This document shows positions 1-64,000 of a stretch of 64,000 bases of DNA, in pieces. Each line of letters starts with the position of its first letter. The first letter of the stretch is position 1. The notes below the pieces were generated by a model. It saw nothing but the letters and a program-made list of their open reading frames with translations, was not told where the DNA came from and made no database searches. A program made the translations under genes and the position numbers. The stretch is taken from the NCBI GenBank assembly GCA_017429685.1, contig JAFROL010000013.1, positions 31,994 through 95,993 of the forward strand. The letters run 5' to 3'. This stretch comes from Bacteroidales bacterium (GTDB taxonomy: Bacteria > Bacteroidota > Bacteroidia > Bacteroidales > P3).

Positions 1-73
1 AACGAACAAGTCGTTGACACGACAAACGAATCGACACACAATGCAAGCGCCAGCAGGATTATTTCGACAAAAC

Positions 74-934
74 TCATTGCTGCAATATTTTAGAATGGGC
101 CACCATACCCATAGTATGGCGAAAATTGATTTCTGACACAAAGACTCTATTGTCGTTGCCGACAATCAGGTCCACACCAAGGGGCCCGCCATAGCGCGGC
201 CAAACATTGACGGCAAGCCACCGTTCGACACGGTCTTTGACATCCTGTAAATCAGTGCAACTGAAATGACCGGCAATTACCTCATCACGCCACATCACAT
301 TCTCGCGGTACACCCCGTTGCCGGTACGGAAATAGGAATAGCCGACAAAACGGCCGCCACAATATTCCAATGCGACATCGGCAACGACGGCACGACGCGG
401 TTCGGCAACGACACAACGCTGCGAAGCCACAGTTTTCTCGAACCACGAGCGGTCCAAGTCCGACATTCGGCCGTGTACCCACCGCAAGCCTCTCCCCGCC
501 CCGCTCCAAGGCGCTTTCAGCACCCAGTCCTTCCGGTCGCGCAGCAAAGCGTCCATCTCGTCGACACGGTACAAAGCATAGCAGTCGCCTTGCAGAGGCA
601 ACACCGTCGAACGGTGCTGCAGCTCACGTATCGTTTGCAACTCGGCATCAGTGGGCATAAGGCATTCGGGGGCGCCGCGTTTCAAGAGTTCTCGCCTCAG
701 GACGACATTCCATCCCCAAGCCTTGATGGCAGCAACACCCTGCAGGACAGCCGGTCCGAGCTTAGGGTCATAGACGCTGCAGCAGCAGGCGCCGGGATAA
801 AGCACCTGCATAACCGACGCCGAACGCAGGGCAAAGTCTACGGCCGACTGCGGCGGCACATAGTTAGCGTCGCCGTTGGCCAGGCACAGGTCGTGCTCGG
901 GATTGAAAATGCAAAGCGTAGCAGCGGCAGTCAT
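74..934 (-). CDS. hypothetical protein, ATP-grasp-like
   Basis: ORF 74..1003. I prefer the internal ATG at 934 (MTAAATLCIFNPEHD...) because the longer form runs up to the serA stop. The segments KAPWSGAGRGLRW and SEINFRHT resemble ATP-grasp nucleotide-binding motifs. No exact family recognised. Confidence 0.55.
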   Translation of the reverse strand: MTAAATLCIFNPEHDLCLANGDANYVPPQSAVDFALRSASVMQVLYPGACCCSVYDPKLGPAVLQGVAAIKAWGWNVVLRRELLKRGAPECLMPTDAELQTIRELQHRSTVLPLQGDCYALYRVDEMDALLRDRKDWVLKAPWSGAGRGLRWVHGRMSDLDRSWFEKTVASQRCVVAEPRRAVVADVALEYCGGRFVGYSYFRTGNGVYRENVMWRDEVIAGHFSCTDLQDVKDRVERWLAVNVWPRYGGPLGVDLIVGNDNRVFVSEINFRHTMGMVAHSKILQQ

Positions 935-1006
935 AAACCTCTTGTTCTGCAAATAAAAAGGGGAAACATTAAGTCTCCCCCTTTTTTTACAGTCATATTC
1001 CAAATT

Positions 1007-1927
1007 TTATTTGTTGACCTGGAATTTGGTGCAACCGCTCTTGAAGTATTCGCTGATCTGGTTGGCAGCAGCGATACCGGCGTTGATGTTGGCCTCTTCG
1101 GTCTGGGCACCCATCTTTTTGGGCGTAGCGAAGTAGCGGCCTTCGAAAGCCTTGAATTCGGCATCGGCATCAGGCATAATGTCGGTGATGTATTTCAGGT
1201 CGGTGCGCTCGGCCATCAGTTTGAGCAGCTCGGGCTCGTTGATGACTTCCTTGCGGGCAGTGTTGACCAGGATACCACCCTTGTGCATCTTGTTGACGAG
1301 GGCGTAGTTGATGCTCTGCTTGGTCTCTGCGGTTGCGGGGATGTGGAGGGACACAACGTCGCAGGTTTCGAACAGGGCTTCCTGGTTGGCCACAGCCTTG
1401 GCCATACCACTCTGGTTGATCTGGTCGGCGGTGAGGAATGCGTCGTAAGCATAGACATCCATACCGAAGCCTTTGGCGATGCGGGCCACATTGCGTCCCA
1501 CGTTACCGAAAGCGAGGATACCAAGTTTCTTGCCCATCAGCTCGCTGCCGCTCTTGCCATTGTAGAAATTGCGGACGCAGAAAACGAGCAGACCCATAAC
1601 GAGCTCAGCCACAGCGTTGCTGTTCTGGCCGGGGGTGTTCATAGCGACGATGCCGCGGGCGGTGCAAGCCTCGAGGTCGAGGTTGTCGTAGCCGGCGCCG
1701 GCGCGCACGACGATCTTCAGGTTCTTGGCGTGGTCGATGACTTCCTTGGTGACCTTGTCGCTGCGGACGATCAGAGCGTCAGCATCTTCGACGGCTTTGT
1801 AGAAGTCGTTCACGTCGGTATATTTCTCGAGAAGAGCCAGCTGGTGGCCATTTTCCTCGACTACTTTTCTGATTCCATCAACAGCAACCTTTGCAAAGGG
1901 TTTTTCAGTTGCTACGAGAATTTTCAT
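1007..1927 (-). CDS. serA: D-3-phosphoglycerate dehydrogenase
   Basis: ORF 1007..2020, trimmed to MKILVATEKPF... at 1927. It has a D-isomer 2-hydroxyacid dehydrogenase layout with the NAD motif GFGNVGRNVA and lies adjacent to serC. Confidence 0.85.
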   Translation of the reverse strand: MKILVATEKPFAKVAVDGIRKVVEENGHQLALLEKYTDVNDFYKAVEDADALIVRSDKVTKEVIDHAKNLKIVVRAGAGYDNLDLEACTARGIVAMNTPGQNSNAVAELVMGLLVFCVRNFYNGKSGSELMGKKLGILAFGNVGRNVARIAKGFGMDVYAYDAFLTADQINQSGMAKAVANQEALFETCDVVSLHIPATAETKQSINYALVNKMHKGGILVNTARKEVINEPELLKLMAERTDLKYITDIMPDADAEFKAFEGRYFATPKKMGAQTEEANINAGIAAANQISEYFKSGCTKFQVNK

Positions 1928-2031
1928 CTTATTGTATATTTTAATTTGATCAACAAAATTGCAGAGAGACTCCTTGTGAAGTCTTTTCTCGAAGCCGTCT
2001 CTGCAATCTCTTATTTCCATTTAAACAATTG

Positions 2032-3147
2032 TTACTTGTTGGCTTTTTCGAAGTCCTGCATACACTGGACGAGAGCCTCGACGGCCTCGACGGGGCAAGC
2101 GTTGTAGAGGCTGGCGCGGAAGCCACCAACCGAACGGTGACCCTTGATGCCGACCATACCGCGCTCCTTGGCGAAGGCCATAAAGGCATCCTGCAGGTTC
2201 TCACGGCCTTCGGCCATAACCCAGCAGTGGTTCATAATCGAGCGGTCTTCCTTCTCGGCCGTGCCGCGGAACATCGAGTTGCGGTCGATTTCCTCATACA
2301 GCATAGCGCTCTTCTTGAGGTTGATCTTCTCCATTTCCTTGACGCCGCCAATGGTGTTCTTGACCCACTTCAGGGTTTCGTGCATCACGAAGATGGCGCT
2401 TACCGGAGGAGTGTTGAACATCGAGATGTTCTTGGCCTCTTCGGCAGCGTGGGTGCGGAAGTCGACCATCGTGGGCAGCGGATTCATATACTGGCGGTCG
2501 GTGATCTTGCCGAGGATGTCTTTGCGGACGATGTAGAAGGTGACACCGGCAGGGCCGACGTTCTTCTGGGCACCACCGTAGATCAGACCGTACTTCTTAA
2601 CGTCGACGGGACGGCTCATAATGTCCGAGCTCATATCGGCGACGAGCATAACGTTGTTGATCTCGTTGGCGGCGAAGTCCTTGCGGATCTCGGTACCGTA
2701 GATGGTGTTGTTGGTCGTGATGTGGAAGTAGTCGGCGTCGGCAGGAACGGTCCAACCCTTCGGGATGTAGCTGTAGGTCTTGTCCTCGCTGCTGGCGACG
2801 ATCACGGTCTCGCCGAAGTTCTTAGCCTCTTTGGCAGCCTTCTTGGCCCAAACGCCGGTCTGCAGGTAGGCAGCCTTCTTGTTGAGCAGGTTGGCGGGAA
2901 CATCCATAAAGCCGGTGCTGGCACCACCGCCGAGGAAAAGGATCTCGTATTCAGCGGGGATGTCCAAAAGGTCGCGCCACAGCTGGCGGGTTTCTTCCAT
3001 AGTGCGCTCCCAGCCGGGGGTGCGGTGGCTTATCTCGAGCAGACCGATGCCGGTGTTGTCGAAATCGCGGATGGCATTGATCGTGGATTCAATGGCCTCT
3101 TTGGGCAGGACACAGGGACCTGCGTTGAAATTATAAGCTGTTTTCAT
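2032..3147 (-). CDS. serC: phosphoserine aminotransferase
   Basis: 371-aa ORF beginning MKTAYNFNAGPCVLPKEAIE..., a typical SerC N-terminus. It lies next to serA. Confidence 0.9.
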   Translation of the reverse strand: MKTAYNFNAGPCVLPKEAIESTINAIRDFDNTGIGLLEISHRTPGWERTMEETRQLWRDLLDIPAEYEILFLGGGASTGFMDVPANLLNKKAAYLQTGVWAKKAAKEAKNFGETVIVASSEDKTYSYIPKGWTVPADADYFHITTNNTIYGTEIRKDFAANEINNVMLVADMSSDIMSRPVDVKKYGLIYGGAQKNVGPAGVTFYIVRKDILGKITDRQYMNPLPTMVDFRTHAAEEAKNISMFNTPPVSAIFVMHETLKWVKNTIGGVKEMEKINLKKSAMLYEEIDRNSMFRGTAEKEDRSIMNHCWVMAEGRENLQDAFMAFAKERGMVGIKGHRSVGGFRASLYNACPVEAVEALVQCMQDFEKANK

Positions 3148-3216
3148 CTTTGATTTTTGTTTTAAAATGGTTATATTTAATATTTTATTAATAATCTTGC
3201 CCTTAAAAAGGAATTA

Positions 3217-3224
3217 CAAAGTTA
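3217..3224 (-). promoter_or_regulatory. candidate Bacteroidota -7 promoter box (TAACTTTG on the minus strand) for serC
   Basis: The plus strand reads CAAAGTTA, whose reverse complement TAACTTTG fits TAnnTTTG. It is about 70 nt upstream of the serC ATG. Confidence 0.4.
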
Positions 3225-3520
3225 CGCCTTTTTTTAATATTAATGTATAAATCATTAATATTTTTTTCAAAAAGTTTTCAATGCTTTATCAACACCGTCG
3301 CCGCCACCCTCGCCACAAGGCACCCGAAGCTCCACTTCCCAGCCGAAGCCCAACGACGCACAGCGGAAAGCAACGGCACCCGGCGACGCATTCCGACAAA
3401 CAACGCCAACTGGCGGCACATAATGAAAGCAAACGGCACATAATGGCATACAGTCAGACCATACGACAAAAACGAACACGTAAACCACAGAATATCACCA
3501 CCTTTACTACACCTTCTTTA

Positions 3521-3617
3521 CCCGTTGTACGCTATTTGTACGCTATTTGTACGGTATTTGTACGCTTTTTTACCGTACAAGTACCGTACATATAGCGTAC
3601 ATATAGCGTACAACGGG
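3521..3617. repeat. GTAC-iteron palindrome, copy 1 (imperfect)
   Basis: The left arm is CCCGTTGTACGCTATTTGTACGCTATTTGTACGGTATTTGTACGC, with 11-nt units containing GTAC. The right arm is its inverted copy with one TATTTG/TATATG difference per unit. It is homologous to 43299..43405 and preceded by a C/A-rich flank (about 3290-3520). Confidence 0.9.
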
Positions 3618-3619
3618 CA

Positions 3620-4200
3620 GTGCAAGCCGGCCTGGGCCGGGCTGGAAACGATTTCCGACGGCAGGCACACGGAAAAAATTTTTTCGTTTGACCGAAAAAA
3701 AATATTTTTTTGTGAACAGCCGATGTTCAAACCCGCCGTCGCAAAGGCCGAAAACAATGAAAATGTGAACACTAAAAAAAACAGGAAAACACCTTGTTGC
3801 TATCAATCAAAAAGTTATGGCAACAGATTGAATTTCTGACTTTTACAAAGCCCGACACAAGCACTTTGCTACGACACAGCGACTTAAAAATTTGAACAAA
3901 AAAAGTGCAAAAAACCATCAATTTTTTTTCAAAAATATTTTTTTGTTCAAAATATAATTGTATATTTATGGCCCTGAAAAAAAGTTAATGAAATGTTAAT
4001 TTATTGTCAAATAAAGTTTTTTAGAGATAAAACATTTTTCGGGCCCCAAGGGGGCGATTCGGTTTAGTAAAAATATCCGAAATGTGCAAATTTTTTTTCA
4101 AAATTCCATTAAAAAAAAATGTGAGAACTTTGCATCAGAAACAAAAAAAACACCAGAATTAGGTAAGTCGTATAAAATCACACTGAAAGAAATCGTCAAG
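3620..4200. other. AT-rich region upstream of dnaA, candidate oriC/DUE
   Basis: It contains many A7-A9 and T7-T9 runs. The heptamer (G/T)TGAACA or its complement recurs at about 3712, 3724, 3765, 3892 and 3944. Gene orientation switches here, with serC/serA leftward and dnaA rightward. There are no perfect TTATCCACA boxes. Confidence 0.3.
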
Positions 4201-4202
4201 AG

Positions 4203-5651
4203 ATGCAAAACTATAAGACTGTTTGGGCAAACTGCCTGAAAATAATCAAGGAGAATCTTGGACCGGAAAACGAGCAAGTGTACAGGACCTGGTTTGAGCC
4301 GATTGTCCCCATCCAACTGGAGAACAACGTGCTGACAATCCGAGTCCCCAGCCAGTTTTTCTACGAGTGGCTGGAAGAGCATTTCATCGACCTGCTGAAG
4401 CGCACCATACGCCTGCAGCTGGGCCCCAACGGTATGCTGAAATACAGCATCCTGATGGACACCAGTATCGCTGGCTCGCCGATCACCACCAACCTGCCTT
4501 CGGCCGGACGCCAGGCCACAATCAACAAGGCCAAAAACGTGCCTCTGATGATCGACGGCGAAGAGTGCGGACGCGACATACCTACCAACCCCGTCGTCAT
4601 TGTAGGCATACGCAAGCAGAAGATTCCCTCGCAGCTGAACGGCAACTACACGCTCGAGAACTTTGTGGAGGGCGACTGCAACAGCCTGGCTCGCGCCGCC
4701 GGATATGCCGTGGCCGAAAACCCGGGCCGCACCGCTTTCAACCCCCTGCTGCTGCACGGTGGCGTAGGTCTCGGCAAGACCCACCTGGCTCACGCCATTG
4801 GCATCAAAGCCAAAGAGTTGCACCCCAACGATACGGTGCTGTACGTGACTTCCGAGCAGTTTCTGCAACAGTATGTCGAGGCTGTGCGCAACAAGAACAC
4901 CAACGATTTTGTGCACTATTACGAAATGATCGACTTCCTGATTCTTGACGACATCCAGTTCTGGGCCTCGAAGGGCACCCACACGCAGGAGGCTTTCTTC
5001 CACATTTTCAACTACCTGCACCAGCGCAACAAACAGATTGTCATCACCAGCGACAAGGCTCCGTCGGAACTCGGCACCCTCGAGCCGCGCCTGCTGTCGC
5101 GCCTGAAATGGGGTCTGGCCGCCGACCTCGGCACTCCCGATGTCGAGACGCGCATAGCCATCCTGAACCAGAAACTGGCCAACGACGGCATCGAAATGCC
5201 AAAGGACGTTATTGAATATATTGCATACAATATTAATACCAACGTGCGCGAGCTGGAAGGCGCCCTGGTGTCGCTGATAGCACAGTCGTCGCTGAACCAC
5301 AGGGAGATAACCATCGACCTGGCCAAGCAGATGATTGACAAGTTTGTCAAAAGCACTACACGCGAGATCACGATCGACTATATCCAGAAGGTGGTGTGCG
5401 ACTACTTCAAGCTGCCCCTCGACAGCATCCAGTCGCCCACACGCAAGCGCGAAATCGTGCAGGCCCGCCAGCTGACGATGTATTTCGCCAAGAAAATGAC
5501 CAAGACGTCGCTGGCTATGATAGGCCTTCAGTGCGGCAACAAGGACCACGCCACCGTGCTCCACGCCTGCAAGACCGTCGCCAACCTGAACGAGACCGAC
5601 AAGCAGTTCCACTTCTGGGTCGACGAGCTGGAGAAGAAGTTCAAAGAATAG
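4203..5651 (+). CDS. dnaA: chromosomal replication initiator protein DnaA
   Basis: 482-aa ORF with Walker A GGVGLGKTHL and a C-terminal DnaA DNA-binding region (HATVLHACKTV). Confidence 0.95.
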   Translation: MQNYKTVWANCLKIIKENLGPENEQVYRTWFEPIVPIQLENNVLTIRVPSQFFYEWLEEHFIDLLKRTIRLQLGPNGMLKYSILMDTSIAGSPITTNLPSAGRQATINKAKNVPLMIDGEECGRDIPTNPVVIVGIRKQKIPSQLNGNYTLENFVEGDCNSLARAAGYAVAENPGRTAFNPLLLHGGVGLGKTHLAHAIGIKAKELHPNDTVLYVTSEQFLQQYVEAVRNKNTNDFVHYYEMIDFLILDDIQFWASKGTHTQEAFFHIFNYLHQRNKQIVITSDKAPSELGTLEPRLLSRLKWGLAADLGTPDVETRIAILNQKLANDGIEMPKDVIEYIAYNINTNVRELEGALVSLIAQSSLNHREITIDLAKQMIDKFVKSTTREITIDYIQKVVCDYFKLPLDSIQSPTRKREIVQARQLTMYFAKKMTKTSLAMIGLQCGNKDHATVLHACKTVANLNETDKQFHFWVDELEKKFKE

Positions 5652-5680
5652 CGCCCCGCGCCATCCAAGCACCGCAAGCT

Positions 5681-6247
5681 ATGAAAACGGCCTTCAAACC
5701 CGGAAATATGATCTATCCGCTGCCCGCCGTTATGGTGTCGTGCGGCGAAAACGAACAGGAATACAACATATTGACCATAGCCTGGACGGGCACTGTGTGC
5801 AGTGACCCGCCCTTGTGCTATATATCGGTGCGCAAAGAGCGCCACTCGTACGCAATAATACGCCGCACCGGCGAGTTTGTCATCAACCTCACCACCGAAG
5901 CCCTGGTGCGCGCCACCGACTGGTGCGGTGTGAAGAGCGGCCGCGACGTCAACAAGTTCAAGGAGCTCCGCCTCACTCCCGAGCGAGGACAGATAGTCAA
6001 GGCTCCGCTCATCGCCGAGTCGCCGCTGAACATCGAATGCCAGGTGATAGATGTCAAAGAACTCGGCAGCCACGATATGTTCCTGGCGCGCGTGGTGGCC
6101 ATCGACGCCGAAGAGCGGCTGATAGACAAGTCGACAGGCGCCTTCCAGCTGAACCACAGCGCCCCCCTCGCCTATTCGCACGGCAAATACTACGGCCTGG
6201 GCGAGAAACTGGGCAGCTTCGGTTTTTCGGTAAAAAAGAAACGGTAA
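5681..6247 (+). CDS. flavin reductase family protein
   Basis: ORF 5396..6247 trimmed to the ATG at 5681 (MKTAFKPGNMIYPLPAVMVSCG...). This is the typical FMN-binding split-barrel flavin reductase pattern. The upstream part of the ORF overlaps dnaA. Confidence 0.8.
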   Translation: MKTAFKPGNMIYPLPAVMVSCGENEQEYNILTIAWTGTVCSDPPLCYISVRKERHSYAIIRRTGEFVINLTTEALVRATDWCGVKSGRDVNKFKELRLTPERGQIVKAPLIAESPLNIECQVIDVKELGSHDMFLARVVAIDAEERLIDKSTGAFQLNHSAPLAYSHGKYYGLGEKLGSFGFSVKKKR

Positions 6248-6254
6248 CACGGCA

Positions 6255-6283
6255 ACGGCAAAATAAATGAATTATTTTGCCGT
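6255..6283 (+). terminator. hairpin after the flavin reductase gene
   Basis: ACGGCAAAATAA-atgaa-TTATTTTGCCGT gives a 12-bp stem followed by T-rich sequence. Confidence 0.45.
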
Positions 6284-6332
6284 TATCTGTATTTGATAAA
6301 ATATAAAAACGTATAACAAGATATAGCATATT

Positions 6333-7268
6333 ATGAACATATCCTGCGTCGAACCGCTGGGAATCAGCGAAAAAGATTTTCTCAGACTGCAATCCGAATT
6401 CGCCTCCAAGGGCCATACGCTCTCTTTTTTTATGGACCGTCGCGAGGACGAGGTTTCGCTCGTCGACCGAATGAAAACAAGCGACATAGCCATCATCTCC
6501 AACATCAAGCTGGGCAGCGCAGTGCTGTCGCAATGCCCAAACCTGAAGATGCTTTCGGTGGCCTTCACCGGACTGGACCACATCGACCTTGACTACTGCA
6601 AGGCACACAACATCTTTGTGCAGAACGCCGCCGGCTACTCCACCACGGCAGTCAGCGAACTGGCCGTAGGCCTGATGCTCGACGTGCTGCGCAAAATCAC
6701 GGAACTCGACGGCACCATCCGCCAAGGCGGCAGCCGAGGCGCCTTCCTGGGCCGCGAGCTGAAGGGCAAGACCGTGGGCGTCGTCGGAACGGGCGCCATA
6801 GGCATCGCCACGATGCGCCTGCTCAAAGCCTTTGGATGTAACCTGCTGGCCTACAGCCGTACAGAACGCGACGAAGCCAAAGCGCTCGGAGCCGAATATT
6901 GCAGCCTCGACACACTGATGCAGCGCAGCGACATCGTAACGCTGCACGTGCCTATGACCGCCGAGACTCACCACCTTGTCGGCGCAAAGGAGCTGTCGCT
7001 GATGAAACCGACAGCAGTACTCATCAATACCGCCCGAGGCAACGTCGTCGAAATCGACGCTCTTGCCAAAGCGCTGAACGACGGAACGATAGCCGGAGCA
7101 GGCATCGATGTCTACGAGAAAGAGCCACCTCTGGAAGGCAGCCATCCGCTTCTGAACGCAACCAATTGCGTAGCCGTGCCGCATATTGGCTATGCCACAC
7201 GCGAAGCATTCGACATCCGCGCCGGCATAGTCTTCGACCACGTATGGGATTTCATCAACAGACAATAA
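6333..7268 (+). CDS. D-2-hydroxyacid dehydrogenase family protein (NAD-binding)
   Basis: 311 aa with GVVGTGAIGIA (GxGxxG) and the catalytic-region pattern TARGNVV...PHIGYAT. Confidence 0.8.
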   Translation: MNISCVEPLGISEKDFLRLQSEFASKGHTLSFFMDRREDEVSLVDRMKTSDIAIISNIKLGSAVLSQCPNLKMLSVAFTGLDHIDLDYCKAHNIFVQNAAGYSTTAVSELAVGLMLDVLRKITELDGTIRQGGSRGAFLGRELKGKTVGVVGTGAIGIATMRLLKAFGCNLLAYSRTERDEAKALGAEYCSLDTLMQRSDIVTLHVPMTAETHHLVGAKELSLMKPTAVLINTARGNVVEIDALAKALNDGTIAGAGIDVYEKEPPLEGSHPLLNATNCVAVPHIGYATREAFDIRAGIVFDHVWDFINRQ

Positions 7269-7279
7269 GTTACGTTATA

Positions 7280-9658
7280 ATGAAAAAAATACTGTTTACT
7301 ATTCTTTTGCTTTTCGCCGTCGCCACAACGGGCGCGCAAACCGTCGGCACCGACGAGGCGCGCAAAGCGGCACGGCAGTTTATGGCCCTCCACGAATCGC
7401 CCGGAATTGCCGACGATATAGCTCAAGTGCCTTACAGACAATATGCTGACGGCAACGGCGACGTCGTTATGAACGTCTTCAACATCGGCGACTACGGTTT
7501 CATCATCACCGGCGCCGACCGCTCGTTCACGCCAATCGTGGGCTATTCGTTCAACGGCGCCTTCGACACCAGCCGCATTCCCGACAACCTGGGATGGTGG
7601 CTCGACAGCTATGTCGACGACGTGGCGGCCGTAAAGAAAAGCAGCGCCAAGTCGACGGAAATCATTGCCGCACAGCGCAATTTCCGCGACGAATGGGACG
7701 CTTTGGAACACGGCGGTTCGAGCTATTACGACGCCAAAGGCCCCAAAGCCGTAGAAGCCATTGTCGAAACCCGCTGGGACCAGGGTACAGGCTACAACAA
7801 CTACTGTCCCGAATACAATGGCGGCCACAGCGTTACGGGCTGTGTGGCAACGGCGATGGCCCAAATCATACGCTATCATCGTTTCCCCAGCACCGGCTAC
7901 TACCATCGCCAGTACGTCCACTCCGTTTACGGCTCGCTGCGTGCCGATTTCGATTCGGCGCACTATGACTATTCGCTGATGCCCAACTCGGTGAGCGGAT
8001 ATTCCAACAGCGCACAGCAGCACGCCGTGTCACAGCTTTGCTACCATTGCGGTGTTGCCGTCAAAATGAACTATCAGAGCTATCTGCACACCGACGGCAG
8101 CGGAGCCCACAGCCAGGACGTGCCCGAAGCCTTCCAATTTTTCGGCTATACAAATAGTTTCTATCTTGACAAGAACAGCAACTCGACGATATGGGACTCG
8201 CTGCTGCGCCACGACCTCGATGCCGGCCGGCCCGTCTACTATAGCGGCAGCAACAGCGACGGAGGACACGCCTTTGTCTGCGACGGATACCGCAACAACG
8301 GCCGCTACCACTTCAACTTCGGCTGGAGCGGCTACGGCGACGGGTTCTACAGCCTGACCTCCGTCAACGGATACTCGTCGGCACAAGCCGCTGTTTTCAA
8401 CATCGTGCCCTGCAATATGGGTCCGTGGCACGACACACTGTATGTCGCCGCCGACGGAACCGGCGACGGCTCCAGCTGGAGCTCGGCCTATCCGGACCTT
8501 GAAAGCGCTATGGCTATTGCCAACCTATACAGCACCGGACAAATATGGATCAAAAACGGCACTTATTATGGCAACACAAGCTCTGACGTTGCTTTCACAA
8601 TGCCCAAGGGCGTAACCCTGTATGGCGGTTTTGCCGGCACCGAAAGCGACATCAGCGAACGTGACCTTCATTCGGGCGCAACCGTGCTGAGCGGCAACAA
8701 CCAGCGTGCCGTCCTGCTGTCGCCTGTCACAACGACCAGCGGCAACATCTACGACATCACCTTCGCCGACGGCATCGCCACGAACGGCGCAGTCGTAAAC
8801 GTCAAGAACAGCATACGCCTGGAACGATGTGTTTTTGAAAACAACCAGGTGTCCGACCCCGAAAACGACGCTGTAGCCTACCTGACCCAAACCAACATCT
8901 ACTGCAGCATATTCCGCAACAACAACGGCAGCGCACTGAAAATCAACAACGGACAAGTAAGAAACAGTCTGATAGCCCACAACAACGGCAATGGCATCAT
9001 AGCTTCAAACAGCACTGTCGACGGCAGCGACGTCGTTTGCAACAGCGGCGTCGGCATCGTCAACAACAACACCAAGATACGCAACAGCATCATCTGGCGC
9101 AACGACAGCTCGCTGAGCAACAACAACATACAGAGAATAACCTTTTCGGCAATTGAAGGGTTTGGCGAGAAAGACAGCAACAGCAACTTCGGCATAAGCC
9201 ACATCAACAGGCCCAACGAAGGCATAGGACCCTTCTTTGTCGCTCCCGACACCACCATCGGACCTGTTGCTGAAATTGGCGACTGGCGCCTCAGCAGCCT
9301 TTCGCCTCTGGTCAACGCCGGCGACACAATCCGAACCGGTTCCTACGTCATTGACCTGGCTGGCGACAACCGTTTCCGCAGCGGCCGCGCCGATATCGGA
9401 TGCTATGAGCAAGACCCCTACGTCGGCATCGAAACACCGGCTGACGATGCCAAGGTGCGCATTTACCCCAATCCTGCAAGACAGACCGTTGTCGTTGAAG
9501 GTGATGACGGAGAAATCTGTATCTATGATATGGCTGGACGAAAGGTTTTGACACATACGTATGAAGGCGGACGGGATATTATCGATGTCAGTTCACTTAG
9601 AAAGGGAGTATACCTTATCCGCAGCAACCAAAATGTCGTGCGTTTTATCAAAATGTAA
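7280..9658 (+). CDS. C10 family cysteine peptidase with N-terminal Spi-like prodomain, beta-helix-like region and T9SS C-terminal sorting domain
   Basis: ORF 6899..9658 trimmed to the ATG at 7280, which gives the signal peptide MKKILFTILLLFAVATTGAQ. The catalytic Cys motif GCVATAMAQIIRYH and His motif GGHAFVCDGY are streptopain-like. The tail VRIYPNPARQTVVVEG...GVYLIRSNQNVVRFIKM is typical of a T9SS CTD. Confidence 0.85.
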   Translation: MKKILFTILLLFAVATTGAQTVGTDEARKAARQFMALHESPGIADDIAQVPYRQYADGNGDVVMNVFNIGDYGFIITGADRSFTPIVGYSFNGAFDTSRIPDNLGWWLDSYVDDVAAVKKSSAKSTEIIAAQRNFRDEWDALEHGGSSYYDAKGPKAVEAIVETRWDQGTGYNNYCPEYNGGHSVTGCVATAMAQIIRYHRFPSTGYYHRQYVHSVYGSLRADFDSAHYDYSLMPNSVSGYSNSAQQHAVSQLCYHCGVAVKMNYQSYLHTDGSGAHSQDVPEAFQFFGYTNSFYLDKNSNSTIWDSLLRHDLDAGRPVYYSGSNSDGGHAFVCDGYRNNGRYHFNFGWSGYGDGFYSLTSVNGYSSAQAAVFNIVPCNMGPWHDTLYVAADGTGDGSSWSSAYPDLESAMAIANLYSTGQIWIKNGTYYGNTSSDVAFTMPKGVTLYGGFAGTESDISERDLHSGATVLSGNNQRAVLLSPVTTTSGNIYDITFADGIATNGAVVNVKNSIRLERCVFENNQVSDPENDAVAYLTQTNIYCSIFRNNNGSALKINNGQVRNSLIAHNNGNGIIASNSTVDGSDVVCNSGVGIVNNNTKIRNSIIWRNDSSLSNNNIQRITFSAIEGFGEKDSNSNFGISHINRPNEGIGPFFVAPDTTIGPVAEIGDWRLSSLSPLVNAGDTIRTGSYVIDLAGDNRFRSGRADIGCYEQDPYVGIETPADDAKVRIYPNPARQTVVVEGDDGEICIYDMAGRKVLTHTYEGGRDIIDVSSLRKGVYLIRSNQNVVRFIKM

Positions 9659-9702
9659 TCGGATAAAACTAAAATTATTTTCCTCATATTGAAAAAAGTT
9701 CG

Positions 9703-9710
9703 TACCTTTG
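9703..9710 (+). promoter_or_regulatory. candidate -7 promoter box TACCTTTG
   Basis: Fits TAnnTTTG and lies 46 nt upstream of the ATG at 9756. Confidence 0.4.
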
Positions 9711-9755
9711 CATCATAATAATAGATAAAGTATTATCCTGATAACGAAAAAAGCT

Positions 9756-10646
9756 ATGAAGAATAATCTCTTTGTGTGTGTGATTGCTATAGGAATATCC
9801 TTTCTTGCCGCCTGTCACCACGAGGAAGAACCCGCTATCAATAAACCCACTACGGGCTTTGACGAGAACGGCGCAAGCTATGCAAAATTCTCCGTAAGCA
9901 AGACAAAGCAGGTTCGCTTCTCGCGGGGCAATCTACAGTATCAGGCCTCTACGGGGCTGTGGCGGTTTGCCGAGAAGCAGTATGACCACATCGGCGGTGA
10001 CAACGCCAATATGTCGGAGACCTACAGCGGATGGATAGACCTTTTCGGATGGGGCACCTCGGGCTGGCAAAGCGGTGCAGTTGCCTACCAGCCTTGGGCA
10101 ACGACCACTATTTATGGCTACTACTCGCCCAACGACAATGGCGACTTGATTGACCTTACCGGGACCTATGCCAAGGCTGACTGGGCCTGGCACAACGCCA
10201 TAACAAACGGAGGCAACCGCACCCACTTGTGGCGTACGCTGACGGCAGAGGAGTGGCAGTATCTTTTCGTCTCGCGTGACGATGCCTATAACAAGATCGG
10301 GCTGGCAGTTATCGACAGCCAATACAACGGTCTCATTATCCTGCCAGACAGTTGGACGAAGCCTACAACTCTCTTGTTCTATCCCCTACCAACTTGGGAT
10401 ACAAACCAATACACGCTGGAGGAGTGGTCGCAGATGGAACTCGCCGGCGCCATCTTCTTGCCTATGGCGGGACATCGCTTCCGTGTGTGGGTCGATTATG
10501 TCGGGGAACTGGGTGACTACTGGTCATCCACCAGCAGCGAGGAAGATGACCGCGCTTGTACCATTCATTTCAGTTTTCAAGGCCTCGTTTCTCAAGGATT
10601 GGGTCGCAGCTGCTACGGACTCTCCGTCCGACCTGTAACAGAGTAA
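9756..10646 (+). CDS. lipoprotein with FISUMP/DUF1566-like C-terminal region
   Basis: The signal plus lipobox is ISFLAAC. The motifs WRTLTAEEWQYLF, GDYWSST and GLSVRPV resemble the Fibrobacter succinogenes major paralogous domain pattern. Confidence 0.6.
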   Translation: MKNNLFVCVIAIGISFLAACHHEEEPAINKPTTGFDENGASYAKFSVSKTKQVRFSRGNLQYQASTGLWRFAEKQYDHIGGDNANMSETYSGWIDLFGWGTSGWQSGAVAYQPWATTTIYGYYSPNDNGDLIDLTGTYAKADWAWHNAITNGGNRTHLWRTLTAEEWQYLFVSRDDAYNKIGLAVIDSQYNGLIILPDSWTKPTTLLFYPLPTWDTNQYTLEEWSQMELAGAIFLPMAGHRFRVWVDYVGELGDYWSSTSSEEDDRACTIHFSFQGLVSQGLGRSCYGLSVRPVTE

Positions 10647-10812
10647 TCCTACATCCCGCCCCGTCGGGCAACGGCACAGAAGAAAAAAGTTTTCTGGTAT
10701 GTCTGCGAACACCTTGTTAAATAATGTTAAAGTGAGTAACATCAGTAAGATTTGACCCCCTTCGTGCGTCTGTTATAGTAAAACAACACGAAATGTATAA
10801 CAAAAAATAAAT

Positions 10813-11019
10813 ATGATGATGAAAAAACTGATTGAATTCTTTATCGGAAGCGTCGTTTTGCTGGCGGCCATTGTCGTGATAATGGCTTGGATATGGAATG
10901 ACCACTATGACGTCTCCCTGCGGCTTGTCTTGACCGAAACACTTATCGTCCTGGCCGGGGCGGGGCTGATGACGCTGATACAATATTACGTGTTCAAAAA
11001 GAAAAACGGCAAAAAATAA
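10813..11019 (+). CDS. small membrane protein (2 predicted TM segments)
   Basis: 68-aa ORF with two hydrophobic stretches and a basic C-terminus. No homology recognised. Confidence 0.45.
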   Translation: MMMKKLIEFFIGSVVLLAAIVVIMAWIWNDHYDVSLRLVLTETLIVLAGAGLMTLIQYYVFKKKNGKK

Positions 11020-11025
11020 CACACT

Positions 11026-11313
11026 ATGGAACCCTTAACCCTAATCCCCGTAAGTGGTGCTGCGGGCATCGCGATTGCAATCGTTACCATGCTGGCCATC
11101 CTTAGCGGTATCGGCATCCTCATCAGAAAGGTCAAACAACGGAGCTGGGCCTACTACTTCCTGCTGTTCGTCATGTTCGCAGGGGTGATGCTGCTCTTTG
11201 ACCAGGTGCTGGGCATGCACGACCTCCGCATCTCCGTAATTACTTCACTCAGTAGCAGCGTACTCTTCACACTCTTCTATTTCCTTTTGGACAGAAAAAA
11301 AGACAAAGAGTAG
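11026..11313 (+). CDS. small membrane protein (about 3 TM segments)
   Basis: 95-aa hydrophobic ORF starting 7 nt after the previous one and followed by a terminator. Confidence 0.45.
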   Translation: MEPLTLIPVSGAAGIAIAIVTMLAILSGIGILIRKVKQRSWAYYFLLFVMFAGVMLLFDQVLGMHDLRISVITSLSSSVLFTLFYFLLDRKKDKE

Positions 11314-11400
11314 TTTCTCAGAGAGAGAAAAAACAAATAGTTTTTCCGACAAAGGTGTTATTATCCATATCAGAGAGCACCATCCGGAAAGAATACATAG

Positions 11401-11426
11401 CAAGGCCCAAACGGCCTTGCTTTTTT
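11401..11426 (+). terminator. rho-independent terminator
   Basis: The hairpin CAAGGCC-caaac-GGCCTTG is followed by C and T6. Confidence 0.7.
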
Positions 11427-11560
11427 GTTGGAAATTGTGCAGCTAATTAAATTGCGTCACAAAGCCGCTGAGACTCGTTTTCAAGAAGTGAGAATTAAAC
11501 TTTTTAGATTCCGAAAAGAGGCCAAAAACGCCCCACGCTAACTGGCTGATAACGACACAC

Positions 11561-11640
11561 CATCTTCCTACCATATTCTACCCAAGTTCCTACCAACTTT
11601 TTACCAAATTTCACCTCGGTAGAAGATGATAGGGTTTTGG
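11561..11640. repeat. 11-nt-phased TACC array, copy 1
   Basis: TACC starts at 11569, 11579, 11591 and 11602, followed by an inverted GGTAGAAGATG. The core TCCTACCAAnnTnTTACCAAATTT is shared with 60074..60097. Confidence 0.7.
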
Positions 11641-11915
11641 TTAGTATAAAGTATTAATACTGTGGGGAGTTAGTGTGTAGACTTCACGGGAACGCCCTGC
11701 AACTATGCTTGATTATCAGACACTTGACTTTTTTGATAGAAAATCGGCATCAAAATGTTTTTTTAACATTTGAGAGTGGGCGTTCGGAAACGATATTTTA
11801 TCGTCGAGATTAGGAAATAGCCGAAGGTGTAAAGAACAAAGAGAGTGCTTCCGATGATAGGAAACCGGAGCCGGAAGCGTCAAAGCGGGAAGGACGACAC
11901 CTCCCTTCCACCCAT

Positions 11916-11954
11916 AAAAAGCGAGAGCCCTGCCAATAGATTGGCGGGGCTCTC
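11916..11954 (-). terminator. rho-independent terminator of the aminotransferase gene
   Basis: On the minus strand the hairpin GAGAGCCCCGCCAA-tcta-TTGGCAGGGCTCTC is followed by a T-run (plus-strand A5 at 11916-11920). It is 32 nt past the stop. Confidence 0.7.
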
Positions 11955-11985
11955 TATTAGATATTGTCACTCAGTGTGAGCTGCT

Positions 11986-13302
11986 TTATTTCACCGGATG
12001 GTCGGCGTGGAATTTCTCCAAACGCTCTTTCAAATCGGGGAACTGGTCGCGAAGCACAAGAGCCACGCAAGCACGGATGCCCTGCTTGTGGCTGCCGGTG
12101 ATATCGAGGGCTATAGCACTGATACCATAGCGGATAAGTTCGTTGAGCAGGTCGACGCCTTCATAGCCGGGATAGCAGAAAGTGAAGTAGAAACCGTCGC
12201 CGATGTCCTCGCCCATATCTTTGTCGTAGACGATGTAGAATCCGTTGTCGGTAAACATTTTCTTCATAATGCCAGCCTTTTCGCCGTACTCCTTGATGTC
12301 CTTGACGAAGTTGAACGTACCGTCGTTGGCGCCCTTAAGCATCGCGGCCATAGCGTACTGCACGCTGTGGGCGGTACCGGAGCTGAGGCAGTAGAGCGTG
12401 CCAAAAATGAGGGCGCGGCCCAGTTGCGTCTGGCTGTAGTAGCGTGCCAGGTCGGGGCATTCCATATTGAACAGCTTGGGGCTGCAAATCATCATAGCAA
12501 TGCGCTCGCCGGCATAGCTGAACGACTTGCTGCCGCTGATCATCAGCACGTAGCGGTCGGTATACTTGGCCACGGTGGGCTGGAAAGGAGCCTTGCCGGG
12601 GACGCTGTAGTCCTTACGGAAATCCATCAGGAAATAGGCATCATCCTCGAGGACGACGACGCCGTACTTGTTGGCCATCTCGCCGATAATCTGCAGTTCG
12701 TGCTCGGTGAAGCAGAACCAAGCGGGATTGTTGGGACTACTGTAAATCAGGCAGGCAACGTCGCCGTCTTTAAGTTCTTCTTCAAGTTTTTCGCGCAGCT
12801 TGTCGCCACGGTATTCGTAGACGTCGAAGGACTTCATCGGGATGCCGAGAACGCGGCACTGCTGCTTCTGGACGGGGAAGCCGGGGTCGATGAAAAGCAC
12901 CTTGGTCTTCTTGGCATCGTAGCGCGTCAGGGTCAGGAACGAGGCGAAACCGGCCTGCATCGAGCCGACGGTAGGCACGCAGCATTCGGGAGTCACGTCG
13001 ATATCAAGGAAGTTCTTGACGAAGCGTGCAGCCTCCTGCTTGAAATCGGCGGTGCCGTAGATTTCGGGATAGATGCTGGCCACGCCGTTGCGCAGAGCCT
13101 CGATCTGGGCTTCGACGCCAACCTGCGGGGCAGGAAGGCCAGGGATGCCCATCTCCATCTTGACAAAGCGCACGCCAGTCTCCTTTTCGACATCCTGAAT
13201 CATCTTGCGCATCTCGCGGATGCTGGCCTTGCCAGGGTTCTGGATTTTATTGGCCGCAGCAATGCGGTCAATCGTTTCTTTCTGTATAGGTATTTGAGTC
13301 AT
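11986..13302 (-). CDS. pyridoxal-phosphate-dependent aminotransferase (class I/II)
   Basis: 438 aa with the PLP-lysine context SGSKSFSYAGERI and the NPAW / DDAY motifs of fold-type I aminotransferases. Confidence 0.8.
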   Translation of the reverse strand: MTQIPIQKETIDRIAAANKIQNPGKASIREMRKMIQDVEKETGVRFVKMEMGIPGLPAPQVGVEAQIEALRNGVASIYPEIYGTADFKQEAARFVKNFLDIDVTPECCVPTVGSMQAGFASFLTLTRYDAKKTKVLFIDPGFPVQKQQCRVLGIPMKSFDVYEYRGDKLREKLEEELKDGDVACLIYSSPNNPAWFCFTEHELQIIGEMANKYGVVVLEDDAYFLMDFRKDYSVPGKAPFQPTVAKYTDRYVLMISGSKSFSYAGERIAMMICSPKLFNMECPDLARYYSQTQLGRALIFGTLYCLSSGTAHSVQYAMAAMLKGANDGTFNFVKDIKEYGEKAGIMKKMFTDNGFYIVYDKDMGEDIGDGFYFTFCYPGYEGVDLLNELIRYGISAIALDITGSHKQGIRACVALVLRDQFPDLKERLEKFHADHPVK

Positions 13303-13332
13303 AATATTTAAATTAAAGGATTTATAACTTTG

Positions 13333-14259
13333 TTACTTTATGTTCCAATCTTTTAGTTTCGATACATTTATCGGACTGATTTCCTTGATAATATCATATA
13401 TTTCTTTTTGTTCCTCGGCAGGAGCGGGCGTAAAAATGGAAACGATTTCAGCCATATTGACATCGAGGAACTGCGTGACCGACAAGAGGTTGCTCCGTTT
13501 TTTGTGCACTTGCTGCAGATAGCGGAGCGACTGAATGATGTTGCGCCGCGCGGTGGGCTGGTCTTTAGTCATATTGTCCAAGCCAAGACGATAGTAGTAA
13601 TAGTACACACTATGCAATGCCTCGTAGGCCGAGTTGGTGTGGTTTTCGACAAACCAGTAGCGCGCCTTCTGGCTGTCGCTGGCCTTCCAACCCTTGTAGG
13701 CTGCAGAGCCTGCCGTGATGGCTATATTCTGCGCCATTTCGAAGAACGGCTGCCCACCGTTGGGGCCATAGGAGTCGAAATAGAGGCCCAGCATAATATA
13801 GCAATAGTATGCCAAAGTCGACGACAGATTGTCGTAGAACGAGTTAGGATCGAATTCGAGAGGGCGGCTCTCGTCAAAGGAAAAGAGGAAATCGTTGCCG
13901 TTTTCCAGATAGTTGAAAACTCCCGACGTATAGTTGGAATTGTAGATCGGTCTGCGCAACTGCACTGATATCTGACCGCCAAAATCCGTTGCCGACGTGC
14001 GCTGCGAAAGGATGATGCTGATGGAGCAGTCGAGGCGTTCAATCTGTTCGAACTCGAGATTGGTCCAATGACGCTCGTTGACGAAATCCTCAATAGAACG
14101 CTTCATAGTCTCAAAAATCTTCAGGTCGCCCGTTTCGTATTGCTGTGTCGTGGTTTGAAGTTTCTGATAGTTAACAGTAACCCCACAACGGAATTCCTGC
14201 GCAGAAACCGCTGAGAAGAAAACACTCAATATCAATAACATCGAAAGTTTCTTCAACAT
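13333..14259 (-). CDS. DUF4835 family protein (annotated in some pipelines as T9SS PorD)
   Basis: 308 aa with a signal peptide. The N-terminal pattern QEFRCGVTVNYQKLQ...IFETMKRSIEDFVNERHWTN...ERLDCSISIIL matches my memory of DUF4835. Confidence 0.6.
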   Translation of the reverse strand: MLKKLSMLLILSVFFSAVSAQEFRCGVTVNYQKLQTTTQQYETGDLKIFETMKRSIEDFVNERHWTNLEFEQIERLDCSISIILSQRTSATDFGGQISVQLRRPIYNSNYTSGVFNYLENGNDFLFSFDESRPLEFDPNSFYDNLSSTLAYYCYIMLGLYFDSYGPNGGQPFFEMAQNIAITAGSAAYKGWKASDSQKARYWFVENHTNSAYEALHSVYYYYYRLGLDNMTKDQPTARRNIIQSLRYLQQVHKKRSNLLSVTQFLDVNMAEIVSIFTPAPAEEQKEIYDIIKEISPINVSKLKDWNIK

Positions 14260-14508
14260 TTCAAATCATATTTTCGAATTGCAAAAATACAATATTTTTT
14301 CATATTAACGACAAGAATTTGTTTTTATTGCACATTGTTATGGCATAAATTGCCACAGACCGCGCCACGTTACGGAAAAATTGCTTTCCGATGCCATAAC
14401 GGCATCGGTATACAACTGGAATCCAATTACATAAACAACGAATAATATTTTTTCACATTTTGTTGAAAACTATAATTTGCGGACGGGCAAAAATCAAATA
14501 TTTTTTAG

Positions 14509-14516
14509 TAATTTTG
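14509..14516 (+). promoter_or_regulatory. candidate -7 promoter box TAATTTTG for gyrB
   Basis: Fits TAnnTTTG and lies 30 nt upstream of the gyrB ATG. Confidence 0.45.
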
Positions 14517-14524
14517 CATCTTAA

Positions 14525-16504
<1,980 letters not shown>

Positions 16505-16513
16505 CCATCTGAT

Positions 16514-16882
16514 ATGGTAGCACAAGAAATCGAACAACGGCTGAGGACCGAATTCGGTATACCGACATCGGTAAGTATGCAATGGGCCATAATCGTTGAA
16601 ACCAACAACGGCGAAAGCCTCTGGCTCCCCGCTATGACGCTCGACGGCGGAAGACTGACGCTGGACATCTGCCGGCGGGCGTTCATCACCGAATCGGCGG
16701 TGCTGGGAGTCCGACGCGAAATCAGACCCGCCGAATGCGAGTCTGGCGACGACGAGGTGATACTGCGGTCCGACTGGGACAAGGAAGTCCACCTCTCGCT
16801 TCAGGAGTTGGACGACATATATTTCAACAAATATTTCAAATGGGAACTGCTCGAACGAGCCAAAAACGAGAACATAATATAA
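16514..16882 (+). CDS. hypothetical protein
   Basis: 122-aa ORF starting 10 nt after the gyrB stop on the same strand. No motif recognised. Confidence 0.45.
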   Translation: MVAQEIEQRLRTEFGIPTSVSMQWAIIVETNNGESLWLPAMTLDGGRLTLDICRRAFITESAVLGVRREIRPAECESGDDEVILRSDWDKEVHLSLQELDDIYFNKYFKWELLERAKNENII

Positions 16883-16900
16883 ACACCAATAAATAACTGT

Positions 16901-17647
16901 ATGGACAAACGTAACCTCCTTCTGATCAGCAATAGCACTATGCGCGGCGAGGCTTACCTCGGCTGGTGCAAGGATATGATTGCCGACTTCTGCAAGCGGC
17001 ACAATGTGAAACGCGTACTTTTCGTCCCCTACGCCGGCGTCAGCCTGGCCGAAGGCGGCCTGAAAAAGAGCTACGACGCCTACGAAGCCAAGGTGGCCAA
17101 GGTTTATGCCGAATTTGGAGTAAAACTTCAATCAGTACACCATAAAGCACTACCCATCAATGCAGTGTATGACACAGATTGCGTAGCCGTCGGTGGTGGC
17201 AACACCTTCCATCTGGTCCGCGAGCTGCAGCGCACAGGCCTGATGCAGGCCATCCGCCAGCGTGCCTTCGACGGTATGCCCTATATGGGTTGGAGCGCCG
17301 GCAGCAACGTGGCTGGTCCTACGCTCTGCACCACCAACGATATGCCCATCGTTATGCCGGCTTCGTTCGACTGTATGGGCATCGTGCCGTTCCAGATCAA
17401 CCCCCACTACACTGACTTCTTCGACCCCAAGCACGGCGGCGAAACACGCGACGACCGCCTGAAAGAGTACATTATGGTCAACCCCACAACTACCGTTGCC
17501 GCCATCCGCGAGGCCACGGCGCTACTGCTCGAAGAGGGCAACCTGTCGCTGATCGGCAAGCCCAACAAGATGAAAGTCTTCAAAACCAAAATGGAAAACA
17601 CCAAGGAATACGGCCTGAAAGACAACTTAAACTTCTTATTGAAATAA
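16901..17647 (+). CDS. pepE: dipeptidase E (peptidase S51)
   Basis: 248 aa with LLISNS..., GGGNTFHL and the nucleophile context GWSAGSNV. Confidence 0.8.
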
Positions 17648-17678
17648 AATACATTTAATCCATAAAACACAACTAATT

Positions 17679-18338
17679 ATGAGCAAGAAATTCAAATGTA
17701 CCGTTTGTGGCTACATCCACGAGGGCGACGAGGCTCCCGCCATCTGCCCCAAATGCAAACAGCCTAAAGAGAAATTCGTCGAAATCGTCGACGAGCCCAA
17801 GTCGCTGAAAGGCACCAAGACCGAGAAGAACCTCGAAGAGGCCTTTGCCGGCGAATCGATGGCCCGCAACAAATACACCTACTTTGCCTCGAAAGCCAAG
17901 AAGGAAGGCTACGTGCAGATTGCAGCCCTCTTTGAGGAGACCGCCGTCAACGAGCGCGAGCACGCCAAACTGTGGTTCAAGTACCTCCACGGTGGCGAGG
18001 TTGCCTCGACCGCCGAGAACCTGCTGGCTGCCGCCGAAGGCGAGAACTTCGAGTGGACCGATATGTATGAGCGTATGGCCCGCGAGGCACGCGAAGAGGG
18101 CTTCGAGGAGATTGCCCGCAAGTTCGAGATGGTCGGCGCCATCGAGAAGCACCACGAGGAGCGCTATCGCAAGTTGCTCAAGAATCTGAACGACAAGAAG
18201 GTATTCTCGAAAGACGGCGACGCCATCTGGCAGTGTGCCAACTGCGGCCACATCGTCATCGGCAAGACTGCCCCCGAGGTGTGCCCCGTCTGCAACCACC
18301 CCCAGGCATACTTCCAGGTTCTGGCCGAGAACTATTGA
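17679..18338 (+). CDS. rubrerythrin family protein with rubredoxin-like CxxC pairs at both termini
   Basis: N-terminal CTVCGY...CPKC, a central ferritin-like four-helix region ([22 protein letters not shown]) and C-terminal CANCGH...CPVC. Confidence 0.85.
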
Positions 18339-18346
18339 TAGTCAGT

Positions 18347-18832
18347 ATGAACACTACGCTTACAATCCGTCCGGCACGGGAGGAAGAGACGCCTCTCGTG
18401 CTGGATTTTATTATGAGGCTGGCGGAATACGAACGCTGCGCCGACGAGGTGGTGGCCGACGTGCCGACGCTGCACCGGTCGCTCTTCGTCGAGCATTCCG
18501 CCGAGGTCGTTTTTGCAGAAGAGCCCGACGGCACCATTGTCGGTTTCGCCCTGTTTTTCCACAATTTTTCCACGTTCGTAGGCAGGAAAGGATTATACCT
18601 TGAGGACCTCTTCATCATCCACGAGAAGCGGGGCCGCGGCTACGGCCGTCAGCTGCTGCAATACCTGGCCCGTCTTGCCGTGGAGCGCAATTGCGGCCGT
18701 ATGGAATGGATTTGCCTCGACTGGAACGAAAACGCCCTCAAGACCTACCGCGCCATCGGCGCCATCCCGATGAGCGACTGGACCATCCAGCGCCTCGACG
18801 AGGAAGCACTGCACAACTTTGCAGAAATTTAA
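18347..18832 (+). CDS. GNAT family N-acetyltransferase
   Basis: ORF 18233..18832 trimmed to the ATG at 18347. It has the acetyl-CoA motif RGRGYGRQLL and an overall SSAT-like layout. Confidence 0.8.
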   Translation: MNTTLTIRPAREEETPLVLDFIMRLAEYERCADEVVADVPTLHRSLFVEHSAEVVFAEEPDGTIVGFALFFHNFSTFVGRKGLYLEDLFIIHEKRGRGYGRQLLQYLARLAVERNCGRMEWICLDWNENALKTYRAIGAIPMSDWTIQRLDEEALHNFAEI

Positions 18833-18890
18833 CACAATCGAACAATAAACCAAACATCATTGCGTTGTTACAATACAAATAATATAAACA

Positions 18891-19181
18891 ATGTGTAGAG
18901 TAACCATAGACATCAACGAGGCTGCCGTCCGCAGCTGGAATCCCGACCTTTCAACTCCTGAAGCCATTAACCAATGGGCTCAACAAGAGATGAATAAGAT
19001 TGTGGAACGGCTAACACATACCGCTATCGCCGAACCGCCCTGCACATATAACTCCAAAGCAGAAGTAGTAGCCGAGGCACAACGACGAATGGTTGAGATT
19101 GAAAGTGGCAAAGCCCAAACCATTCCCCACGAAGATGTAAGGCAAAGGATGGAAAAAATGATTGCTTCGTATGCGAATTGA
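18891..19181 (+). CDS. putative type II antitoxin (family not recognised)
   Basis: 96-aa ORF that overlaps the start of the downstream ParE/RelE-like gene by 11 nt. The assignment is by position only. Confidence 0.5.
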   Translation: MCRVTIDINEAAVRSWNPDLSTPEAINQWAQQEMNKIVERLTHTAIAEPPCTYNSKAEVVAEAQRRMVEIESGKAQTIPHEDVRQRMEKMIASYAN

Positions 19182-19488
19182 GTGGAGTCCTCGTGCTTTA
19201 GACGACCTGTCTGATATACTCAAGTATGTTGTCGACACGTTTGGTGAAACTGCTGCTTACCACGTCAACAACGAAATTAATGACGAGGTGGATAAGTTGG
19301 CTTTCTTTCCCCAATTAGGGAGGGTATATTACCACGATACTGAAAGTGGCATCACCTATCGTGCTCTAACCTCCAAGTATCATATAATCCTCTATTATTC
19401 TAAAGGCGATGTCTTAAAGGTGGTCTTGTTGTGGAACACACGCCGTGACAATAATGAACTGACAAGACAGCTAAAGCTTATTAATTAA
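19171..19488 (+). CDS. type II toxin-antitoxin system RelE/ParE family toxin
   Basis: MRIEWSPRALDDLSDILKYV...FPQLGR...YRALTSKYHIILYY...VVLLWNTRRD fits the ParE/RelE plasmid-stabilisation pattern. I chose the ATG at 19171 over the alternative start at 19162. Confidence 0.75.
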   Translation: MRIEWSPRALDDLSDILKYVVDTFGETAAYHVNNEINDEVDKLAFFPQLGRVYYHDTESGITYRALTSKYHIILYYSKGDVLKVVLLWNTRRDNNELTRQLKLIN

Positions 19489-19523
19489 TTATTGATTTTG
19501 CGGATTGCAAATCCTTATATTAA

Positions 19524-19552
19524 GTTGCGTCGGATTGCAAATCCGACGCAAC
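19524..19552. repeat. 13-bp-stem hairpin containing CGGATTGCAAATCCG, with a half copy at 19500-19514
   Basis: The hairpin is GTTGCGTCGGATT-gca-AATCCGACGCAAC. The inner 15 nt are identical to a tRNA-Cys(GCA) anticodon arm, but no other tRNA arms are present. Confidence 0.8.
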
Positions 19553-19564
19553 GGATATTGACAG

Positions 19565-19600
19565 AAAAAAAATAGCGGCGCGAAGAAAGCTTGCGCCGCT
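19565..19600 (-). terminator. rho-independent terminator of the small secreted protein gene
   Basis: The stem AGCGGCGC...GCGCCGCT is followed on the minus strand by a T8 run (plus-strand A-run 19565-19572). Confidence 0.7.
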
Positions 19601-19637
19601 ATCTGTGATCTATGCGGTTTACTTTTTTGTTATATAA

Positions 19638-20039
19638 TCACCAAGGTCTGCTTGCACTTTTGCATTCGGCTCCCCAGATTTCGATACTCACAATTCTTTT
19701 TGCTTGAGAGTCTAATGAAACATCATTAGTCTTTGAGCCCGATTTATCAAATGCGATTGACCTTGTTATTTCTTCTTTTTCACCATCACTCGTTCGTATG
19801 TAAGTAACTTTTACCAATACTTTACCTGCAGCTGGTTGGTCTACACTTGGTGTAGTTGTAATTTCAATATAAGGGCATTTATTAGTATTTGCGCATTTCG
19901 AATTCATATAGTAAGTGCTTGACACATATGCATCAATATATCCTCCATTACCACTTGCAAGTTTGCATTGGTCAGCCTGTGCATTGGCGACAAATGCCAT
20001 TCCAAAGACGGCCACAAACATTAATATTATCTTCTTCAT
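19638..20039 (-). CDS. small secreted protein, hypothetical
   Basis: 133 aa with signal peptide MKKIILMFVAVFGMAFVANAQ and four Cys residues in the mature part. It has its own terminator and a long leader. Confidence 0.6.
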   Translation of the reverse strand: MKKIILMFVAVFGMAFVANAQADQCKLASGNGGYIDAYVSSTYYMNSKCANTNKCPYIEITTTPSVDQPAAGKVLVKVTYIRTSDGEKEEITRSIAFDKSGSKTNDVSLDSQAKRIVSIEIWGAECKSASRPW

Positions 20040-20336
20040 TTTTACTCTGGCGGTGTTTATCCTGTTGCCTGCAGTTTTTTTTGTGCGTTTGTTCTCGCAT
20101 AGACCACTTACGTCCCGCCAGAGCCGAAAAGGACAACCATATTAAAAGAAGCGTGGCTCTGTATGCCACTTCTCCCTACGGGGGTCGTGAGAATTACCTT
20201 GAAAAGAAGAAATAGGGTACAGTCCACGCATACACGCGAACCGTCATACCGTCTTTGCTTTTCTTTGGAAGTTTCTCACGTTTCCGTAGGCAAAAGTCGA
20301 GCATAACGCCTCGTGGTTTTTGTCTAAAACCGAGTG

Positions 20337-20404
20337 CAAAATTACACAGTTTTTCTGATACCGCAAAATTAATTTTGCGGTATCGTTGAAAATGCGTATT
20401 TTTG
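20337..20404. promoter_or_regulatory. mirror-symmetric divergent promoter pair sharing a perfect 28-bp palindrome
   Basis: Plus strand: TTTG at 20374-20377, a 19-nt spacer, then TATTTTTG at 20397-20404. Minus strand: TTTG (plus-strand CAAA 20364-20367), a 19-nt spacer, then TAATTTTG (plus-strand CAAAATTA 20337-20344). The palindrome GATACCGCAAAATT|AATTTTGCGGTATC at 20357-20384 supplies both -33 elements. Confidence 0.55.
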
Positions 20405-20469
20405 CAGACGATTTAATCCAAGATAATTAACAGGTAATTAATGGCAATTAACGTTCAAAAGTAGAAATT

Positions 20470-21309
20470 ATGACAAAATATATCGGCGCACACGTGAGCG
20501 CATCGGGAGGCGTGGGCAACGCCATTTTGAATGCCGAAGCCATCGGGGCCAACGCTTTCGCACTGTTTACACGCAACCAGCGCAGCTGGGTTAGCAAGCC
20601 GCTGCCGCAACTGGAAATCGACGGCTTCAAGGCACTGCTGGCAGACCGCGGCTTCAGGCCCGAGATGGTGCTGCCGCACGACAGCTACCTTATCAACCTC
20701 GGCTCGCCCGACGAGGAGACGCTGCAAAAAAGCCGCGCAGCGTTCTTCGACGAAATGTACAGAGCCCAGCAGCTGGGCCTGACTATGCTTAACTTCCACC
20801 CTGGCAGCCACCTGAACCGCATCAGCGAAGAGGAATGTCTGGACCAGATAGCTCGCGAAATCAACTTGGCGCTGAGCAAGGCCGAAGGCGTCACGGCCGT
20901 AATAGAAAACACCGCCGGGCAGGGCACCAACCTGGGCTGGCGCTTCGAGCACATAGCACGCATCATCGAGGGCGTGGACGACAAGAGCCGCGTGGGCGTC
21001 TGTATCGACACCTGCCACACGCTGGCGGCAGGCTATGATCTTACTACCGAGATGGGCTACCAGTTCACGATGGATGAGTTCGAACGCATCGTCGGGTTCA
21101 AGTATCTCCGTGCTATGCACCTCAACGACAGCAAGAAAGGCACCGGCAGCCACGTGGACCGCCACGAGGTGCTAGGCGAGGGCGCTATGGGCAAAGAGTT
21201 CTTCTCGCGCCTGATGCACGACCCGCGCTTCGACGATATGCCCATCATCCTCGAGACCCCCGACCCGATGCGCTGGGCCGACGAGATAAAATGGCTCCGT
21301 AGCCTATGA
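20470..21309 (+). CDS. nfo: deoxyribonuclease IV (endonuclease IV)
   Basis: 279 aa beginning [14 protein letters not shown], with [15 protein letters not shown] and HLNDSK, which are Nfo TIM-barrel metal-site motifs. Confidence 0.9.
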
Positions 21310-21929
21310 AGACCCGCCACATACTTTTGGCAGCCACACTGTTGCTTGCCGCCTGCGGTTCACGGCACGAGGCATCTAACCTCGACACCACACTAGCGCT
21401 GACGGAAGACAGTATACCGCTTGATATATGCTCCGACTGGCGTATGCGCAACATTATGGCCGTATGGGTAGACTCCACCGGCGCTCTCAGCCTAAACCAC
21501 GATATCTTCAACGATCCACTGCCACCTCCGCCACCGGGAGAGGAATATGAATACGTTGACGACCGCGTGCCCACCGACCTCGGCCAGCTGCGCGAGCAGG
21601 TGAAACGTTTCCTTACCAACCGCGACGACGACAACGACCTGCCACAGAAGCGCATAGAGGACATTCCCCTGTTGGGCGAGCGTCCCGTCAGTATAGGTCT
21701 TGTGGTACTGCACACCTTGGAAAGCGCCCCCGAGGCAACCGTCGACAGCGTGCGCCACGAGATTGCCGCCGCCATCATCGAGCTGCGCGACTCCCTGGCG
21801 CTGCAACTCTTCGACCTCCACTACGGCGAACTTCCATCAGACAAGGCCACCGCCATACGTGCCGCCATACCGACATCGGTATACTATTCCAACATCAACC
21901 GATTCTACAAAATTGCCAGCGATGACTAA
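21306..21929 (+). CDS. hypothetical lipoprotein
   Basis: 207 aa with the lipobox LLLAAC. Its ATG overlaps the nfo stop (ATGA). Confidence 0.55.
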
Positions 21930-21985
21930 CGAAGCCACCATAATTGAAATATAGAACCATCCAACAGTCAAACAATCACTTCCCT

Positions 21986-22495
21986 ATGGAAAAAACGCTC
22001 GCCGTCAACTGTCCCCAAAGACACCCCATCTGGGAGCACATTCTCGACAATGTGCCTCTTCTCATTATGTCGATTATCAACATTATGATAGTATATGCCA
22101 CTGTTAAAGTGGCAACACAAGAAAACACTGACCCATCCACATTGGCTATATGTTTGGCGACTCTCATCTTTTGCGCCTATATGTTCCTCTTCGCATTGGA
22201 CAACAACATTCGACTATTCCTCTCGCAAGAAACAATTAAAATACAAGACGATATCCTTGTCATAGAATGCACACACAGCTTTATGCGACGATACAAAAGC
22301 ATACCCCTCTCCTCCATACGCCAAGTGGAACACTACGATGGCAGCAGAGGCAGTAGCCTTACAGTGCCAGACACACTACGCATTCGATACGGGCGACACG
22401 GCCGATATCGGTTCGCCATCAATATGTCGTATGACGACAGCAGTCGTTTGGCAAAAGAAATAATGAGTCACGTCAGCAAACAAAAAAAGCAATAA
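21986..22495 (+). CDS. hypothetical membrane protein
   Basis: ORF 21944..22495 begins with TTG. I prefer the ATG at 21986 (MEKTLAVN...). It has two hydrophobic segments. Confidence 0.45.
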   Translation: MEKTLAVNCPQRHPIWEHILDNVPLLIMSIINIMIVYATVKVATQENTDPSTLAICLATLIFCAYMFLFALDNNIRLFLSQETIKIQDDILVIECTHSFMRRYKSIPLSSIRQVEHYDGSRGSSLTVPDTLRIRYGRHGRYRFAINMSYDDSSRLAKEIMSHVSKQKKQ

Positions 22496-22515
22496 ACCAG
22501 CACATTACACAGCTT

Positions 22516-23355
22516 ATGAAATACTATATCGTTGATGCCTTTACCGAAAAGCCTTTTGGAGGCAATACGGCTGGAGTCGTTTTGCTGGAAGGCAACGTTT
22601 TTCCAGACAACGAACTGATGCAATGCATCGCTGCCGAGCTGCGCTATTCCGAGACCGCCTTTGTCCGCAGCGACGGCAACGCGCACTACACCGTTCGCTA
22701 TTTCACGCCCAAGGGCGAAGTGGAGCTGTGCGGCCACGCCACGGTGGCCACTTTCGCGCTGCTGCACCAACTGGGGGAAACATCAGGCAAATGCCTGTGC
22801 CGCACACTGGCAGGCGAACTTGAAGTCGAGACCGCACAGGAAGTGATGATGCAGATGGCCACGCCACGCATCGTCGGCACCCTATCATCGTCCGAGGCCG
22901 AAGAAGCATACCGCGCCGTGGGCCTGAAAGACTACCGCCCCACCCTGCCGGTACAAATCTCATATTCAGGTCTGTCGGACGTGATGTTGCCGATGCCATC
23001 GGTCGAAACGCTCAACGCCCTGCAACCCGATATGGGAGCAATAGCAGCGTTCACACAAAAGCTTGACATAGTGAGCATTCACCCCTTTGCTTTCGGCAAC
23101 GACGGCCACACGGCCCACGTGCGCGACTTCGCCCCGGCATACGGAGTGCCCGAGGAAAGCGCCACCGGCACAGCCAACGCCGCCCTGACCCACTACCTCG
23201 CCAAGAACGGCATCATCGGCCCCGGCAGCCACAGTTTCCTGCAGGGCGAGACGATGGGGCGCCCGTCCATTGTAAAGACACGCCTCGAGCCCGACGGCAC
23301 AATCCGCGTCGGCGGACCTGCCGCCATCGTCGCCGAAGGATGGCTTAAGGTGTAA
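22516..23355 (+). CDS. PhzF family isomerase
   Basis: 279 aa beginning MKYYIVDAFTEKPFGGNTAGVV, with ETAF and CGHAT, the PhzF/DAP-epimerase-like pattern. Confidence 0.8.
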   Translation: MKYYIVDAFTEKPFGGNTAGVVLLEGNVFPDNELMQCIAAELRYSETAFVRSDGNAHYTVRYFTPKGEVELCGHATVATFALLHQLGETSGKCLCRTLAGELEVETAQEVMMQMATPRIVGTLSSSEAEEAYRAVGLKDYRPTLPVQISYSGLSDVMLPMPSVETLNALQPDMGAIAAFTQKLDIVSIHPFAFGNDGHTAHVRDFAPAYGVPEESATGTANAALTHYLAKNGIIGPGSHSFLQGETMGRPSIVKTRLEPDGTIRVGGPAAIVAEGWLKV

Positions 23356-23419
23356 ATAAAGATGAAACATTATACAATATTTGTCGCGACAAGACGTTAA
23401 ACACAAAAATCAGACTGCA

Positions 23420-24070
23420 ATGAAAAGACTAATCACCTCGCTGCTTCTAATGGCATTCGTGCTGCCCGTCACCGCCCAAATAACCCACACGTCACAAGGA
23501 ACGGTGGACAAAAACGCCGACGAGATTCTGAAAAAAGCATCGAAGAAAATCGATGCCGCCAGCGGCGTAAAATTCACGGTGACAATGATTAACCGCGACG
23601 CCAACAAGAAACAGACCGCCAAGATGGCCGCCGACGTACTGTACCAGCAAGGCAAATACCGCGTCACATTCGGCGAAAACACCATCTACTGCGACGGCAC
23701 AGCAACGTGGCACTGGAACAAAGAGGCCAAAGAGGTCGTTGTCAACAAGATGAGCAATGCCGAAGACGACCTGATGAACCCAGGAGCACTTTTGGCCAAC
23801 TACAGTAAGAATTTCAAAGCCAAATTCATACGCAAAGAGGCAAACGGCGATGCCGTCATCGACCTGACACCCAAAAAAGCACGCAGTTACTACAAAATAC
23901 GTTTCATCATAAGCAGCAACAGCGTCGTACGCAGGATGGAGATGCACAACTACGACTCGACCTCGGGCGAATACGAAGTCAGCAAATTCGCCACAGCAAA
24001 GGCCATAGCCGCCGACTTCACTTTTCCACAGAAAGAGCATCCCGACGTCGACGTCATTGATATGCGATAA
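23420..24070 (+). CDS. LolA-like outer membrane lipoprotein carrier family protein
   Basis: Trimmed to MKRLITSLLLMAFVLPVTAQ. Length and pattern (GKYRVTFGENTIYCDGTATWHWNKEAKEVVV...NPGALL) are LolA-like. Confidence 0.6.
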   Translation: MKRLITSLLLMAFVLPVTAQITHTSQGTVDKNADEILKKASKKIDAASGVKFTVTMINRDANKKQTAKMAADVLYQQGKYRVTFGENTIYCDGTATWHWNKEAKEVVVNKMSNAEDDLMNPGALLANYSKNFKAKFIRKEANGDAVIDLTPKKARSYYKIRFIISSNSVVRRMEMHNYDSTSGEYEVSKFATAKAIAADFTFPQKEHPDVDVIDMR

Positions 24071-24079
24071 ATCACTGAT

Positions 24080-24778
24080 ATGACTATACTTCTACTCGAA
24101 ACAGCCACACAAGTGTGCTCGATAGCACTGGCAAAGAATGGCAAAATCGTCGCCGAGAAACACAGCGACGAGCCAAACGCCCATTCGTCGAAATTAGCAG
24201 TTTTCATCGACAATATTTTCAAAGAAAGCGGCATAAGTCCCGACCGGCTCGACGCCGTGTGCGTCTCGTCGGGTCCCGGCTCGTACACCGGCCTCCGCAT
24301 CGGCGTAAGCAGTGCCAAAGGCCTATGCTACGCCCTCGGAAAACCACTGCTCGCCGTGCCGACATTGCAGAATATGGCAGACCTTTACTTTGCGCAACAT
24401 CCAGAATACAACGGCTTTGTCTGTCCGATGATCGACGCAAGGCGTATGGAATGCTATACTGCCATCTTCAGCCGCAGCGGCATCGAGAAGGAAACCTCGG
24501 CCGACGTAATCGAGGCCGGCATCTACGACCGCTGGCTGGACAAAAGTCCCGTTGTCTTTATCGGCGACGGAGCGGAAAAGACCCGACCGCTGCTATCCTG
24601 CCACAGCAACGCCCTCTACGACAGCACCTTCGTCATATCGGCCACGGGGATGGCAGCCACCGCCGAAAACAAACTGAAAAACGGTCAAATCGAAGACACT
24701 GCCTATTTCGAGCCCTTCTACCTTAAAGACTTTGTGGCCAAGAAATCAGTAGTCCACGGGTTGAGAGCGGAAAACTGA
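24080..24778 (+). CDS. tsaB: tRNA threonylcarbamoyladenosine biosynthesis protein TsaB
   Basis: 232 aa beginning MTILLLETATQVCSIAL, with GPGSYTGLRIGVSSAKGL. Confidence 0.85.
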   Translation: MTILLLETATQVCSIALAKNGKIVAEKHSDEPNAHSSKLAVFIDNIFKESGISPDRLDAVCVSSGPGSYTGLRIGVSSAKGLCYALGKPLLAVPTLQNMADLYFAQHPEYNGFVCPMIDARRMECYTAIFSRSGIEKETSADVIEAGIYDRWLDKSPVVFIGDGAEKTRPLLSCHSNALYDSTFVISATGMAATAENKLKNGQIEDTAYFEPFYLKDFVAKKSVVHGLRAEN

Positions 24779-24825
24779 GAACGGAGATCGGAGAACTGAG
24801 AACCGAGAACTGAAAACGGAAAGCG
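24763..24825 (+). repeat. nine degenerate heptads (GAGAACG type) overlapping the tsaB stop
   Basis: The heptads are gagagcg gaaaact gagaacg gagatcg gagaact gagaacc gagaact gaaaacg gaaagcg. The tsaB stop TGA at 24776-24778 lies inside the array. Confidence 0.9.
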
Positions 24826-24863
24826 ATGACAGACAGACACTTTAAATAGAATTTGCTAACGGA

Positions 24864-25943
24864 ATGCTTCGCTACATTGGAAAACGGTTGATGTATGGAT
24901 TCCTCGTCATTCTGGGCGTGGTTACGCTGGTGTTTTTCCTTTTCAACATACTGCCTGGCGACCCGGCGCGAATGATGCTCGGCCAACGTGCCGATGCCGA
25001 AAGCATCGAAATCATCAAGCACGACCTCGGTATGGACAAGCCCATAGGGACGCAATACCTTGGCTACCTCAACGATCTGGCACCCATCTCGTTGCACAAC
25101 AACAGCGACAAAGACAGCTATTGGTTTCTCGACCCCGAAAAATATGCTCCCTGCACCACGCTGATTAAACTCGGCAGCACGTCGCTCGTGCTCAAGGCGC
25201 CCTATCTGCGCCGCTCGTACCAGACCAAACGCAAAGTCAACGAAGTCATTGCAACGGCTTTTCCGCAGACTGCCGTGCTTGCACTGACGGCGATGGCTTT
25301 CGCCCTGATTGTCGGCATACTGCTCGGCATCTTTTCGGCGCTGCACAAAGGCAGCTGGATCGACCGCCTGACGCTGCTGCTGTCCACGATGGGTATGTCG
25401 CTTCCATCCTTCTTTGCCGCCATACTGATAGCCTGGTTTTTCGCCTACGTCCTTGCCGACTGGACCCACCTCAATATGTTCGGCAACCTGTATGAAGTCG
25501 ACGACTACGGCTGCGGCGAGCACATCAGCCTGCGCAACCTCATCCTGCCGGCCCTGACGCTGGGCATCCGCCCCTTGGCCGTCCTTGTCGAACTGACCAA
25601 AAGCTCGATGCTCGAGGCCCTGTCGCAGGACTATATCCGCACTGCCCGCGCCAAGGGAATGAGCCGCAGTCGCCTGATATTCAAACACGCACTGCGCAAT
25701 GCTATGAACCCCATCGTCACCTCGGCCTCAGGCTGGCTGGCCGGATTGCTGGCCGGCGCCGTCTTTGTCGAATACGTCTTCGACTGGAAAGGGATGGGCG
25801 TTGTCATCGTCGACGGCCTGGAGAAGTACGACTTCCCTGTCGTTATGGGAGCCATCCTCTTCATCTGCATACTGTTAGTACTGATCAACATCATTGTCGA
25901 CATACTCTACGGTCTCCTCGACCCACGAGTGCGTCTGAACTGA
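24864..25943 (+). CDS. ABC transporter permease (Dpp/Opp-type inner membrane component)
   Basis: 359 aa with the N-terminus MLRYIGKRLMYGFLVILGVVTLVFFLFNILPGDP, typical of DppB/OppB-like permeases. Confidence 0.8.
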   Translation: MLRYIGKRLMYGFLVILGVVTLVFFLFNILPGDPARMMLGQRADAESIEIIKHDLGMDKPIGTQYLGYLNDLAPISLHNNSDKDSYWFLDPEKYAPCTTLIKLGSTSLVLKAPYLRRSYQTKRKVNEVIATAFPQTAVLALTAMAFALIVGILLGIFSALHKGSWIDRLTLLLSTMGMSLPSFFAAILIAWFFAYVLADWTHLNMFGNLYEVDDYGCGEHISLRNLILPALTLGIRPLAVLVELTKSSMLEALSQDYIRTARAKGMSRSRLIFKHALRNAMNPIVTSASGWLAGLLAGAVFVEYVFDWKGMGVVIVDGLEKYDFPVVMGAILFICILLVLINIIVDILYGLLDPRVRLN

Positions 25944-25986
25944 CTCTAATCCATCATATTTCACCAACAAGCAAAGCACACCGAAA

Positions 25987-27807
25987 ATGTCCGACACGTC
26001 AAAAATGGGAGTCGGCGGCCTACTCAAGAAGCTGGTTCCCTACGTACTCCCCTACCGTTGGCTGCTCATCTCCGCGCTGATACTCACCGCCTTGGGAGCA
26101 TCGATGGCACAGGTCAACGCCATTGTGCTCGACCGCACCGTCGACTCTATCAACGACCTGCTGCACCAGCCCATCTTCGAATGGGGCAAGGCGGCACGCC
26201 TGCTCATCATCGTCAGCAGCATCCTGCTGGGCAAAGAGATCCTTGCCGCCGTCATCACTTTCGGGCAGCGCATCTTCGGCGAAAAAATCCGCATCAATGT
26301 CAGCCGCGACCTGTCGCTCAAGGTGATAGACCGCATCCTCACCTTCAGGATGGCCTTCTTCAGCGCCGCCGGCAACGAGCCCGGCAAGCTGCAGACCCGC
26401 ATCGACCGCGGCATTATGAGCCTGAGCAACACCGTCAAGAACTTCTTCATCGACATACTGCCGCTCTTCACCAGCGCCATAATGGCCCTGGTTCTGATTT
26501 TTGCCGCCAACGTCTACGTGGGCCTTGTGGCGCTGGCCATCATACCCGTCTATTTCATCATCACCGCCCGTCAAGGAGTGCGGATGAAAGGGTGGCGCCG
26601 CAACGTTTTCGGCACACATCAGGCTCTGAACCACGGCATTATGAACATACTTGAAAGTATGGGCGTCATCAAGTCCTTCAACCGCGAGAGCGTGGAAGCC
26701 GCACGCCAAGCTGCGCTGCAGGAGCAGTCGACGCAGCAGCAGATGCAGACACGTCGCATCTCATTCCTGTTCGAGGGACTGAAAAGCTTTGTCGAGCAAA
26801 TAGGCACCGTGCTGATAATCATACTTACAGCCTACCTTGTCCTGACCGACTACCCCGGGATGAGCATCGGCAAGATAATGTACCACGTGATGCTCTTCAA
26901 CAACGTCAGTGCCCCCATCCGCCAGCTGCACCGCATCTACGACGACCTGAACGACGCGCTGATTTATGCCGAGGGCTTCTTTGGCATCCTCGAAGCCGAC
27001 GAAGAGGTCGAGGAAAGCGGCAAATACAAGCCCGCCAAGGTGGAAGGCAACTTCGCGTTGCGCAATGTGGAGTTCACCTACCCCAACGGCACCCACGCCA
27101 TACGCAACCTGACGATGGACATCCGTGCCGGCGAAACGACGGCCCTTGTTGGGCTGAGCGGTGCCGGAAAGACAACGATTGTCAACCTGCTGGACAAATT
27201 CTATTCGCCCGACAGCGGCACTATCACCCTCGACGGGGTGCCGCTCAACGAATGGGACACACAGACGCTGCGCGACAACATCGGCCTTGTGCTGCAGAAA
27301 AACCACATTTTCAGCGGCACCGTCGAGGAGAACATACGCTACGGCAAACCGTCGGCCACGCGCCAGGAGATTGAGGAGGCGGCACGCAAGGCGTACATCT
27401 ACGACCAGATAGCCGCAATGCCCGACGGCTTCGGCTCACAGGCCCTTCTGCTGAGCGGCGGACAGCAGCAACGCATCGCCATAGCGCGAATGTTCCTGAA
27501 GAATCCGCCTATCATATTCCTCGACGAGCCCACCGCCAGCCTCGACGCCATTGCCACCGAGCAGATCAAGTCGAGCATCGACGCCATCAAGCAGGGGCGC
27601 ACAGTGATTGTAATATCCCACAACATAGGACAGATCATCGATTCCGAGCAGCTCTATGTCCTCGACCACGGCACTGCCGTACAAAGCGGCTCGCCGTCGG
27701 AGGTCTACAAGCAAGGAGGTCTGTACAAGGAGATTTTCGACGCCAGTGCCCGCAGTATGAACGTCGACAAAATTGCCGACACGATGGAAGTGAGAACTGA
27801 GAACTGA
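25987..27807 (+). CDS. ABC transporter ATP-binding protein/permease (MsbA-like exporter)
   Basis: 606 aa with a six-TM N-terminal half, Walker A GLSGAGKTT, signature LSGGQQQR and Walker B IIFLDEPT. Confidence 0.9.
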   Translation: MSDTSKMGVGGLLKKLVPYVLPYRWLLISALILTALGASMAQVNAIVLDRTVDSINDLLHQPIFEWGKAARLLIIVSSILLGKEILAAVITFGQRIFGEKIRINVSRDLSLKVIDRILTFRMAFFSAAGNEPGKLQTRIDRGIMSLSNTVKNFFIDILPLFTSAIMALVLIFAANVYVGLVALAIIPVYFIITARQGVRMKGWRRNVFGTHQALNHGIMNILESMGVIKSFNRESVEAARQAALQEQSTQQQMQTRRISFLFEGLKSFVEQIGTVLIIILTAYLVLTDYPGMSIGKIMYHVMLFNNVSAPIRQLHRIYDDLNDALIYAEGFFGILEADEEVEESGKYKPAKVEGNFALRNVEFTYPNGTHAIRNLTMDIRAGETTALVGLSGAGKTTIVNLLDKFYSPDSGTITLDGVPLNEWDTQTLRDNIGLVLQKNHIFSGTVEENIRYGKPSATRQEIEEAARKAYIYDQIAAMPDGFGSQALLLSGGQQQRIAIARMFLKNPPIIFLDEPTASLDAIATEQIKSSIDAIKQGRTVIVISHNIGQIIDSEQLYVLDHGTAVQSGSPSEVYKQGGLYKEIFDASARSMNVDKIADTMEVRTEN

Positions 27808-27873
27808 AAACGGAAAACGGAGAACTGGCTGCCGCATTATGGCTTTCAGTTCTCCGTTTTCAGTTTTGAGTTC
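27801..27873. terminator. heptad-built hairpin between convergent genes
   Basis: There is a perfect 15-bp core (27813-27827 with 27847-27861). It extends to about 27 bp with 2 mismatches, and the loop is 19 nt. The arms are GAGAACT/GAAAACG heptads. The left arm overlaps the last 7 nt of the ABC gene. Confidence 0.65.
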
Positions 27874-27881
27874 TCCGTTTG

Positions 27882-28445
27882 TTAAAGTCCGAGTTTTTTC
27901 ATCATACCCGGTTTGATTTCAGTCTGGAAGATTTGCTGATATTCATCGAATGTATAGCGTTGGCTGTCGCCCGAACAGATGAACCACAGCTGCATAGCGA
28001 AATCGTAGGCGCCCTGATAGCCCTGCAGGATTTGCGTCAGTCCGCGTTCCCTGTTGAAGATGGCGAACGAGGGGAAGCCAATCTTCTGTCCGAGTATGGC
28101 GCGCGAAAAGGGGTGAATCTGAGCTTTCTGACCTGGAGTTTGCGTGTTGCTGTACTTGACGTCGTTCCAGGTGAAGGAGGCAGAGCCTTCGGCATCGAAC
28201 TTGACGGGGATATAGTACTTGTTGAGGATGGCAGCCACGACGGGGTCGCTGAACGTGTCGCGGTCCATTTTTTTGCACCATCCGCACCACGAGGTGGAGA
28301 AGTCGACGAAAAACAGTTTCTTGTTCGTTTTGACATCGACCTGCGATGCCTGTTCGATGGATTGCCATCTGACCTGGCTCTGGGCTGGGGCGGCGAACAA
28401 AGCTGAAAGCAAAATAATGAATAAAAGTTTTTTCATTTCGTTCAA
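27882..28445 (-). CDS. secreted thioredoxin-fold protein (CxxC)
   Basis: 187 aa with a signal peptide and the active-site context FSTSWCGWCKKM. Confidence 0.8.
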   Translation of the reverse strand: MNEMKKLLFIILLSALFAAPAQSQVRWQSIEQASQVDVKTNKKLFFVDFSTSWCGWCKKMDRDTFSDPVVAAILNKYYIPVKFDAEGSASFTWNDVKYSNTQTPGQKAQIHPFSRAILGQKIGFPSFAIFNRERGLTQILQGYQGAYDFAMQLWFICSGDSQRYTFDEYQQIFQTEIKPGMMKKLGL

Positions 28446-28589
28446 TATTATTTCAAAACTGGAATAACTGCAAAACGGGGAAATTATTTTACAGGAAATT
28501 ATTAAATAAACTTAAAAAACGCGAAATCGTTTTCGGGTACACAGCGGAATAGGGGTGCGCACAGTCCTGGCTGCGCCGTATTTTTGCCT

Positions 28590-28664
28590 ATCGTTCGAAG
28601 GCAGTTCTTATATCGTTCTTATATCCGCAATATAAGAACGATATAAGAACTGCATTCGAACGAT
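28590..28664. repeat. 35-bp-stem palindrome with 11-nt units (GTTCTTATATC)
   Basis: The arms are (TA)TCGTTCGAAGGCAGTTCTTATATCGTTCTTATAT and their inverted copy, separated by the loop ccgca. There is one mismatch and no flanking U-tract. Confidence 0.9.
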
Positions 28665-28697
28665 GTGCGAAAAGGGCCATCGGGTGCGAGGTTGGTG

Positions 28698-29936
28698 CTA
28701 CCTGGAAAGTTGGCTGGCCAGGTTCTTGGACTGCTTGATGTTGTCTTCGATAGAGCAGTAGATCCAGCTGCCGTAGCGTCCGATGGAGAAGACGTCGGAA
28801 TTGCCCAGCTGTTCCATTTTGCGGGCGCGGTCCTGTTCCATCTGCTTGGTGATGTGGACGTAGGCGGGATTCATCAGCAGGGTGTTGTGTGAGACGACGC
28901 GGTGTTGTGGAGTGGTGATTCCGGCGAGCTGCATATCGTGCAGTGTCCGTTGGAAGGCGTATTCGTAGTCGATGGGCTGGTCTTCCTTGTAGCCTATTTC
29001 GACGTAGACGGAGAGTCGGTCTTTCTGGAAGATGTTATCGTAGAAGCCGACGCGATAGAAGATGTATTTGCTTTCGGGATAGTAGATCCAGTTGTTGTTG
29101 ACTTCGAGTCCTTTGCGGTCGAAGCCGATATTGAATACGAGCACTTTGTTGCAGGTGTAGAGCGACTTGTCGAAGGGTGTGGCGGTGAGCGTCAGCAGTG
29201 CTGGGAACGGCATTGTGGAGATGAGGTTGTCGTAGTGGATCTGGCGCTTGTTGGTTGTTGCGACGTGTGCCTGCAGGTCGATGTGGGTGATGTATTCGCG
29301 CAAGCAGACTTTGGACATATCGACGTGCCTGCAGAGGGAATGGACGTACTCCATAGCGCCGCCTTTGGGATAGAGGAAGGTGGCGTTGTATGAGGTTGCG
29401 GGGTTGGTCTTGAAGTTGGCGATGATGTCCTCCTTGTCGGCGAAGGGGAAGAATCGTCCCATAGCGTCGACGTCGAGTGTGTCGAGGTCGCAGGCGTAGA
29501 GTTTCTGGTTGTAGGGGATGAGGAATTTTTCGGCGATGGACTTGCCGAACTTGGCGTAGAGCATCTGCTTGAATGTGGAGTAGTCCTTGACGGGATTTTG
29601 GAAGAGGTCGTAGAGGCAGTCGATGAACTCTTGCTGTGGGAGCTGATGGATGTTTTTCTGGAAGGGGTAGTCGACGAGGCGGTCCTTGTACTTGATTTGA
29701 GTGCGCTTGGTGACGGTGAGGACGTCGTCGGCATTGATTCCGCTGAAGATGAGGTTTTTGATTGCCTGATCCTGGAAATGGAAGAAGTGGCCGGAATAGT
29801 CCCATACGAAACCGTCCTGCTTGATTGTCCTGCAATAGCCACCCACCTGGTCGTCTTTTTCGATGACGATGTAGTCGTTGTTTGTGTAGGCGGCATAGGA
29901 AAGGCCTGTGATGCCTGCTCCGATAATTAGATCCAT
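28698..29936 (-). CDS. FAD/NAD(P)-binding oxidoreductase (amine-oxidase / UDP-galactopyranose-mutase-like fold)
   Basis: 412 aa with the N-terminal dinucleotide motif MDLIIGAGITGLSYA...EKDDQVGG. Confidence 0.65.
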   Translation of the reverse strand: MDLIIGAGITGLSYAAYTNNDYIVIEKDDQVGGYCRTIKQDGFVWDYSGHFFHFQDQAIKNLIFSGINADDVLTVTKRTQIKYKDRLVDYPFQKNIHQLPQQEFIDCLYDLFQNPVKDYSTFKQMLYAKFGKSIAEKFLIPYNQKLYACDLDTLDVDAMGRFFPFADKEDIIANFKTNPATSYNATFLYPKGGAMEYVHSLCRHVDMSKVCLREYITHIDLQAHVATTNKRQIHYDNLISTMPFPALLTLTATPFDKSLYTCNKVLVFNIGFDRKGLEVNNNWIYYPESKYIFYRVGFYDNIFQKDRLSVYVEIGYKEDQPIDYEYAFQRTLHDMQLAGITTPQHRVVSHNTLLMNPAYVHITKQMEQDRARKMEQLGNSDVFSIGRYGSWIYCSIEDNIKQSKNLASQLSR

Positions 29937-30063
29937 TAAAGATTAAAAATTAAAGATTAAAAATTAAAAAAATTGAGAGTTGAGAGTTGAAAGTTGAAAT
30001 CAGTTGTCGCTGGTATTGACCTGCGGGAAAGGATTTCAACTTTCAACTCTCAACTTTCAACTT
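29937..30063. repeat. heptad array plus 29-bp hairpin (TTGAGAG/TTGAAAG units)
   Basis: TAAAGAT/TAAAAAT heptads start directly at the oxidoreductase ATG. Then 29973-30001 pairs with 30032-30060 (29 bp, 1 mismatch, 30-nt loop). Confidence 0.9.
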
Positions 30064-30072
30064 ATTATATTG

Positions 30073-32121
30073 CTACCAGAGTTGGGCGCGCTTGTCGGGG
30101 TCGAGCCACATCTTGTCGCCCTGCTTGACGGCCCAGGCATCGTGGAACTCACCGACGTGGGGCAGAGTGACGTTGACGCGGTTGCGGGCAAGGGCGTGGA
30201 CGTCCATCTGGGTGAGCTGGAGGATGGCCTCGGGACGGGCGTTGCTGGCCCAGACGGCGGCATAGGCAAGGAAGAAGCGCTGTTCGGGTGTGAAGCCGTC
30301 CATCTTCTCTTTGTTGACCTGGCCTTTCTGGATGGCGTTCTGCATAGCGAGGTGGCTGATGTGGAGACCGCCGTTGTCGGCGATGTTCTCGCCGAGGGTG
30401 AGGGCGCCGTTGGCGTAGGTTTCGGGATCGTCAAGGACCTTGACGGCGTTGAAAGCATCGACGAGGACCTGTGCGTTCTGCTTGAAGTTCTCGGCGTCCT
30501 GCTCGTTCCACCAGTCGTTGAGGTTGCCGTCCTTGTCGTAGTTGCGGCCCTGGTCGTCGAAACCGTGGGTCAACTCGTGGCCAATGACGACTCCGATAGC
30601 GCCGTAGTTGGCAGCATCGTCAGCGTCGAACTGGAAGAAGGGCGGCTGGAGGATGGCTGCGGGGAAGCAGATTTCGTTGGTGGTGGGGTTGTAGTAGGCG
30701 TTGACGGTCTGGGGCGTCATCTGCCATTCGTCGCGGTCGACGGGCTTGTTGATCTTGCTCATATAGTAGGCCATATCGAACTCGTTGCTGCGGACGACGT
30801 TGGCGTAGTAGCTGTCGTTCTTGATTTCGAGGCCGCTATAGTCGCGCCACTTGTCGGGATAGCCGATTTTGACGAGGATGGTGGCGAGTTTTTCGTGGGC
30901 GTTGGCCTTGGTCTGGTCGCTCATCCAGGTGGCCATATCGATGCGCTGTCCGAGGGCGGTCATCAGGTTGTCGACCATCACTTTCATACGCTCTTTGGCT
31001 TCGGCAGGGAAATACTTGTCGACATAGAGGTGTCCGAGGGCTTCGCCCATAGCGCCGTCGACGGTCGAGGTGACGCGTTTCCAGCGAGGACGGTTGGCTT
31101 CGCGGCCGCTGAGGAGCTTGCCGTAGAATTCGAAGTTGGCGTCGACGAAGTTGTCGCTGAGGTAGGAGGCTGCGCCGTTGATCTCGTGCCAGGCGAAGTA
31201 GGCCTTGAGGGTGTTGATGTCTTCCTTGGCGAGGATGTCGCTGACGGCGGCAAAGTACTCAGGCTGAGCAATGTTGAAGGTCTTCATACCATCGAGAATG
31301 CCCATAGCGGAGAAGTAGCCTTTCCAGTCGATGTTGGCGGCCAGGGCGATGGCCTCGTCGACGGTCTTGCGGTTGAAGGTCTTGAAGGGGTCGCGGTTGG
31401 TGAGCTTGTCGTACTGGGCTTTAGCCAGTTTGGTTTCGAGAGCCATAACGGTGGCGGCCAGTTTGTCGGCGCTGACGCCGGTCATCTGGTCGTAGCCTGC
31501 ATTGGCGAACTGGGTCTGCATCAGTTTGAGGTAGCCTTCGCGAATCTTGGCGTTGTTGCCCTCGTCGGTGAGGTAGTAGTCGCGGTCGCCAAGGCCGAGT
31601 CCGCTCTGGTAGGCCCAGGCGATGCACTGCTTGGCATCGTCCTTGTCGGCCTCGCCGAAGACGGCGAAGAGGACGTGGTTGCCACGCTTGTGGAGACGGA
31701 TGATTTCGGCGTTGATGTCTTCGCGGGTATTGACTGCCTGGATTTCATCGAGGTAGGGTTTCAGTGGCTCGGCGCCCTGCTCCTGCAGGCGGACGCTGTC
31801 CATACCGATGTTGTAGAGGGTAGCGATTTTGTCGGCAATGCTGCCCGGCTGGTTCTGGTTGGCGGAGACGGAGTCGATGATGCCGCGGAGCTGCTTCTGG
31901 TTTTCCTCGGCGAGGAAGTCGAAGGAGCCGTAGCGCGAGTGTTCGGCGTCGAGAGGATGGTTTTTCATCCATCCGCCGCAGGCGTACTGGTAGAAATCTT
32001 CTTGAGGCGACACAGTGGTGTCGAGGTTGTCGAGGTTGATGCCGGAGGTGAGTTCCGTCTTCTTGTGACAACCGGTAGCGATCATTGCCATTGCTGTGAT
32101 TGTTAAAATGGTTTTTTTCAT
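30073..32121 (-). CDS. M13 family metallopeptidase (PepO / endothelin-converting-enzyme-like) lipoprotein
   Basis: 682 aa with the lipobox IATGC, the zinc motif HELTHGFDDQG and the downstream ENIADNGG. Confidence 0.9.
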   Translation of the reverse strand: MKKTILTITAMAMIATGCHKKTELTSGINLDNLDTTVSPQEDFYQYACGGWMKNHPLDAEHSRYGSFDFLAEENQKQLRGIIDSVSANQNQPGSIADKIATLYNIGMDSVRLQEQGAEPLKPYLDEIQAVNTREDINAEIIRLHKRGNHVLFAVFGEADKDDAKQCIAWAYQSGLGLGDRDYYLTDEGNNAKIREGYLKLMQTQFANAGYDQMTGVSADKLAATVMALETKLAKAQYDKLTNRDPFKTFNRKTVDEAIALAANIDWKGYFSAMGILDGMKTFNIAQPEYFAAVSDILAKEDINTLKAYFAWHEINGAASYLSDNFVDANFEFYGKLLSGREANRPRWKRVTSTVDGAMGEALGHLYVDKYFPAEAKERMKVMVDNLMTALGQRIDMATWMSDQTKANAHEKLATILVKIGYPDKWRDYSGLEIKNDSYYANVVRSNEFDMAYYMSKINKPVDRDEWQMTPQTVNAYYNPTTNEICFPAAILQPPFFQFDADDAANYGAIGVVIGHELTHGFDDQGRNYDKDGNLNDWWNEQDAENFKQNAQVLVDAFNAVKVLDDPETYANGALTLGENIADNGGLHISHLAMQNAIQKGQVNKEKMDGFTPEQRFFLAYAAVWASNARPEAILQLTQMDVHALARNRVNVTLPHVGEFHDAWAVKQGDKMWLDPDKRAQLW

Positions 32122-32139
32122 TGAATAAAATATTTTAAA

Positions 32140-32220
32140 TTTGTGAATTTGCTAATTCGTTAATTTGTTAATTCGTTAATTTGTTAGTGCTGACGCGTCA
32201 GCCACTAACACATTCACACA
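32140..32220. repeat. octamer array (TTYGYTAA x6) with central hairpin
   Basis: The octamers are tttgtgaa tttgctaa ttcgttaa tttgttaa ttcgttaa tttgttag. They are followed by GCTGACGCGTCAGC and then cactaaca cattcaca. The hairpin core GTTAGTG...CACTAAC is at 32183-32209. The array ends 1 nt from the sugar transferase stop. Confidence 0.85.
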
Positions 32221-32221
32221 T

Positions 32222-33640
32222 TTATTTTCCCCGTCCCTGGAAGATGATGAGGACGGTATACAATAGGATTTTTATGTCGGTTGCTATGGACATATTTTCG
32301 AGATAGAGGAGGTCGTAGCGCAGGCGTTCGACCATTTCGTCGACGTTTTCGGCATAGCCGTATTTAACTTGTCCCCACGAGGTTATGCCAGGCTTGACCT
32401 TTTGCAGCAGCAAGTATTCGGGGGCGCGCTCGACAATCTGGTCGATGAAGTACTGGCGTTCGGGCCGCGGACCGACGAGGGACATTGTACCCTTAAGGAC
32501 GTTGTAGAACTGCGGTATCTCGTCGAGACGGTATTTGCGCATTATGCGTCCGAAGGGTGTTATGCGGGGGTCGTTGTCGCTGGACAGTGCGGGTCCGGCG
32601 GATTCGGCGTCGACATACATAGAGCGGAACTTGTGCATCTTGAAGGGTTTGCCACGATAGCCGATACGCTCCTGAGCGTAGAAGACGGGGCCGGGCGAGG
32701 TGCACTTGACGATGACAGCGGTCACCAGAAACACCGGAGAGAGGACTATCAGCGCCAAGAGCGACAGCAGGATATCGGCCAGCCGCTTGACGGAATACTG
32801 CCACTCCTCCATAGGCCGCGGGTTGAAGGTGATGAGCGGCGAATGGAAGATGGAGTTGAGCTTGACGGAACCGTAGACGATGTCGCGCAAATCGGGGGTG
32901 ATCTTGATTATGACGTCGTCGCGCCGGTCGAGAAGGCGGATGATGCTGTTGATTTTGACGTAGTCGCAATCGTCGATGGCGAAGATAACCTCCTCGATAT
33001 GATGCTGTTCGATAAGGTTATTAATATCGGCAGGACCTCCGAGACAGGGCATCACGGCCTGAAGGCGCTGGTCGATGCTGCCGTTGACCTTGACAAAGCC
33101 GACAAAGATATTGCCGGAATAGACAGCCTGGTCGTCAAGTTCCTTGTATGTTTTGTAGGCTTTGTCGCCACTGCCGACAAGGAGCGTGGGGAACCCCAAA
33201 CGACGTGTGTGGATGCGGTGCGCAGTGCGCGAGGTGATGGCGAGACGGCCGGCGTAGGTCAAACAGAAATGAAGCAGGAAGAGGATGAGGAAGCTGACGT
33301 AGTAGTTGCGATAGGTGATGATATTGTCGTCGAGCAGCAGGGCGAAGAAAATGACAATGACGCCGATGAGCGACGCCCAGAATGTCATCTGCAGTTCCTT
33401 GAGCCGGGCTTTGCGGAAGACATTCTTGTAGGTGCCCTGCATAGCATACAGGCAGCACCAGGCTACGGGCAAGAGGATGATGCCCCACCAGAAATTGGAG
33501 TCGTGGAACACATTGCAGATGTCGTCAAAACGGCCGTTTTCGACCGAAAGCTTGCGATAGAAGAAAAACAATCCCCACGCAAGCAGAGCCGAGAACGCAT
33601 CCCAGAGCAGATATTTCGTTGTTTGTAGCTTCGAGTTCAA
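32222..33640 (-). CDS. polyprenyl glycosylphosphotransferase (WbaP/exopolysaccharide initiating sugar transferase)
   Basis: 472 aa with a multi-TM N-terminus and the C-terminal bacterial sugar transferase motifs PGPVFYAQERIG, KFRSM and DEIPQFYNVLKGTMSLVGPRP. Confidence 0.9.
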   Translation of the reverse strand: MNSKLQTTKYLLWDAFSALLAWGLFFFYRKLSVENGRFDDICNVFHDSNFWWGIILLPVAWCCLYAMQGTYKNVFRKARLKELQMTFWASLIGVIVIFFALLLDDNIITYRNYYVSFLILFLLHFCLTYAGRLAITSRTAHRIHTRRLGFPTLLVGSGDKAYKTYKELDDQAVYSGNIFVGFVKVNGSIDQRLQAVMPCLGGPADINNLIEQHHIEEVIFAIDDCDYVKINSIIRLLDRRDDVIIKITPDLRDIVYGSVKLNSIFHSPLITFNPRPMEEWQYSVKRLADILLSLLALIVLSPVFLVTAVIVKCTSPGPVFYAQERIGYRGKPFKMHKFRSMYVDAESAGPALSSDNDPRITPFGRIMRKYRLDEIPQFYNVLKGTMSLVGPRPERQYFIDQIVERAPEYLLLQKVKPGITSWGQVKYGYAENVDEMVERLRYDLLYLENMSIATDIKILLYTVLIIFQGRGK

Positions 33641-33666
33641 AAAAAATGGATGTTATAAGGTTGTTG

Positions 33667-34596
33667 TCACATTGTTATCAATTTCACATTGTCGATATAC
33701 AAGTTGCCTGAACGACCTTCGGAGTTAAAGATTGTAAAATAAGGCCTGATGTCGGGGTAATGGTTGAAATCCTGCGACCAGGTGCTGCCGATGTTGATGT
33801 AAATCTTTTTCCAACCTTTGTCGGCATTGGCGAAAACCTTCATATGTGAAATCGAATTGACCGGACCGCCCGAATAGATTGGATTCTTGAGGCCGACACT
33901 GAAATCGAAGTCGCTCAAATAATCCATTTCGAGATAGAGTATTGCCAGAGGGTCGGAGACATTGTAGGTTGTGTCGGTGCCGAAACTGACCGACGACTGG
34001 TTAGCAGCCACACGCACCACGCCGCACCCATAGTCGCCATACTGCGGATGGATGGTGTCGGTACTGTAGCAACGCGACACGACCGAATCGAGCGAGATGT
34101 TGCCCGGCCCCGGTTCGAAAAACTCTTTCCACACAACGCGCATCGACGATTTAGATATGTAACGGGTTTGGATTGTACCGAAATCTGTAACCGAATCGGG
34201 TGCGAGGCGGACGCTGTCGAGCGTAATGGTCTGATAGAACGGATAGCTGATACGTGTGCCGGCGATGCCGTTCTGACGCACCACGGGTGTAATGCGGATA
34301 TAGTCGATAAGGCCTTCGCGCAACACAGGCAGCTTGCAGGGCAGCTGGAAGGTGCCCAGATTGGTTTCGGCGGTGTCGCCGCGCTTCCACAGGACGACGT
34401 TGACACAGTCTATATTGCTGGAGAAAAAACCTTTTTCCTGGCTCCAGGAGTTTGACGGGTTGTCGACAACAGTCATAGCGTCGATTTTAAGAAAGGCTGG
34501 GACGGTCACGTCGCCGTCAAAACGGTCGCACGACACGGCAAACAGCATCAGGGCCAACGAAAAGGTTAATATCGGTCTTCTGTGATTCATTTTCAT
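33667..34596 (-). CDS. hypothetical lipoprotein
   Basis: 309 aa with the lipobox LFAVSC. No family recognised. Confidence 0.55.
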   Translation of the reverse strand: MKMNHRRPILTFSLALMLFAVSCDRFDGDVTVPAFLKIDAMTVVDNPSNSWSQEKGFFSSNIDCVNVVLWKRGDTAETNLGTFQLPCKLPVLREGLIDYIRITPVVRQNGIAGTRISYPFYQTITLDSVRLAPDSVTDFGTIQTRYISKSSMRVVWKEFFEPGPGNISLDSVVSRCYSTDTIHPQYGDYGCGVVRVAANQSSVSFGTDTTYNVSDPLAILYLEMDYLSDFDFSVGLKNPIYSGGPVNSISHMKVFANADKGWKKIYINIGSTWSQDFNHYPDIRPYFTIFNSEGRSGNLYIDNVKLITM

Positions 34597-34648
34597 TCGA
34601 AATATCTGTATATATATAAAATAGATTATACTAAAACGATTGTGCTTG

Positions 34649-35563
34649 TCATTTATTGTGTGAACGGCGGAATGTTTTTTGCGCTACAGTGAGGCCAAGC
34701 AATACGACACACATTCCCAACACCTTAAACAAGCTCAGTCCCTCCTGCCCTATTGCCAATGCCAAAAGGAGCGAAAAGACGGGAATGACGTTGTTGTAGA
34801 CCGATGCGGCTGTGGCTCCAAGATGTTTCATACCGTAGTTGTAAAACATATATGCCACTGTGGAACAAAATATTCCCAAAAAGGCCAAAGGCATCCACAT
34901 CGAAAACGAGAAGGACAGCATCGGCAGACGGTCACCATCGATGACGAGCATCAGCGGCAGGAAATAGACCAGGCCTATAAGGTTCTGGTAGCAAGTGATG
35001 GTCATTGGACGATAGTGGTCAAGAACCTTGACCAGGATAAGTGTGTAGACAACAGCTATCAGCACTGCCAGCGCAAGCAGCAGCAAGCCTTTGGGGCTTG
35101 CCGACAGGGAAAGGTTGTCGTTGAGCGTCATCAGCGCGATACCCAAGAGCGACAGCACCACGCCGACAATGGCATTGGCTTTAAGTTTCTCTTTGTATAC
35201 CAACGCCATAGCGAAAGGGATAAACAACGGGATTGTGGCAATGATAATGGATGCCAGGCTTCCGGAGACAAACTGCACGCCGCCGGTTTCGCACAAGCTG
35301 TAGAGGAACGGCTCCGTGAACGCCAACATAAGGAAATACTTGAGATGGCCTTTCCTGATGGGCTCCAATCTGCCTGTAAGCCATAGTATTGGAACCGCAA
35401 ACACGGTGGCTATCAGCATTCTGCCTGTTAGGATAATCAGTGGTGTGATTGCTTGTTCATTATTGAAAAGGCCTTTAGTGAAGATGAACGATGCGCCCCA
35501 AAATGCTGAGGACAAAATCATCAAGAACTGAGGCAAATATTTGTTGTTTATACTTGTATTCAA
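34649..35563 (-). CDS. DMT superfamily (EamA-like) transporter
   Basis: 304 aa with about ten hydrophobic segments and a duplicated EamA-like layout. Confidence 0.75.
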   Translation of the reverse strand: MNTSINNKYLPQFLMILSSAFWGASFIFTKGLFNNEQAITPLIILTGRMLIATVFAVPILWLTGRLEPIRKGHLKYFLMLAFTEPFLYSLCETGGVQFVSGSLASIIIATIPLFIPFAMALVYKEKLKANAIVGVVLSLLGIALMTLNDNLSLSASPKGLLLLALAVLIAVVYTLILVKVLDHYRPMTITCYQNLIGLVYFLPLMLVIDGDRLPMLSFSFSMWMPLAFLGIFCSTVAYMFYNYGMKHLGATAASVYNNVIPVFSLLLALAIGQEGLSLFKVLGMCVVLLGLTVAQKTFRRSHNK

Positions 35564-35608
35564 TGTTTGTGTTATGAGTTGATTTGTAAAAAGATAGAAT
35601 TAAATTCT

Positions 35609-36106
35609 TCACGTGTTGCCGAACTTGTCAAACTCGCAGATTTCAAGGTCTTTCGGTTTGTCGTCGAGAGTCAACCGTATCAAAGTCGAAACCTTATGAA
35701 ACCCCTGACGGCCGGCGGCACCGGGATTGATGTGCAGCATATTGTACGACTTGTCGTACATAACACGCAGTATATGAGAATGTCCCGCAATGAAAATATC
35801 TGGCTTTTCCGAATCGAAAATAGGCAGCAGGCGCTTTTCGTAATGGCCCGGATAGCCGCCAATATGGGTCATAAGTATCTTGAATTTTTCGCGACGCAGC
35901 AACTGTGTCTGAGGCACAACATAACGCAGATCCCAGCCGTCCATATTGCCATATACGGCCACTACGGGCTTGAACTGCTTCAATTCGTCGAGCACGCCCG
36001 AGCCGATGTCGCCGGCGTGCCACAACTCGTCGCAATCCTTGAAGAATGAATACACCTGCTTGGGAACGGTGCCGTGCGTGTCCGAAAGTATTCCGATTCT
36101 CAACAT
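35609..36106 (-). CDS. metallophosphoesterase family protein (YfcE/MJ0936-like)
   Basis: 165 aa with the motifs GILSDTHG, HAGDIG and AGHSH. Confidence 0.8.
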   Translation of the reverse strand: MLRIGILSDTHGTVPKQVYSFFKDCDELWHAGDIGSGVLDELKQFKPVVAVYGNMDGWDLRYVVPQTQLLRREKFKILMTHIGGYPGHYEKRLLPIFDSEKPDIFIAGHSHILRVMYDKSYNMLHINPGAAGRQGFHKVSTLIRLTLDDKPKDLEICEFDKFGNT

Positions 36107-36654
36107 CAGTCGTTATAATGTATTTCCTCCAGGTTCTCCTGCACCATCTCTTTCAGCCAGTTAAACACCTTGACGTCATTCATATCCATCCCGTCGAGGG
36201 CTTCCTTGATTTCGTCGGTGTCGAAAACAAACTCACCGTCGTCGGTGATATGCTTATATATTATATGTATATCCTGATGGGCAGCACAAAGCATAACGAT
36301 TGTTCCCGACAGGTCGCCCATCGGCGGACGGTCCCAATGGTTGTGCTGGAACCAGAAATCGAGACGGGTGCCTTTGCCGACTTCGCTCTGCAGCTTCATC
36401 CCGCCGCCACAGTTCTCGGTATTCATCTTGATGAGGGGCAGTCCGAGACCCACCTTGCGTGTGGTTCGCGATGTGGTGTAGGGGTCTGTCACTTTGGCCA
36501 TAAACTCGGGGGTCATACCCTTACCGTTGTCCTCAATCGTAAAGGCATAGACATTGTCTTTCAGGCTGTCCTTTATCGTCAGTCGGACCTCGGTGGAGTT
36601 GGCAGCAGTGCTGTTCTCCATCAGGTCGTAGACGTGCATCGCTAATTCTTTCAT
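36106..36654 (-). CDS. stand-alone GHKL (HATPase_c) ATP-binding protein
   Basis: 182 aa with an N-box ENSTAA, G1 DNGKGM and G2 GLGLP. Its stop overlaps the downstream start (TGATG). Confidence 0.7.
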   Translation of the reverse strand: MKELAMHVYDLMENSTAANSTEVRLTIKDSLKDNVYAFTIEDNGKGMTPEFMAKVTDPYTTSRTTRKVGLGLPLIKMNTENCGGGMKLQSEVGKGTRLDFWFQHNHWDRPPMGDLSGTIVMLCAAHQDIHIIYKHITDDGEFVFDTDEIKEALDGMDMNDVKVFNWLKEMVQENLEEIHYND

Positions 36655-36672
36655 TTTGTCGTTAATATTATG

Positions 36673-37686
36673 TCAGACAAGAAGATTGTTCCGCTTGACA
36701 TAGATGCGGATTATCTTTAGGGCCGTCCTTGGGCATCGGCGAAGCATCCAATCGAGCGCAACGAGGGATTTTTTCTTTTTGAAATAAGGATTGCCGGCAT
36801 AGTCGGGAACCTGTGCCAAAAGCTCGTCACGAATTATGCCGACAACGTTCGGCTTGGGTTCCAGCGAGTTGTATACATAGTTGAACACCGACGAGAAGTA
36901 GCCCTTCTTTATGTATATGAAATCGACCTCGTTCTTGAATTTGTCATAAGCCCCTTTCTCTTTGAGGAATGCCATAAGCGAGCGGAAAGTCTCGAGGCGC
37001 TTCTGATACTTGGTGCTGTCCTTGGTGGTACAGACCGAGCTGGGACGGATTATGTAGTGATAGAACGGTTTGTCGACACTTGCCGTCGACGAGGCCAGCA
37101 GCAGGCAGCTGGTGATGAAATAGCTGTCGTCGGCGCTGCGCGACGACGGGAACCTGATCCCGTAGCGTTCCACCATATCGCGCTTATAGATAAACGTCGA
37201 AAACATCGACACATAGTGCGTCAGGAAGAAACTTCTTTTCTCGTCGCTCAGTGGACCCGCGGCAACCGTAGGGTTCTGGAGTATAACGGAAGGCTGACCG
37301 TCGAGGAAATCCTTCGAAATCTGGCAGTAGCAGAGCTCTGCCCCACCCTGCCGGACAGCTTCGCTGTATAGCTCCTCGAACATCGTCGGCTCCACCCAGT
37401 CGTCGCTGTCCACAAAAGCCACATACTCGCCCTTGGCCTGAGGAATGGCGTAATTGCGGGCCATACCGGCTCCCAGGTTGTGCTCCGGCTTCAGAAAGAC
37501 AAACTGGTCCTTGCGCGGATGGCCTTCTATCATCTTCTGGACCAACTCGATACTGTTGTCCGGACCGTGGTCGTCCACAAAGATGAACTCCATTTCCTGC
37601 AACGTCTGTTCAAGCAGCGACTGAGCACATTTTTCTATATATTCTGCAACTCCATATACAGGGAGTATTACCGATACTTTGGTCAT
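36673..37686 (-). CDS. glycosyltransferase family 2 protein
   Basis: 337 aa with VSVILPVYGVAEYIEKC and the DSDD motif. Confidence 0.85.
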   Translation of the reverse strand: MTKVSVILPVYGVAEYIEKCAQSLLEQTLQEMEFIFVDDHGPDNSIELVQKMIEGHPRKDQFVFLKPEHNLGAGMARNYAIPQAKGEYVAFVDSDDWVEPTMFEELYSEAVRQGGAELCYCQISKDFLDGQPSVILQNPTVAAGPLSDEKRSFFLTHYVSMFSTFIYKRDMVERYGIRFPSSRSADDSYFITSCLLLASSTASVDKPFYHYIIRPSSVCTTKDSTKYQKRLETFRSLMAFLKEKGAYDKFKNEVDFIYIKKGYFSSVFNYVYNSLEPKPNVVGIIRDELLAQVPDYAGNPYFKKKKSLVALDWMLRRCPRTALKIIRIYVKRNNLLV

Positions 37687-37747
37687 TTATATAATTTTGT
37701 TTTTTTGTTTATACTATGATTGCTTCTGCCACTAACGCATTAACACA

Positions 37748-40700
37748 CTAATGCTCCGACGCCTCCAATCCCTCGTACTCCCTTGTCGACTCCTTGACGT
37801 TGGCTTCGAGCGACTCGCGAATCATCCTCTTCAGTCTCAACACTTGCTCGTCGACATCTTTGCGTTTTGACGGACGGTACAGATTCTTGTATCGGAGCTT
37901 GGGCGATACGGCAAAGTTCAGTTTCGGCATCGTTCCAAGCACATCGACTGCAAGGCGCACTGGCAGCGGACTTTGGACTATCTCGACGTGATAGTCGTAG
38001 TTGTTGCTCAGGCTGTGTCGGCCTTCGGCCACAATCTGGTATTTGTGCAGCGACAGCAGGAATGGGTACACTTCCAGTTCCTTCCGGAACACTGTCATCG
38101 CCACATCCAGGCTGTCGACGTGGATCTTCGAGTCGTCCTCGCGCCACGATTTCAGCTGCAGCAGTTTGGCAATCCGGTCTATATCCTTGTTGTCGAGCAC
38201 CACAAGGTTCTGGCCCGTCAGGGCGGCAGCACCGCGCAGGGTGCTCATCTTGGGCTGGTAGAAAGCGTTGACGTATGTCTCCGCACACAGATGGAAGTCG
38301 GCATTGCCCTCCAGGTCGTTCAGCAGTGGCACAAGGGTGTCGACATAAGGTATCATCTCTATGAGCTCCTGTATGTTGATGTCGAGCAGATGGAAGTCCA
38401 TACCGACAAAGATATGGTTCACCCTCGGCGTGCGGTACATACCCGTCAGCTGCATCCTGGCGGCTTTGCAGACAAAACCCACCTGGTTCAGCACCGCCAC
38501 ACCGTCCCTGATTTGCACGTCGCCGGCCACCTCGCGCAGGTCGTTGTCGAAAGCGCGGGCCTCTTTGATACGGGTGTGGAGAGTGAAGTCCACATCCTTC
38601 GGCACAATGAACGGATGCGCCGACGTGTCCACATTGTCTTCCTTGCGCTGGGCCTCCAACGTGTCGGCATCGCTACCTAAGCCACTAAGCGCATCGAGAA
38701 GGTCGTCGACATTCGTGTAGTTCGACGTGAAATAGAGGTCGCCCTTCAGCATATCCTCGTGGCTGAGCCATTTTTCCAAGCCCGTCACCGCTCCCGACAG
38801 GTAGAAGTCGGAATTGCCGAAAACGATGTTGGCATTGGCGATCTCGCAACGCTCAGGCTTGTAGTTGAACTTGATGTCGGGAATCTGGACCATATAGTCG
38901 AACTGTTCCAGGTCGATGTATCCGCGCTTGAAATCGATGTCCAGGTCGGGCGACCACTGCTGCAGGGTGTTAGGCTTCGACGGGTCGTAGTTGGCACCAC
39001 CCTTGATGGTCAGACCAGCCAAATCCACCGTGGTGCTGTCGTCGAGGTCGCAATGCAGCGCGCTGCTGGTGAAATCGATCTTGTACTTCACCTTGTCGCT
39101 CTCCTTCGACACCGGCACCATAGCAAAAGTGCCCTTCGGACTGCTCACCGAGGCCTTGATGCTGTCCATCGAGCCCTTGAGCGACGCAAAGTCGAAATCG
39201 CACACCACGCGGAACGGCAGCGTCGTGTCGAAGATGTCGCTTATGGCGGCCGTCAGGCGCGTCTCGCCTATCGTGCCGTCAATCTTGTTGTTCGGCAGCT
39301 GCGCATCGATGCCGCTGGCCGTGATGGTGGCCGAAAGCAGCTCGCCGAACAGGCCGCGCTTCATCTTGCTGGGCATCTGCACGTTGATGTTGCCTTTCGG
39401 GATTTTGGCATAGATGGTGTCATATTCGTAATTGACATCAGTCAGCCCGATATTGCCCGAAAGCTTCATCTTGGCAAAATCGCCCTTCTGCAGTTGTTCC
39501 AGGTTGGTCTGGGCCTTCAGGTTCAGGTTGGCGCGTCCTTCGAGCTTCATATCCAGGTCGGCGGGCATCATCGGCTTTGCATCGGGCAGATACACAACAC
39601 CTTTGACCGTGGCGTCGGTGTTCATCTTACCCAGCAGGTCGGCGACATTGCCGCTCACCTCTATGTTGTTGCGGCCCGTGCGGGCAGCTATCTTGGTGAT
39701 TTGCACATTGCTGACGCCATTCTCGTTCAGATTCAGGTCGGCATTGAGGTCGGCACTTATGTCGGTCAACTTGTAGGGTAAGATGCTTTTGTCGTAGAAA
39801 CGTCCCGAATTCAGCTTCAGGTTGGCCGTCACAAGGGGCAGCACCGTGTCCGACAGGCGGCCAGCCACCTTTCCCGTAATCGTCGCAACGGCATCGAGGT
39901 CCATACCCTTCTGCCATTCAGTGAATTGCTTCGGCAGCATCGCCAGCAGCTGATTCACGCCCCAGTTGCCTGTGGCGAAATTCAAATCCATCGTCATCGG
40001 CTCGTCGTCGTTGGGCAAATCGACCACCCCGTCAACCGTCAAAACATAGTTCAACAGATTGACCGTCAGCTTCTCGGCCTTCACTTGCCCGCTTTCCAGG
40101 TCGCCGTTCAGCTTCCCTTCAACGACAAGCAGGTCGTCGACAGCGCGCATACCTTCCTTAACCACTTCGTTGACAAACTCCTGCCCGTTCAGCGTCAGGC
40201 AGTCGGCCTTGACCTTCAGCAGCACATCGCCGTCAAACTGGCTCTGCTTCGTGTCGCCGTCAATTTTCAGCACGATATCCTTCAGCGACGCATTCATATT
40301 GCTGCTGTCGCCATCGACGAGCATAGCGACACTGTCAATGTCCAGCCGCACTTTGGCATCGATACTGTTGGTCTCGTATTTGCCGTCGACAGCCAAATTC
40401 AGGTTGTCCAACGTGGCCGTCGTGTTCAACGCCTCGTTCAAGTAAGAGGCTCCAAATTTCTTTATCTTAATGCTTTTCAGCGACACCAATTCCGGCATCT
40501 CGAAAGGTTCCGAAGCCGTGGTGTCCTCGTCCGACGACGGGAAAATATCATAGTTCGACTTGCCCTCCTTGTTGGTATAGAGGTTGGCCGCCACATCGTC
40601 GACAACCAACTTGGTGACCTCGATATTCTTGTTTTTCAGATACTCACGCAGGTTGATACCCACACCCACCGAACCGATGCGCGCCAGCGTGTCGCTCCCA

Positions 40701-41008
40701 GCGCCCTCCATCGGATTGACCAGCGAAACGCCCTGGACCTCAAGTCCCACATACGGGAAAGTCTTGAAGAGCGTCAGGTCTACATCGTCGAATTTGCTTT
40801 CGCACAGTATAAACTTGTCCGACAGCTTGTTGACAATCGATGTCAAGCGCGTCGGAGTCAGCACAAGCCAAAGAGCCACAATAGCGACGACAATCACCAA
40901 GCCCAAGACCGAGCACAACGAAACGAGGGCTATCTTCCACCCTTTCTTCATCCCTTTCTTTTTCTTTTGCGGCTGTTCGCCGGCCATATTCAAATTGTCC
41001 TCTGCCAT
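37748..41008 (-). CDS. AsmA family / AsmA-like large envelope protein
   Basis: 1086 aa with a single N-terminal TM segment followed by a long beta-rich repetitive region. The size and layout match Bacteroidota AsmA-like proteins. Confidence 0.65.
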   Translation of the reverse strand: MAEDNLNMAGEQPQKKKKGMKKGWKIALVSLCSVLGLVIVVAIVALWLVLTPTRLTSIVNKLSDKFILCESKFDDVDLTLFKTFPYVGLEVQGVSLVNPMEGAGSDTLARIGSVGVGINLREYLKNKNIEVTKLVVDDVAANLYTNKEGKSNYDIFPSSDEDTTASEPFEMPELVSLKSIKIKKFGASYLNEALNTTATLDNLNLAVDGKYETNSIDAKVRLDIDSVAMLVDGDSSNMNASLKDIVLKIDGDTKQSQFDGDVLLKVKADCLTLNGQEFVNEVVKEGMRAVDDLLVVEGKLNGDLESGQVKAEKLTVNLLNYVLTVDGVVDLPNDDEPMTMDLNFATGNWGVNQLLAMLPKQFTEWQKGMDLDAVATITGKVAGRLSDTVLPLVTANLKLNSGRFYDKSILPYKLTDISADLNADLNLNENGVSNVQITKIAARTGRNNIEVSGNVADLLGKMNTDATVKGVVYLPDAKPMMPADLDMKLEGRANLNLKAQTNLEQLQKGDFAKMKLSGNIGLTDVNYEYDTIYAKIPKGNINVQMPSKMKRGLFGELLSATITASGIDAQLPNNKIDGTIGETRLTAAISDIFDTTLPFRVVCDFDFASLKGSMDSIKASVSSPKGTFAMVPVSKESDKVKYKIDFTSSALHCDLDDSTTVDLAGLTIKGGANYDPSKPNTLQQWSPDLDIDFKRGYIDLEQFDYMVQIPDIKFNYKPERCEIANANIVFGNSDFYLSGAVTGLEKWLSHEDMLKGDLYFTSNYTNVDDLLDALSGLGSDADTLEAQRKEDNVDTSAHPFIVPKDVDFTLHTRIKEARAFDNDLREVAGDVQIRDGVAVLNQVGFVCKAARMQLTGMYRTPRVNHIFVGMDFHLLDINIQELIEMIPYVDTLVPLLNDLEGNADFHLCAETYVNAFYQPKMSTLRGAAALTGQNLVVLDNKDIDRIAKLLQLKSWREDDSKIHVDSLDVAMTVFRKELEVYPFLLSLHKYQIVAEGRHSLSNNYDYHVEIVQSPLPVRLAVDVLGTMPKLNFAVSPKLRYKNLYRPSKRKDVDEQVLRLKRMIRESLEANVKESTREYEGLEASEH

Positions 41009-41376
41009 CAGTTAACCCTATTAAAAGTATAAGTGGAATCAAAACGGTCGGTATACGACAACGTGTTATTGTCCAACACCTTAAGCGTGTACGATTTCGG
41101 AATCACGCCACCCATCTCCATCTGGTGCATATGCGTCAGGCGGTTGTTCTCGCCGTCAAACTCCCACTTGAAAGGCTGCGCCTCATCCTCGTGCACATCG
41201 TCAGCTTCGTCCCAAGTGGCGCCAGTGCCGTCGGCGTCATAGCGCCAGAATTCCTGTCCGGCAACCCATTTGCCGGCAATCAGGTCAATGTCGAACTGCT
41301 TTTTCTTTTCGCCACAAGCAGCAAGCAGCAGCGTGGCGGCAACAAAAACCAATATTTTTCTTCTCCGACTTTTCAT
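41008..41376 (-). CDS. small lipoprotein, hypothetical (lipocalin-like size)
   Basis: 122 aa with the lipobox LLLAAC. Its stop overlaps the AsmA-like start (TGATG). Confidence 0.55.
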   Translation of the reverse strand: MKSRRRKILVFVAATLLLAACGEKKKQFDIDLIAGKWVAGQEFWRYDADGTGATWDEADDVHEDEAQPFKWEFDGENNRLTHMHQMEMGGVIPKSYTLKVLDNNTLSYTDRFDSTYTFNRVN

Positions 41377-41405
41377 CGTTTTTCAACCACTAACGAATTA
41401 ACAAA

Positions 41406-41933
41406 TTAACACACTTTATAAATGTCTTTATAGAACCTTCCAAAGTTGTCATAGTCGAGGCCGTAACCAAGTATGAAATCGTTTGGTATAGAGCGTCCGA
41501 CATAGTCTATCTTAAAGTTCTTCTTGAAGCTGTCAGGCTTGTAGAGGAACGAGGCAATATAGATGCCTGCAGGTTCCATCTTGCGCAGCTCTTCAAGCAT
41601 TGCCTCCATCGTGATGCCCGTGTCGACAATATCCTCCACAATCACCACATAGCGCCCCTTGCACTTGGCCGGAAACGGCAGTTCGGTCCTCACCTTGCCC
41701 GTGCTGCTCATACCACTATAAGAACTGTATTTGACGAAATAAGTCTCGGCATCGAAGTCCAGCGCGCGCGCCAGGTCGGTCATAAACATAAAGGCCCCCG
41801 TAAGGGTCGGACAAAACAGCGGGTTCTTGTCCTTCAGGTCGCGCGAAATCTCAGCAGCAACCCTGTCCACCTCGCGCTTTATCTCAGCCTCGGTCATATA
41901 TAGCTCGAAATTTTTATCGTGTACTGTTATCAT
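41406..41933 (-). CDS. hpt: hypoxanthine phosphoribosyltransferase
   Basis: 175 aa with the PRPP motif VVIVEDIVDTGITM and a C-terminal GYGLDY. Confidence 0.9.
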   Translation of the reverse strand: MITVHDKNFELYMTEAEIKREVDRVAAEISRDLKDKNPLFCPTLTGAFMFMTDLARALDFDAETYFVKYSSYSGMSSTGKVRTELPFPAKCKGRYVVIVEDIVDTGITMEAMLEELRKMEPAGIYIASFLYKPDSFKKNFKIDYVGRSIPNDFILGYGLDYDNFGRFYKDIYKVC

Positions 41934-41934
41934 C

Positions 41935-42043
41935 GATAATTCGTTAATTCGTTAATTTTTCAATTTGTTAGTCATTTACGTTATTCGTTATTCGTTCTTC
42001 GTTCTCCGTTCTTCGTTCTCCGTTCTTCGTTCTCCGTTCCCCT
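41935..42043. repeat. composite octamer (GTTAATTC type) plus nine-heptad (TTCTCCG/TTCTTCG) array filling the hpt-FGE spacer
   Basis: Octamers span 41935-41974 and heptads span 41981-42043. On the minus strand the array reads GGAGAACGAAGAAC... starting at the stop of the upstream gene. Confidence 0.9.
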
Positions 42044-43118
42044 ACTCTTCCTCCGGCTCCTCCACTGAGTCAAGCACCAGGCGGAAACCGTGGAAACCAT
42101 AACCATAGTCCGGCTGGTACCAGCTGCGGTCGCTGACCGTGCAGCCCCACGACGGACTGTTCAGGCTGCCGCCACGCAAAATGCGGCTGTCGCCGTGCTT
42201 CGGACCACGCGGATTGGTCTGATCCTCACTGCTGTAGGCACCATACCAGTCCGAGCACCACTCCCACACATTGCCAGCCATATCGTGCAAACCCAGCTCG
42301 TTGGGCTTCTTGCGGCCCACAGGATGCGTGTAGTTGCCCGAATTCATACCGTACCACGCCACAGCTCCCGGATCGCCGTCCTGGCCCGGATACACATAGC
42401 CCTTCGACAGGTTGCCACCACGGGCGGCAAACTCCCACTCGGCCTCGGTAGGCAGGCGGAAACGGTAGCCCGTCATCTGCGACAGGCGCGCAATGAACAT
42501 CTGAACGTCGTTCCACGACACCTGCTCCACAGGCAGACTGTCGTTGTATGTCCAGCGGCTCGGATTGTCGCCCATCACCTCCTTCCACAGGCGCTGCGTG
42601 ACCTCGAACTTGCCCATATAGAACGAATCGACCGTGACCTTATGTGTCGGAAATTCAGCCTCATAGTTATGCTTCGCACTCCGCGGACGCGTGCAGCCCA
42701 TAGTGAAAGTGCCGCCAGCGACAGGCATCATCCTGAACTTCATATTGTTCACCTTGATGTCCACCGAACCGTCGTCGACCTCCACCGAAAAGCGAATCAG
42801 CGTGTCCGAGGCATTAAAACCCGTCGAATCAGGCTCATAGGGCAGCAGGCGCAAGTCGGGCAAGTCGTAGACAATAATCTTCTTGCCCTTGCCGGCCTTC
42901 ACATCCTTGCCGATATCGCCAGCCATATTCTCAATATAGCCGCCGTAATAGCGACCGCCGTCAATCGACACACACACCCTTATGTTGGCATCCTTGCTCA
43001 GATCGTAGGTCAGCGTGACCTCCTTGTCCTGACGGGTGAAAGCAACATTCGATATATTTTGCGCGCCCGCGAGGCCGCAAAACGAAAGCATCGTACAGAG
43101 TAAGAATCTAAATTTCAT
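42042..43118 (-). CDS. formylglycine-generating enzyme (SUMF1) family protein with N-terminal extra domain
   Basis: 358 aa with a signal peptide and the FGE-sulfatase motifs RLPTEAEWEFAARGG, GNVWEWCSDWY and RILRGGS. Confidence 0.85.
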   Translation of the reverse strand: MKFRFLLCTMLSFCGLAGAQNISNVAFTRQDKEVTLTYDLSKDANIRVCVSIDGGRYYGGYIENMAGDIGKDVKAGKGKKIIVYDLPDLRLLPYEPDSTGFNASDTLIRFSVEVDDGSVDIKVNNMKFRMMPVAGGTFTMGCTRPRSAKHNYEAEFPTHKVTVDSFYMGKFEVTQRLWKEVMGDNPSRWTYNDSLPVEQVSWNDVQMFIARLSQMTGYRFRLPTEAEWEFAARGGNLSKGYVYPGQDGDPGAVAWYGMNSGNYTHPVGRKKPNELGLHDMAGNVWEWCSDWYGAYSSEDQTNPRGPKHGDSRILRGGSLNSPSWGCTVSDRSWYQPDYGYGFHGFRLVLDSVEEPEEE

Positions 43119-43156
43119 ACCTTTATCTTATTTGATGGCACTTGTATCCAAAATTG

Positions 43157-43164
43157 CAAATATA
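43157..43164 (-). promoter_or_regulatory. candidate -7 promoter box TATATTTG (minus strand)
   Basis: The plus strand reads CAAATATA. It is 39 nt upstream of the ATG at 43118. Confidence 0.4.
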
Positions 43165-43298
43165 CAAAAAAAATCAATATCCGTTGCCAAAAAACCAAAA
43201 AACACACAGAAAAAAAACCAGACCGCCCTACCACAAGGACCTCAAAGCCGGAAACCGTCCACAAAACGCATCCGCAAACCACTGACTGACAGTACCCT

Positions 43299-43405
43299 CT
43301 TCGCCCGTTGTACGGTATATGTACGGTATATGTACGGTATTTGTACGCTTCGAAAGCGTACAAATACCGTACATATACCGTACATATACCGTACAACGGG
43401 CGAAG
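43299..43405. repeat. GTAC-iteron palindrome, copy 2 (perfect)
   Basis: The sequence is CGCCCGTTGTACGGTATATGTACGGTATATGTACGGTATTTGTACGCTT-cga-inverted copy. The arms pair perfectly over 52 bp (43299-43350 with 43354-43405). The units are 11 nt. It lies about 95 nt past the nrdG stop. Confidence 0.95.
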
Positions 43406-43497
43406 GAGGTGTTAAGGATCAGCCGTTTAGGTGGTGTGAATTATGGCCGGCATTCCAGCTCGCTGGCAGGGCACAGAATATGGTGTACCCCCCAGAT

Positions 43498-43962
43498 TCA
43501 TTTGCGCCAGAAAAGCGAGGTGATGTCCTGCATCGCGCCGTCGCTGACGCGATAGAGCCGCTGGTTGGTCTTGGGATTGCGCAGGTTGCCCAGATGCGCA
43601 AGGTAGGGTCCGAGCTTGACATAGTCGAAATTGCGGAGGTCGACAGCCTTCGAAAGCAACGAACGGCCACTGTACCAGGCTGTCCGCAGCCACGGATAGC
43701 GCTGCCGCAGATGCTGCATCAGACCGTCGACCTCGTCGGGATGGGCATCGCCACCCATAACGGCAACACAGGTGATGTTGCCGTCGCAGCGGTCGACAAG
43801 GCTGTCGACGGCGTCGGTCGTCAGAGGCTGCCCGTCGTCGCGCCAAAGGTATGGCGAATGGCATCCGGGGCAACGGCAGGGGCATCCGCTGACGTTGACG
43901 GCAAGGGCCACTTCGCCAGGAATCTCCTGAAACACTATGTCGCTATTGGTGTATTTGAGCAC
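43498..43962 (-). CDS. nrdG: anaerobic ribonucleoside-triphosphate reductase activating protein
   Basis: It has the radical-SAM cluster motif CPCRCPGCHS. I trimmed the start to the GTG at 43962 (MLKYTNSDIVFQEIP...), because the upstream part of ORF 43498..44046 is encoded by the heptad repeat. Confidence 0.8.
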   Translation of the reverse strand: MLKYTNSDIVFQEIPGEVALAVNVSGCPCRCPGCHSPYLWRDDGQPLTTDAVDSLVDRCDGNITCVAVMGGDAHPDEVDGLMQHLRQRYPWLRTAWYSGRSLLSKAVDLRNFDYVKLGPYLAHLGNLRNPKTNQRLYRVSDGAMQDITSLFWRK

Positions 43963-43987
43963 GGGATATTGGTTAACGCGTTTGTCA

Positions 43988-44067
43988 GTGACCAGTGACC
44001 AGTGACCAGTGACCAGTGATACGAGCGCGTTCGTGTCACAGGTCACTATTCACCATTCACTATTCAC
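43988..44067. repeat. heptad arrays in the nrdD-nrdG spacer
   Basis: (GTGACCA)x4 plus GTGATAC on the plus strand (43988-44022). On the minus strand, five GTGA at a 7-nt pitch (TCAC at 44036, 43, 50, 57 and 64 on plus). The first of these contains the nrdD stop codon. There is a central imperfect hairpin. Confidence 0.9.
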
Positions 44068-46163
44068 AGGTTGGCTGTGGCGTAGTGGCGGCGGGCAGCC
44101 TCCTCCTGGCGAGGCATCGAGAAGTTGCTGACACGCTTCAGGTAGCCGATGATGCGCGTCATATAGTCGACATTCTTGGAATGGCAGTGCGGACACTCCT
44201 TGAGGTAGCGCTTGTCGATGTGGCCACAGTCGTTGCAGATGGTGTTGGGAATGTTGAAAGTGAAATAGTTACAGCCTTCCTTGGCAGCCACGTGCAGCAA
44301 TTTCAGGTACTGCTCCTGCGACAGGTGCTCCTCGAGGTTGCAGTGCAGCGCGCTGCCTCCGGTGAGATGCTCGATGTAGGGCTTGCCGTGGAGACGGAAT
44401 TTTTCGAGCACAGAGATGGATGGGTCTTCGACGATGTAGAAATAGCTGTTGTAGCAGTCGCGCGGGACGAAGTAGCCGTCCTCGCGGTCCCATTTGGCGT
44501 GCTTCACACCGACATTCTCGGCGGGAATCATCTCGCAGTTGAACATCACCTCCTTGGTGCGGTACTCCTTGTTCTTCTGCTCGACCAGCCCGAGCACGGT
44601 CTGGACGAAGTTTCGGTAGTCGGGGTTATCGTTGATAGTGAGACCCATAAACTCGGCGGCTTCAACCAATCCGTTAACTCCGATGGTGAGGTACTGGCGG
44701 TTGATGTTGATATAGCCGGCATCGAAAAGGGGCAGCATTCCGTGCGACGCGAGCTCCTTGAGGTTCTCGTTGTAGGCCAACTGCACCTTGTGGCACAGGT
44801 CGATGATGTCGGTGAGGAACTCGCGATAGTCCTTCTTGTTGTTGACGGCATACTGTATGCAGCGGTTCAGGTTGATGGTGAGAACGCTTTTGGAGCCCGT
44901 CGAGACGCCGCCGGCGCCAAGGGTGTAGCTGAAGCCGTTGTCGGTGATTTCGTTACGCAGACGGCAGCAGCTGCTGAGCGAGTCGGCGTTGTCGCTCATA
45001 TAGGTGAAGAAACTGTGGCCCGCAGCGTACATCTCGGCGGTGAAGTCGGCCATCTCGGGGTCGACCATCTCGCCGTCCTTGCTGAGCAGCGCCATCGTTT
45101 CGACAGGGAAGGTGAGCACGGCCTTGGTGCGCTCCTCGTTGAACCAGCGCATAAAGCGCTTCTGCAGCCACTTGAGGCCTTCCCAGTCGGGTGCGCTGCC
45201 GTCGGGGAAACGGAACTCGCCGAAGAGGCTGTCGAAATAGGGCTTGTCGTAATAGGCTATGTTCCAGAACACGGCCTGATAGTTGCGTGCGCCGGTGGGC
45301 TGGTTGAGGGTGTAGACGATCTGCTCGAAGCAGTCGGTGATGACCTTGTCGAGCGTGCGGTGCTTGAGGCTGAGGTCGACCACCTGGTCGGCGCGGGTGT
45401 AGTAGTCGGTGCCGTAGTCCTTGCCGATGAAGTAGTTGAGGTACATCAGGAATTCGGGCGTGGCGCAAGCTCCGCTGAGCATACTGCTGACCATAAAGAC
45501 CATATTGACGAATCCGCCGCAGAAGGACTTGAGGTTGGTGGGCGCCGTCGAGTTGCCGCCGATTGAGGCTGTGCCGCTGAGCAGCCAGGGATACATCGTG
45601 ATGCTGGCGCAATAGTTGGCCAGCGATGTCTCGTCGTTCTTGTAGATGAAATGGTGTGTAAGCAGCTCTATATACCTATCGGCCAGCTCTTTGCCGAACA
45701 TCGCCTTGATGCGGTCGGTGAGCAGGCGGCGGTTGAGGCGGATGAACCCCGACTTGGGCAGTTCGCCGATAAGTGTGGCGATGTTCTTGTGCTCGACATT
45801 GGCGTTGGCGTCGTATTTTGAGCCTGTGGCGGCATTGGCAGCCTGGCAGTACTCGGAGAGGAACTTCATCTTCTCCATCGTCTCGCGGTCCTCGGTGTGG
45901 CGCTGCCGGTAGAGCATAAAACTTTTGGCGACATCGAAATACTGCTCTTTCATCAGTGCCACTTCGACCTGGTTCTGAATCTCTTCGACGGTGATGCCAT
46001 TGTGGATGTCGAGATGGGTCAGGATTTTGGACAGGGCACCCAGGTCGACAGGCTTGTCGAGCGAATTGAAGGCTTTGATGACGGCGTTCATTATCTTGTC
46101 GAGCGAGAAGCGTTCGGCATTTCCGTCACGCTTGGTGATTGTCAGTATATTGCTACTTTCCAT
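44064..46163 (-). CDS. nrdD: anaerobic ribonucleoside-triphosphate reductase
   Basis: 699 aa with an ATP-cone-like N-terminus, a C-terminal Zn ribbon (CNDCGH...CPHCHS) and the glycyl-radical tail RIIGYLKRVSNF. Confidence 0.95.
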   Translation of the reverse strand: MESSNILTITKRDGNAERFSLDKIMNAVIKAFNSLDKPVDLGALSKILTHLDIHNGITVEEIQNQVEVALMKEQYFDVAKSFMLYRQRHTEDRETMEKMKFLSEYCQAANAATGSKYDANANVEHKNIATLIGELPKSGFIRLNRRLLTDRIKAMFGKELADRYIELLTHHFIYKNDETSLANYCASITMYPWLLSGTASIGGNSTAPTNLKSFCGGFVNMVFMVSSMLSGACATPEFLMYLNYFIGKDYGTDYYTRADQVVDLSLKHRTLDKVITDCFEQIVYTLNQPTGARNYQAVFWNIAYYDKPYFDSLFGEFRFPDGSAPDWEGLKWLQKRFMRWFNEERTKAVLTFPVETMALLSKDGEMVDPEMADFTAEMYAAGHSFFTYMSDNADSLSSCCRLRNEITDNGFSYTLGAGGVSTGSKSVLTINLNRCIQYAVNNKKDYREFLTDIIDLCHKVQLAYNENLKELASHGMLPLFDAGYININRQYLTIGVNGLVEAAEFMGLTINDNPDYRNFVQTVLGLVEQKNKEYRTKEVMFNCEMIPAENVGVKHAKWDREDGYFVPRDCYNSYFYIVEDPSISVLEKFRLHGKPYIEHLTGGSALHCNLEEHLSQEQYLKLLHVAAKEGCNYFTFNIPNTICNDCGHIDKRYLKECPHCHSKNVDYMTRIIGYLKRVSNFSMPRQEEAARRHYATANL

Positions 46164-46322
46164 TTATAATGTATTTTTTTCATTTTTACACAAAAAAGAG
46201 TTCAGCGGACCCTCCTTACGGACTTGGTTTGCTGGCTGTGCGACAAAAGCTTGCATATGGGGCTGCGACGGCGAAAACGGACGACGAGGACAATTGGCTT
46301 TTGGCGCGAAAGCATTGTCGTT

Positions 46323-46500
46323 GGTCGAGGCCGGTCTCCTGGCTTGTCCGACGGGCAACGCCTTCTCGGACCCATCGGTCCAATGGCTGTTGTTGCCCCA
46401 CGTGGGTGAACAGACTCCCCCACCCGACATCACAGTTGCGCGACAGCTCGCGAATTGCACGCGATTCCCTCCCCGACAGATGCGGGGCTTTTCCTCGACC
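46323..46500 (-). promoter_or_regulatory. cobalamin (B12) riboswitch aptamer
   Basis: On the minus strand, the 5' half of P1 (GGTCGAGG) is followed by GGGGAGGGAATCGCGTGCAATTCGCGAGCTGTCGCGCAACTGTGA, then AGCCATTGG...GGGTCCGAGAAGGCG, then the B12 box AAGCCAGGAGACCGGCC and the 3' half of P1 (CCTCGACC). These segments line up with the E. coli btuB leader motifs as I recall them. Confidence 0.85.
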
Positions 46501-46576
46501 TACAAAAGTGTCAAAGTACTCATTAAGAATGAATAGTGGCATTTTTTGCCTCTATAGGCCTCTTGTTTTGACAATG

Positions 46577-46584
46577 CAAAAGTA
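46577..46584 (-). promoter_or_regulatory. candidate -7 promoter box TACTTTTG (minus strand) for the riboswitch-nrdDG transcript
   Basis: The plus strand reads CAAAAGTA. It is about 75 nt upstream of the riboswitch P1. Confidence 0.4.
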
Positions 46585-46640
46585 CTACAAATAGGCGTAC
46601 GCGGCAAATAAAGTTCTCAACGCAGGGTGTTGATAAGTTA

Positions 46641-46700
46641 GTTAATGGGGGAGTTAAAAGGGGAGTTATAAGGGAAGTTAAAAGGGAAGTTAAAAGGGAC
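46641..46700. repeat. five 12-nt repeats (GTTAAAAGGGRA)
   Basis: The units are gttaatggggga gttaaaagggga gttataagggaa gttaaaagggaa gttaaaagggac. The A-tracts are phased at 12 nt. The array is upstream of the candidate nrdD promoter. Confidence 0.9.
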
Positions 46701-46716
46701 AATACGAATTATCTTT

Positions 46717-46765
46717 CCGTTCTCCGTTCTCCGTTCTCCGTTTTCCGTTCTCCGTTTTCCGTTCT
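46717..46765 (-). repeat. seven heptads (minus strand GGAGAAC/GGAAAAC) directly after the ClC stop
   Basis: The plus strand reads ccgttct x3, ccgtttt, ccgttct, ccgtttt, ccgttct. The array ends 7 nt from the stop at 46773. Confidence 0.9.
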
Positions 46766-46772
46766 CCACTGA

Positions 46773-48578
46773 CTACTCTTCGCTGACTTCGGAGACGAAA
46801 CGTCTGTAGGCCGAGAAGGTGTTGGCGCGCGAAAGGAAACCGAGATAGTAGCCCTGGTCGTCGATGACAATAAGGTTGTAGCGGTTGCCGATCCGGAACT
46901 TGTTGACGACCTCGTTGGGCGGGTCGCTGATGCGCACGATGTCGCCTTCAGAGATGGGGTGCATCAGGTCTATCACAGCAGTGTCGTCGTAGTGTTCGGG
47001 CTGGAACATTATGTGGCGCACATCGTCGAGCAGTATGACGCCCAGAAACTTGTCGTCGTCGCTGAGCACGGGGAAGACGTTGCGTTTGGAGTATTTGATG
47101 GCTTCGACAAGGTCGCGAAGCTTGTCCTCTTCGCGCACGATGACGAAATTGGTCTCGATGAGTTTTCGCATATCCATCAGCTGCCAAGCCGAGCGGTCCT
47201 TGTCGTGGGTCATCAGGTCGCCCTTTTCAGCCAGCTTGCGTGCGTAGATGGAATGCTTTTCGAAAGGCGAAACGCAGAGGTAGGTGACCGACGAGGCCAC
47301 CAGCAGCGGGACCATAAGTGCGTAGCCGCCAGTGATTTCGGCAATGAGGAAGATGGCCATAAACGGAGCGTGCATAACGCCAGTCATCACCGCCGCCATC
47401 CCGACAAGGGCAAAATTGGCCGTCGACTGTTCGGGCAAGCCGATCTGGTTGCTGAGCATACAGAGGAAATAGCCAGCCATTCCGCCAATGATGAGCGAGG
47501 GGCCGAAGGTGCCGCCCACACCGCCACATCCTATCGTCGTGGCCGTAGCCACAGCCTTGGTCAGAATAAGGATAAGAATATAGGCAAGGACAATCCAGTT
47601 GTTGTCCTTGAAAGCCGCAAACACGCTGTGGTCGAACAGCAACTCGTCGCTGCCGTTGAGCAGTTCGGTCAGGAACGAATAGCCCTCGCCAAACAATGGC
47701 GGGAAAAGGAATATCAACAATCCTAACGCTATGGAACCGATGACGGCGCGCGTGGCCTGGTTGCGCCGACGCGCAAACCACTCCTCCACCTTGTCGGTGA
47801 TGCGCAGAAAATAGATCGACACAGCGGCACAAAACACTCCGAGCACTATATAATAAGGTATCTGCGACAGCCCCACCTCGCCAACAACACGGAAGGCAAA
47901 CTGCAAATCGTTGCCCATCAGGAAGTAGGCCACCGTCGAAGCGCTGACGGCCGAAAGCATCAGCGGCAAGATGGCCGTCGCCGTCATATCGAACATAAAC
48001 ACCTCTATAACAAACAGCACTCCTGCGATAGGAGCCTTGAAGATGCCTGCAATGGCACCGGCGGCACCACAGCCCAGAAGCATCTTGACATCGTGGGCGC
48101 TAAGCCTGAAAAACCTTCCGACATTGGACCCAATGGCGCTGCCCGTCGACGCGATGGGCGCCTCCAGTCCGACACTGCCGCCGAAAGCCACCGTCAAAGT
48201 GGATGCCACCAAAGACGAATACATATTGCGCGCCGGAAGGACACCGCCTTTGCGCGAAAGCGAAAGCAGCACCGACGGCAATCCGTGGCCGATGTTGCCC
48301 TTGACGACATAGCGCACAAAGAGTATCGTCAGCAGTATGCCAATGGCTGGATAAAGCAGAATCAGCAAATTGCCACCAACAAAAGTGGGTATGTTGAACT
48401 GCAGGAGCCATCGGTTGGTGACGTGCACAAGAGTTTTGAGCACAACGGCAGCAAGACCCGCCAGAATGCCCACAACCACGCTGAGCGCAAGCAGGAAGAC
48501 GCGGTCGCTGACGTGGCGCATACGCCACACGATGAAACGCTTGTATGTGTCTTTGAATGTCTTGATAACGCTGTTCAA
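46773..48578 (-). CDS. ClC family chloride channel/transporter with C-terminal CBS pair
   Basis: 601 aa with the motifs GGSVGLEAP and GGTFGPSL. The C-terminal roughly 140 aa resemble tandem CBS domains. Confidence 0.85.
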   Translation of the reverse strand: MNSVIKTFKDTYKRFIVWRMRHVSDRVFLLALSVVVGILAGLAAVVLKTLVHVTNRWLLQFNIPTFVGGNLLILLYPAIGILLTILFVRYVVKGNIGHGLPSVLLSLSRKGGVLPARNMYSSLVASTLTVAFGGSVGLEAPIASTGSAIGSNVGRFFRLSAHDVKMLLGCGAAGAIAGIFKAPIAGVLFVIEVFMFDMTATAILPLMLSAVSASTVAYFLMGNDLQFAFRVVGEVGLSQIPYYIVLGVFCAAVSIYFLRITDKVEEWFARRRNQATRAVIGSIALGLLIFLFPPLFGEGYSFLTELLNGSDELLFDHSVFAAFKDNNWIVLAYILILILTKAVATATTIGCGGVGGTFGPSLIIGGMAGYFLCMLSNQIGLPEQSTANFALVGMAAVMTGVMHAPFMAIFLIAEITGGYALMVPLLVASSVTYLCVSPFEKHSIYARKLAEKGDLMTHDKDRSAWQLMDMRKLIETNFVIVREEDKLRDLVEAIKYSKRNVFPVLSDDDKFLGVILLDDVRHIMFQPEHYDDTAVIDLMHPISEGDIVRISDPPNEVVNKFRIGNRYNLIVIDDQGYYLGFLSRANTFSAYRRFVSEVSEE

Positions 48579-48719
48579 TTTAAAATATCATTTCAAAAAT
48601 AAGATGCAAAATTACACAAGTTTTCACGAACCGCCAAATTTTTTTTCATTATGCAAACTAAAAAAACATTATTGACGTTAATGACAGATAAAGGAAAAAC
48701 AATAAAAAACAATAAACCA

Positions 48720-49712
48720 ATGAAGAAAAACGCCATATTTATCGGTCTGTCGGCACTGCTATTCAGTTCGTGCGTGACTTTGGGCAAATACGAGGCCCTC
48801 GAATCGAAAAATGCACAGCTGCGCCGCGAATTCAACACTTCGCAGAGCGAGCTCAACGACCTGCGCGACGAAAATGCCAGCCTGCAGCGGCAAAACCAGT
48901 CGCTGAACACAGAAATCACCGACCTTAACGACATTCGAACCCGCCAGAACGACAGCATCGTGGCCCTGCGCCGCGCCATCGAGAACCAGAAGCTAGGATT
49001 CGACACCGTAATAGAGAACTACGCCCAACGCATTTCGGGACAAAGCCAGGATCTGACCCGCGCCAACAACCTGCTGGCAGCTCGCACCAAAGAGCTGAAC
49101 GACAAAGAGGCTGCATTTGCAGCCAAGGAAGAGACCTTCCGCACCAAGGAGAACGAGCTCCGCATAAAGCAGGCCGAACTGGAAAAGAAAGAGTCGGACG
49201 CCCGCAACGCACTGGCCGCCAAAGAACGCGAGCTTGAGCAGCTGCGCTCGTCGCTCAACAACGCCCTGGTCGGTTTTGCCGACAAAGGACTCAACGTCGA
49301 AACCCGCGACGGCAAAGTCTACGTGTCGATGGAAAGCAAACTGCTGTTCCCCTCGGCCAGCTGGACCGTGTCGAAGGACGGCGTCGAGGCCATCAAGACC
49401 CTGGCCAAAATCCTTGAGCAGAACACCGACCTCAACATCCTCGTTGAAGGCCACACCGACAACGCCGCCTACAAGGGCTCGACGGCCGTCAAGGACAACT
49501 GGGACCTCAGTGTGATGCGCGCCACATCTATCGTCAAGCTGCTGCTCCAGCACGGACCCGCCATCGACCCCGCACGCATCGAGGCCTGCGGCCACGGTGA
49601 GTTTGCCCCCAAGGTGCCCAACGACACGCCTGCCAACAAGGCCCTGAACCGCCGCACCGAAATCATCCTGACTCCCAAGATGAGCGAAATCCTCAACCTT
49701 ATCGGCGAATAG
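48720..49712 (+). CDS. OmpA family lipoprotein with coiled-coil N-terminal region
   Basis: Trimmed to MKKNAIFIGLSALLFSSC (lipobox). It has a long Q/E/L/N-rich coiled coil and a C-terminal OmpA-like domain (VEGHTDN...NRRTEIILTP). Confidence 0.8.
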   Translation: MKKNAIFIGLSALLFSSCVTLGKYEALESKNAQLRREFNTSQSELNDLRDENASLQRQNQSLNTEITDLNDIRTRQNDSIVALRRAIENQKLGFDTVIENYAQRISGQSQDLTRANNLLAARTKELNDKEAAFAAKEETFRTKENELRIKQAELEKKESDARNALAAKERELEQLRSSLNNALVGFADKGLNVETRDGKVYVSMESKLLFPSASWTVSKDGVEAIKTLAKILEQNTDLNILVEGHTDNAAYKGSTAVKDNWDLSVMRATSIVKLLLQHGPAIDPARIEACGHGEFAPKVPNDTPANKALNRRTEIILTPKMSEILNLIGE

Positions 49713-49730
49713 GAACACGACAATAAAGCA

Positions 49731-49767
49731 TAAAAAAGCAGAGCTGTCAAACGACAGCTCTGTTTTT
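49731..49767. terminator. bidirectional rho-independent terminator
   Basis: The layout is A6-G-CAGAGCTGTC-aaac-GACAGCTCTG-T6. It sits between the convergent OmpA-like and NlpC/P60 genes. Confidence 0.8.
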
Positions 49768-49800
49768 TCGATGAATTATCTGTAGAATTCTTCTGCGACA

Positions 49801-50409
49801 CTATTTTGCCGCAAAGGGGATTTGCGGAGTGAGAAGGCGGTTTGTAAAAATGGCACGACGATAGACCGGCGTGCTGGCTTTGGCTGCCGAATCGTTGGCC
49901 GGCAGGTTGGAGGTGACGAGGTCGACGACGCGGCAGGCACCTTTGTAGCGGCTCTTATAGTACGGTTCTGTAGAGTGCGAGACAGTGATGCCCGACGAGG
50001 TGGCACTGTGTATGAAATAGAAACCCTTGTCGTCGACGGATGTGACAATGCCAACGTGGCCGATAGATTTCGACCCACCGCGGCCGCCATAGAATACCAG
50101 GTCGCCTTTCTGGACATCCTCGTTTTTGAGCGACGGGCCCGCCTTGAATTGCGGCGCCGCCGACGGTGCAAGCTGTACACCGAACTTGGAATAGATGAAA
50201 CGCGTGAAACCGGCACAGTCAAACCCCTTGGGGGTCTTGCCGCCCCAACGGTAAGGAATGCCGATATACTTCATTGCCTCGTCGATGACCATATCGGCCA
50301 CCGTTGCCGACGGTGAACGATAGAGGGACACCTGTGCCTGCGACAAGGTGGAAAATGAAAGTAAAAACAACAATAACAATATTTTAAATGCTTTATACAT
50401 AAGCAGCAC
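49801..50409 (-). CDS. C40 family peptidase (NlpC/P60)
   Basis: 202 aa with a signal peptide, YRWGG..GFDCAGF (catalytic Cys) and IGHVGIV. Confidence 0.85.
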   Translation of the reverse strand: MLLMYKAFKILLLLFLLSFSTLSQAQVSLYRSPSATVADMVIDEAMKYIGIPYRWGGKTPKGFDCAGFTRFIYSKFGVQLAPSAAPQFKAGPSLKNEDVQKGDLVFYGGRGGSKSIGHVGIVTSVDDKGFYFIHSATSSGITVSHSTEPYYKSRYKGACRVVDLVTSNLPANDSAAKASTPVYRRAIFTNRLLTPQIPFAAK

Positions 50410-50480
50410 TCTTTTTTAGGAATGCAAAATTACCAATAAAAATCCAAACAGCCAACCGCCAAAGGCAGTTTTAGAATTTT

Positions 50481-51968
50481 TTAAGAAAGTCGGTTTTCCG
50501 CTTCGGAATGGTTTTCAGGAGTTTCGGTTTTCTTCTCCGAAAAGACGTCGAGGGCCACAACAGCTGCCGTAAAGGCCCAAAACGGGACAGAAAGTTTGTC
50601 GGTATCCAAAAAATTATTGAAGATGCCGTGGATATAATATGTAAGAAGGCTCAAGGTCAACGCCAGTGCCAAACGCGACACCTCGGGGTTGGCCGCCCTG
50701 CGGTAGACGTGGACACCGGTGGCAAAAGTGGCCAGGAAAATGCAGAGAATCAGGGCAGCGCCAGGTATGCCCTGCTCGGTAAGCGGGCCTATATATTCGC
50801 TATGGGCATTGCCGCGGTTGCCCGAATTTGTGCTGATGACCGACAGCTGATAGCTGCGCTGATAGGAAGCATAGAGGAACTGGTAGGTTCCGGGGCCACA
50901 TCCAAGCAAAGGACGCTCCTTGAACATACGCATCGCCGACGCCCAACGGTTCAGACGCTCCAGATTCGACGCATCGGTCGATATGTTGGAAATAGACTTC
51001 ACCTGGCCCGACAGGTCGTAGGACGAATCCTGCTTGTTCTTGCCAAGCTTATAGAGGACATCCGACTGATAGACAAAAAAGAGCGAGGCACCCAAAGTAA
51101 ACAGTAGCACCAGCCATCTGACTTTCATACCGATGCGGATAGCAAAATAAACTCCGATTGCTCCCAAAACACTAATCCACGCTGCGCGCGAATAGGAGAA
51201 AAAGAGACCCACGGCCAACGATGCAACCGCCACCATCAGCACTGGGCGAAGCCAGAGACTTGCACCTTCGCTCTGGCGTTCTTCACCAGAACGGATGAAA
51301 TAGTGGAACACTATAGGCACAAACAAAGCGATGACACATCCATAAGCTGTGTGATCGTTGTAGAACGGGCGCATCACGCGGTGCAGCGTCTGCAGGTCGT
51401 GGAAATTGCCCAACGTTTTGGCCGTAGAGATGAGAATGACGACCACAAGCGAAAAGGCATAGCAGAAGACGAACTGCCCCACCCTGTTGCGGTCCCTGAA
51501 AATCTGCGTTGCAGCAAAGAAAAAAGGAACGACAAACCACAACCGGGCAGCAAAATATTTGAACGACACCGCCGGCAGCTGCGATGTGGTCGACGTGACA
51601 ACCATCCACAGCAGCATCGCCATAATGGCTATCGTCACCGGATGGCGCAATATGCGTCGGTCATAGCTGCGTTCGACCAAGACCCTGAAAAAGAACATCA
51701 CCGTGAAGAGTATCATCATCGGCTCGACCGGTATGGACAGCTCCATACCAGGCAACAATGCATAGTCAATGGCAAACGGCGTCAAAAGTGCCATTACCAG
51801 CAGCCCCGTCTCGAACTTGAGGACGAAGAGTGCAACCACCAGACCTGCCAAAGGCAGAAGGAAAAGCCAATAGATGTCGCGCGACAACGTTAGGAAACTT
51901 GCAACAAGAAATGCCGCAGTGACAAGCACCGCGACAGCCAAATCCTTATGTTTCTTAAGCCAGGACAA
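50481..51968 (-). CDS. O-antigen ligase (Wzy_C) family membrane protein
   Basis: 495 aa with many TM segments and a central YSRAAW-containing loop, typical of the O-antigen ligase/polymerase family. Confidence 0.7.
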   Translation of the reverse strand: MSWLKKHKDLAVAVLVTAAFLVASFLTLSRDIYWLFLLPLAGLVVALFVLKFETGLLVMALLTPFAIDYALLPGMELSIPVEPMMILFTVMFFFRVLVERSYDRRILRHPVTIAIMAMLLWMVVTSTTSQLPAVSFKYFAARLWFVVPFFFAATQIFRDRNRVGQFVFCYAFSLVVVILISTAKTLGNFHDLQTLHRVMRPFYNDHTAYGCVIALFVPIVFHYFIRSGEERQSEGASLWLRPVLMVAVASLAVGLFFSYSRAAWISVLGAIGVYFAIRIGMKVRWLVLLFTLGASLFFVYQSDVLYKLGKNKQDSSYDLSGQVKSISNISTDASNLERLNRWASAMRMFKERPLLGCGPGTYQFLYASYQRSYQLSVISTNSGNRGNAHSEYIGPLTEQGIPGAALILCIFLATFATGVHVYRRAANPEVSRLALALTLSLLTYYIHGIFNNFLDTDKLSVPFWAFTAAVVALDVFSEKKTETPENHSEAENRLS

Positions 51969-52033
51969 ACGCTTTGGGGATTTAGGGTTTCTGGAGTTGA
52001 TAGACGTTCATTCTTAGGATCGGGACGATACGT

Positions 52034-52903
52034 TCACTTTTTTCTTTCCTCGTCACGAACCCGGTCCATAATCAGCAGCATCAAGATGCAAATAGCCAAT
52101 GCTCCGAGCGTACCCAAAAGCACAATAACGGCACGTTTCGGATAGGCCTTCTTGTCGGCAGGCGATGCCTGGTCGAGCCAGAACTTATAGCTTACCGGAC
52201 GGGCCATATCGACCTTCGTCTGCGACATACGCGTCTGCAATTCAGCCAGCTCCTGCGTCTTGTTGCTAATCAGCTCGGCAACACCGAAACGGTTTTTGTC
52301 ACGACGCAGTGTATCTTCGAGGGCTCGAATGTCGGCCTCAAGTTCGGCACATACATCCTGCATAATGCCGTAGGCGTCGCGCGAACGGTCCTGCTGGATG
52401 CGGCTCGTAAGCGTGTCGTAGTTCGATGCGATAAAGTTGGCTATGTCTGCCGCCCACTGCGGGTCGACATCAAGAACCGATATTTCGACACCAAGGTACT
52501 CGGTGCGCTTCACACTCACGTTGCTACGATAAGCCTCGTGCAGCTTGAAGTACTTCTGATGGTCGTCGCCGCTGATGCCATAGTGTTCCATCATATTGAA
52601 GCGGCGACAGACATCGTCCTCCATCGACTGCGAGAGCAGAATCTGTATAGCATACTCACAGTCGCGCTCGATACCATAGTCCATATAGTCCAAACTGTAA
52701 CGGTCGGCCAAAATGGCTTTCGACAGGCGGTTGGAGCTGGTGGGGAAAAGTATGGCCGTCGATTTGTATCGCGGCGTGACCAGCAGCGATGCCACAACCG
52801 AAACGGCGGCAGCGACAACGAAAACCACTGTAAGCAGCTTCCAGTGACGTTTGAAAAAATTCACCGTGTTTTTGATTTCATAATTATTGCCAAAATCGCT
52901 CAT
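52034..52903 (-). CDS. Wzz-like polysaccharide co-polymerase (chain-length determinant)
   Basis: 289 aa with an N-terminal and a C-terminal TM segment flanking a coiled-coil-rich periplasmic region. The N-terminal pattern is LLVTPRYKSTAILFPT. Confidence 0.65.
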   Translation of the reverse strand: MSDFGNNYEIKNTVNFFKRHWKLLTVVFVVAAAVSVVASLLVTPRYKSTAILFPTSSNRLSKAILADRYSLDYMDYGIERDCEYAIQILLSQSMEDDVCRRFNMMEHYGISGDDHQKYFKLHEAYRSNVSVKRTEYLGVEISVLDVDPQWAADIANFIASNYDTLTSRIQQDRSRDAYGIMQDVCAELEADIRALEDTLRRDKNRFGVAELISNKTQELAELQTRMSQTKVDMARPVSYKFWLDQASPADKKAYPKRAVIVLLGTLGALAICILMLLIMDRVRDEERKK

Positions 52904-52906
52904 AAT

Positions 52907-53013
52907 AAATTGAATATTGAGAATTGAAAATTGAAATCACTTGTTACTTTGATAGTTGATAGTTGAAATCATTGGTCTCTTGTCACTGGTCACTATTCAC
53001 TTGTCACTAATCT
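52907..53013. repeat. entire intergenic spacer in a 7-nt register (15 heptads)
   Basis: The heptads are aaattga atattga gaattga aaattga aatcact tgttact ttgatag ttgatag ttgaaat cattggt ctcttgt cactggt cactatt cacttgt cactaat. Confidence 0.9.
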
Positions 53014-54261
53014 CTACCAGCTCATCGGCTCCGGCTCCTGGACTGTCTTGTATTCCAGTCCCTTTTCCGGACGGCTGCAGTTGCTCATATTGCTTTGAAT
53101 GCTTTCTATTTCTGCCTGCGTCAGCGGAATGCCGTCGTCTTCAACGAAACGCTTCTTCCAATACGGAAACGCCGATGCGAGGTCGCCGGAATAGTAGAAA
53201 TCAAAACCTATTGCGCCAAAAGTGTAGAGGTGCCCGTTTACGCTGATATGTGAACCGCCACAACGCGGCTCGCCGTGAGGGTGCGACTGGGCAAAGCCGA
53301 CGTTGAAGAGCGTGCACAGGATGTCGGGACGGTCGGAGATGTCGAATCCGGCGCGACGCCATTGCAACATTGTCTGATGCAGAATGCAGCCAGTATATAT
53401 ATAAGAATACAGATGGTTACGATAGTCAACCAAACGGTTGTAGCGTTCCATCTCGTGATTGTCGGTCGCAAAATCGAGGATGTTCTCATAATGCTTGCCC
53501 ATATAGAACTCCGAGGTGCTGTCCTTCAGATGGGCCTCGACGGCTTTGGCGGTATGCTCCTTGATGCCATTGACACCATAGGAGAACTGCGATTGGACAG
53601 AGAGCATCTTGACGGGGCCAAGATACTTCTTGACAATCTCGCGGTTGCTGTTGAAGAGACGTATCTGCTCGCCAACAAGACAGGCGACAATCAGACGCGG
53701 TTCGACGCCGGTGAGGCGTCCTGCTTCGACCAGGAGGGCGCTGTCTTTCATTATGGACGGTTTCAGCATCTCCCATTCTGTGGTAGCCATCCAGGGAATG
53801 ACGGTGGGCGACTGCATTGCTGGGCGGCTGTCGTAGACCTGCTTGAGCTGTCTGAGAAACTGGTTGTAGCTGTCGCTACTGTCAGTGTAGAGCGATGCCG
53901 CCGAAATCATCCGGTCAACAACCAACGGGTTGTCGCTCTGTTCGGCAGCCTCAAGGATAAGATGTGCATTTTCGGGATAGAACTTGCCGAAAGCGGCAAG
54001 TTTCAGGTACTGTTCAAGCCAGAGTGCGTTTCGCTGCTGAGGTGTCAGTTCGGCATCTTCGAGCTGCTCCATTTCCGACACGCTCATCAAGTAGCGGTAG
54101 TTTTCGTCAACGGCGCCCTTGTTGTTAGTCAGGCCGAGCTTGAAAACGGCCCACGCCGCCGTTATGCCAAAGCCTGCTATGGCGAAAGCATAGACAACAA
54201 TATTGAAAATGCGTCGCCACAGCGGGCTTTTGACAGTTTGTTTAGCAATAGGGTTCTGCAT
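53014..54261 (-). CDS. membrane-anchored hypothetical protein
   Basis: 415 aa with one N-terminal TM segment (IFNIVVYAFAIAGFGITAAWAVF). No family recognised. Confidence 0.6.
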   Translation of the reverse strand: MQNPIAKQTVKSPLWRRIFNIVVYAFAIAGFGITAAWAVFKLGLTNNKGAVDENYRYLMSVSEMEQLEDAELTPQQRNALWLEQYLKLAAFGKFYPENAHLILEAAEQSDNPLVVDRMISAASLYTDSSDSYNQFLRQLKQVYDSRPAMQSPTVIPWMATTEWEMLKPSIMKDSALLVEAGRLTGVEPRLIVACLVGEQIRLFNSNREIVKKYLGPVKMLSVQSQFSYGVNGIKEHTAKAVEAHLKDSTSEFYMGKHYENILDFATDNHEMERYNRLVDYRNHLYSYIYTGCILHQTMLQWRRAGFDISDRPDILCTLFNVGFAQSHPHGEPRCGGSHISVNGHLYTFGAIGFDFYYSGDLASAFPYWKKRFVEDDGIPLTQAEIESIQSNMSNCSRPEKGLEYKTVQEPEPMSW

Positions 54262-54290
54262 TACTGTTCTCGTTCAACAAAACATTTTCG

Positions 54291-55691
54291 TCAACACATC
54301 ATTGCGCTGGCCCCCGGAAGGAAGGCCAGGTTGCGGAGGAATTCGACTTTTTCGAACAGGGTGACGTCCATAACGATGAAGACGATGGCTCCGGCGATAT
54401 AGCCTGCAAGGGCCAAGAGGCTGATTTTCTTGAAATACCAGATGAAGTCGATTTTCTCCATACCCATCACGGCGACACCGGCAGCGGAGCCGATGATGAG
54501 GAGGCTTCCGCCGGTACCGGCGCAGTAGGCCAGGAACTCCCAGAAGGGATGGTTCACACCAAAAATAACATCCGGTCCAATATGGGGATACATACCCTGC
54601 ACGGCAGCTACCAAAGGAACATTGTCGACAATCGACGACAAAATACCGATAATCAAGTCGATAACGAAGAATCCCACAGGTTCCTCGCCAATGTGCATAC
54701 CCAGGAAGGCATCGTTCAGTCCCTGTGCCAGTCCGCCAAGTATACCGGCAACCTTCAGACACGAAACGGCCATCAGTATACCCAGGAAGAACAGTATCGT
54801 CGGCACGTCGACGTGTTCGAGCGTGCTGACCGCCGTCGGCAGCTTATGCTCTTTCGAATATTTACGACTCAAAATCTCGGTGGTGATCCACATAATCGAC
54901 AGACCGAACAGCATACCGAGATACGGCGGCAGATGGGAAATGGTCTTGAAAATGGGGACAAAAATCAGCGCACAAACGCCCATCACGAGCACCAGAACGC
55001 GAAAGTTGTGAGGAACAACCATACCTTCTGCGTTTTGTTCGGGACGCTGTATGTCGCCCTTCAGCGTGCGACCTATCAGCCATACCGGTACGGCCATACA
55101 GGCCAAACTGGCCACCAAAGTTTTCACAATGATGTTGACGGTGGTCACCTCGCCCTTAATCCAAAGCATAATGGTCGTCACATCGCCAATCGGGCTCCAC
55201 GCGCCACCGGCATTGGCTGCCAGAATCACCATTCCGGCATACAGCCAGCGCTCTTTCTGGTCGGCTATCAGCTTGCGAAGCAGAGCCACCATAACGATAG
55301 CCGTGGTCATATTGTCGAGCAGCGCCGAGAGGAAGAAGGTCAGAATGGAGATGATCCAAAGGAGACGCTTCTTGTTGGTCGTCTTGATCTTGTCGGTGAT
55401 GATGCTGAAACCCTGGTAATCTTCTATCAGAGTCACTATCGTCATTGCTCCCAGCAAGAAGAAGACGATTTCGGCCGTCTCGCCAAGGTTCTCGATAAGG
55501 TTCGACGTCATAAATGCGCGCCACTGCTCTATGTCCAGATTCGGGTCAAAAGCCACGTGGCTGAACGAGAATATGGCCCATGTCAGCACGCCAAGCAGCA
55601 GTGCCGTCGCCGTTTTGTTCACTTTCAACGGATGCTCAAGCGCTATGCACGCATATCCGATGATGAAGACTGTTACTAATGCTACAACCAT
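54291..55691 (-). CDS. NhaD/ArsB-type sodium:proton antiporter
   Basis: 466-aa polytopic protein. The N-terminus IIGYACIALEHPLKVNKTATALLLGVLTW is typical of NhaD family transporters. Confidence 0.75.
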   Translation of the reverse strand: MVVALVTVFIIGYACIALEHPLKVNKTATALLLGVLTWAIFSFSHVAFDPNLDIEQWRAFMTSNLIENLGETAEIVFFLLGAMTIVTLIEDYQGFSIITDKIKTTNKKRLLWIISILTFFLSALLDNMTTAIVMVALLRKLIADQKERWLYAGMVILAANAGGAWSPIGDVTTIMLWIKGEVTTVNIIVKTLVASLACMAVPVWLIGRTLKGDIQRPEQNAEGMVVPHNFRVLVLVMGVCALIFVPIFKTISHLPPYLGMLFGLSIMWITTEILSRKYSKEHKLPTAVSTLEHVDVPTILFFLGILMAVSCLKVAGILGGLAQGLNDAFLGMHIGEEPVGFFVIDLIIGILSSIVDNVPLVAAVQGMYPHIGPDVIFGVNHPFWEFLAYCAGTGGSLLIIGSAAGVAVMGMEKIDFIWYFKKISLLALAGYIAGAIVFIVMDVTLFEKVEFLRNLAFLPGASAMMC

Positions 55692-55718
55692 TTTCAGTAT
55701 ATTTTTATTGTTTGTTTT

Positions 55719-57731
55719 TTATTTGCGGCGTTGTTGCTGTTTCTGCATCTCCTCGCTCATACGCTGCATCTCTTCCAGACGCTGCTGGAATTTCGATTTC
55801 TTCTGCGGCTTGCCCTTGCCGGCGGCTTCAGCTTTGGCCATACGGGCACGAACCTTGTCTTCGGTCATAACGGCACGGATGATGAACATCGTTGCCATCG
55901 AAAGCAGGAGGTTGAAGAAATAGTAGATGTTGAGTGCTGCCGACTGGCTGTTGAAGATGAACAGCATCATAAAAGGCATAAAGTACATCATAAATTTCAT
56001 TCCGGGCATCGAAGCCTGTCCCTGCTGCTGCTTCATAGTGTAGACGGTATAGAGGAACTGCATAGCGAACATCAGCAGGCAGAAGAGGCTCACGTGGTCG
56101 CCGTAGAGCGGAATATTGAATGGCAGATTCAGAATCGAATCGTAGCTCGACAGGTCGTCGCACCACAGAAACGGCTTCTGGCGCAGCTCGATCGAGGCAG
56201 GATAGAAGCGGAACATAGCGTAGATGATGGGCAGCTGAAGCAACATAGGCAGACAGCCCGCCATCGGATTGATGCCGGCTTTGCGCTGCAACTGGGTCAT
56301 AGCCTGCTGTTTCTGCATAGCCTGCTCCTGCTTGGGGAATTTCTTGTTGATGGCATCCATCTCGGGTTTCAGGTGGCGCATCACGGCACCGGTCTTGTAG
56401 CTGCTCCACGTCAGAGGCATTATGACAATCTTCAGCAAGAGCGTCAAAATGATGATAATGATGCCATAGTTCCAGCCAAAGCCTTCAAGGAAGTTGAAGA
56501 CCGGGATGATGGCGAAGCGGCTGACCCACTGCGTCAGGAAGAAGCCCCAACCCAAAGGCAGGATGCGCTCGAAACCGCGGTCCATATCCTTCAAAAGACG
56601 GTATTTGTTGGGACCGAAGTACATACGCATATCCATCGAGAAATTGTCGGCCATAGCATCATAGTCGACACCCAGCGAACTGCTCATATCGCAGAGGTAA
56701 TTGTCGTCCTCCTTGCTGCGGTCGGTGGTGACCTGCAGCTGCTGTGCATTGCGGAAACCATCCTCCGACATCAGTATGGCACAGAAAAACTGCTGCTTAT
56801 ATGCCACCCAGTCGATAGGCGTGGTAATCTGTTTTTCGTCATCGCGACCGTCTTTAAGGCTGCTGGGATTGTCGCCGCTGTTCTTGTAGAAAAGCGTCGT
56901 GTAGAAGCGTTCACTGTCCTTGTTGCGATTGGCGTTGCGCCCCTTCTGGCTGCGGTCGTACTGCTCCTGGCGGTTCAGCGAATTCTGCCAGTTCAGCGTC
57001 AGGTTGGGCGTCACGCTTACAAAATCCTTGATATTATGGAAATTGACGTCAAAATTGACCTCATAGCTGTCGTCATAGAAGACATAGCGGAATTCCAGAT
57101 AGGCATCCTCATCGGCCGGCAGCGAGTCAGCCTGGCGGACATAGGCTCTGAAACTGACAGTCAGCGAGTCGCCTTCAGGCACCTTGACAAAGCTGTCGCC
57201 CACCAGCTGCCCACCGTCAACGAAGGTGGCAAAAGGAATCATCTTGGTGTTTATCACGTCGTTTCGCGAATCGACAAACATCAGGTCCAGATTGTTGGGA
57301 TTCGGAGTGATGATTTCGAGCGGACCGTCGCCGAAGGTCTTGAAGTCCTCCAGAACAACCTTCTGCACCGAAGCTCCGAGGCTGCGCAAGTCGGTGGTCA
57401 TCACCTTGTTGGCCACAGTCACATTAAGGCGCTGGTTGCCGTTGTTGGGCTCGAACTGGCCCAGGTTGATTTTCATTGCTGCTGCAAGGGCGGCACCCGT
57501 GCTGTCATTCAGCGACGTGTCGGTCATAGCCAACTGGTACAGCGAATCTTGCAGATGCTTCTGCATAGCTTCGGCCTGTGCCAGCGAGTCGGCACGCATA
57601 CGCTCCACATAATTAATCGAATCCTGTCGGCGACGGGCGGCAATTTCCTCGTCGCTGGGCTTAATCCAGAACATATAGCCCAGGAAAATCAGGAAAATCA
57701 GCACCAGCCCAATGATTGATTTTTTATCCAT
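55719..57731 (-). CDS. yidC: membrane protein insertase YidC
   Basis: 670 aa with an N-terminal TM segment, a large periplasmic domain and a C-terminal 60-kDa insertase core (GWNYGIIIIILTLLLK..., AGCLPMLLQLPI). Confidence 0.92.
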   Translation of the reverse strand: MDKKSIIGLVLIFLIFLGYMFWIKPSDEEIAARRRQDSINYVERMRADSLAQAEAMQKHLQDSLYQLAMTDTSLNDSTGAALAAAMKINLGQFEPNNGNQRLNVTVANKVMTTDLRSLGASVQKVVLEDFKTFGDGPLEIITPNPNNLDLMFVDSRNDVINTKMIPFATFVDGGQLVGDSFVKVPEGDSLTVSFRAYVRQADSLPADEDAYLEFRYVFYDDSYEVNFDVNFHNIKDFVSVTPNLTLNWQNSLNRQEQYDRSQKGRNANRNKDSERFYTTLFYKNSGDNPSSLKDGRDDEKQITTPIDWVAYKQQFFCAILMSEDGFRNAQQLQVTTDRSKEDDNYLCDMSSSLGVDYDAMADNFSMDMRMYFGPNKYRLLKDMDRGFERILPLGWGFFLTQWVSRFAIIPVFNFLEGFGWNYGIIIIILTLLLKIVIMPLTWSSYKTGAVMRHLKPEMDAINKKFPKQEQAMQKQQAMTQLQRKAGINPMAGCLPMLLQLPIIYAMFRFYPASIELRQKPFLWCDDLSSYDSILNLPFNIPLYGDHVSLFCLLMFAMQFLYTVYTMKQQQGQASMPGMKFMMYFMPFMMLFIFNSQSAALNIYYFFNLLLSMATMFIIRAVMTEDKVRARMAKAEAAGKGKPQKKSKFQQRLEEMQRMSEEMQKQQQRRK

Positions 57732-57876
57732 ATACAGTTTAAAATATTGGTATACTGTTAATTCTAATATTTATTCTTTTAAGCATTGAAATTGCAAATT
57801 TACATAAAAATATTGAATAATTAATTATAAATATACATTGAAGTAAAAAAACAGAATTATCGAGGAATATTTCCAC

Positions 57877-57919
57877 AACAAAAAAATCTTCCGACGCTGG
57901 TTAAAATGCATCGGAAGAT
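57877..57919 (-). terminator. rho-independent terminator
   Basis: The stem ATCTTCCGA...TCGGAAGAT is followed on the minus strand by a T-run (plus-strand A-run 57877-57885). Confidence 0.7.
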
Positions 57920-57979
57920 TATATGTTTGTCAATGAAATCCTGCGGAAGACAGCAAAGCATCGCCCGCAAGCGTCCGAA

Positions 57980-58393
57980 TCAAAGTCCTGCAGAATAGTA
58001 CTGAATCTGGTCGGCAATTTTATCGAGTGCCGGGCGCAGCTTGGGCTTGAGCATCATCGTCATCATCGGGTTGCCGCCCTCAATCTCGGCACGTACAACC
58101 ACGTGGCATTCATTGTCGTCAACCGCGCTGATAGCCATCACAAAGCGGAACGGCATCGGCGAGTTGCTTCCTGCTGCCGGCGCAATGGCAACCAACGAAT
58201 AAGGGTTGCGCTCGGCATATTGGAGCGTCAGCTGCATAAATCCTGCCACCTTGAACGAGCAGGTGTTGCCGTCGGTTTGGAAATCCTCGACCTGAGGGGG
58301 CAGCATTCTCTGGAAATTGCGGAAATCGCAGGCAAAATTATACAGTTTCTCGGCGCTGCACTGTGCCGTGACTTTTTTTGATTCAGCGGTCAT
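57980..58393 (-). CDS. hypothetical protein (possibly SRPBCC/START-like)
   Basis: 137 aa. The fold guess rests on size and alternating pattern only. Confidence 0.45.
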   Translation of the reverse strand: MTAESKKVTAQCSAEKLYNFACDFRNFQRMLPPQVEDFQTDGNTCSFKVAGFMQLTLQYAERNPYSLVAIAPAAGSNSPMPFRFVMAISAVDDNECHVVVRAEIEGGNPMMTMMLKPKLRPALDKIADQIQYYSAGL

Positions 58394-58420
58394 AGAAAAA
58401 TGATTTTGAATTTATTGGGT

Positions 58421-59065
58421 TTATTCACCGTGATCTATCGACCATTGTTCGGGATTCTCGCGCCAAGTCTTAAGCGAAGCAAGGTCCTTCTCCATAATAT
58501 ACTCCTGATCGCAAGCCACTTTCACAAGGGCGTCGTAGTTGGTCAGCGTGTGCAGTTCCACGTTGGCGTCGGCAAAATTCTTGGCGGCAACAGCCAGACC
58601 GTATGTAAAGATGGCCACCATACCTTTGACGATACAGCCCTTGTCGCGCAGGGCGTGGACAGCGATAAGCGAGCTCTTGCCTGTCGAAACAAGGTCCTCG
58701 ACGACAACGACCGTCTGGCCGCTGTGAATCTCGCCTTCAATCTGGTTGGTGAGACCGTGTTTTTTCTCTTCCGAACGTACATATACGAAAGGTTTGCCAA
58801 GCTCCTGGGCAACCAGAGCACCCTGTGCGATGCCTCCGGTGGCGACACCAGCAATGACATCGACGTCACCGAAGCATTCGTTGATGACATCCACAAACCG
58901 TTGGCGGATGTAGGTCCTGATTTCGGGATAGGAAAGCGTGACACGGTTGTCGCAATATATTGGCGACTTGCGGCCCGAAGCCCAGGTAAATGGGTTGTCA
59001 TTGTTCAATTTCACAGCTTTCACCTGAAGCAGGAAAGCGCTTGTTTGTTCGGCAGTTTCGTTCAT
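58421..59065 (-). CDS. pyrE: orotate phosphoribosyltransferase
   Basis: 214 aa with WASGRKSPIYCDNR and the PRPP motif VVVVEDLVSTGKSS. Confidence 0.92.
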   Translation of the reverse strand: MNETAEQTSAFLLQVKAVKLNNDNPFTWASGRKSPIYCDNRVTLSYPEIRTYIRQRFVDVINECFGDVDVIAGVATGGIAQGALVAQELGKPFVYVRSEEKKHGLTNQIEGEIHSGQTVVVVEDLVSTGKSSLIAVHALRDKGCIVKGMVAIFTYGLAVAAKNFADANVELHTLTNYDALVKVACDQEYIMEKDLASLKTWRENPEQWSIDHGE

Positions 59066-59148
59066 TTTCTCTCTTATTCTTTATGTTGTTTCAAAACGCA
59101 AAATTACAACTTTTTGGCGTTATAGGAATCCTTTTTTTTAACATTTTA

Positions 59149-59763
59149 TCAACCGTCGAGCCTAACAAGCGTCCCGTCAGGAACTTGCGCGTTGATGATT
59201 CGCATCGTGGCATAGCTCGACGCAAGGCCTGCACGCCATTCGTCGACAGAGAGCCAACGCAGGTCGGTGATACCCTCTTCGGTTTGGGGCACCAAACGGC
59301 TCGTTTCCAGTGCTTTCATCGCAAACCAGGAGGTCTGTTTGAAATGCCATCCGCCATAGAGGTCGTAGACGTGATAGGTCTTAAGCAGCAGCGACCCCAA
59401 CGCAAGCGCGGCGAGCCCCGTCTCCTCGGTGGTCTCGCGCAAGGCGGCCTGGGCCAAGGTCTCCCCCGCCTCGACTTTGCCTTTGGGCAGGTCGCAGCGG
59501 TCGTTGCGCACCATCAAGAGGCGGCGTCCGCCACAGTCCTCGACGATGCCGCCGGCGGCCTTGACATTGATGAAGGCAGCGTGCAGATAGTCCATCAACC
59601 TACGCACGTTGCGACAGCGCACAGCGATATCGCCAACACCTTCAGACAATCGCCTGAAACAAAGGTCCCAACCGCCATCTTCAGGCATCTCGGCACAACC
59701 GTCGGGAAGCGCCTCGCCGGGCGCAAGAACATAAAGGCTGTTATATTGAAAATTGATAACCAT
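59149..59763 (-). CDS. NUDIX hydrolase
   Basis: It has the Nudix box GKVEAGETLAQAALRETTEETGL. I set the start at the ATG at 59763. The ORF also allows 59793. Confidence 0.8.
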   Translation of the reverse strand: MVINFQYNSLYVLAPGEALPDGCAEMPEDGGWDLCFRRLSEGVGDIAVRCRNVRRLMDYLHAAFINVKAAGGIVEDCGGRRLLMVRNDRCDLPKGKVEAGETLAQAALRETTEETGLAALALGSLLLKTYHVYDLYGGWHFKQTSWFAMKALETSRLVPQTEEGITDLRWLSVDEWRAGLASSYATMRIINAQVPDGTLVRLDG

Positions 59764-60051
59764 ATTTAAAAGCCAATTGTTTAAATTACGCATAATGTGC
59801 GATGTACAGACATCGCGGAATCAAGAATTGTTTTGCAAAAATAGCACATTTTCCGAAAACGCAGCCATCATTTCCAAAAAACTGCACAAACCGGAACCGC
59901 GAGTATCGGTTCAGACAATTCCAAACCGCATCCTGTCCGCAGTGCAAAAAGCATCAAAACAACCGTTAATTTTCTTAATATTTAAGTTAAAAACAGTTAA
60001 AATCCATAGTATTTTTAACAAATCACAAAACCCTGTTTTCCAGGGACCAAA

Positions 60052-60100
60052 TACCTACCAAAGTTCACTCAAACTCCTACCAAAGTCTTACCAAATTTTA
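60052..60100. repeat. 11-nt-phased TACC array, copy 2
   Basis: TACC occurs at 60052, 60056, 60078 and 60089, with spacings of 22 and 11 nt. The core TCCTACCAAAGTCTTACCAAATTT matches about 21 of 26 nt of 11587-11612. Confidence 0.7.
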
Positions 60101-60271
60101 AGTTAATGGAATTTGACCGGAATTTGTACAAACCGACATCCGTTTTTGTGCCTCAGAGGTGGTGCCGAAACGGGGGTTGTATTCTTTCGGACAACGTGTC
60201 CAAGGGAACGTTTCAGGCCTTCTCTAAACGCTTTCCCAAAAATTTGAAATGACGGTTTTCGAAAAAAAACG

Positions 60272-60279
60272 TAACTTTG
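60272..60279 (+). promoter_or_regulatory. candidate -7 promoter box TAACTTTG for dprA
   Basis: Fits TAnnTTTG and lies about 55 nt upstream of the ATG at 60334. Confidence 0.45.
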
Positions 60280-60333
60280 CATCTCGAATATTATGCTGCA
60301 ACACACAGAAACAACGGAGAAAAACAAGTGGAA

Positions 60334-61437
60334 ATGCACGATAAATACTACGATATCGCACTGACGATGCTGCCCGGCATCGGATGCCGTTCGGCTCGGC
60401 AACTGCTGGAAATTGTGCCGTCGTCCAAGGATTTGTTCGATATGCCGGAGAGCGGGTTGAAAGAAATTTTCGGCCGGCGTGTCGAAATTATCAATGCCAT
60501 CCGCACCCACAGCGTCTTCGCGGCCGTCGACAAGGAACTCGGGTTCATCGAAAAGAACAGAATCCGAGTGCTTTACTACAAGGATGCCGATTTTCCGCAA
60601 CGGCTCAATCTGCCGGGATGCGTCGACGCTCCTGTTGTGGTGTACACCCTCGGCAACGCCGACCTCAACCCACAGCGCGCCGTCAGCGTGGTGGGGACCC
60701 GCAAGGCCACGCCACAGGGCATCGAGCTGACACAGCGCCTGGTGGACGGCTTCCGGGGCGAAGGCATAACGGTGGTCAGCGGCCTGGCCCTTGGCATCGA
60801 CGCCGCCTCGCACGAGGCCGCATTGGCCAACGGGCTGCCCACCGTCGGCGTGCTGGCTCACGGCCTGAACCGCCTCTACCCTCCCCAGAACCGCAATCTG
60901 GCCAAACGTATGATTGCCCAAGGCGGCGCCCTGCTGACCGACATACGCACCGACACGCGCATCACCCCAAGTATGTTCCCAGCCCGCAACCGCATCATAG
61001 CGGGTCTCACCGACGCAACTGTCGTCGTCGAGGCGTCAAAAACGGGCGGAGCGTTAATAACAGCCAACATAGCAAACAGTTACAACCGCGAACTCTTCGC
61101 CTTTCCTGGCCGCGTCGGCGACAAATATTCGGAAGGCTGCAATGCCATCATCGCAGCCTGCAAGGCTATGCTGATACGCGGCGCCGACGATATTTTTGCC
61201 AATATGGGTTGGGAACGGACGGCCCCATCGGCCGGCAAACAAACATCTATGTTTCCGGAACTTAAGAACGACGAGCAGGTGGTCTACAACATCCTCGCCG
61301 ACAAAAAGGAAATCTCGGTCGATGAGATTCATAATTATTGCGACCTCACCTTGCCCAAAATTGCCGCTGCATTGCTCGGCTTGGAACTCAAAAACCTGTG
61401 TCGCTGCCTTCCCGGTAAGATATATAAAATACTATAA
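60334..61437 (+). CDS. dprA: DNA-processing protein DprA
   Basis: Trimmed to MHDKYYDIALTMLPGIG. It has the Rossmann-like core VVGTRKAT...VVSGLALGIDAASHEAAL and a C-terminal winged-helix-like tail. Confidence 0.88.
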   Translation: MHDKYYDIALTMLPGIGCRSARQLLEIVPSSKDLFDMPESGLKEIFGRRVEIINAIRTHSVFAAVDKELGFIEKNRIRVLYYKDADFPQRLNLPGCVDAPVVVYTLGNADLNPQRAVSVVGTRKATPQGIELTQRLVDGFRGEGITVVSGLALGIDAASHEAALANGLPTVGVLAHGLNRLYPPQNRNLAKRMIAQGGALLTDIRTDTRITPSMFPARNRIIAGLTDATVVVEASKTGGALITANIANSYNRELFAFPGRVGDKYSEGCNAIIAACKAMLIRGADDIFANMGWERTAPSAGKQTSMFPELKNDEQVVYNILADKKEISVDEIHNYCDLTLPKIAAALLGLELKNLCRCLPGKIYKIL

Positions 61438-61504
61438 TTCAGATATTGACACTTTTCCGACAAAAAAAATTGAAAAAAGATGTGCGTATTTCTCGGAAAT
61501 GTCG

Positions 61505-61512
61505 TAAATTTG
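61505..61512 (+). promoter_or_regulatory. candidate -7 promoter box TAAATTTG for atpDC
   Basis: Fits TAnnTTTG and lies about 90 nt upstream of the atpD ATG. Confidence 0.45.
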
Positions 61513-61601
61513 CAAACTTATTCACGACCCGACAAAACTATGCCAAACAACAGGTTTTGACCGCGCAACAAACTTATAACGAATAATATACAATAGAATA
61601 A

Positions 61602-63110
<1,509 letters not shown>

Positions 63111-63143
63111 CAACGAATGCAGAATGCGTTAAAGTGAAAACCG

Positions 63144-63380
63144 ATGAACGTAAAAATCATTAAACCCGACGCCACACTCTACGACGGTACTGCCACTCTC
63201 GTCCAGCTGCCCGGAACAGGCGGACTGTTCGAACTGTTGGAGAACCACGCGCCCATCATCTCGAGCCTTACCGAAGGCAAAATCCGACTGCAGGCGGAAG
63301 GCGAAGAAGAGAAAGTGTTCCCTATCAAGGCAGGAGTCGTCAAGGGACAACAGAACGACATTCTCATTCTGGTACAATAA
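63144..63380 (+). CDS. atpC: F0F1 ATP synthase subunit epsilon (short form)
   Basis: 78 aa with the beta-sandwich N-domain pattern (VKIIKPDATLYDG...LPGTGGLFELLENHAPIIS) directly after atpD. Confidence 0.8.
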   Translation: MNVKIIKPDATLYDGTATLVQLPGTGGLFELLENHAPIISSLTEGKIRLQAEGEEEKVFPIKAGVVKGQQNDILILVQ

Positions 63381-63392
63381 AAGTATAAGGCG

Positions 63393-63422
63393 AAGAAGGC
63401 TCCGAAGATTCGGAGCCTTCTT
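63393..63422 (+). terminator. hairpin after atpC
   Basis: AAGAAGGCTCCGAA-ga-TTCGGAGCCTTCTT forms a strong stem, but the U-tract is weak. Confidence 0.5.
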
Positions 63423-63516
63423 GCTACCGACATTGTTTCGACACACCTTTTTTGCGACGTTATTATTTTTTATTAAGGTAAACAACTAAATAATTATAAA
63501 CTTAACAACAACATCT

Positions 63517-64000
63517 ATGAAGAAATTATTCGCAACACTGGCTGCACTCGCCTTGCCGGCATTGAGTTTCGCAAGCGAGGCAGACCTTATGATGCCTGAG
63601 GGCTTCAGTTCGAATCCCGACACCAAGATTCTCTATTGGGGCTTCCTCATCGTGGCTCTGGGACTGCTGTTCGGCTTCTGGCAATTCAGCAAAGTCCGCA
63701 ACCTGAAGGCACACAAGTCAATGCTCGAAATCGGCAACGTGATTTTCAAGACCTGCTCGACCTACCTGAAACAGCAGGGCAAGTTTCTCATCATTCTTTT
63801 CCTCTTCATCGGCGCTGCTATCGCCCTCTATTTCGGCGTTCTCAGCGATATGAAGATTGGCGGCGTCTGCCTCGTGCTGGCGTGGACCATCATCGGCATC
63901 CTGGGCAGCTATGGTGTTGCCTGGTTCGGTGTTCGTATGAACACCCTGGCCAATGCCCGTATGGCATTTGCCTCGCTGCGCCGCCGCCCGCTCGACCTGC
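63517..64000 (+). CDS. hppA: membrane-bound (Na+/H+)-translocating pyrophosphatase, 5' partial
   Basis: My own translation from the ATG at 63517 is open to the window end and is not in the ORF track. It reads MKKLFATLAAL...FKTCSTYLKQQGKFL...ILGSYGVAWFGVRMNTLANARMAFASL, which matches the conserved N-terminal region of HppA proteins. Confidence 0.75.
   Translation, partial: MKKLFATLAALALPALSFASEADLMMPEGFSSNPDTKILYWGFLIVALGLLFGFWQFSKVRNLKAHKSMLEIGNVIFKTCSTYLKQQGKFLIILFLFIGAAIALYFGVLSDMKIGGVCLVLAWTIIGILGSYGVAWFGVRMNTLANARMAFASLRRRPLDL

Follow-up and report, generated by a model that had tools for sequence, protein, structure and literature searches.

What is a long, nearly perfect palindrome of regularly spaced GTAC-containing units doing beside dnaA in the genome of a Bacteroidales bacterium? 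Its 11-nt pitch had invited a reading as an iteron-like protein-binding array, and its neighbour could suggest a special link to dnaA or to the origin of replication. We followed the palindrome through the window, by which we mean the whole 64-kb stretch of DNA that was analysed, and through collections of genomes and metagenomes. Most likely the GTAC hairpin does not belong to the origin and is instead a small DNA element that is mobile or maintains itself, and we infer that the position of its first copy near dnaA is incidental.

Two palindromes in the window

The sequence-only reading had described an inverted repeat about 600 bp upstream of dnaA, with three 11-nt units in each arm. The palindrome (copy 1, Table 1) is real, with 44-nt arms that are 93% complementary, a 9-nt loop, and units of the form TTGTACGSTAT spaced at exactly 11 nt (TRF period 11). 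Its three full units per arm stood up, but the number of GTAC sites per arm is four, the fourth lying in TGTACG. From the end of the palindrome to the ATG of dnaA is 586 nt, within a 1055-nt spacer that contains an AT-rich segment, and the divergence of serC and dnaA, which had been held to speak against a simple terminator, was confirmed. The Bacteroidetes -7 promoter consensus is TAnnTTTG, and a likely serC box points away from copy 1 at a distance of about 300 nt. A profile of the family described below matches copy 1 from 3511 to 3627; the left outer extension equals the palindrome in its conservation between strains, and the right-side extension known from other copies is missing. Comparison of SerC with relatives named by their sources puts the window within Bacteroidales, near Candidatus Limimorpha (86%) and Candidatus Egerieousia (80%). 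For the anticipated RNA hairpin of more than 40 bp, the predicted RNA fold of copy 1 is -70.8 kcal/mol (z = -13), the corresponding DNA fold being -45.1 kcal/mol.

Table 1. Coordinates of the palindromes and of the features around them (window positions unless a contig is named; a dot marks features without strand).
Feature	Position	Strand	Remarks
serC (phosphoserine aminotransferase)	2032-3147	-	Pfam; transcribed away from copy 1
Likely serC -7 promoter box	3217-3224	-	TAACTTTG (minus strand); conserved in relatives
C/A-rich, T-poor tract	3278-3471	+	contains GGCACATAATG twice
Left outer extension, copy 1	3472-3520	.	resembles family flank
Palindrome core, copy 1	3521-3617	.	arms 3521-3564 and 3574-3617
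Right outer stem remnant, copy 1	3618-3627	.	GGGCAGTGCA type
dnaA	4203-5651	+	Pfam; transcribed away from copy 1
FGE-sulfatase-family gene	42042-43091	-	downstream of copy 2 on the minus strand
C/A-rich, T-poor tract	43148-43271	+	from FGE-sulfatase-family promoter to copy 2
Likely -7 box, FGE-sulfatase-family gene	43157-43164	-	TATATTTG (minus strand)
Left outer extension, copy 2	43272-43293	.	reverse complement GGTACTGTCAGTCAGTGGTTTGCGG; family flank type A
Palindrome core, copy 2	43294-43410	.	57-nt arms, 3-nt loop
Right outer extension, copy 2	43411-43431	.	GGTGTTAAGGATCAGCCGTTTAGG; family flank type A
nrdG-like activase (Fer4_12)	43498-44046	-	stop codon 88 nt from copy 2
Sister-species CGTTCTTCGCT palindrome	L097 6264-6369
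Sister-species CGTTCTTCGCT palindrome	L098 6687-6815
Sister-species CGTTCTTCGCT palindrome	L099 ~6255-6380

The homologous copy that had been reported 40 kb away proved real and longer than described. Its arms are 96% complementary, with four GTAC sites each, and it sits between two minus-strand genes, bounded by the stop codon of the nrdG-like one and by the promoter of the FGE-sulfatase-family one. Predicted folding energies are -101.8 kcal/mol for RNA (z = -19) and -66.9 kcal/mol for DNA. The promoter box segment is the sole part of the DNA upstream of the FGE-sulfatase-family gene that aligns with the orthologous regions of relatives. Within the window, the unit pair TGTACGSTATWTGTACG has 12 matches at no more than two mismatches, against 0.01 expected, all of them inside the two copies, and when the window is searched with a profile of 39 family members the same two, and no others, come up. 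No T-run was seen after either copy, and neither reached an Rfam gathering threshold, only generic miRNA-hairpin models scoring (54.7 vs 101 bits). A cobalamin riboswitch (76 bits; 46312-46512, minus strand) lies upstream of nrdD-nrdG (44064-46163 and 43498-44046), which encode the anaerobic ribonucleotide reductase.

GTAC is not depleted in the window (observed/expected 0.81), and we therefore rejected it as a restriction-avoidance signal. The window does avoid CATG (4 seen, 249 expected), CTAG (3 vs 78) and GATC (75 vs 233), a strong avoidance that suggests restriction pressure.

The C/A-rich, T-poor tract with a direct repeat, also pointed out earlier, is likewise present beside copy 1. T makes up 11% of positions 3278-3502, the longest non-coding T-poor stretch in the window, and the repeat GGCACATAATG begins at 3412 and 3432. 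The tract is real, locus-specific and hypervariable. Between strains it differs by 10–12%, against 0.5–1.7% in the flanking genes, with the variation concentrated in 3292-3470, no indels and the composition preserved; the palindrome and the 50 nt beside it differ by 0–2%. The tract preceding copy 2 resembles it (reaching 43308 by a wider delimitation). We considered whether the tract belongs to the repeat and rejected this, as its sequence is not common to other copies and only a mild compositional skew is shared. Coding potential was rejected because the predicted peptides are of low complexity, the frames that are open in three strains resulting from the T-poor, A-poor composition, and DGR-like mutagenesis because the substitution spectrum has no adenine-specific bias. 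Across the family, the DNA that separates the element from the adjacent promoter has a modest C/A bias in the direction of the element (sense-strand G+T 0.566 vs 0.489 in controls, p = 0.004), and part of this skew is due to the element's own outer arm. A palindrome-free relative is also G/T-rich upstream of the FGE-sulfatase-family gene, indicating that the skew is independent of the palindrome.

A dispersed intergenic family with fixed geometry

The sequence-only reading had proposed looking for the motif in other genomes, and copies were found in several MAGs and in ruminant metagenomes. A scan of 185,579 species-representative genomes with a pattern of three phased units found the palindrome in 21 contigs of the sheep-rectum Bacteroidales MAG JAFWYO01 (about 18 distinct sites once contig ends were merged), in 8 contigs of a second MAG, JAZNSV01, and once in the rumen MAG CACYPU01, the remaining matches being unrelated direct arrays. 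A scan of metagenomes brought in some 25 more, most of them in assemblies from the ruminant gut. The GTAC palindrome is a dispersed non-coding family in the intergenic DNA of an uncultured gut and rumen Bacteroidales clade. It is a previously undescribed family of GTAC-unit palindromic repeats that matches no described one; annotated plasmids and phages contained no match, and a full-text literature search for the unit sequence returned unrelated primers only. Neither a duplication confined to a single genome nor random placement, the outcomes against which the earlier reading had staked its finding, describes the family, which occurs in at least four lineages and has a promoter-side intergenic bias. 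Many copies lie at contig ends, as expected of a repeat that breaks assemblies. In one contig (L127, 1-240) the left flank is an exact inverted copy of the right flank, about 190 nt in all; the palindrome has probably made the assembly snap back on itself here.

The core measures about 100–117 bp and has the consensus ...CACCTTCTCTGCCCGT-(TGTACGSTATW)x3-TGTACGC-TTCGAAA-GCGTACA-...-ACGGGCAGAGAAGGTG..., terminating in ...CTCTGCCCGTTGTACG. Flanks are non-homologous between copies except for a degenerate extension of about 40 nt, recognisable on many arms in two forms, one of them longer by some 10 inserted nt (GGTGCTGTGAATCAGTGyTTTAGG, and GGTGCC-TTAAGTGT-CTGGTTTTCAGTG); with its extensions the whole element thus comes to about 160–185 bp. 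Conservation peaks at the centre and decays outward. GTAC spacings are constant across lineages at 11-11-11-15-11-11-11, the central distance being 15 in all variants, and the unit itself is lineage-specific, with GSTAT in the window species and JAFWYO01, GATAY in JAZNSV01, and GATAC/GTTAT in CACYPU01. Throughout the 39 aligned copies, no unit departs from TGTACG or from the TA after it. Such invariance at a spacing of one helical turn points to a putative protein reading several units on one face of the helix, and on this evidence from sequence the units are probably read by such a protein. The search pattern demanded three intact units on one arm, which brings in some ascertainment bias; the non-selected arms are decayed in a few copies (L063, L076, L124, L141), and full doublets outnumber half-copies.

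The two arms change together. Of the cells in the 39-copy alignment, 94.2% pair, and 17 pairs carry changes on both sides. Cells with a double change number 84, against 37.4 +/- 4.6 in shuffled alignments, none of 500 shuffles reaching 84, and the signal is lost when the partner column is slid. Two variable S positions pair as GC (18), CG (15) or AU (4) in almost every copy, and for units 1 and 2 all four symmetric combinations exist, with only about five asymmetric copies. Unit number also varies, as one unit has been lost from one arm of copy 1 in a strain of the window species (L080), and a sister-species contig (L099) is down to three units against the four of its relatives. Both slippage and templated mutation at quasi-palindromes are established processes. 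On the simplest account, units may convert one another within an arm by slippage, and a change in one arm would then be either lost or copied to the other arm via the hairpin, so that arm symmetry is probably kept by hairpin-templated (quasi-palindrome) correction. Selection for a hairpin would give the same pattern, and covariation alone therefore does not separate constraint on the DNA from constraint on an RNA. Mismatches comprise 5 GT (one inherited position), 2 AC and 15 others, with no consistent strand bias; we rejected strand-specific G-U wobble as a sign of RNA function, the mismatches being too few and mostly inherited, and we likewise rejected L124 as a wobble-preserving arm, that arm being a decaying one.

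All copies are intergenic. With neighbouring genes called by a codon-usage model trained on the loci, 40 of 54 non-redundant neighbouring gene ends were starts and 14 were ends, and the 18 copies with both neighbours known comprised 13 between divergent genes, and 5 in tandem arrangements (one of them behind a tRNA with its terminator); convergent pairs had no copy between them. Outward-pointing boxes of the TAnnTTTG type lie beyond the element at 60–300 nt, and start codons can be as near to it as about 50 nt or more than 400 nt away. The neighbours are functionally unrelated, and include topA, gltX, pta, ackA, Tex, AnmK, GH20, peptidases, T9SS cargo, an AraC regulator, serC, dnaA, nrdG, tpiA and a miaB-like gene. 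Placement and neighbours together exclude a terminator role for most copies and argue against a regulon operator. An intrinsic terminator, which is a GC-rich hairpin with a U-tract behind it at a gene's 3' end, was rejected on this placement, together with the missing T-run after both window copies.

Gain, loss and retention

Copy 1 is present in all six assemblies of the window species, which have identical SerC, and no insertion polymorphism was seen among these six strains. In the sister species (SerC 97% identical) the divergent dnaA-serC order is kept, the spacer is 762–819 nt instead of 1055, and it has neither the palindrome nor the C/A-rich tract and is otherwise unalignable. Orthologues of the FGE-sulfatase-family gene (86–92% identity) have other upstream neighbours and no palindrome, and only the promoter aligns. 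No clean empty site could be aligned in relatives at either locus, the serC-dnaA and FGE-sulfatase spacers aligning at the promoter only. One further contig (L082, 1-1110) encodes a SerC identical to that of the window, but tpiA replaces dnaA upstream across a 198-nt spacer without a palindrome, an indication that the DNA was rearranged or recombined at the very promoter of serC. The family also has a member upstream of tpiA in JAZNSV01 (L071).

Elsewhere copies have been kept. JAFWYO01-type genomes and CACYPU01 both have a family member upstream of an orthologous miaB-like gene, in a region syntenic over 5 kb whose proteins are 42–70% identical, and each copy carries the unit variant of its own lineage. 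Similarly, L124 keeps the element at a site orthologous to that of L073 and L170, with flanks 79–86% identical; one of its arms is canonical and the other has changed in concert. These absences and retentions indicate that copies are lost or gained and are also retained for long periods, and that copies within a genome evolve in concert. REPIN populations are described in the same terms, vertical persistence included (PMC3116915; 10.1101/2022.05.22.493013).

The sister species has a palindrome of its own 2 kb from serC, built of CGTTCTTCGCT units, four 11-nt units per arm, around a short AT loop. Behind it, as far off as in the GTAC family, comes TATCAGTGTCTTTACGG, which matches that family's flank motif (ATCAGTGTCTTTACGG). 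These sequences suggest that architecture and flank are older than the unit sequence. GTAC and CGTTCTTCGCT palindromes share four 11-nt units per arm and the motif ...ATCAGTGyTTTAsG, and it is conceivable, as a tentative conjecture, that both belong to one superfamily of self-symmetrising 'iteron hairpins' in which these features and a fixed centre would be conserved and unit turnover between species would track a dedicated putative protein that reads the sequence.

Candidate explanations and known systems

The reading we favour, and regard as reasonably probable, is that the GTAC element is a REPIN- or MITE-like non-autonomous palindromic repeat. A trans-acting protein that reads the phased TGTACGnTAy units would copy the element, in the form of a DNA hairpin or duplex, into new sites. 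Copies would then persist by vertical inheritance at intergenic positions where little harm is done, and slippage together with hairpin-templated correction would keep the arms and tandem units alike. Like REPINs, the GTAC elements are non-coding hairpins of about 100 nt with two inverted halves, present in tens of copies per genome, strictly extragenic, with lineage-specific variants, vertical persistence at orthologous sites, and decaying copies beside intact ones. In REPINs, two inverted halves and a spacer fold as a hairpin and the doublet is the replicating unit (PMC3116915); here the arms are inverted around a 3–9-nt spacer and fold very stably, with about 18 sites in one fragmented MAG and two in the 64-kb window. 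REPs are imperfect palindromes of 20–40 bp that carry a terminal GTAG (or CGTC) tag, are found mainly downstream of genes, and in their GTAG form are unreported in Bacteroidetes (PMC3733652). Their cognate RAYT (Y1 HUH) gene is usually single-copy and has the repeats on its flanks. The GTAC elements differ in having 44–57-nt arms of 11-nt tandem units without a GTAG or CGTC tag, in being near-perfect palindromes with 3–9-nt loops, in their promoter-side placement, and in that no RAYT was found in the 0.8 Mb of loci searched.

Searches for the machinery returned the following. In 0.8 Mb of loci from incomplete MAGs, tblastn with approximate queries of low sensitivity gave no match to a RAYT or IS200-like transposase, and the same loci had no multi-copy ORF near the elements. 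Nowhere in these loci did an ORF lie between two separated arms, and 25 copies showed neither a target-site duplication nor a sharp element end, their outer ends being degenerate. Since no transposase, target duplication or within-species polymorphism was found, mobility is something that we infer. Conservation that peaks at the centre also counts against a REPIN- or MITE-like element, since in a classical transposon it is the terminal inverted repeats that are conserved. Bacterial MITEs (Correia of Neisseria, ERIC/IRU, RUP) resemble the GTAC family in being small, non-coding, multi-copy and intergenic, often near promoters, with inverted repeats that can fold as RNA. MITEs have defined terminal inverted repeats within a target-site duplication, a parent autonomous IS sharing their ends, and presence/absence polymorphism at orthologous sites, but for the GTAC family no target-site duplication, defined termini or parent IS with matching ends was found among the loci and conservation is central. 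Eukaryotic foldback (FB) transposons have inverted arms of short tandem repeats that vary in number of units, at kilobase scale and sometimes with coding capacity. The GTAC arms, with tandem units of varying number, recall them in architecture only, no homology being implied.

A function that benefits the host would account just as well for the strict TGTACG, the fixed spacing, the deep retention at one site and the promoter-side bias. The eight phased TGTACGnTAy sites, four to an arm and all facing the same side of the helix, could recruit a nucleoid-associated or regulatory protein or extrude a cruciform, tuning or insulating divergent promoters or local supercoiling, and copies would then persist through usefulness and not through replication. 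We regard such a host-serving binding array as unlikely, although several observations agree with it. TGTACG and TA are invariant in the 39 copies, with the other unit positions lineage-specific; the 11/15 spacing is fixed in four variants; the sister species combines this architecture with different units, which co-evolution of units and a protein would predict; and the promoter-side bias is 40:14. Likewise, the element is kept across deep divergence upstream of the miaB-like orthologue, and the L124 arm is canonical despite 14–21% flank divergence. Against this, the neighbouring genes have no common functional theme, the distance to the start codon varies widely, orthologous spacers of close relatives are without the element, four copies (those listed above) are decaying, and degenerate outer arms accompany the core, as is typical of a transposed unit.

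Still less probable, in our judgement, is an element acting as RNA, in which a transcribed hairpin of 44–57 bp would be an RNase III substrate, a barrier to 3'-exonucleases or a transcriptional roadblock, and the C/A-rich (inward) or G/U-rich (outward) flanks would be parts of the transcript. The very stable predicted RNA hairpins, the arm covariation, the position of copy 2 past the nrdG stop, the 14 copies facing gene ends, the C/A-rich bias of the flanks toward the element (significant as given above), and the other unit-built hairpins directly after stop codons in the same genomes are consistent with such a role. However, 13 of 18 copies lie between divergent promoters, crossed by no known transcript; the hairpin is not followed by a U-tract, G-U wobble has no consistent strand bias, no Rfam family scores above threshold, and a DNA-level process explains the palindrome covariation equally well.

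The special tie to dnaA did not survive; that the element is an origin-linked iteron or a dnaA/oriC control site is highly improbable, despite the location of copy 1 in the AT-rich-segment-containing spacer between diverging genes, as dozens of copies lie elsewhere beside unrelated genes (one 40 kb away), DnaA boxes with at most one mismatch do not cluster (11 window-wide vs 10.2 expected, only one in the spacer), and the sister species lacks the palindrome with the same dnaA-serC order. With plasmid and phage iterons the GTAC units share only their pitch of roughly a helical turn. Iterons are repeated directly at the one origin of a replicon, next to a rep or initiator gene, DnaA boxes and an AT-rich unwinding element, whereas the GTAC arrays are inverted, dispersed on the chromosome, without a rep gene and with dnaA as neighbour at copy 1 only, an arrangement that is not that of an origin iteron. 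Direct TGTACG-N5 arrays are common in phage contigs (46 loci), and the genes beside them revealed no common neighbour, comprising one primase-helicase, one methyltransferase and others without assignment. Two related IMG/VR contigs (L024 10300-10470, L036 660-800) contain long arrays of 11-nt units, with four copies of TGTACGCTATA, identical to the window unit, alongside other xxxxxxTATAT-type units in a partly palindromic arrangement; their neighbouring ORFs had no PHROG match.

Other hairpins built of short units accompany the GTAC family. Four more palindromes occur in the window, several of them directly after stop codons: 27788-27879, with arms of 7-nt GAGAACT/GAAAACG units; 28581-28673, shorter, with 11-nt CGTTCTTATAT units and without the GTAC family flank motif; 29962-30071, with 7-nt TTGAGAG units and, following it, a T-run on the minus strand, terminator-like; and about 43985-44065, with 7-nt GTGACCA units. 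Intergenic short tandem arrays lie at 24763-24820, 41979-42039, 46640-46699, 46716-46767 and 60046-60095, their units being the heptamers GAGAACG, CGTTCTT and TCCGTTC, the 12-mer AGTTAAAAGGGA five times, and an 11-mer. In JAFWYO01, very long hairpins of AGTTAAGGGA-type units of about 10–11 nt adjoin GTAC elements (L055 250-480, L053 5880-5970). IVS-like heptamer hairpins, which enclose 23S_rRNA_IVP / four-helix-bundle genes, occur in the same genomes and are also strain-polymorphic with tandem-unit arms, but they have 7-nt units, often a gene in the loop, and no sequence in common with the GTAC family. Between serC and serA, for example, a PF05635 gene sits inside a GTGAC-type unit hairpin (L080 5117-5604; also L083, L087 and L098 4197-4571) that is absent from the window (about 2020-2032) and from L081, indicating an insertion polymorphism at the strain level. 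Unit-built hairpins seem to be a genome-wide habit of the clade.

The GTAC elements break metagenome assemblies and could serve as strain markers. REPs, REPINs and MITEs are well studied in Proteobacteria and hardly at all in Bacteroidota, a dominant gut phylum, and the build of the present family is unusual, with near-perfect palindromes of 100–117 bp made of phased 11-nt units whose geometry is fixed and whose unit sequence depends on the lineage. If a cognate protein exists, it would represent a new partnership of repeat and enzyme and a new multi-site mode of DNA recognition; if there is none, the family would illustrate how slippage and hairpin-templated correction can maintain long palindromes in bacteria. 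Should the GTAC and CGTTCTTCGCT palindromes indeed form one superfamily, it would be a Bacteroidales counterpart of REPIN-RAYT, with another class of enzyme, multi-site recognition and, possibly, co-option at promoters.

Follow-up and report, generated by a model that had tools for sequence, protein, structure and literature searches.

The heptad and octamer arrays that lie at gene ends in the window (the whole stretch of 64,000 nucleotides of Bacteroidales DNA analysed here) are not independent of one another; they are the arms and remnants of a family of high-copy palindromic elements. The account that we find probable is that these arrays are the arms, in some cases expanded, or the one-armed remnants of a superfamily of dispersed, non-coding, REP- or MITE-like palindromes in the spacers of uncultured Bacteroidales, the host clade being one of uncultured gut or rumen-type members of this order. 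The best-defined member is a 66-nt palindrome, [GTGAnnn]3-GTGAAACGAGCGCGTTCGTGTCAC-[nnnTCAC]3, built around a non-repetitive core of 24 nt.

Tandem arrays in the window

The whole window holds 13 period-7 arrays, against 1.2 (maximum 4) in 200 dinucleotide shuffles, and its intergenic DNA, when shuffled alone, 11 arrays (446 nt) against 0.56 (11 nt). Period-8 arrays (5 vs 0.58 in shuffles) and period-11 arrays (8 vs 0.47) were also in excess in the intergenic DNA of the window. The comparison with shuffled sequence that a sequence-only reading of this DNA had proposed is therefore in its favour for periods 7 and 8. Tandem Repeats Finder (TRF) placed period-7 or period-8 arrays, some with higher-order periods of 14 and 21 nt, at nine of the eleven loci listed in that reading; the other two, 37728-37750 (three octamers) and 32201-32220 (2.5 units), fall under its threshold and clearly belong to the CACTAAC/GTTAGTG family known from other sites. 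By a codon-usage gene model every array is intergenic. Direct reading of the sequence showed that all 11 listed arrays overlap a stop codon or end at most 9 nt from one, the stop lying inside the array at tsaB, the ABC exporter, the 1086-aa gene, hpt and nrdD, so that the claim of real, related arrays tied to stops holds. That arrays begin at stop codons is true as an association, but some abut start codons (29935-29970, 41933-41957 and 52907-52936). GGAGAAC-type arrays occur at five window loci, all in sense orientation as had been proposed, and the gene names given earlier were confirmed, except that 'AsmA-like' had no Pfam support; the tsaB gene has a TsaD-family Pfam match. Because three independent assemblies (L001, L002 and L003; ENA, Logan), 99.9-100% identical to the window, carry identical arrays, an assembly artefact is excluded. 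At Rfam gathering score the arrays of the window match no family, the only match being a cobalamin riboswitch at 46312-46512. The arrays and the spacers that hold them are as follows.

TRF arrays: 24763-24820; 27787-27827; 27844-27880; 29969-29999; 30034-30063; 32138-32186; 41391-41411; 41933-41957; 41979-42039; 43986-44019; 44043-44067; 46714-46767; 52907-52936; 52949-52966; 52969-53009.
24763-24820, plus strand: tsaB array, about 8 units of GAGAACG/GAGAACT/GAAAACG in a single orientation with no inverted partner (TRF period 7 x8.3 and period 21); the tsaB stop TGA at 24776-24778 lies inside.
27787-27881, no strand assigned: palindromic ABC exporter/thioredoxin-like element between convergent genes; 5' arm GAGAACT/GAAAACG x5 (27787-27827) holding the ABC exporter stop (27805-27807), TGGCTGCCGC in the loop (27826-27835; a loop motif common to other elements), and an inverted array as 3' arm (27844-27880).
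29935-29970, minus strand: amine-oxidase-like leader array, in sense TTTTAAT/CTTTAAT x5, AT-rich, abutting the start codon at 29936 (TRF period 7 and period 14, 100% match).
29969-30063, minus strand: palindromic M13 peptidase element, 9 nt 3' of the stop at 30073-30075; in sense [GTTGARA]4, loop, [TYTCAAC]4, then a T7 run.
32138-32220, minus strand: sugar-transferase octamer element after the stop at 32222-32224 (TRF period 8 x6.1); in sense ATGTGTGAATGTGTTAGTGG, core GCTGACGCGTCAGC (found also in L210, there after a GAAAGCG array), CACTAAC and [RAATTAAC]x5 toward the M13 start.
37728-37750, minus strand: octamers of the 1086-aa gene, in sense TTAGTGTG TTAATGCG TTAGTGGC, containing the stop of the gene; best read as a putative remnant 5' arm of the octamer element, weak on its own.
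41385-41412, minus strand: hpt octamer array, in sense GTGTG TTAATTTG TTAATTCG TTAGTGG (TRF period 8 x2.6), with the hpt stop (41406-41408) inside and its end 8 nt before the next start.
41933-42041, minus strand: FGE-to-hpt spacer, made of arrays only, end to end; in sense stop, [GGAGAAC/GAAGAAC]x7, [GAATAAC]x2, [RAATTAAC]x4, ATG, a gradient from G-rich by the stop to G-poor by the start (TRF period 7 x8.7, period 14 at 93%, period 8 x3.1).
43963-44067, minus strand: GTGA-core palindromic element inserted between nrdD and nrdG; 5' arm GTGAATA GTGAATG GTGAATA GTGACCT (44040-44067), of which unit 1 is the nrdD stop; core 44016-44039; 3' arm [TGGTCAC]x5 (43986-44015). The true nrdG start is the GTG at 43962.
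46640-46767, minus strand: ClC spacer, which follows the stop of that gene (46773-46775) and precedes both the nrdD promoter region and the cobalamin riboswitch; in sense [GGAGAAC/GGAAAAC]x7.4, linker GATAATTCGTATTG, then [TCCCTTTTAACT]x5 (period 12).
52907-53013, minus strand: 415-aa-to-Wzz spacer with three arrays; in sense stop, [GTGAnnn]x5, [CAACTAT]x2.6, [TTTCAAT]x4, ATG.

A dispersed palindrome with tandem-repeat arms

Related metagenome contigs totalling 785 kb, a sample chosen by presence of the core, contain 114 further copies of the nrdD-nrdG hairpin tip, GTGATACGAGCGCGTTCGTGTCAC, at sites that are not orthologous; the core pattern taken from the window found them at 97 loci, with about 2 expected by chance. 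In all 114 copies GTGAnnn units stand to the left of the core and nnnTCAC units to the right, most often three on each side, and a single copy lies within a called gene. These counts show that core-bearing copies have spread to non-orthologous spacers. In sister types a loop of the GCTGNCGC type is flanked by GAGAAC/GAAAGCG, TTGARAR or 8-nt GTTAGTG/CACTAAC arms; hairpins with GAAAGCG arms are present, loop motifs are common to element types, and one copy, L148, is a chimera in which the core lies between a GAGAAC arm and a TCAC arm. A second palindrome family, of period 11, is likewise dispersed. The same 785 kb contain 311 period-7 arrays, with GTGACCT, GTGACCA and GTGAATA as the main units; in the clade contigs a few unit families, not random seeds, recur at most loci, and many distinct families are found side by side in one genome.

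Such arrays could be purely local simple-sequence repeats, grown by slippage from a 7- or 8-nt seed such as a stop-codon heptad, with arms produced by fold-back or template switching. Among the long-unit repeats of bacteria heptamers are the most frequent, an excess that has been attributed to polymerase slippage (PMC4679880, PMC4692102). Many unrelated phyla have GTGAnnn arrays, some paired with an inverted array and some not (at least 120 among the matches listed), unit types intergrade within one spacer (from GGAGAAC through GAATAAC to AATTAAC), and a local origin also fits the 14- and 21-nt periods, the unit indels between strains and the searches described below, in which no transposase was found. 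Yet it does not account for a non-repetitive core shared by 114 copies in different loci and genomes, for a standard arm length of 3 + 3, for an equally dispersed period-11 family, or for the same few unit families at most loci. A conserved core cannot arise independently, and local slippage is therefore refuted for the GTGA-core elements; for the arrays taken together we regard it as unlikely. The tsaB, FGE and ClC arrays are coreless, are tied to the elements by resemblance and a few chimeras only, and could be independent products of slippage in place.

Gain, loss and copying

Comparison of relatives shows that copies have been gained and lost between sister species. The nrdD-nrdG site, filled in the window, is empty in four relatives (L005, L010, L014 and L016), where the two genes overlap or are separated by a 9-nt spacer. 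Between filled and empty sites about 20 nt are replaced, with no clean insertion, and the C-terminus of the window nrdD is replaced after RRHYAT, which shows that the element overwrote the last nrdD codons and that its first unit supplies the stop. Conversely, L005 carries elements in the Wzy-NlpC, Wzz-Wzy and NlpC/OmpA spacers, where the window has none; the L005 orthologue of the ClC spacer has a GTGA-core element in place of the window's arrays, and that of the 415-aa-Wzz spacer has [ACAATAAC]x6 instead. Entire spacers are exchanged in this way between sister species for arrays of an unrelated kind, and relatives whose nrdD is 92-94% identical are essentially array-free. That the arrays are arms of a dispersed core-bearing palindrome could be seen only beyond the window, in the 114 copies and in presence or absence between sister species.

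Alignment of orthologous copies whose flanks are 97-100% identical revealed unit indels of 7 or 14 nt confined to a single arm, which shows that each arm behaves as a simple-sequence repeat whose whole 7-nt units change independently of the other arm; the earlier suggestions of slippage-prone spacers and of unit-number variation were both correct in this respect. Among the near-identical strains of the window itself there was no unit-number variation. Long arms also extend more often than short arms to the adjacent stop codon: 26 of 33 arms with more than three units abut a stop, vs 31 of 76 with three or fewer.

Searches for a copying machinery gave negative results. The 551 proteins that neighbour element copies in the 785 kb include no recurrent family, the same contigs yielded no parent autonomous element with matching ends, and phmmer, in a weak test with IS200 and IS608 TnpA query sequences, matched no IS200/IS608-like TnpA among the six-frame ORFs of some 1 Mb of clade sequence. 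Element boundaries show neither a target-site duplication nor a sharp terminal motif: the terminal logo has A or T at -1, as inside the arrays, and GTGA at the first unit. As judged by the definition of a MITE, inverted arms are present and the duplication is absent. Transposition is therefore not demonstrated, and copying by recombination or template switching is another possibility.

Folding and transcription

The sequence-only reading had expected spacers to fold into long hairpins with tandem-repeat arms. Four of the 11 loci have significant hairpins, namely ABC/thioredoxin (z -8.2; minimum free energy -50.8 kcal/mol as RNA), M13 (z -9.7; -50.2 kcal/mol), nrdD-nrdG (z -3.8) and the sugar transferase (z -2.2), whereas the tsaB (z -0.8), 1086-aa (+0.3), FGE (+1.3), ClC (+1.1), 415-aa (+1.7) and hpt spacers are no more structured than shuffles (z -0.8 to +1.7), arrays of a single orientation being unstructured. 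The 66-nt consensus folds at -49 kcal/mol as RNA (z -8.6) and at -32 kcal/mol as DNA. Stem pairing weakens outward, the variable positions of the outer units being paired in about 55% of copies, and at the third variable position a mismatch is preferred; any selection for perfection of the RNA hairpin is accordingly weak.

These hairpins raise the possibility that the elements are kept for their function as RNA, the two-armed copies as terminators or 3'-end stabilisers and the single arrays as insulator or leader modules. Hairpins of REP and STRR elements have been proposed to stabilise transcripts (PMC3733652, PMC2670836), the hairpins here are very stable, and the arrays are strongly oriented relative to transcription and commoner in co-directional and convergent spacers than in divergent ones. 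The conventional bidirectional NlpC/OmpA terminator of the window has its place taken in L005 by a GTGA hairpin, and the M13 element, with its T7 run, looks like a classic intrinsic terminator, the only window copy to do so. Nevertheless, of 97 cases read in the direction of transcription, 13 have a U-tract just after the hairpin, against a background of 12%, and because of this a terminator role, which had been among the roles first suggested, is not generally supported; the elements in general do not show the stable hairpin with adjoining U-tract that defines an intrinsic terminator, the M13 copy being the exception. A selected RNA function also fits poorly with copies that lie within the nrdDG operon and in a 5' leader, with the L151 copy, which is followed by a separate conventional terminator, with the poor pairing of outer stem positions, and with spacers that are swapped between sister species while close relatives manage array-free. 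On balance we give this explanation little credence.

Polarity of the arrays

In the clade contigs G exceeds C in 74 stop-proximal period-7/8 arrays vs 4 with the opposite bias, and C exceeds G in 38 start-proximal arrays vs 4, which bears out the expected association of orientation with stop codons. Partnerless arrays keep this polarity (20:4 near stops and 33:1 near starts), and in many phyla, among the matches listed, the inverted TCAC array follows the GTGA array in 24 cases and precedes it in 1. Arrays make up about 10% of spacer bases in co-directional and convergent spacers vs 3.4% in divergent ones. All three sense frames are stopped in 71 of 78 stop-proximal clade arrays, as had been claimed for the GTGA, TTGA and TAA classes, although these all-frame stops fit best as a filter of what is tolerated and not as a function; the stop association is partly forced, since no ORF can run into a GTGA array without stopping there.

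A constant polarity might also be expected of a platform for a multimeric RNA- or DNA-binding protein that recognises GUGA, GGA/GAG or UAAC at intervals of 7-8 nt. Possible analogues are HutP, whose target is NAG-N4 repeats, and proteins that bind GGA or GAG repeats. Binding of S1, Csp or CsrA has been proposed by MacGregor for TAACTGA repeats (PMC4679880). Three units per arm are standard here, polarity is conserved across phyla among the matches listed, and GTGA and TCAC are constant while the next three positions vary among a few triplets, a constancy that is partly built in by the search pattern and the arm-extension rule. Against a platform stand the many unit families in one genome, the free variation of array copy number between strains and the lack of any identified candidate protein, and we consider it very improbable.

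We therefore return to a dispersed palindrome superfamily, whose arms would grow by replication slippage. The 5' arm would be G-rich with stops on both strands, and the 3' arm G-poor and rich in A, C and T, so that a gene reading in from either side would stop immediately, and a gene starting beside an arm would have the usual A-rich, G-poor and unstructured leader of these genomes (array-free leaders of the clade already have A 0.42 and G 0.13). From the orientation counts we infer that this fixed polarity is harmless, and the elements may persist in compact spacers for that reason, mainly as selfish or neutral passengers. Two-armed copies, if transcribed, would form very stable 3'-UTR or intercistronic hairpins, which could shield upstream mRNA from 3' exonucleases in the manner of REP elements and occasionally replace a terminator.

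Comparison with known repeats

Our results place these elements beside several described classes, and the sequence-only reading went too far in knowing of no described element with this architecture, heptanucleotide repeats being well known (PMC2670836, PMC4679880, PMC4692102). Cyanobacterial STRRs are tandem 7-nt units that form hairpins, the same few heptamers recurring at many intergenic sites per genome, and some of their hairpins lie between genes of one operon, such as hupS-hupL, with a proposed role in transcript stability (PMC2670836). GTGACCA arrays were found in Scytonema and Anabaena among the matches listed in a genome scan. The host of the window is, however, a Bacteroidales, its unit sequences differ from classic STRR1-3, and we found no description for STRRs of a 24-nt core or a 3 + 3 architecture. 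MITEs such as Correia (NEMIS) and pneumococcal BOX elements are also small, non-autonomous, intergenic, hairpin-forming and co-transcribed with their neighbours, and BOX elements carry one module in variable copy number; the elements described here differ in showing no target-site duplication, in that no parent insertion sequence was found, and in having a module of only 7 nt.

REP elements and REPINs are likewise high-copy, short extragenic palindromes, mostly downstream of ORFs in unidirectional or convergent spacers, plausibly transcribed and with proposed roles in mRNA stabilisation or termination (PMC3733652). Unlike them, the elements described here lack the GTAG or CGTC tag at their termini (PMC3733652), had no RAYT that we could find, and measure at least 66 nt and not 20-40 nt, with arms that are slippage-expanding tandem heptads. 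The LSSR5-11 repeats of Mrazek et al. (2007), the TAACTGA repeats of MacGregor (2015) and the GGGAATC/GGGGAYT repeats of Rehm et al. (2015) are intergenic and mostly heptamers, differ in length between close relatives, carry forward-orientation stops that restrict overlap with coding sequence, include inverted pairs in Xanthomonas and Nostoc, and in some cases come from Bacteroidetes (PMC4679880, PMC4692102). They are described as plain direct repeats, many just before start codons, whereas neither a conserved palindromic core nor a standard length of the element nor a universal polarity of the arms is reported for them (PMC4679880, PMC4692102). The arrays of the window share with the heptanucleotide SSR, LSSR5-11 and STRR classes tandem units beyond chance, unit-number variation and recurring heptamer families, and with REPs and REPINs a high-copy, imperfect extragenic palindrome mainly downstream of ORFs. 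The observation is thus real, but it is related in kind to the heptamer repeats and REP elements already described.

Arrays in the spacers of the window

Tandem Repeats Finder detected imperfect period-7 or period-8 arrays at nine of the eleven gene ends for which the sequence-only reading had claimed them, together with additional arrays of period 11 and 12; the stretches at 37728-37750 and 32201-32220 are each too short for significance by themselves. The periodicity is much stronger than in shuffled sequence, as had been proposed (11 intergenic period-7 arrays against 0.56 in shuffles), and under a codon-usage gene model all of the arrays fall in spacers.

Tandem arrays observed and in shuffled sequence
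Whole window, period 7: observed 13 arrays, 510 nt; shuffled 1.2 arrays, maximum 4 (200 shuffles)
Intergenic DNA shuffled alone, period 7: observed 11 arrays, 446 nt; shuffled 0.56 arrays, 11 nt
Intergenic DNA shuffled alone, period 8: observed 5 arrays; shuffled 0.58
Intergenic DNA shuffled alone, period 11: observed 8 arrays; shuffled 0.47

Read against the sequence, all 11 arrays hold a stop codon or end at most 9 nt from one, which bears out the proposed association with gene 3' ends. The gene names given earlier agree with Pfam and with precomputed annotations, except that the 1086-aa protein called AsmA-like has no match. An assembly artefact is ruled out, because the arrays are base-for-base identical in independent assemblies from other samples. 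The window belongs to a MAG of an uncultured Bacteroidales and matches an ENA contig of 252 kb (ERZ27256811 k141_672525) at 99.995% identity. None of the array sites is explained by a known RNA gene in an Rfam gathering scan and a tRNA scan. Period-7 and period-8 arrays of the window are confined to 24.7-53.0 kb, and the comparable short spacers of 1-24700 and 53100-64000 (35 kb) have none, which suggests local clustering or local spread.

Long hairpins, which the earlier proposal saw in several loci, prove to be a minority: folding the sense strand of each spacer gives significant ones at only four loci. Single arrays are unstructured: those of tsaB, FGE, ClC and hpt and of the 1086-aa and 415-aa genes have z between -0.8 and +1.7, no better than shuffles.

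Hairpins in array-bearing spacers
ABC exporter/thioredoxin pair: hairpin, z -8.2
M13 peptidase: hairpin, z -9.7
nrdD-nrdG: hairpin, z -3.8
Sugar-transferase locus: weak hairpin, z -2.2

AT-rich arrays also touch start codons (29935-29970, 41933-41957 and 52907-52936). With arrays at both stops and starts, some co-directional spacers therefore consist wholly of arrays, of the types stop-[GRAGAAC]n-[RAATTAAC]n-ATG and stop-[GTGAnnn]n-[CAACTAT]n-[TTTCAAT]n-ATG.

Gain and loss in orthologous spacers

Syntenic loci of relatives were retrieved through homologues of nrdD, the nearest named of which are labelled 'MAG: Bacteroidales bacterium'. The locus of a sister species, L005 (nrdD 95% identical), has spacers that are likewise rich in arrays, and in the relatives L009-L017 (92-94% identity) arrays are essentially absent. 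Between the window and L005, orthologous spacers hold different arrays, or one side is empty.

Orthologous spacers in the window and in L005
ClC to nrdD: window, GGAGAAC heptads and 12-mers; L005, GTGA hairpin
413/415-aa gene to Wzz: window, three heptad arrays; L005, ACAATAAC octamers
nrdD to nrdG: window, about 100 nt; L005, 9 nt
Wzz to Wzy and Wzy to NlpC: window, empty; L005, filled
NlpC / OmpA (convergent): window, conventional terminator; L005, GTGA hairpin

Elements are copied into new spacers and lost from spacers, and a copy can overwrite a gene end. In nrdD all sequence past RRHYAT is replaced by the element, whose first GTGA unit provides the stop. On the other side, a long nrdG open reading frame (43498-44046, minus strand) starts within the element because the TCAC-oriented arm contains no stop; judged from aligned relatives, the real start codon is the GTG at 43962. 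A comparable artefact may account for some nrdD homologues of 731-752 aa. Upstream of nrdD, which encodes the anaerobic ribonucleotide reductase, lies a cobalamin riboswitch (RF00174, 76 bits, 46312-46512, minus strand), and the array-filled ClC-nrdD spacer is directly upstream of the nrdD promoter region, a region also conserved in L005.

A dispersed palindrome with a conserved core

The tip of the nrdD-nrdG hairpin, GTGATACGAGCGCGTTCGTGTCAC, recurs in three non-orthologous spacers of L005: one copy matches it at 23 of 24 bases, and the remaining two are close variants. Scanning metagenomes with the pattern GTGAWACGARCGNNNTCGTGTSAC yielded 114 copies in 97 loci (785 kb, a sample picked by this same pattern) where about 2 would be expected by chance, and every one of the 114 has GTGAnnn units on its left side and nnnTCAC units on its right. 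The commonest copy has three units per arm, a 66-nt palindrome with an RNA fold of -49 kcal/mol, and arm length ranges from 0 to 19 units. A stop codon is abutted by 26 of the 33 arms longer than three units, against 31 of the 76 shorter ones.

Arms vary by whole units. Orthologous copies whose flanks are 97-100% identical differ by exactly 7 or 14 nt and in one arm only, so the arms are slippage-prone repeats, and arm growth would proceed by replication slippage, a mechanism already invoked to explain why heptamers are generally in excess (Mrazek 2007, summarised in PMC4679880 and PMC4692102). Unit number is constant among the 97-100% identical strains of the window and among L005-L008. Hypervariable contingency loci were rejected for this window, where unit variation was not found and no reading frame hangs on unit number.

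In the canonical elements of the metagenome sample (L138-L234) the inner units of the stem pair well and the outer units at about 55%. The third variable base of the heptad is preferentially mismatched, as T·T or A·A, being paired in 15-23 of 59 copies, so that the stem consists of 6-bp segments separated by single mismatches. Such pairing speaks against a strong selective pressure for a perfect stem; as a speculation, it may reflect that long perfect palindromes are avoided.

Searches at the element boundaries found neither a target-site duplication nor a terminal tag, no recurrent protein was found near the elements, and a weak test for an IS200-like transposase gave no match in about 1 Mb.

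Polarity of the arrays

A scan of genomes for five GTGAnnn units gave at least 120 matches in many phyla, those listed including Cyanobacteria, Acidobacteriota, Chloroflexota, Planctomycetota, Verrucomicrobiota, Proteobacteria and Firmicutes. A restriction of the phenomenon to the clade is therefore rejected for heptad arrays in general; the conserved core, by contrast, is essentially limited to it. A GC-rich proteobacterial genome, the Burkholderiales MAG DASPNJ010000141.1 (L039, 6407-6500), has a GTGAnnn/nnTCACn hairpin whose loop has the 14-mer ACGAGCGAGTTCGT in common with the Bacteroidales core, a single case that could be fortuitous or could point to a broader kinship.

Among the matches listed, an inverted TCAC array within 150 nt of the GTGA array lies downstream of it in 24 cases and upstream in 1. 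The orientation relative to genes was counted in the clade with a self-training gene caller, which recovers 46 of 49 known 3' ends when run on 8-kb chunks of the window.

Base bias of co-directional period-7/8 arrays in the clade
Within 15 nt of a stop, all arrays: G>C 74, C>G 4
0-15 nt downstream of a stop, no inverted partner: G>C 20, C>G 4
Within 15 nt of a start, all arrays: C>G 38, G>C 4
Within 15 nt of a start, no inverted partner: C>G 33, G>C 1

Polarity is nearly invariant. The recurrence of stops in every frame, read from the window for the GTGA, TTGA and TAA classes, extends to 71 of 78 stop-proximal arrays, which have stops in all three sense frames. The stop association is partly forced, because an open reading frame that runs into a GTGA array must stop there; no such constraint applies to the non-overlapping stop cases or to the bias on the start side. 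Co-directional and convergent spacers have about 10% of their bases in arrays, divergent ones 3.4%. Across phyla, GTGA arrays in co-directional spacers showed no global sense bias among the matches listed (28 sense, 28 antisense), a count in which the antisense class is confounded by the gene caller's over-extension of start codons.

The polarity could be a tolerance filter, in which the G-rich, stop-bearing arm comes first on either strand. Since it is first on both, genes reading in from either side would terminate at once, and a start codon adjoining an arm would see a G-poor leader like the native ones (in these genomes, leaders without arrays are already rich in A, 0.42, and poor in G, 0.13). 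The same tolerance argument was made for TAACTGA repeats by MacGregor (PMC4679880).

Possible roles: termination, mRNA protection, or passengers

The replacement of a terminator by a copy in L005, and the T7 run that follows the M13 copy, would fit elements that serve as dedicated terminators, an explanation that is unlikely given that a U-tract follows the hairpin in 13 of 97 cases (12% in the background), that copies lie within the nrdDG operon and in a 5' leader, and that one copy has a normal terminator after it. In the M13 and L005 cases individual copies may have been co-opted. A terminator and promoter scan gave counts no higher than shuffles, with a loop limit of 3-8 nt that misses these hairpins. 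The elements are probably mainly passengers, and where a two-armed copy lies in a 3' UTR or between cistrons, it may shield the mRNA upstream of it, a role also proposed for REP and STRR hairpins (PMC3733652, PMC2670836).

A much wider claim would be that the clade has an undescribed superfamily of self-propagating palindromic micro-elements with self-expanding heptad arms, whose fixed polarity, identical on the two strands with the G-rich, stop-laden arm at the 5' end and the G-poor arm at the 3' end, would be a general design rule that lets hairpin-forming repeats colonise gene ends in many phyla. In its strongest version, the periodic GUGA arms would be the target of a dedicated multimeric factor that binds RNA or DNA, or of a mobilisation machinery, and the elements would act as genome-wide intercistronic insulators and 3'-end protectors in bacteria without Shine-Dalgarno-led initiation. 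We consider this claim improbable.

Other unit classes and other repeats

The 785 kb contain 668 arrays with periods of 5-13, 311 of them with period 7. A GCTGNCGC-type loop is common to the GAAAGCG, GAGAAC and TTGAAAR hairpins and the octamer hairpin, and the metagenome locus L148 holds a chimera of a GAGAAC arm, the core and a TCAC arm. Nothing but similar units, linkers in common and chimeras connects the core-less arrays of tsaB, FGE and ClC with the element family, and some of these arrays may be plain in-place repeats.

Near-perfect palindromes of period 11 form a family separate from the heptad elements, the GTACGGTAT type being itself dispersed, with occurrences in L005 and at 22 or more of the 97 metagenome loci.

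Period-11 palindromes of the window
3525-3613: CCCGTT[GTACGGTATAT]3..[ATATACCGTAC]3AACGGG, RNA folding z -12.6
43309-43396: same type, z -16.8
28604-28650: different unit, z -10.6

Degenerate 11-nt direct repeats of the type CCTACCAAAGTT or TTCTTACCAAG, unrelated to the heptads, lie within long non-coding regions (window about 11560-11611 and about 60046-60095; L005 15726-15766); because their period is near one DNA helical turn, they may be candidate protein-binding sites. At about 19495-19565, in the 18.3-20.5 kb region, the palindrome GGATTGCAAATCC occurs twice about 25 nt apart (..gcggattgcaaatccttatattaag..gcgtcggattgcaaatccg..), and a near-identical repeat adjoins a core element in the metagenome locus L174.

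Significance and comparison with known repeats

Bacterial heptamer tandem repeats have been known for decades and are still essentially unexplained, detailed literature on them being absent according to PMC4692102. The elements described here offer a tractable case: they are discrete, with a conserved core and a standard length, their gain and loss can be measured, and they show slippage between strains. The polarity rule (24:1 across phyla among the matches listed, 74:4 at stops) is testable and gives a simple account of why arrays sit at stops and why their units carry stop triplets. For Bacteroidales MAGs there are practical consequences: the elements overwrite C-termini and supply new stops, as in nrdD, yield false N-terminal extensions in automatic annotation, as in nrdG, and break up assemblies. 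If hairpin copies stabilise or terminate transcripts, they would add a lineage-specific layer of operon tuning in gut or rumen Bacteroidales. The finding is real and generalisable and touches a long-neglected class of repeats; any function of the elements is putative.

A literature search of incomplete coverage found no description of a core-bearing heptad-arm palindrome in Bacteroidales or of the polarity rule. As a class, the elements do not qualify as intrinsic terminators. They differ from MITEs in showing no target-site duplication, and no parent insertion sequence was found in the 785 kb. They behave like REP elements but lack the GTAG/CGTC tag, and the weak test in about 1 Mb found no RAYT. 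With the heptanucleotide SSR or STRR repeats, finally, they share every defining feature.

Follow-up and report, generated by a model that had tools for sequence, protein, structure and literature searches.

REPINs are symmetric, hairpin-forming, extragenic sequences of ~100 to 110 nt that occur in tens to hundreds of copies, persist vertically over long periods, and commonly undergo compensatory changes (PMC3116915), and the Bacteroidales element described in this study resembles them in each of these respects. Its distribution is likewise that of the dispersed, high-copy, extragenic repeats of REP/REPIN-RAYT systems, with ~18 copies in the MAG RGIG6188 and 2 in the window, i.e., the whole stretch of 64,000 nt (64 kb) that was analyzed. 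On the other hand, the arm ends carry no GTAG, GTGG, or CGTC; a conserved foot (...GCCCGTT) is followed instead by 11-mers headed by GTAC. Each arm consists of 11-mers in tandem and forms no sub-hairpin by itself; with a spacer of only 1 to 3 nt, the two arms are predicted to form one continuous stem that is near-perfect for 43 to 57 bp, whereas in REPINs two conserved ends surround a looser spacer. The host is a member of the Bacteroidales, and no RAYT was found within reach of the copies.

TnpA_REP subclass 2.6 (RAYT group 5) is found mostly in Bacteroidetes, and the "atypical structures" linked to it resemble the present element in phylum, dispersal, a noncanonical palindrome, and the lack of GT[AG]G (PMC6006769). 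These structures flank a Y1 gene and fold more weakly, whereas here no Y1 gene was found in reach and the fold is extremely strong; the two are set apart by description, not by sequence. BrickBuilt, a MITE of Porphyromonas gingivalis (PMC4596501), is similar in that it occurs in Bacteroidales, is restricted to a species or lineage, always lies between genes, numbers ~19 copies, and contains short tandem repeats. It is, however, a direct array of 23-nt "bricks" with a leader and a tail that has small inverted ends, and it carries promoter elements, whereas the element presented here consists of two inverted arrays that make one long perfect hairpin and has no visible promoter consensus. As in MITEs generally, the element is small (~115 to 185 nt), noncoding, and composed entirely of inverted repeat; neither a full-length insertion sequence with the same terminal repeats and a transposase nor a solo arm was found in ~130 retrieved stretches.

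The Correia elements of Neisseria and the enterobacterial ERIC/IRU sequences are small palindromic insertions that are cotranscribed with their neighbors, and through their long stems they can serve as substrates of RNase III or alter the stability of the mRNA. Their terminal inverted repeats are defined, they are flanked by target duplications (TA in the case of Correia), and their stems are much less perfect; defined ends of this kind were not found in the Bacteroidales element. Replicon iterons are directly repeated initiator sites at one locus, with a rep gene or an AT-rich unwinding element. The sequence-only reading had called the repeats iterons, and in the replication-origin sense this name does not fit 18 or more chromosomal copies that are dispersed near housekeeping genes, have no rep gene, and match no plasmid or phage. 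Quasipalindrome correction by replication template switching at inverted repeats homogenizes imperfect arms into perfect ones and can invert the spacer (PMC7202029, PMC8604942). This mutational process fits the covarying arms and the cga and tcg centers described below, and it leaves the origin and spread of the family unexplained. What is distinctive about the element is that its arms are composed of units spaced one helical turn apart and that a second family in RGIG6188 has the same architecture.

Rather than a replication iteron or a dedicated terminator, the palindromic repeat is most likely a selfish element resembling MITEs and REPINs. With a probability of roughly 0.65, the palindrome is the core of one copy of a dispersed, lineage-restricted, noncoding repeat family of this kind.

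Structure and gene context of the palindrome

The features discussed in this section are listed in Table 1. The two perfect arms of copy 2 are 100% complementary and are joined by the 3-nt loop, in agreement with the sequence-only reading, and pairing reaches 43294-43410 if two mismatches are allowed (57-nt arms, 96%). Each arm contains three 11-nt GTACGGTAT(A/T)T units and a partial fourth unit; that is, CCCGTT is followed by two GTACGGTATAT units, one GTACGGTATTT unit, and GTACGCTT, with a unit spacing of exactly 11 nt. The outer arms of copy 2 are on both sides of the type ...AAAC-CTGAyyrACAG-yACC-yyCTyyGCCCGTT, and they also pair with each other in the predicted RNA fold. The predicted RNA fold of 231 nt is one long hairpin (-146 kcal/mol, z = -18), and the DNA strand is predicted to fold with -72.7 kcal/mol (z = -16). 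A cobalamin riboswitch was the only match in the Rfam gathering-score scan of the window, with none at the palindrome, and an E-value scan of the palindrome locus gave only sub-threshold, generic long-hairpin miRNA precursor models.

Table 1. Features of the window around the two copies of the repeat family
Feature	Position	Strand	Remarks
serC	2032-3147	-	Gene on one side of copy 1
Copy 1 of the repeat family	3482-3639		Family profile; core ~3514-3618, imperfect
dnaA	4203-5651	+	Gene on the other side of copy 1, which lies 564 nt upstream
FGE-sulfatase family gene	42042-43118	-	N-terminus signal-peptide-like; start 143 nt from element edge
C/A-rich tract left of copy 2	43134-43325	+	G/T-rich on the gene strand; last ~37 nt overlap the family outer arm, rest locus-specific
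TATATTTG	43157-43164	-	Read from the sequence; ~40 nt upstream of the FGE-family gene ATG, outside the element
Copy 2, whole family-homologous span	43262-43446		Perfect core and imperfect outer arms; nhmmer family model (181 bits), arm alignment
Left perfect arm	43299-43350		CTTCGCCCGTT; units 43310-43320, 43321-43331, and 43332-43342; partial GTACGCTT 43343-43350
Central triplet cga	43351-43353		Other copies: cga, tcg, or C-N-G
Right perfect arm	43354-43405		Exact reverse complement of 43299-43350
nrdG, radical-SAM activase	43498-44046	-	Named anaerobic RNR activating protein in the sources
nrdD (NRDD and ATP-cone protein)	44064-46163	-	Domain matches

A search of the window with the 17-mer GTACGGTATATGTACGG and up to 3 mismatches gave 12 matches (0.08 expected from shuffles), all within the two palindrome copies (3527-3611 and 43310-43394), and this search and the family profile agree on exactly two family copies. 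Copy 1 has 5 mismatches in its 43-nt core arms, and its center is TTTTT. A link between copy 1 and oriC was considered and rejected; no cluster of E. coli-type DnaA boxes was found, and the GC skew within the window was uninformative. A class-V aminotransferase gene (serC-like) lies beside copy 1 and an FGE-family gene beside copy 2; the two genes are not related, and the palindrome and its flank are therefore not part of a duplicated gene module.

No stretch of the window is more strongly C/A-rich than the tract to the left of copy 2, and the stretches that rank next include the flank of copy 1 (3265-3539). The C/A richness that the sequence-only reading had described in both flanks is thus real, whereas as part of the element it holds only for 43262-43298, which lies in the family outer arm. 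In flank alignments, only low-complexity resemblance is seen beyond ~40 nt. Further out, there is no conserved homology, most copies elsewhere have no C/A-rich flank, and several of the "C/A-rich" flanks elsewhere are coding sequence; the tract was accordingly rejected as an element part.

The palindrome lies between nrdG and the FGE-family gene, as had been read, with 92 nt from the nrdG stop codon to the perfect palindrome and ~51 nt to the element edge. The true start of nrdG is probably downstream of the first start of the ORF, since NrdG homologs are 153 to 160 aa long. In the nearest relatives, which have 68 to 75% identity to the window NrdG, other genes lie 21 to 190 nt downstream of nrdG, and the spacers after nrdG contain no copy of the palindromic element, which is therefore not an ancestral feature of the nrdDG operon. 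The nrdG relatives were also considered as a source of an empty site; the best homolog is 75% identical, synteny is lost, and the spacers are unalignable, so that the comparison shows absence there only.

The gene strand just past the stem reads GAAGAGGGTACTG. As the earlier reading had remarked, a U-tract is absent: the minus strand has no T-run past the palindrome, and a consensus scan gave no terminator. The palindrome is thus not the G+C-rich stem-loop followed by a U-tract that makes an intrinsic terminator. No terminator-like site was found between the nrdG stop codon and the element, and a T-rich stretch is located on the gene strand ~70 to 110 nt downstream. If nrdDG transcription reads into the element, the transcript is predicted to form a hairpin of approximately -146 kcal/mol, which could stop 3' exonucleases, serve as an RNase III substrate, or hinder RNA polymerase. 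An effect of the element on nrdDG as a terminator or RNA stabilizer is plausible and would probably be incidental, i.e., a side effect at the RNA level and not the reason for the existence of the element. The sequence TATATTTG corresponds to TAnnTTTG, the Bacteroidetes -7 promoter consensus, and may function as the promoter of the FGE-family gene. The element would then lie within the nrdDG 3' region and upstream of this putative promoter, and an influence on the upstream region of the FGE-family gene is plausible. For the genes at this locus, the consequences would be modest, possibly concerning the 3' end of the nrdDG mRNA or the FGE-family upstream region.

A repeat family of ruminant-gut Bacteroidales

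A GTDB scan (one genome per species) with the query GTACGSTAYWTGTACGSTAYWTGTACG retrieved 23 stretches, of which 21 are in one MAG, Bacteroidales bacterium RGIG6188 from sheep rectum; the other two genomes contain unrelated single-strand matches. The RGIG6188 assembly is fragmented, with many contigs ending inside the element, and the 21 stretches collapse to ~18 distinct copies, with L002/L018, L011/L014, and L006/L007 each merged as two sides of one copy. When metagenome contigs were scanned more loosely, ~26 more family loci were found, whose ruminant-gut origin is judged from contig names. The suggestion that the palindrome is one of several copies is thereby supported, as the same core occurs at 18 or more unrelated intergenic positions in RGIG6188, in metagenome contigs, and twice in the window. 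No family members were found in a viral-contig scan or by BLAST against 72,556 plasmids and 50,697 phages. A phage or plasmid origin was rejected on this basis; the pattern matches on viral contigs are unrelated direct arrays.

The family profile, built from 14 copies, detects homology over ~180 nt, and at each locus it identifies exactly one copy and never an arm on its own; every family match is either a complete palindrome or cut by a contig end. The conserved center comprises ~110 to 115 nt, and paralogs have a mean identity of 92%. In the outer 40 nt on each side, the identity between copies is 58%, compared with 54% for unrelated flanks, and the outer arms are of at least three types that frequently differ between the two sides of one copy. 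The flanks of different copies have 54% identity in global alignments, which is the level between unrelated sequences.

All family copies are intergenic, and spurious ORFs across the element have no family match. The neighbors are ordinary chromosomal genes, including those for DNA polymerase III alpha, MutS, a class I tRNA synthetase, glycoside hydrolases, and transporters. A promoter-proximal bias was considered; the raw counts (~9 divergent, 14 tandem, and 1 convergent) became ~5:11:2 once orthologs were collapsed and split contigs merged, which is not significant. A literature search with the exact sequence retrieved no papers on the repeat, and the family is a previously undescribed one of small noncoding palindromic repeats in an uncultured ruminant-gut Bacteroidales lineage. 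A second, unrelated repeat family with the same architecture, made up of 10-nt AGTTAAGGGA units, was observed in RGIG6188.

Pfam scans of the 47 window ORFs and motif searches found no Y1/HUH, DDE, or other transposase in the window. Among 74 ORFs located within two genes of 28 copies, Pfam identified no candidate mobilizing gene, the IS1595 transposase beside the L058 copy aside, which apparently has its own inverted repeats. Searches by phmmer for a RAYT/IS200 partner, with E. coli TnpA_REP and IS608 TnpA sequences as queries, gave no match, and no Y1 transposase (PF01797) was found within up to ~8 kb of the retrieved copies or in the window; regular expressions for the HUH...Y motif over 7,293 six-frame ORFs (861 kb) likewise yielded no Y1 candidate. 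No target-site duplication was evident when left flanks were compared with reverse-complemented right flanks or in the L009/L017 copy pair, which has long outer homology. Because the outer arms are of several types and no empty site was recovered, the exact ends of the element are not definable, and its mobility is read from dispersal only.

Symmetry of the arms

All sequences come from metagenomes assembled from short reads, and these assemblies break or fold back at the repeat; the loop orientation and some of the internal states may thus have been chosen by the assembler. The center is cga in some orthologs and tcg in others (L020/L131 and L003/L091), and these were not counted as flipping because a de Bruijn k no greater than the arm length cannot phase the loop with the flanks. 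L056 is a clear case of a fold-back artifact: its 118-nt "perfect" arms reach the contig start and are a repetition of the L016 flank. L086 and L064 join flanks that are found separately elsewhere, as a result of either recombination between copies or mis-joining. These cases and the many contigs that break within the element raise the question of whether the symmetry, or the palindrome itself, arose from fold-back of the de Bruijn graph at the repeat, which we regard as highly improbable. At the window copy, the two flanks are different and coding, with nrdG on one side and the FGE gene on the other, and the loop junction was assembled independently dozens of times and from separate samples. 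Copies that differ in their arm variants keep these variants linked to their own left and right flanks, and a graph that simply retraced one arm would have been unable to reach the real right flank. Furthermore, 8 of 22 independent copies were assembled as imperfect, so that symmetry is not forced by assemblers. The sequence of the palindrome locus is identical in the 278.9-kb ENA scaffold (L024) from which it evidently derives, and a contig from an independent sample (L026) agrees from the right arm through the loop and breaks 16 nt into the left arm. The palindrome itself is safe against doubts about assembly.

The unit architecture is constant, with 3 + 2/3 tandem 11-nt GTACGSTATWT units per arm in every copy, and the GTACG core is invariant or nearly so in every unit. 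The copies vary mainly at positions 6 (G/C) and 10 (A/T) of units 1 and 2, in the outer stem, and at the center. In an alignment of 36 copies, 91% of the cells are paired, and the polymorphic pairs 26/100 (GC in 19, CG in 15, and unpaired in 2) and 37/89 (CG in 21, GC in 10, and unpaired in 5) were observed; the covariation score was reached by none of 500 column shuffles. The 43-nt core arms are perfect at 14 of 22 nonorthologous loci and imperfect at the remaining 8, and across these loci the two G/C sites are associated between arms (Fisher p = 2e-5 and 0.004), with no significant arm covariation at the two A/T variable sites. Core mismatches lie mostly at the variable unit positions, and the exceptions are mainly in the degraded copies L012 and window copy 1. 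Orthologous copies are common to contigs with 82 to 99% flank identity, and several of them are still perfect, with the core changing approximately as fast as the flanks.

Since the arms covary between copies and old orthologs are still perfect, perfection does not reflect youth and is best explained by continuing arm-to-arm homogenization. Homogenization had been proposed in the sequence-only reading and is upheld by these observations, whereas recent formation, proposed alongside it, is not supported, given the orthologous copies in strains with flank identities as low as 82%. It was an overstatement that a palindrome of 107 bp has to be unstable: SbcCD-dependent inviability in E. coli concerns palindromes of roughly 150 to 200 bp or more, and REPIN-sized hairpins persist. 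The covariation of the arms tells "kept symmetric" from "recently made," and the family provides a natural test of palindrome maintenance, in which long perfect palindromes are kept over evolutionary time.

The most likely account of arm perfection is homogenization by hairpin or template-switch correction. The two variable positions (6 and 10) are precisely those at which unit 3 (GTACGGTATTT) and GTACGCTATAT differ, which would explain, by exchange of units within an arm, why only two states are seen there. The common variants (G/C at unit position 6 and A/T at position 10) would arise through conversion or slippage between the tandem units of one arm, and the arms would then be made identical again by intramolecular templating, so that most copies would be perfect though not young. 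The templating could take the form of a replication template switch mediated by the hairpin or of mismatch correction within it, or it could take place at transposition, where the palindrome would be formed anew. The symmetry may also stem from selection for the hairpin or from the palindrome being rebuilt in every transposition event, since either would leave this same pattern.

Nature of the element and alternative explanations

As a nonautonomous MITE/REPIN-type element, the repeat would have a core of ~110 to 115 bp and, with the looser outer arms, a size of ~180 bp, and it would have spread in the past to many unrelated intergenic sites and been inherited vertically since. The enzyme that mobilizes it would act in trans, and the leading candidate is a Bacteroidetes-type TnpA_REP/RAYT (subclass 2.6). 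If this reading is right, it adds an easily searchable and well-defined repeat family to a phylum whose miniature mobile DNA is poorly cataloged, and the family becomes a candidate partner for orphan Bacteroidetes TnpA_REP subclass 2.6 or another enzyme. The element is also a practical hazard; it breaks and mis-joins short-read rumen Bacteroidales MAGs, which explains contig ends, fold-back artifacts, and possible chimeras.

A more specific form of the MITE/REPIN-type reading is that the family consists of REPINs proper, i.e., the cognate repeats of a single-copy RAYT (TnpA_REP, probably Bacteroidetes subclass 2.6/RAYT group 5) that move as single-stranded hairpins at the replication fork. The dispersal, extragenic location, hairpin formation, vertical persistence, and compensatory changes shared with REPINs (PMC3116915) point in this direction, as do the phylum of subclass 2.6 and its dispersed atypical structures without GT[AG]G (PMC6006769). 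Three observations argue against it and leave it possible but on the unlikely side: the searches by phmmer, motif expression, and Pfam found no Y1 transposase in the window or ~8 kb around the copies; the arms have neither a REP-like sub-hairpin nor a GT[AG]G or CGTC tag; and the secondary structure here is extremely strong, whereas that of the subclass 2.6 structures is weaker (PMC6006769). A different route to the same symmetry, which we offer as a speculative proposal, is that the one-turn-spaced unit arrays (11-nt GTACGSTATWT in one family and 10-nt AGTTAAGGGA in the other) are read as double-stranded DNA by a multimerizing protein outside the RAYT and IS200 groups. Copying templated by a fold-back or hairpin would then generate a perfect palindrome by construction, and such "iteron-armed" palindromic replicators would represent a mobilization mechanism not yet described for bacterial miniature elements.

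The hairpin may instead exist in order to terminate or stabilize the nrdDG mRNA, and likewise those of other upstream genes. Its location 51 to 92 nt past the nrdG stop codon with no other terminator between, its very stable predicted RNA fold, and the T-rich stretch further downstream on the gene strand agree with such a role, whereas the stem foot has no U-tract, many copies occupy the spacers of divergent genes, in which transcripts do not end, the element is absent from the nearest nrdG relatives, and a palindrome would act alike on both strands; we consider a dedicated role at transcript ends quite improbable. A site with a host function is doubtful as well. In that case, a nucleoid-associated, regulatory, or methylation-sensing protein of the host would bind the GTAC unit arrays spaced by one turn, and the copies would be kept for organizing or regulating the chromosome. 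The exact 11-nt spacing, the unit number that is constant in all copies, the GTACG core that hardly varies, and the copy upstream of dnaA are consistent with protein binding, and inverted arrays of GTACG-type 11-mers also occur at unrelated metagenomic loci, of which one is a divergent promoter region. However, the 92% identity extends over the whole element, including the non-GTAC positions and the outer stem, which argues for copying and not for convergent sites; in addition, the neighboring genes have no common functional theme, the promoter bias is not significant after ortholog collapse, and the family is confined to one narrow lineage. Among the neighbors of the other GTACG-iteron loci (the L061 group and L099), no common binding protein was found.

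At the L061 group and L099, the surroundings comprise a large serine recombinase with a Mg-chelatase fragment and a divergent promoter region.

Inverted arrays in other contigs

The metagenome-assembled genome lineage that carries the GTAC palindromes contains a second dispersed repeat family, which is unrelated to these palindromes in sequence and has the same architecture, i.e., inverted arrays of 6 to 10 tandem 10-nt units (AGTTAAGGGA / TCCCTTAACT) with a small central hairpin. Its copies are listed in the table below; none was found in the window. In L004, one of the contig stretches retrieved by the repeat searches, the 10-nt-unit array directly adjoins a GTAC palindrome. Inverted arrays of GTACG-headed 11-mers also occur in further metagenome contigs, with other unit tails. 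The array of the L061 group is located approximately 300 nt from a C-terminal fragment of Mg-chelatase, which itself follows a large serine recombinase, and this recombinase/fragment locus may mark where an integrated element ends. The L099 palindrome is located in a divergent promoter region that contains a TAtcTTTG box of the Bacteroidetes type.

Features in the window and in retrieved contig stretches
Feature	Location	Strand	Remarks
serC-like gene/dnaA spacer	window 3148-4202		1,055 nt; contains copy 1
dnaA	window 4203-5651	+
nrdG ORF as listed	window 43498-44046	-	182 aa
Cobalamin riboswitch	window 46312-46512	-	76 bits vs gathering score 31.5
IS1595-family (ISXO2-like) transposase gene	L058 13604-14518	-
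10-nt-unit family	L004 281-480
10-nt-unit family	L010 ~1100-1200
10-nt-unit family	L014 ~4984-5120
10-nt-unit family	L079 ~4749-4905
10-nt-unit family	L011/L096 ~1230-1290
10-nt-unit family	L121 ~436-475
GTACG-headed 11-mers, L061 group	L061 6840-6945		also L062, L070, L097, L112, L115, L119, L120
GTACG-headed 11-mers, L099 group	L099 4345-4405		also L054, L107, L126

Arm variation, assembly hazards and a neighboring transposase

In the L053 copy (2620-2680), one arm has GTACAG in each of its four units, and the opposite arm retains GTACG. The identical G-to-A change in every unit, confined to a single arm, looks like either concerted change among tandem units or strand-specific damage. Three other retrieved stretches are assembly hazards at the GTAC palindrome: L056 begins with a fold-back (1-239) whose 118-nt "perfect" arms duplicate the flank of L016, L086 combines the L016 right flank with the L023 left flank, and L064 has only one flank in common with L045 and L063. 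L086 and L064 are either mis-joins or products of genuine recombination between copies. In L058, a palindrome copy at a contig end is 163 nt away from the transposase gene, behind which a KilA-N protein is encoded. The transposase gene appears to be equipped with inverted repeats of its own (12348-12364 / 14555-14571).

Surroundings of the two window copies

Copy 1 lies 564 nt upstream of dnaA, and the spacer beside dnaA is a classic site of oriC. A cluster of E. coli-type DnaA boxes is absent, and the GC skew within the window shows no informative switch. The motif TGTGAACA is repeated in the spacer, at ~3721 and ~3765. The two most C/A-rich noncoding tracts of the window (43134-43325 and 3265-3539) are each directly left of one palindrome copy; most copies elsewhere have no such tract. 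A short motif, CATCCGCAAAnCAC, is observed near the element edge in copy 2, L008, and L012.

The cobalamin riboswitch is directly upstream of nrdD, and therefore the operon of this B12-independent anaerobic ribonucleotide reductase appears to be B12 regulated. NrdG homologs are all 153 to 160 aa long and align over approximately 85% of the listed 182-aa ORF; translation of nrdG probably begins about 25 codons after the first in-frame start codon.
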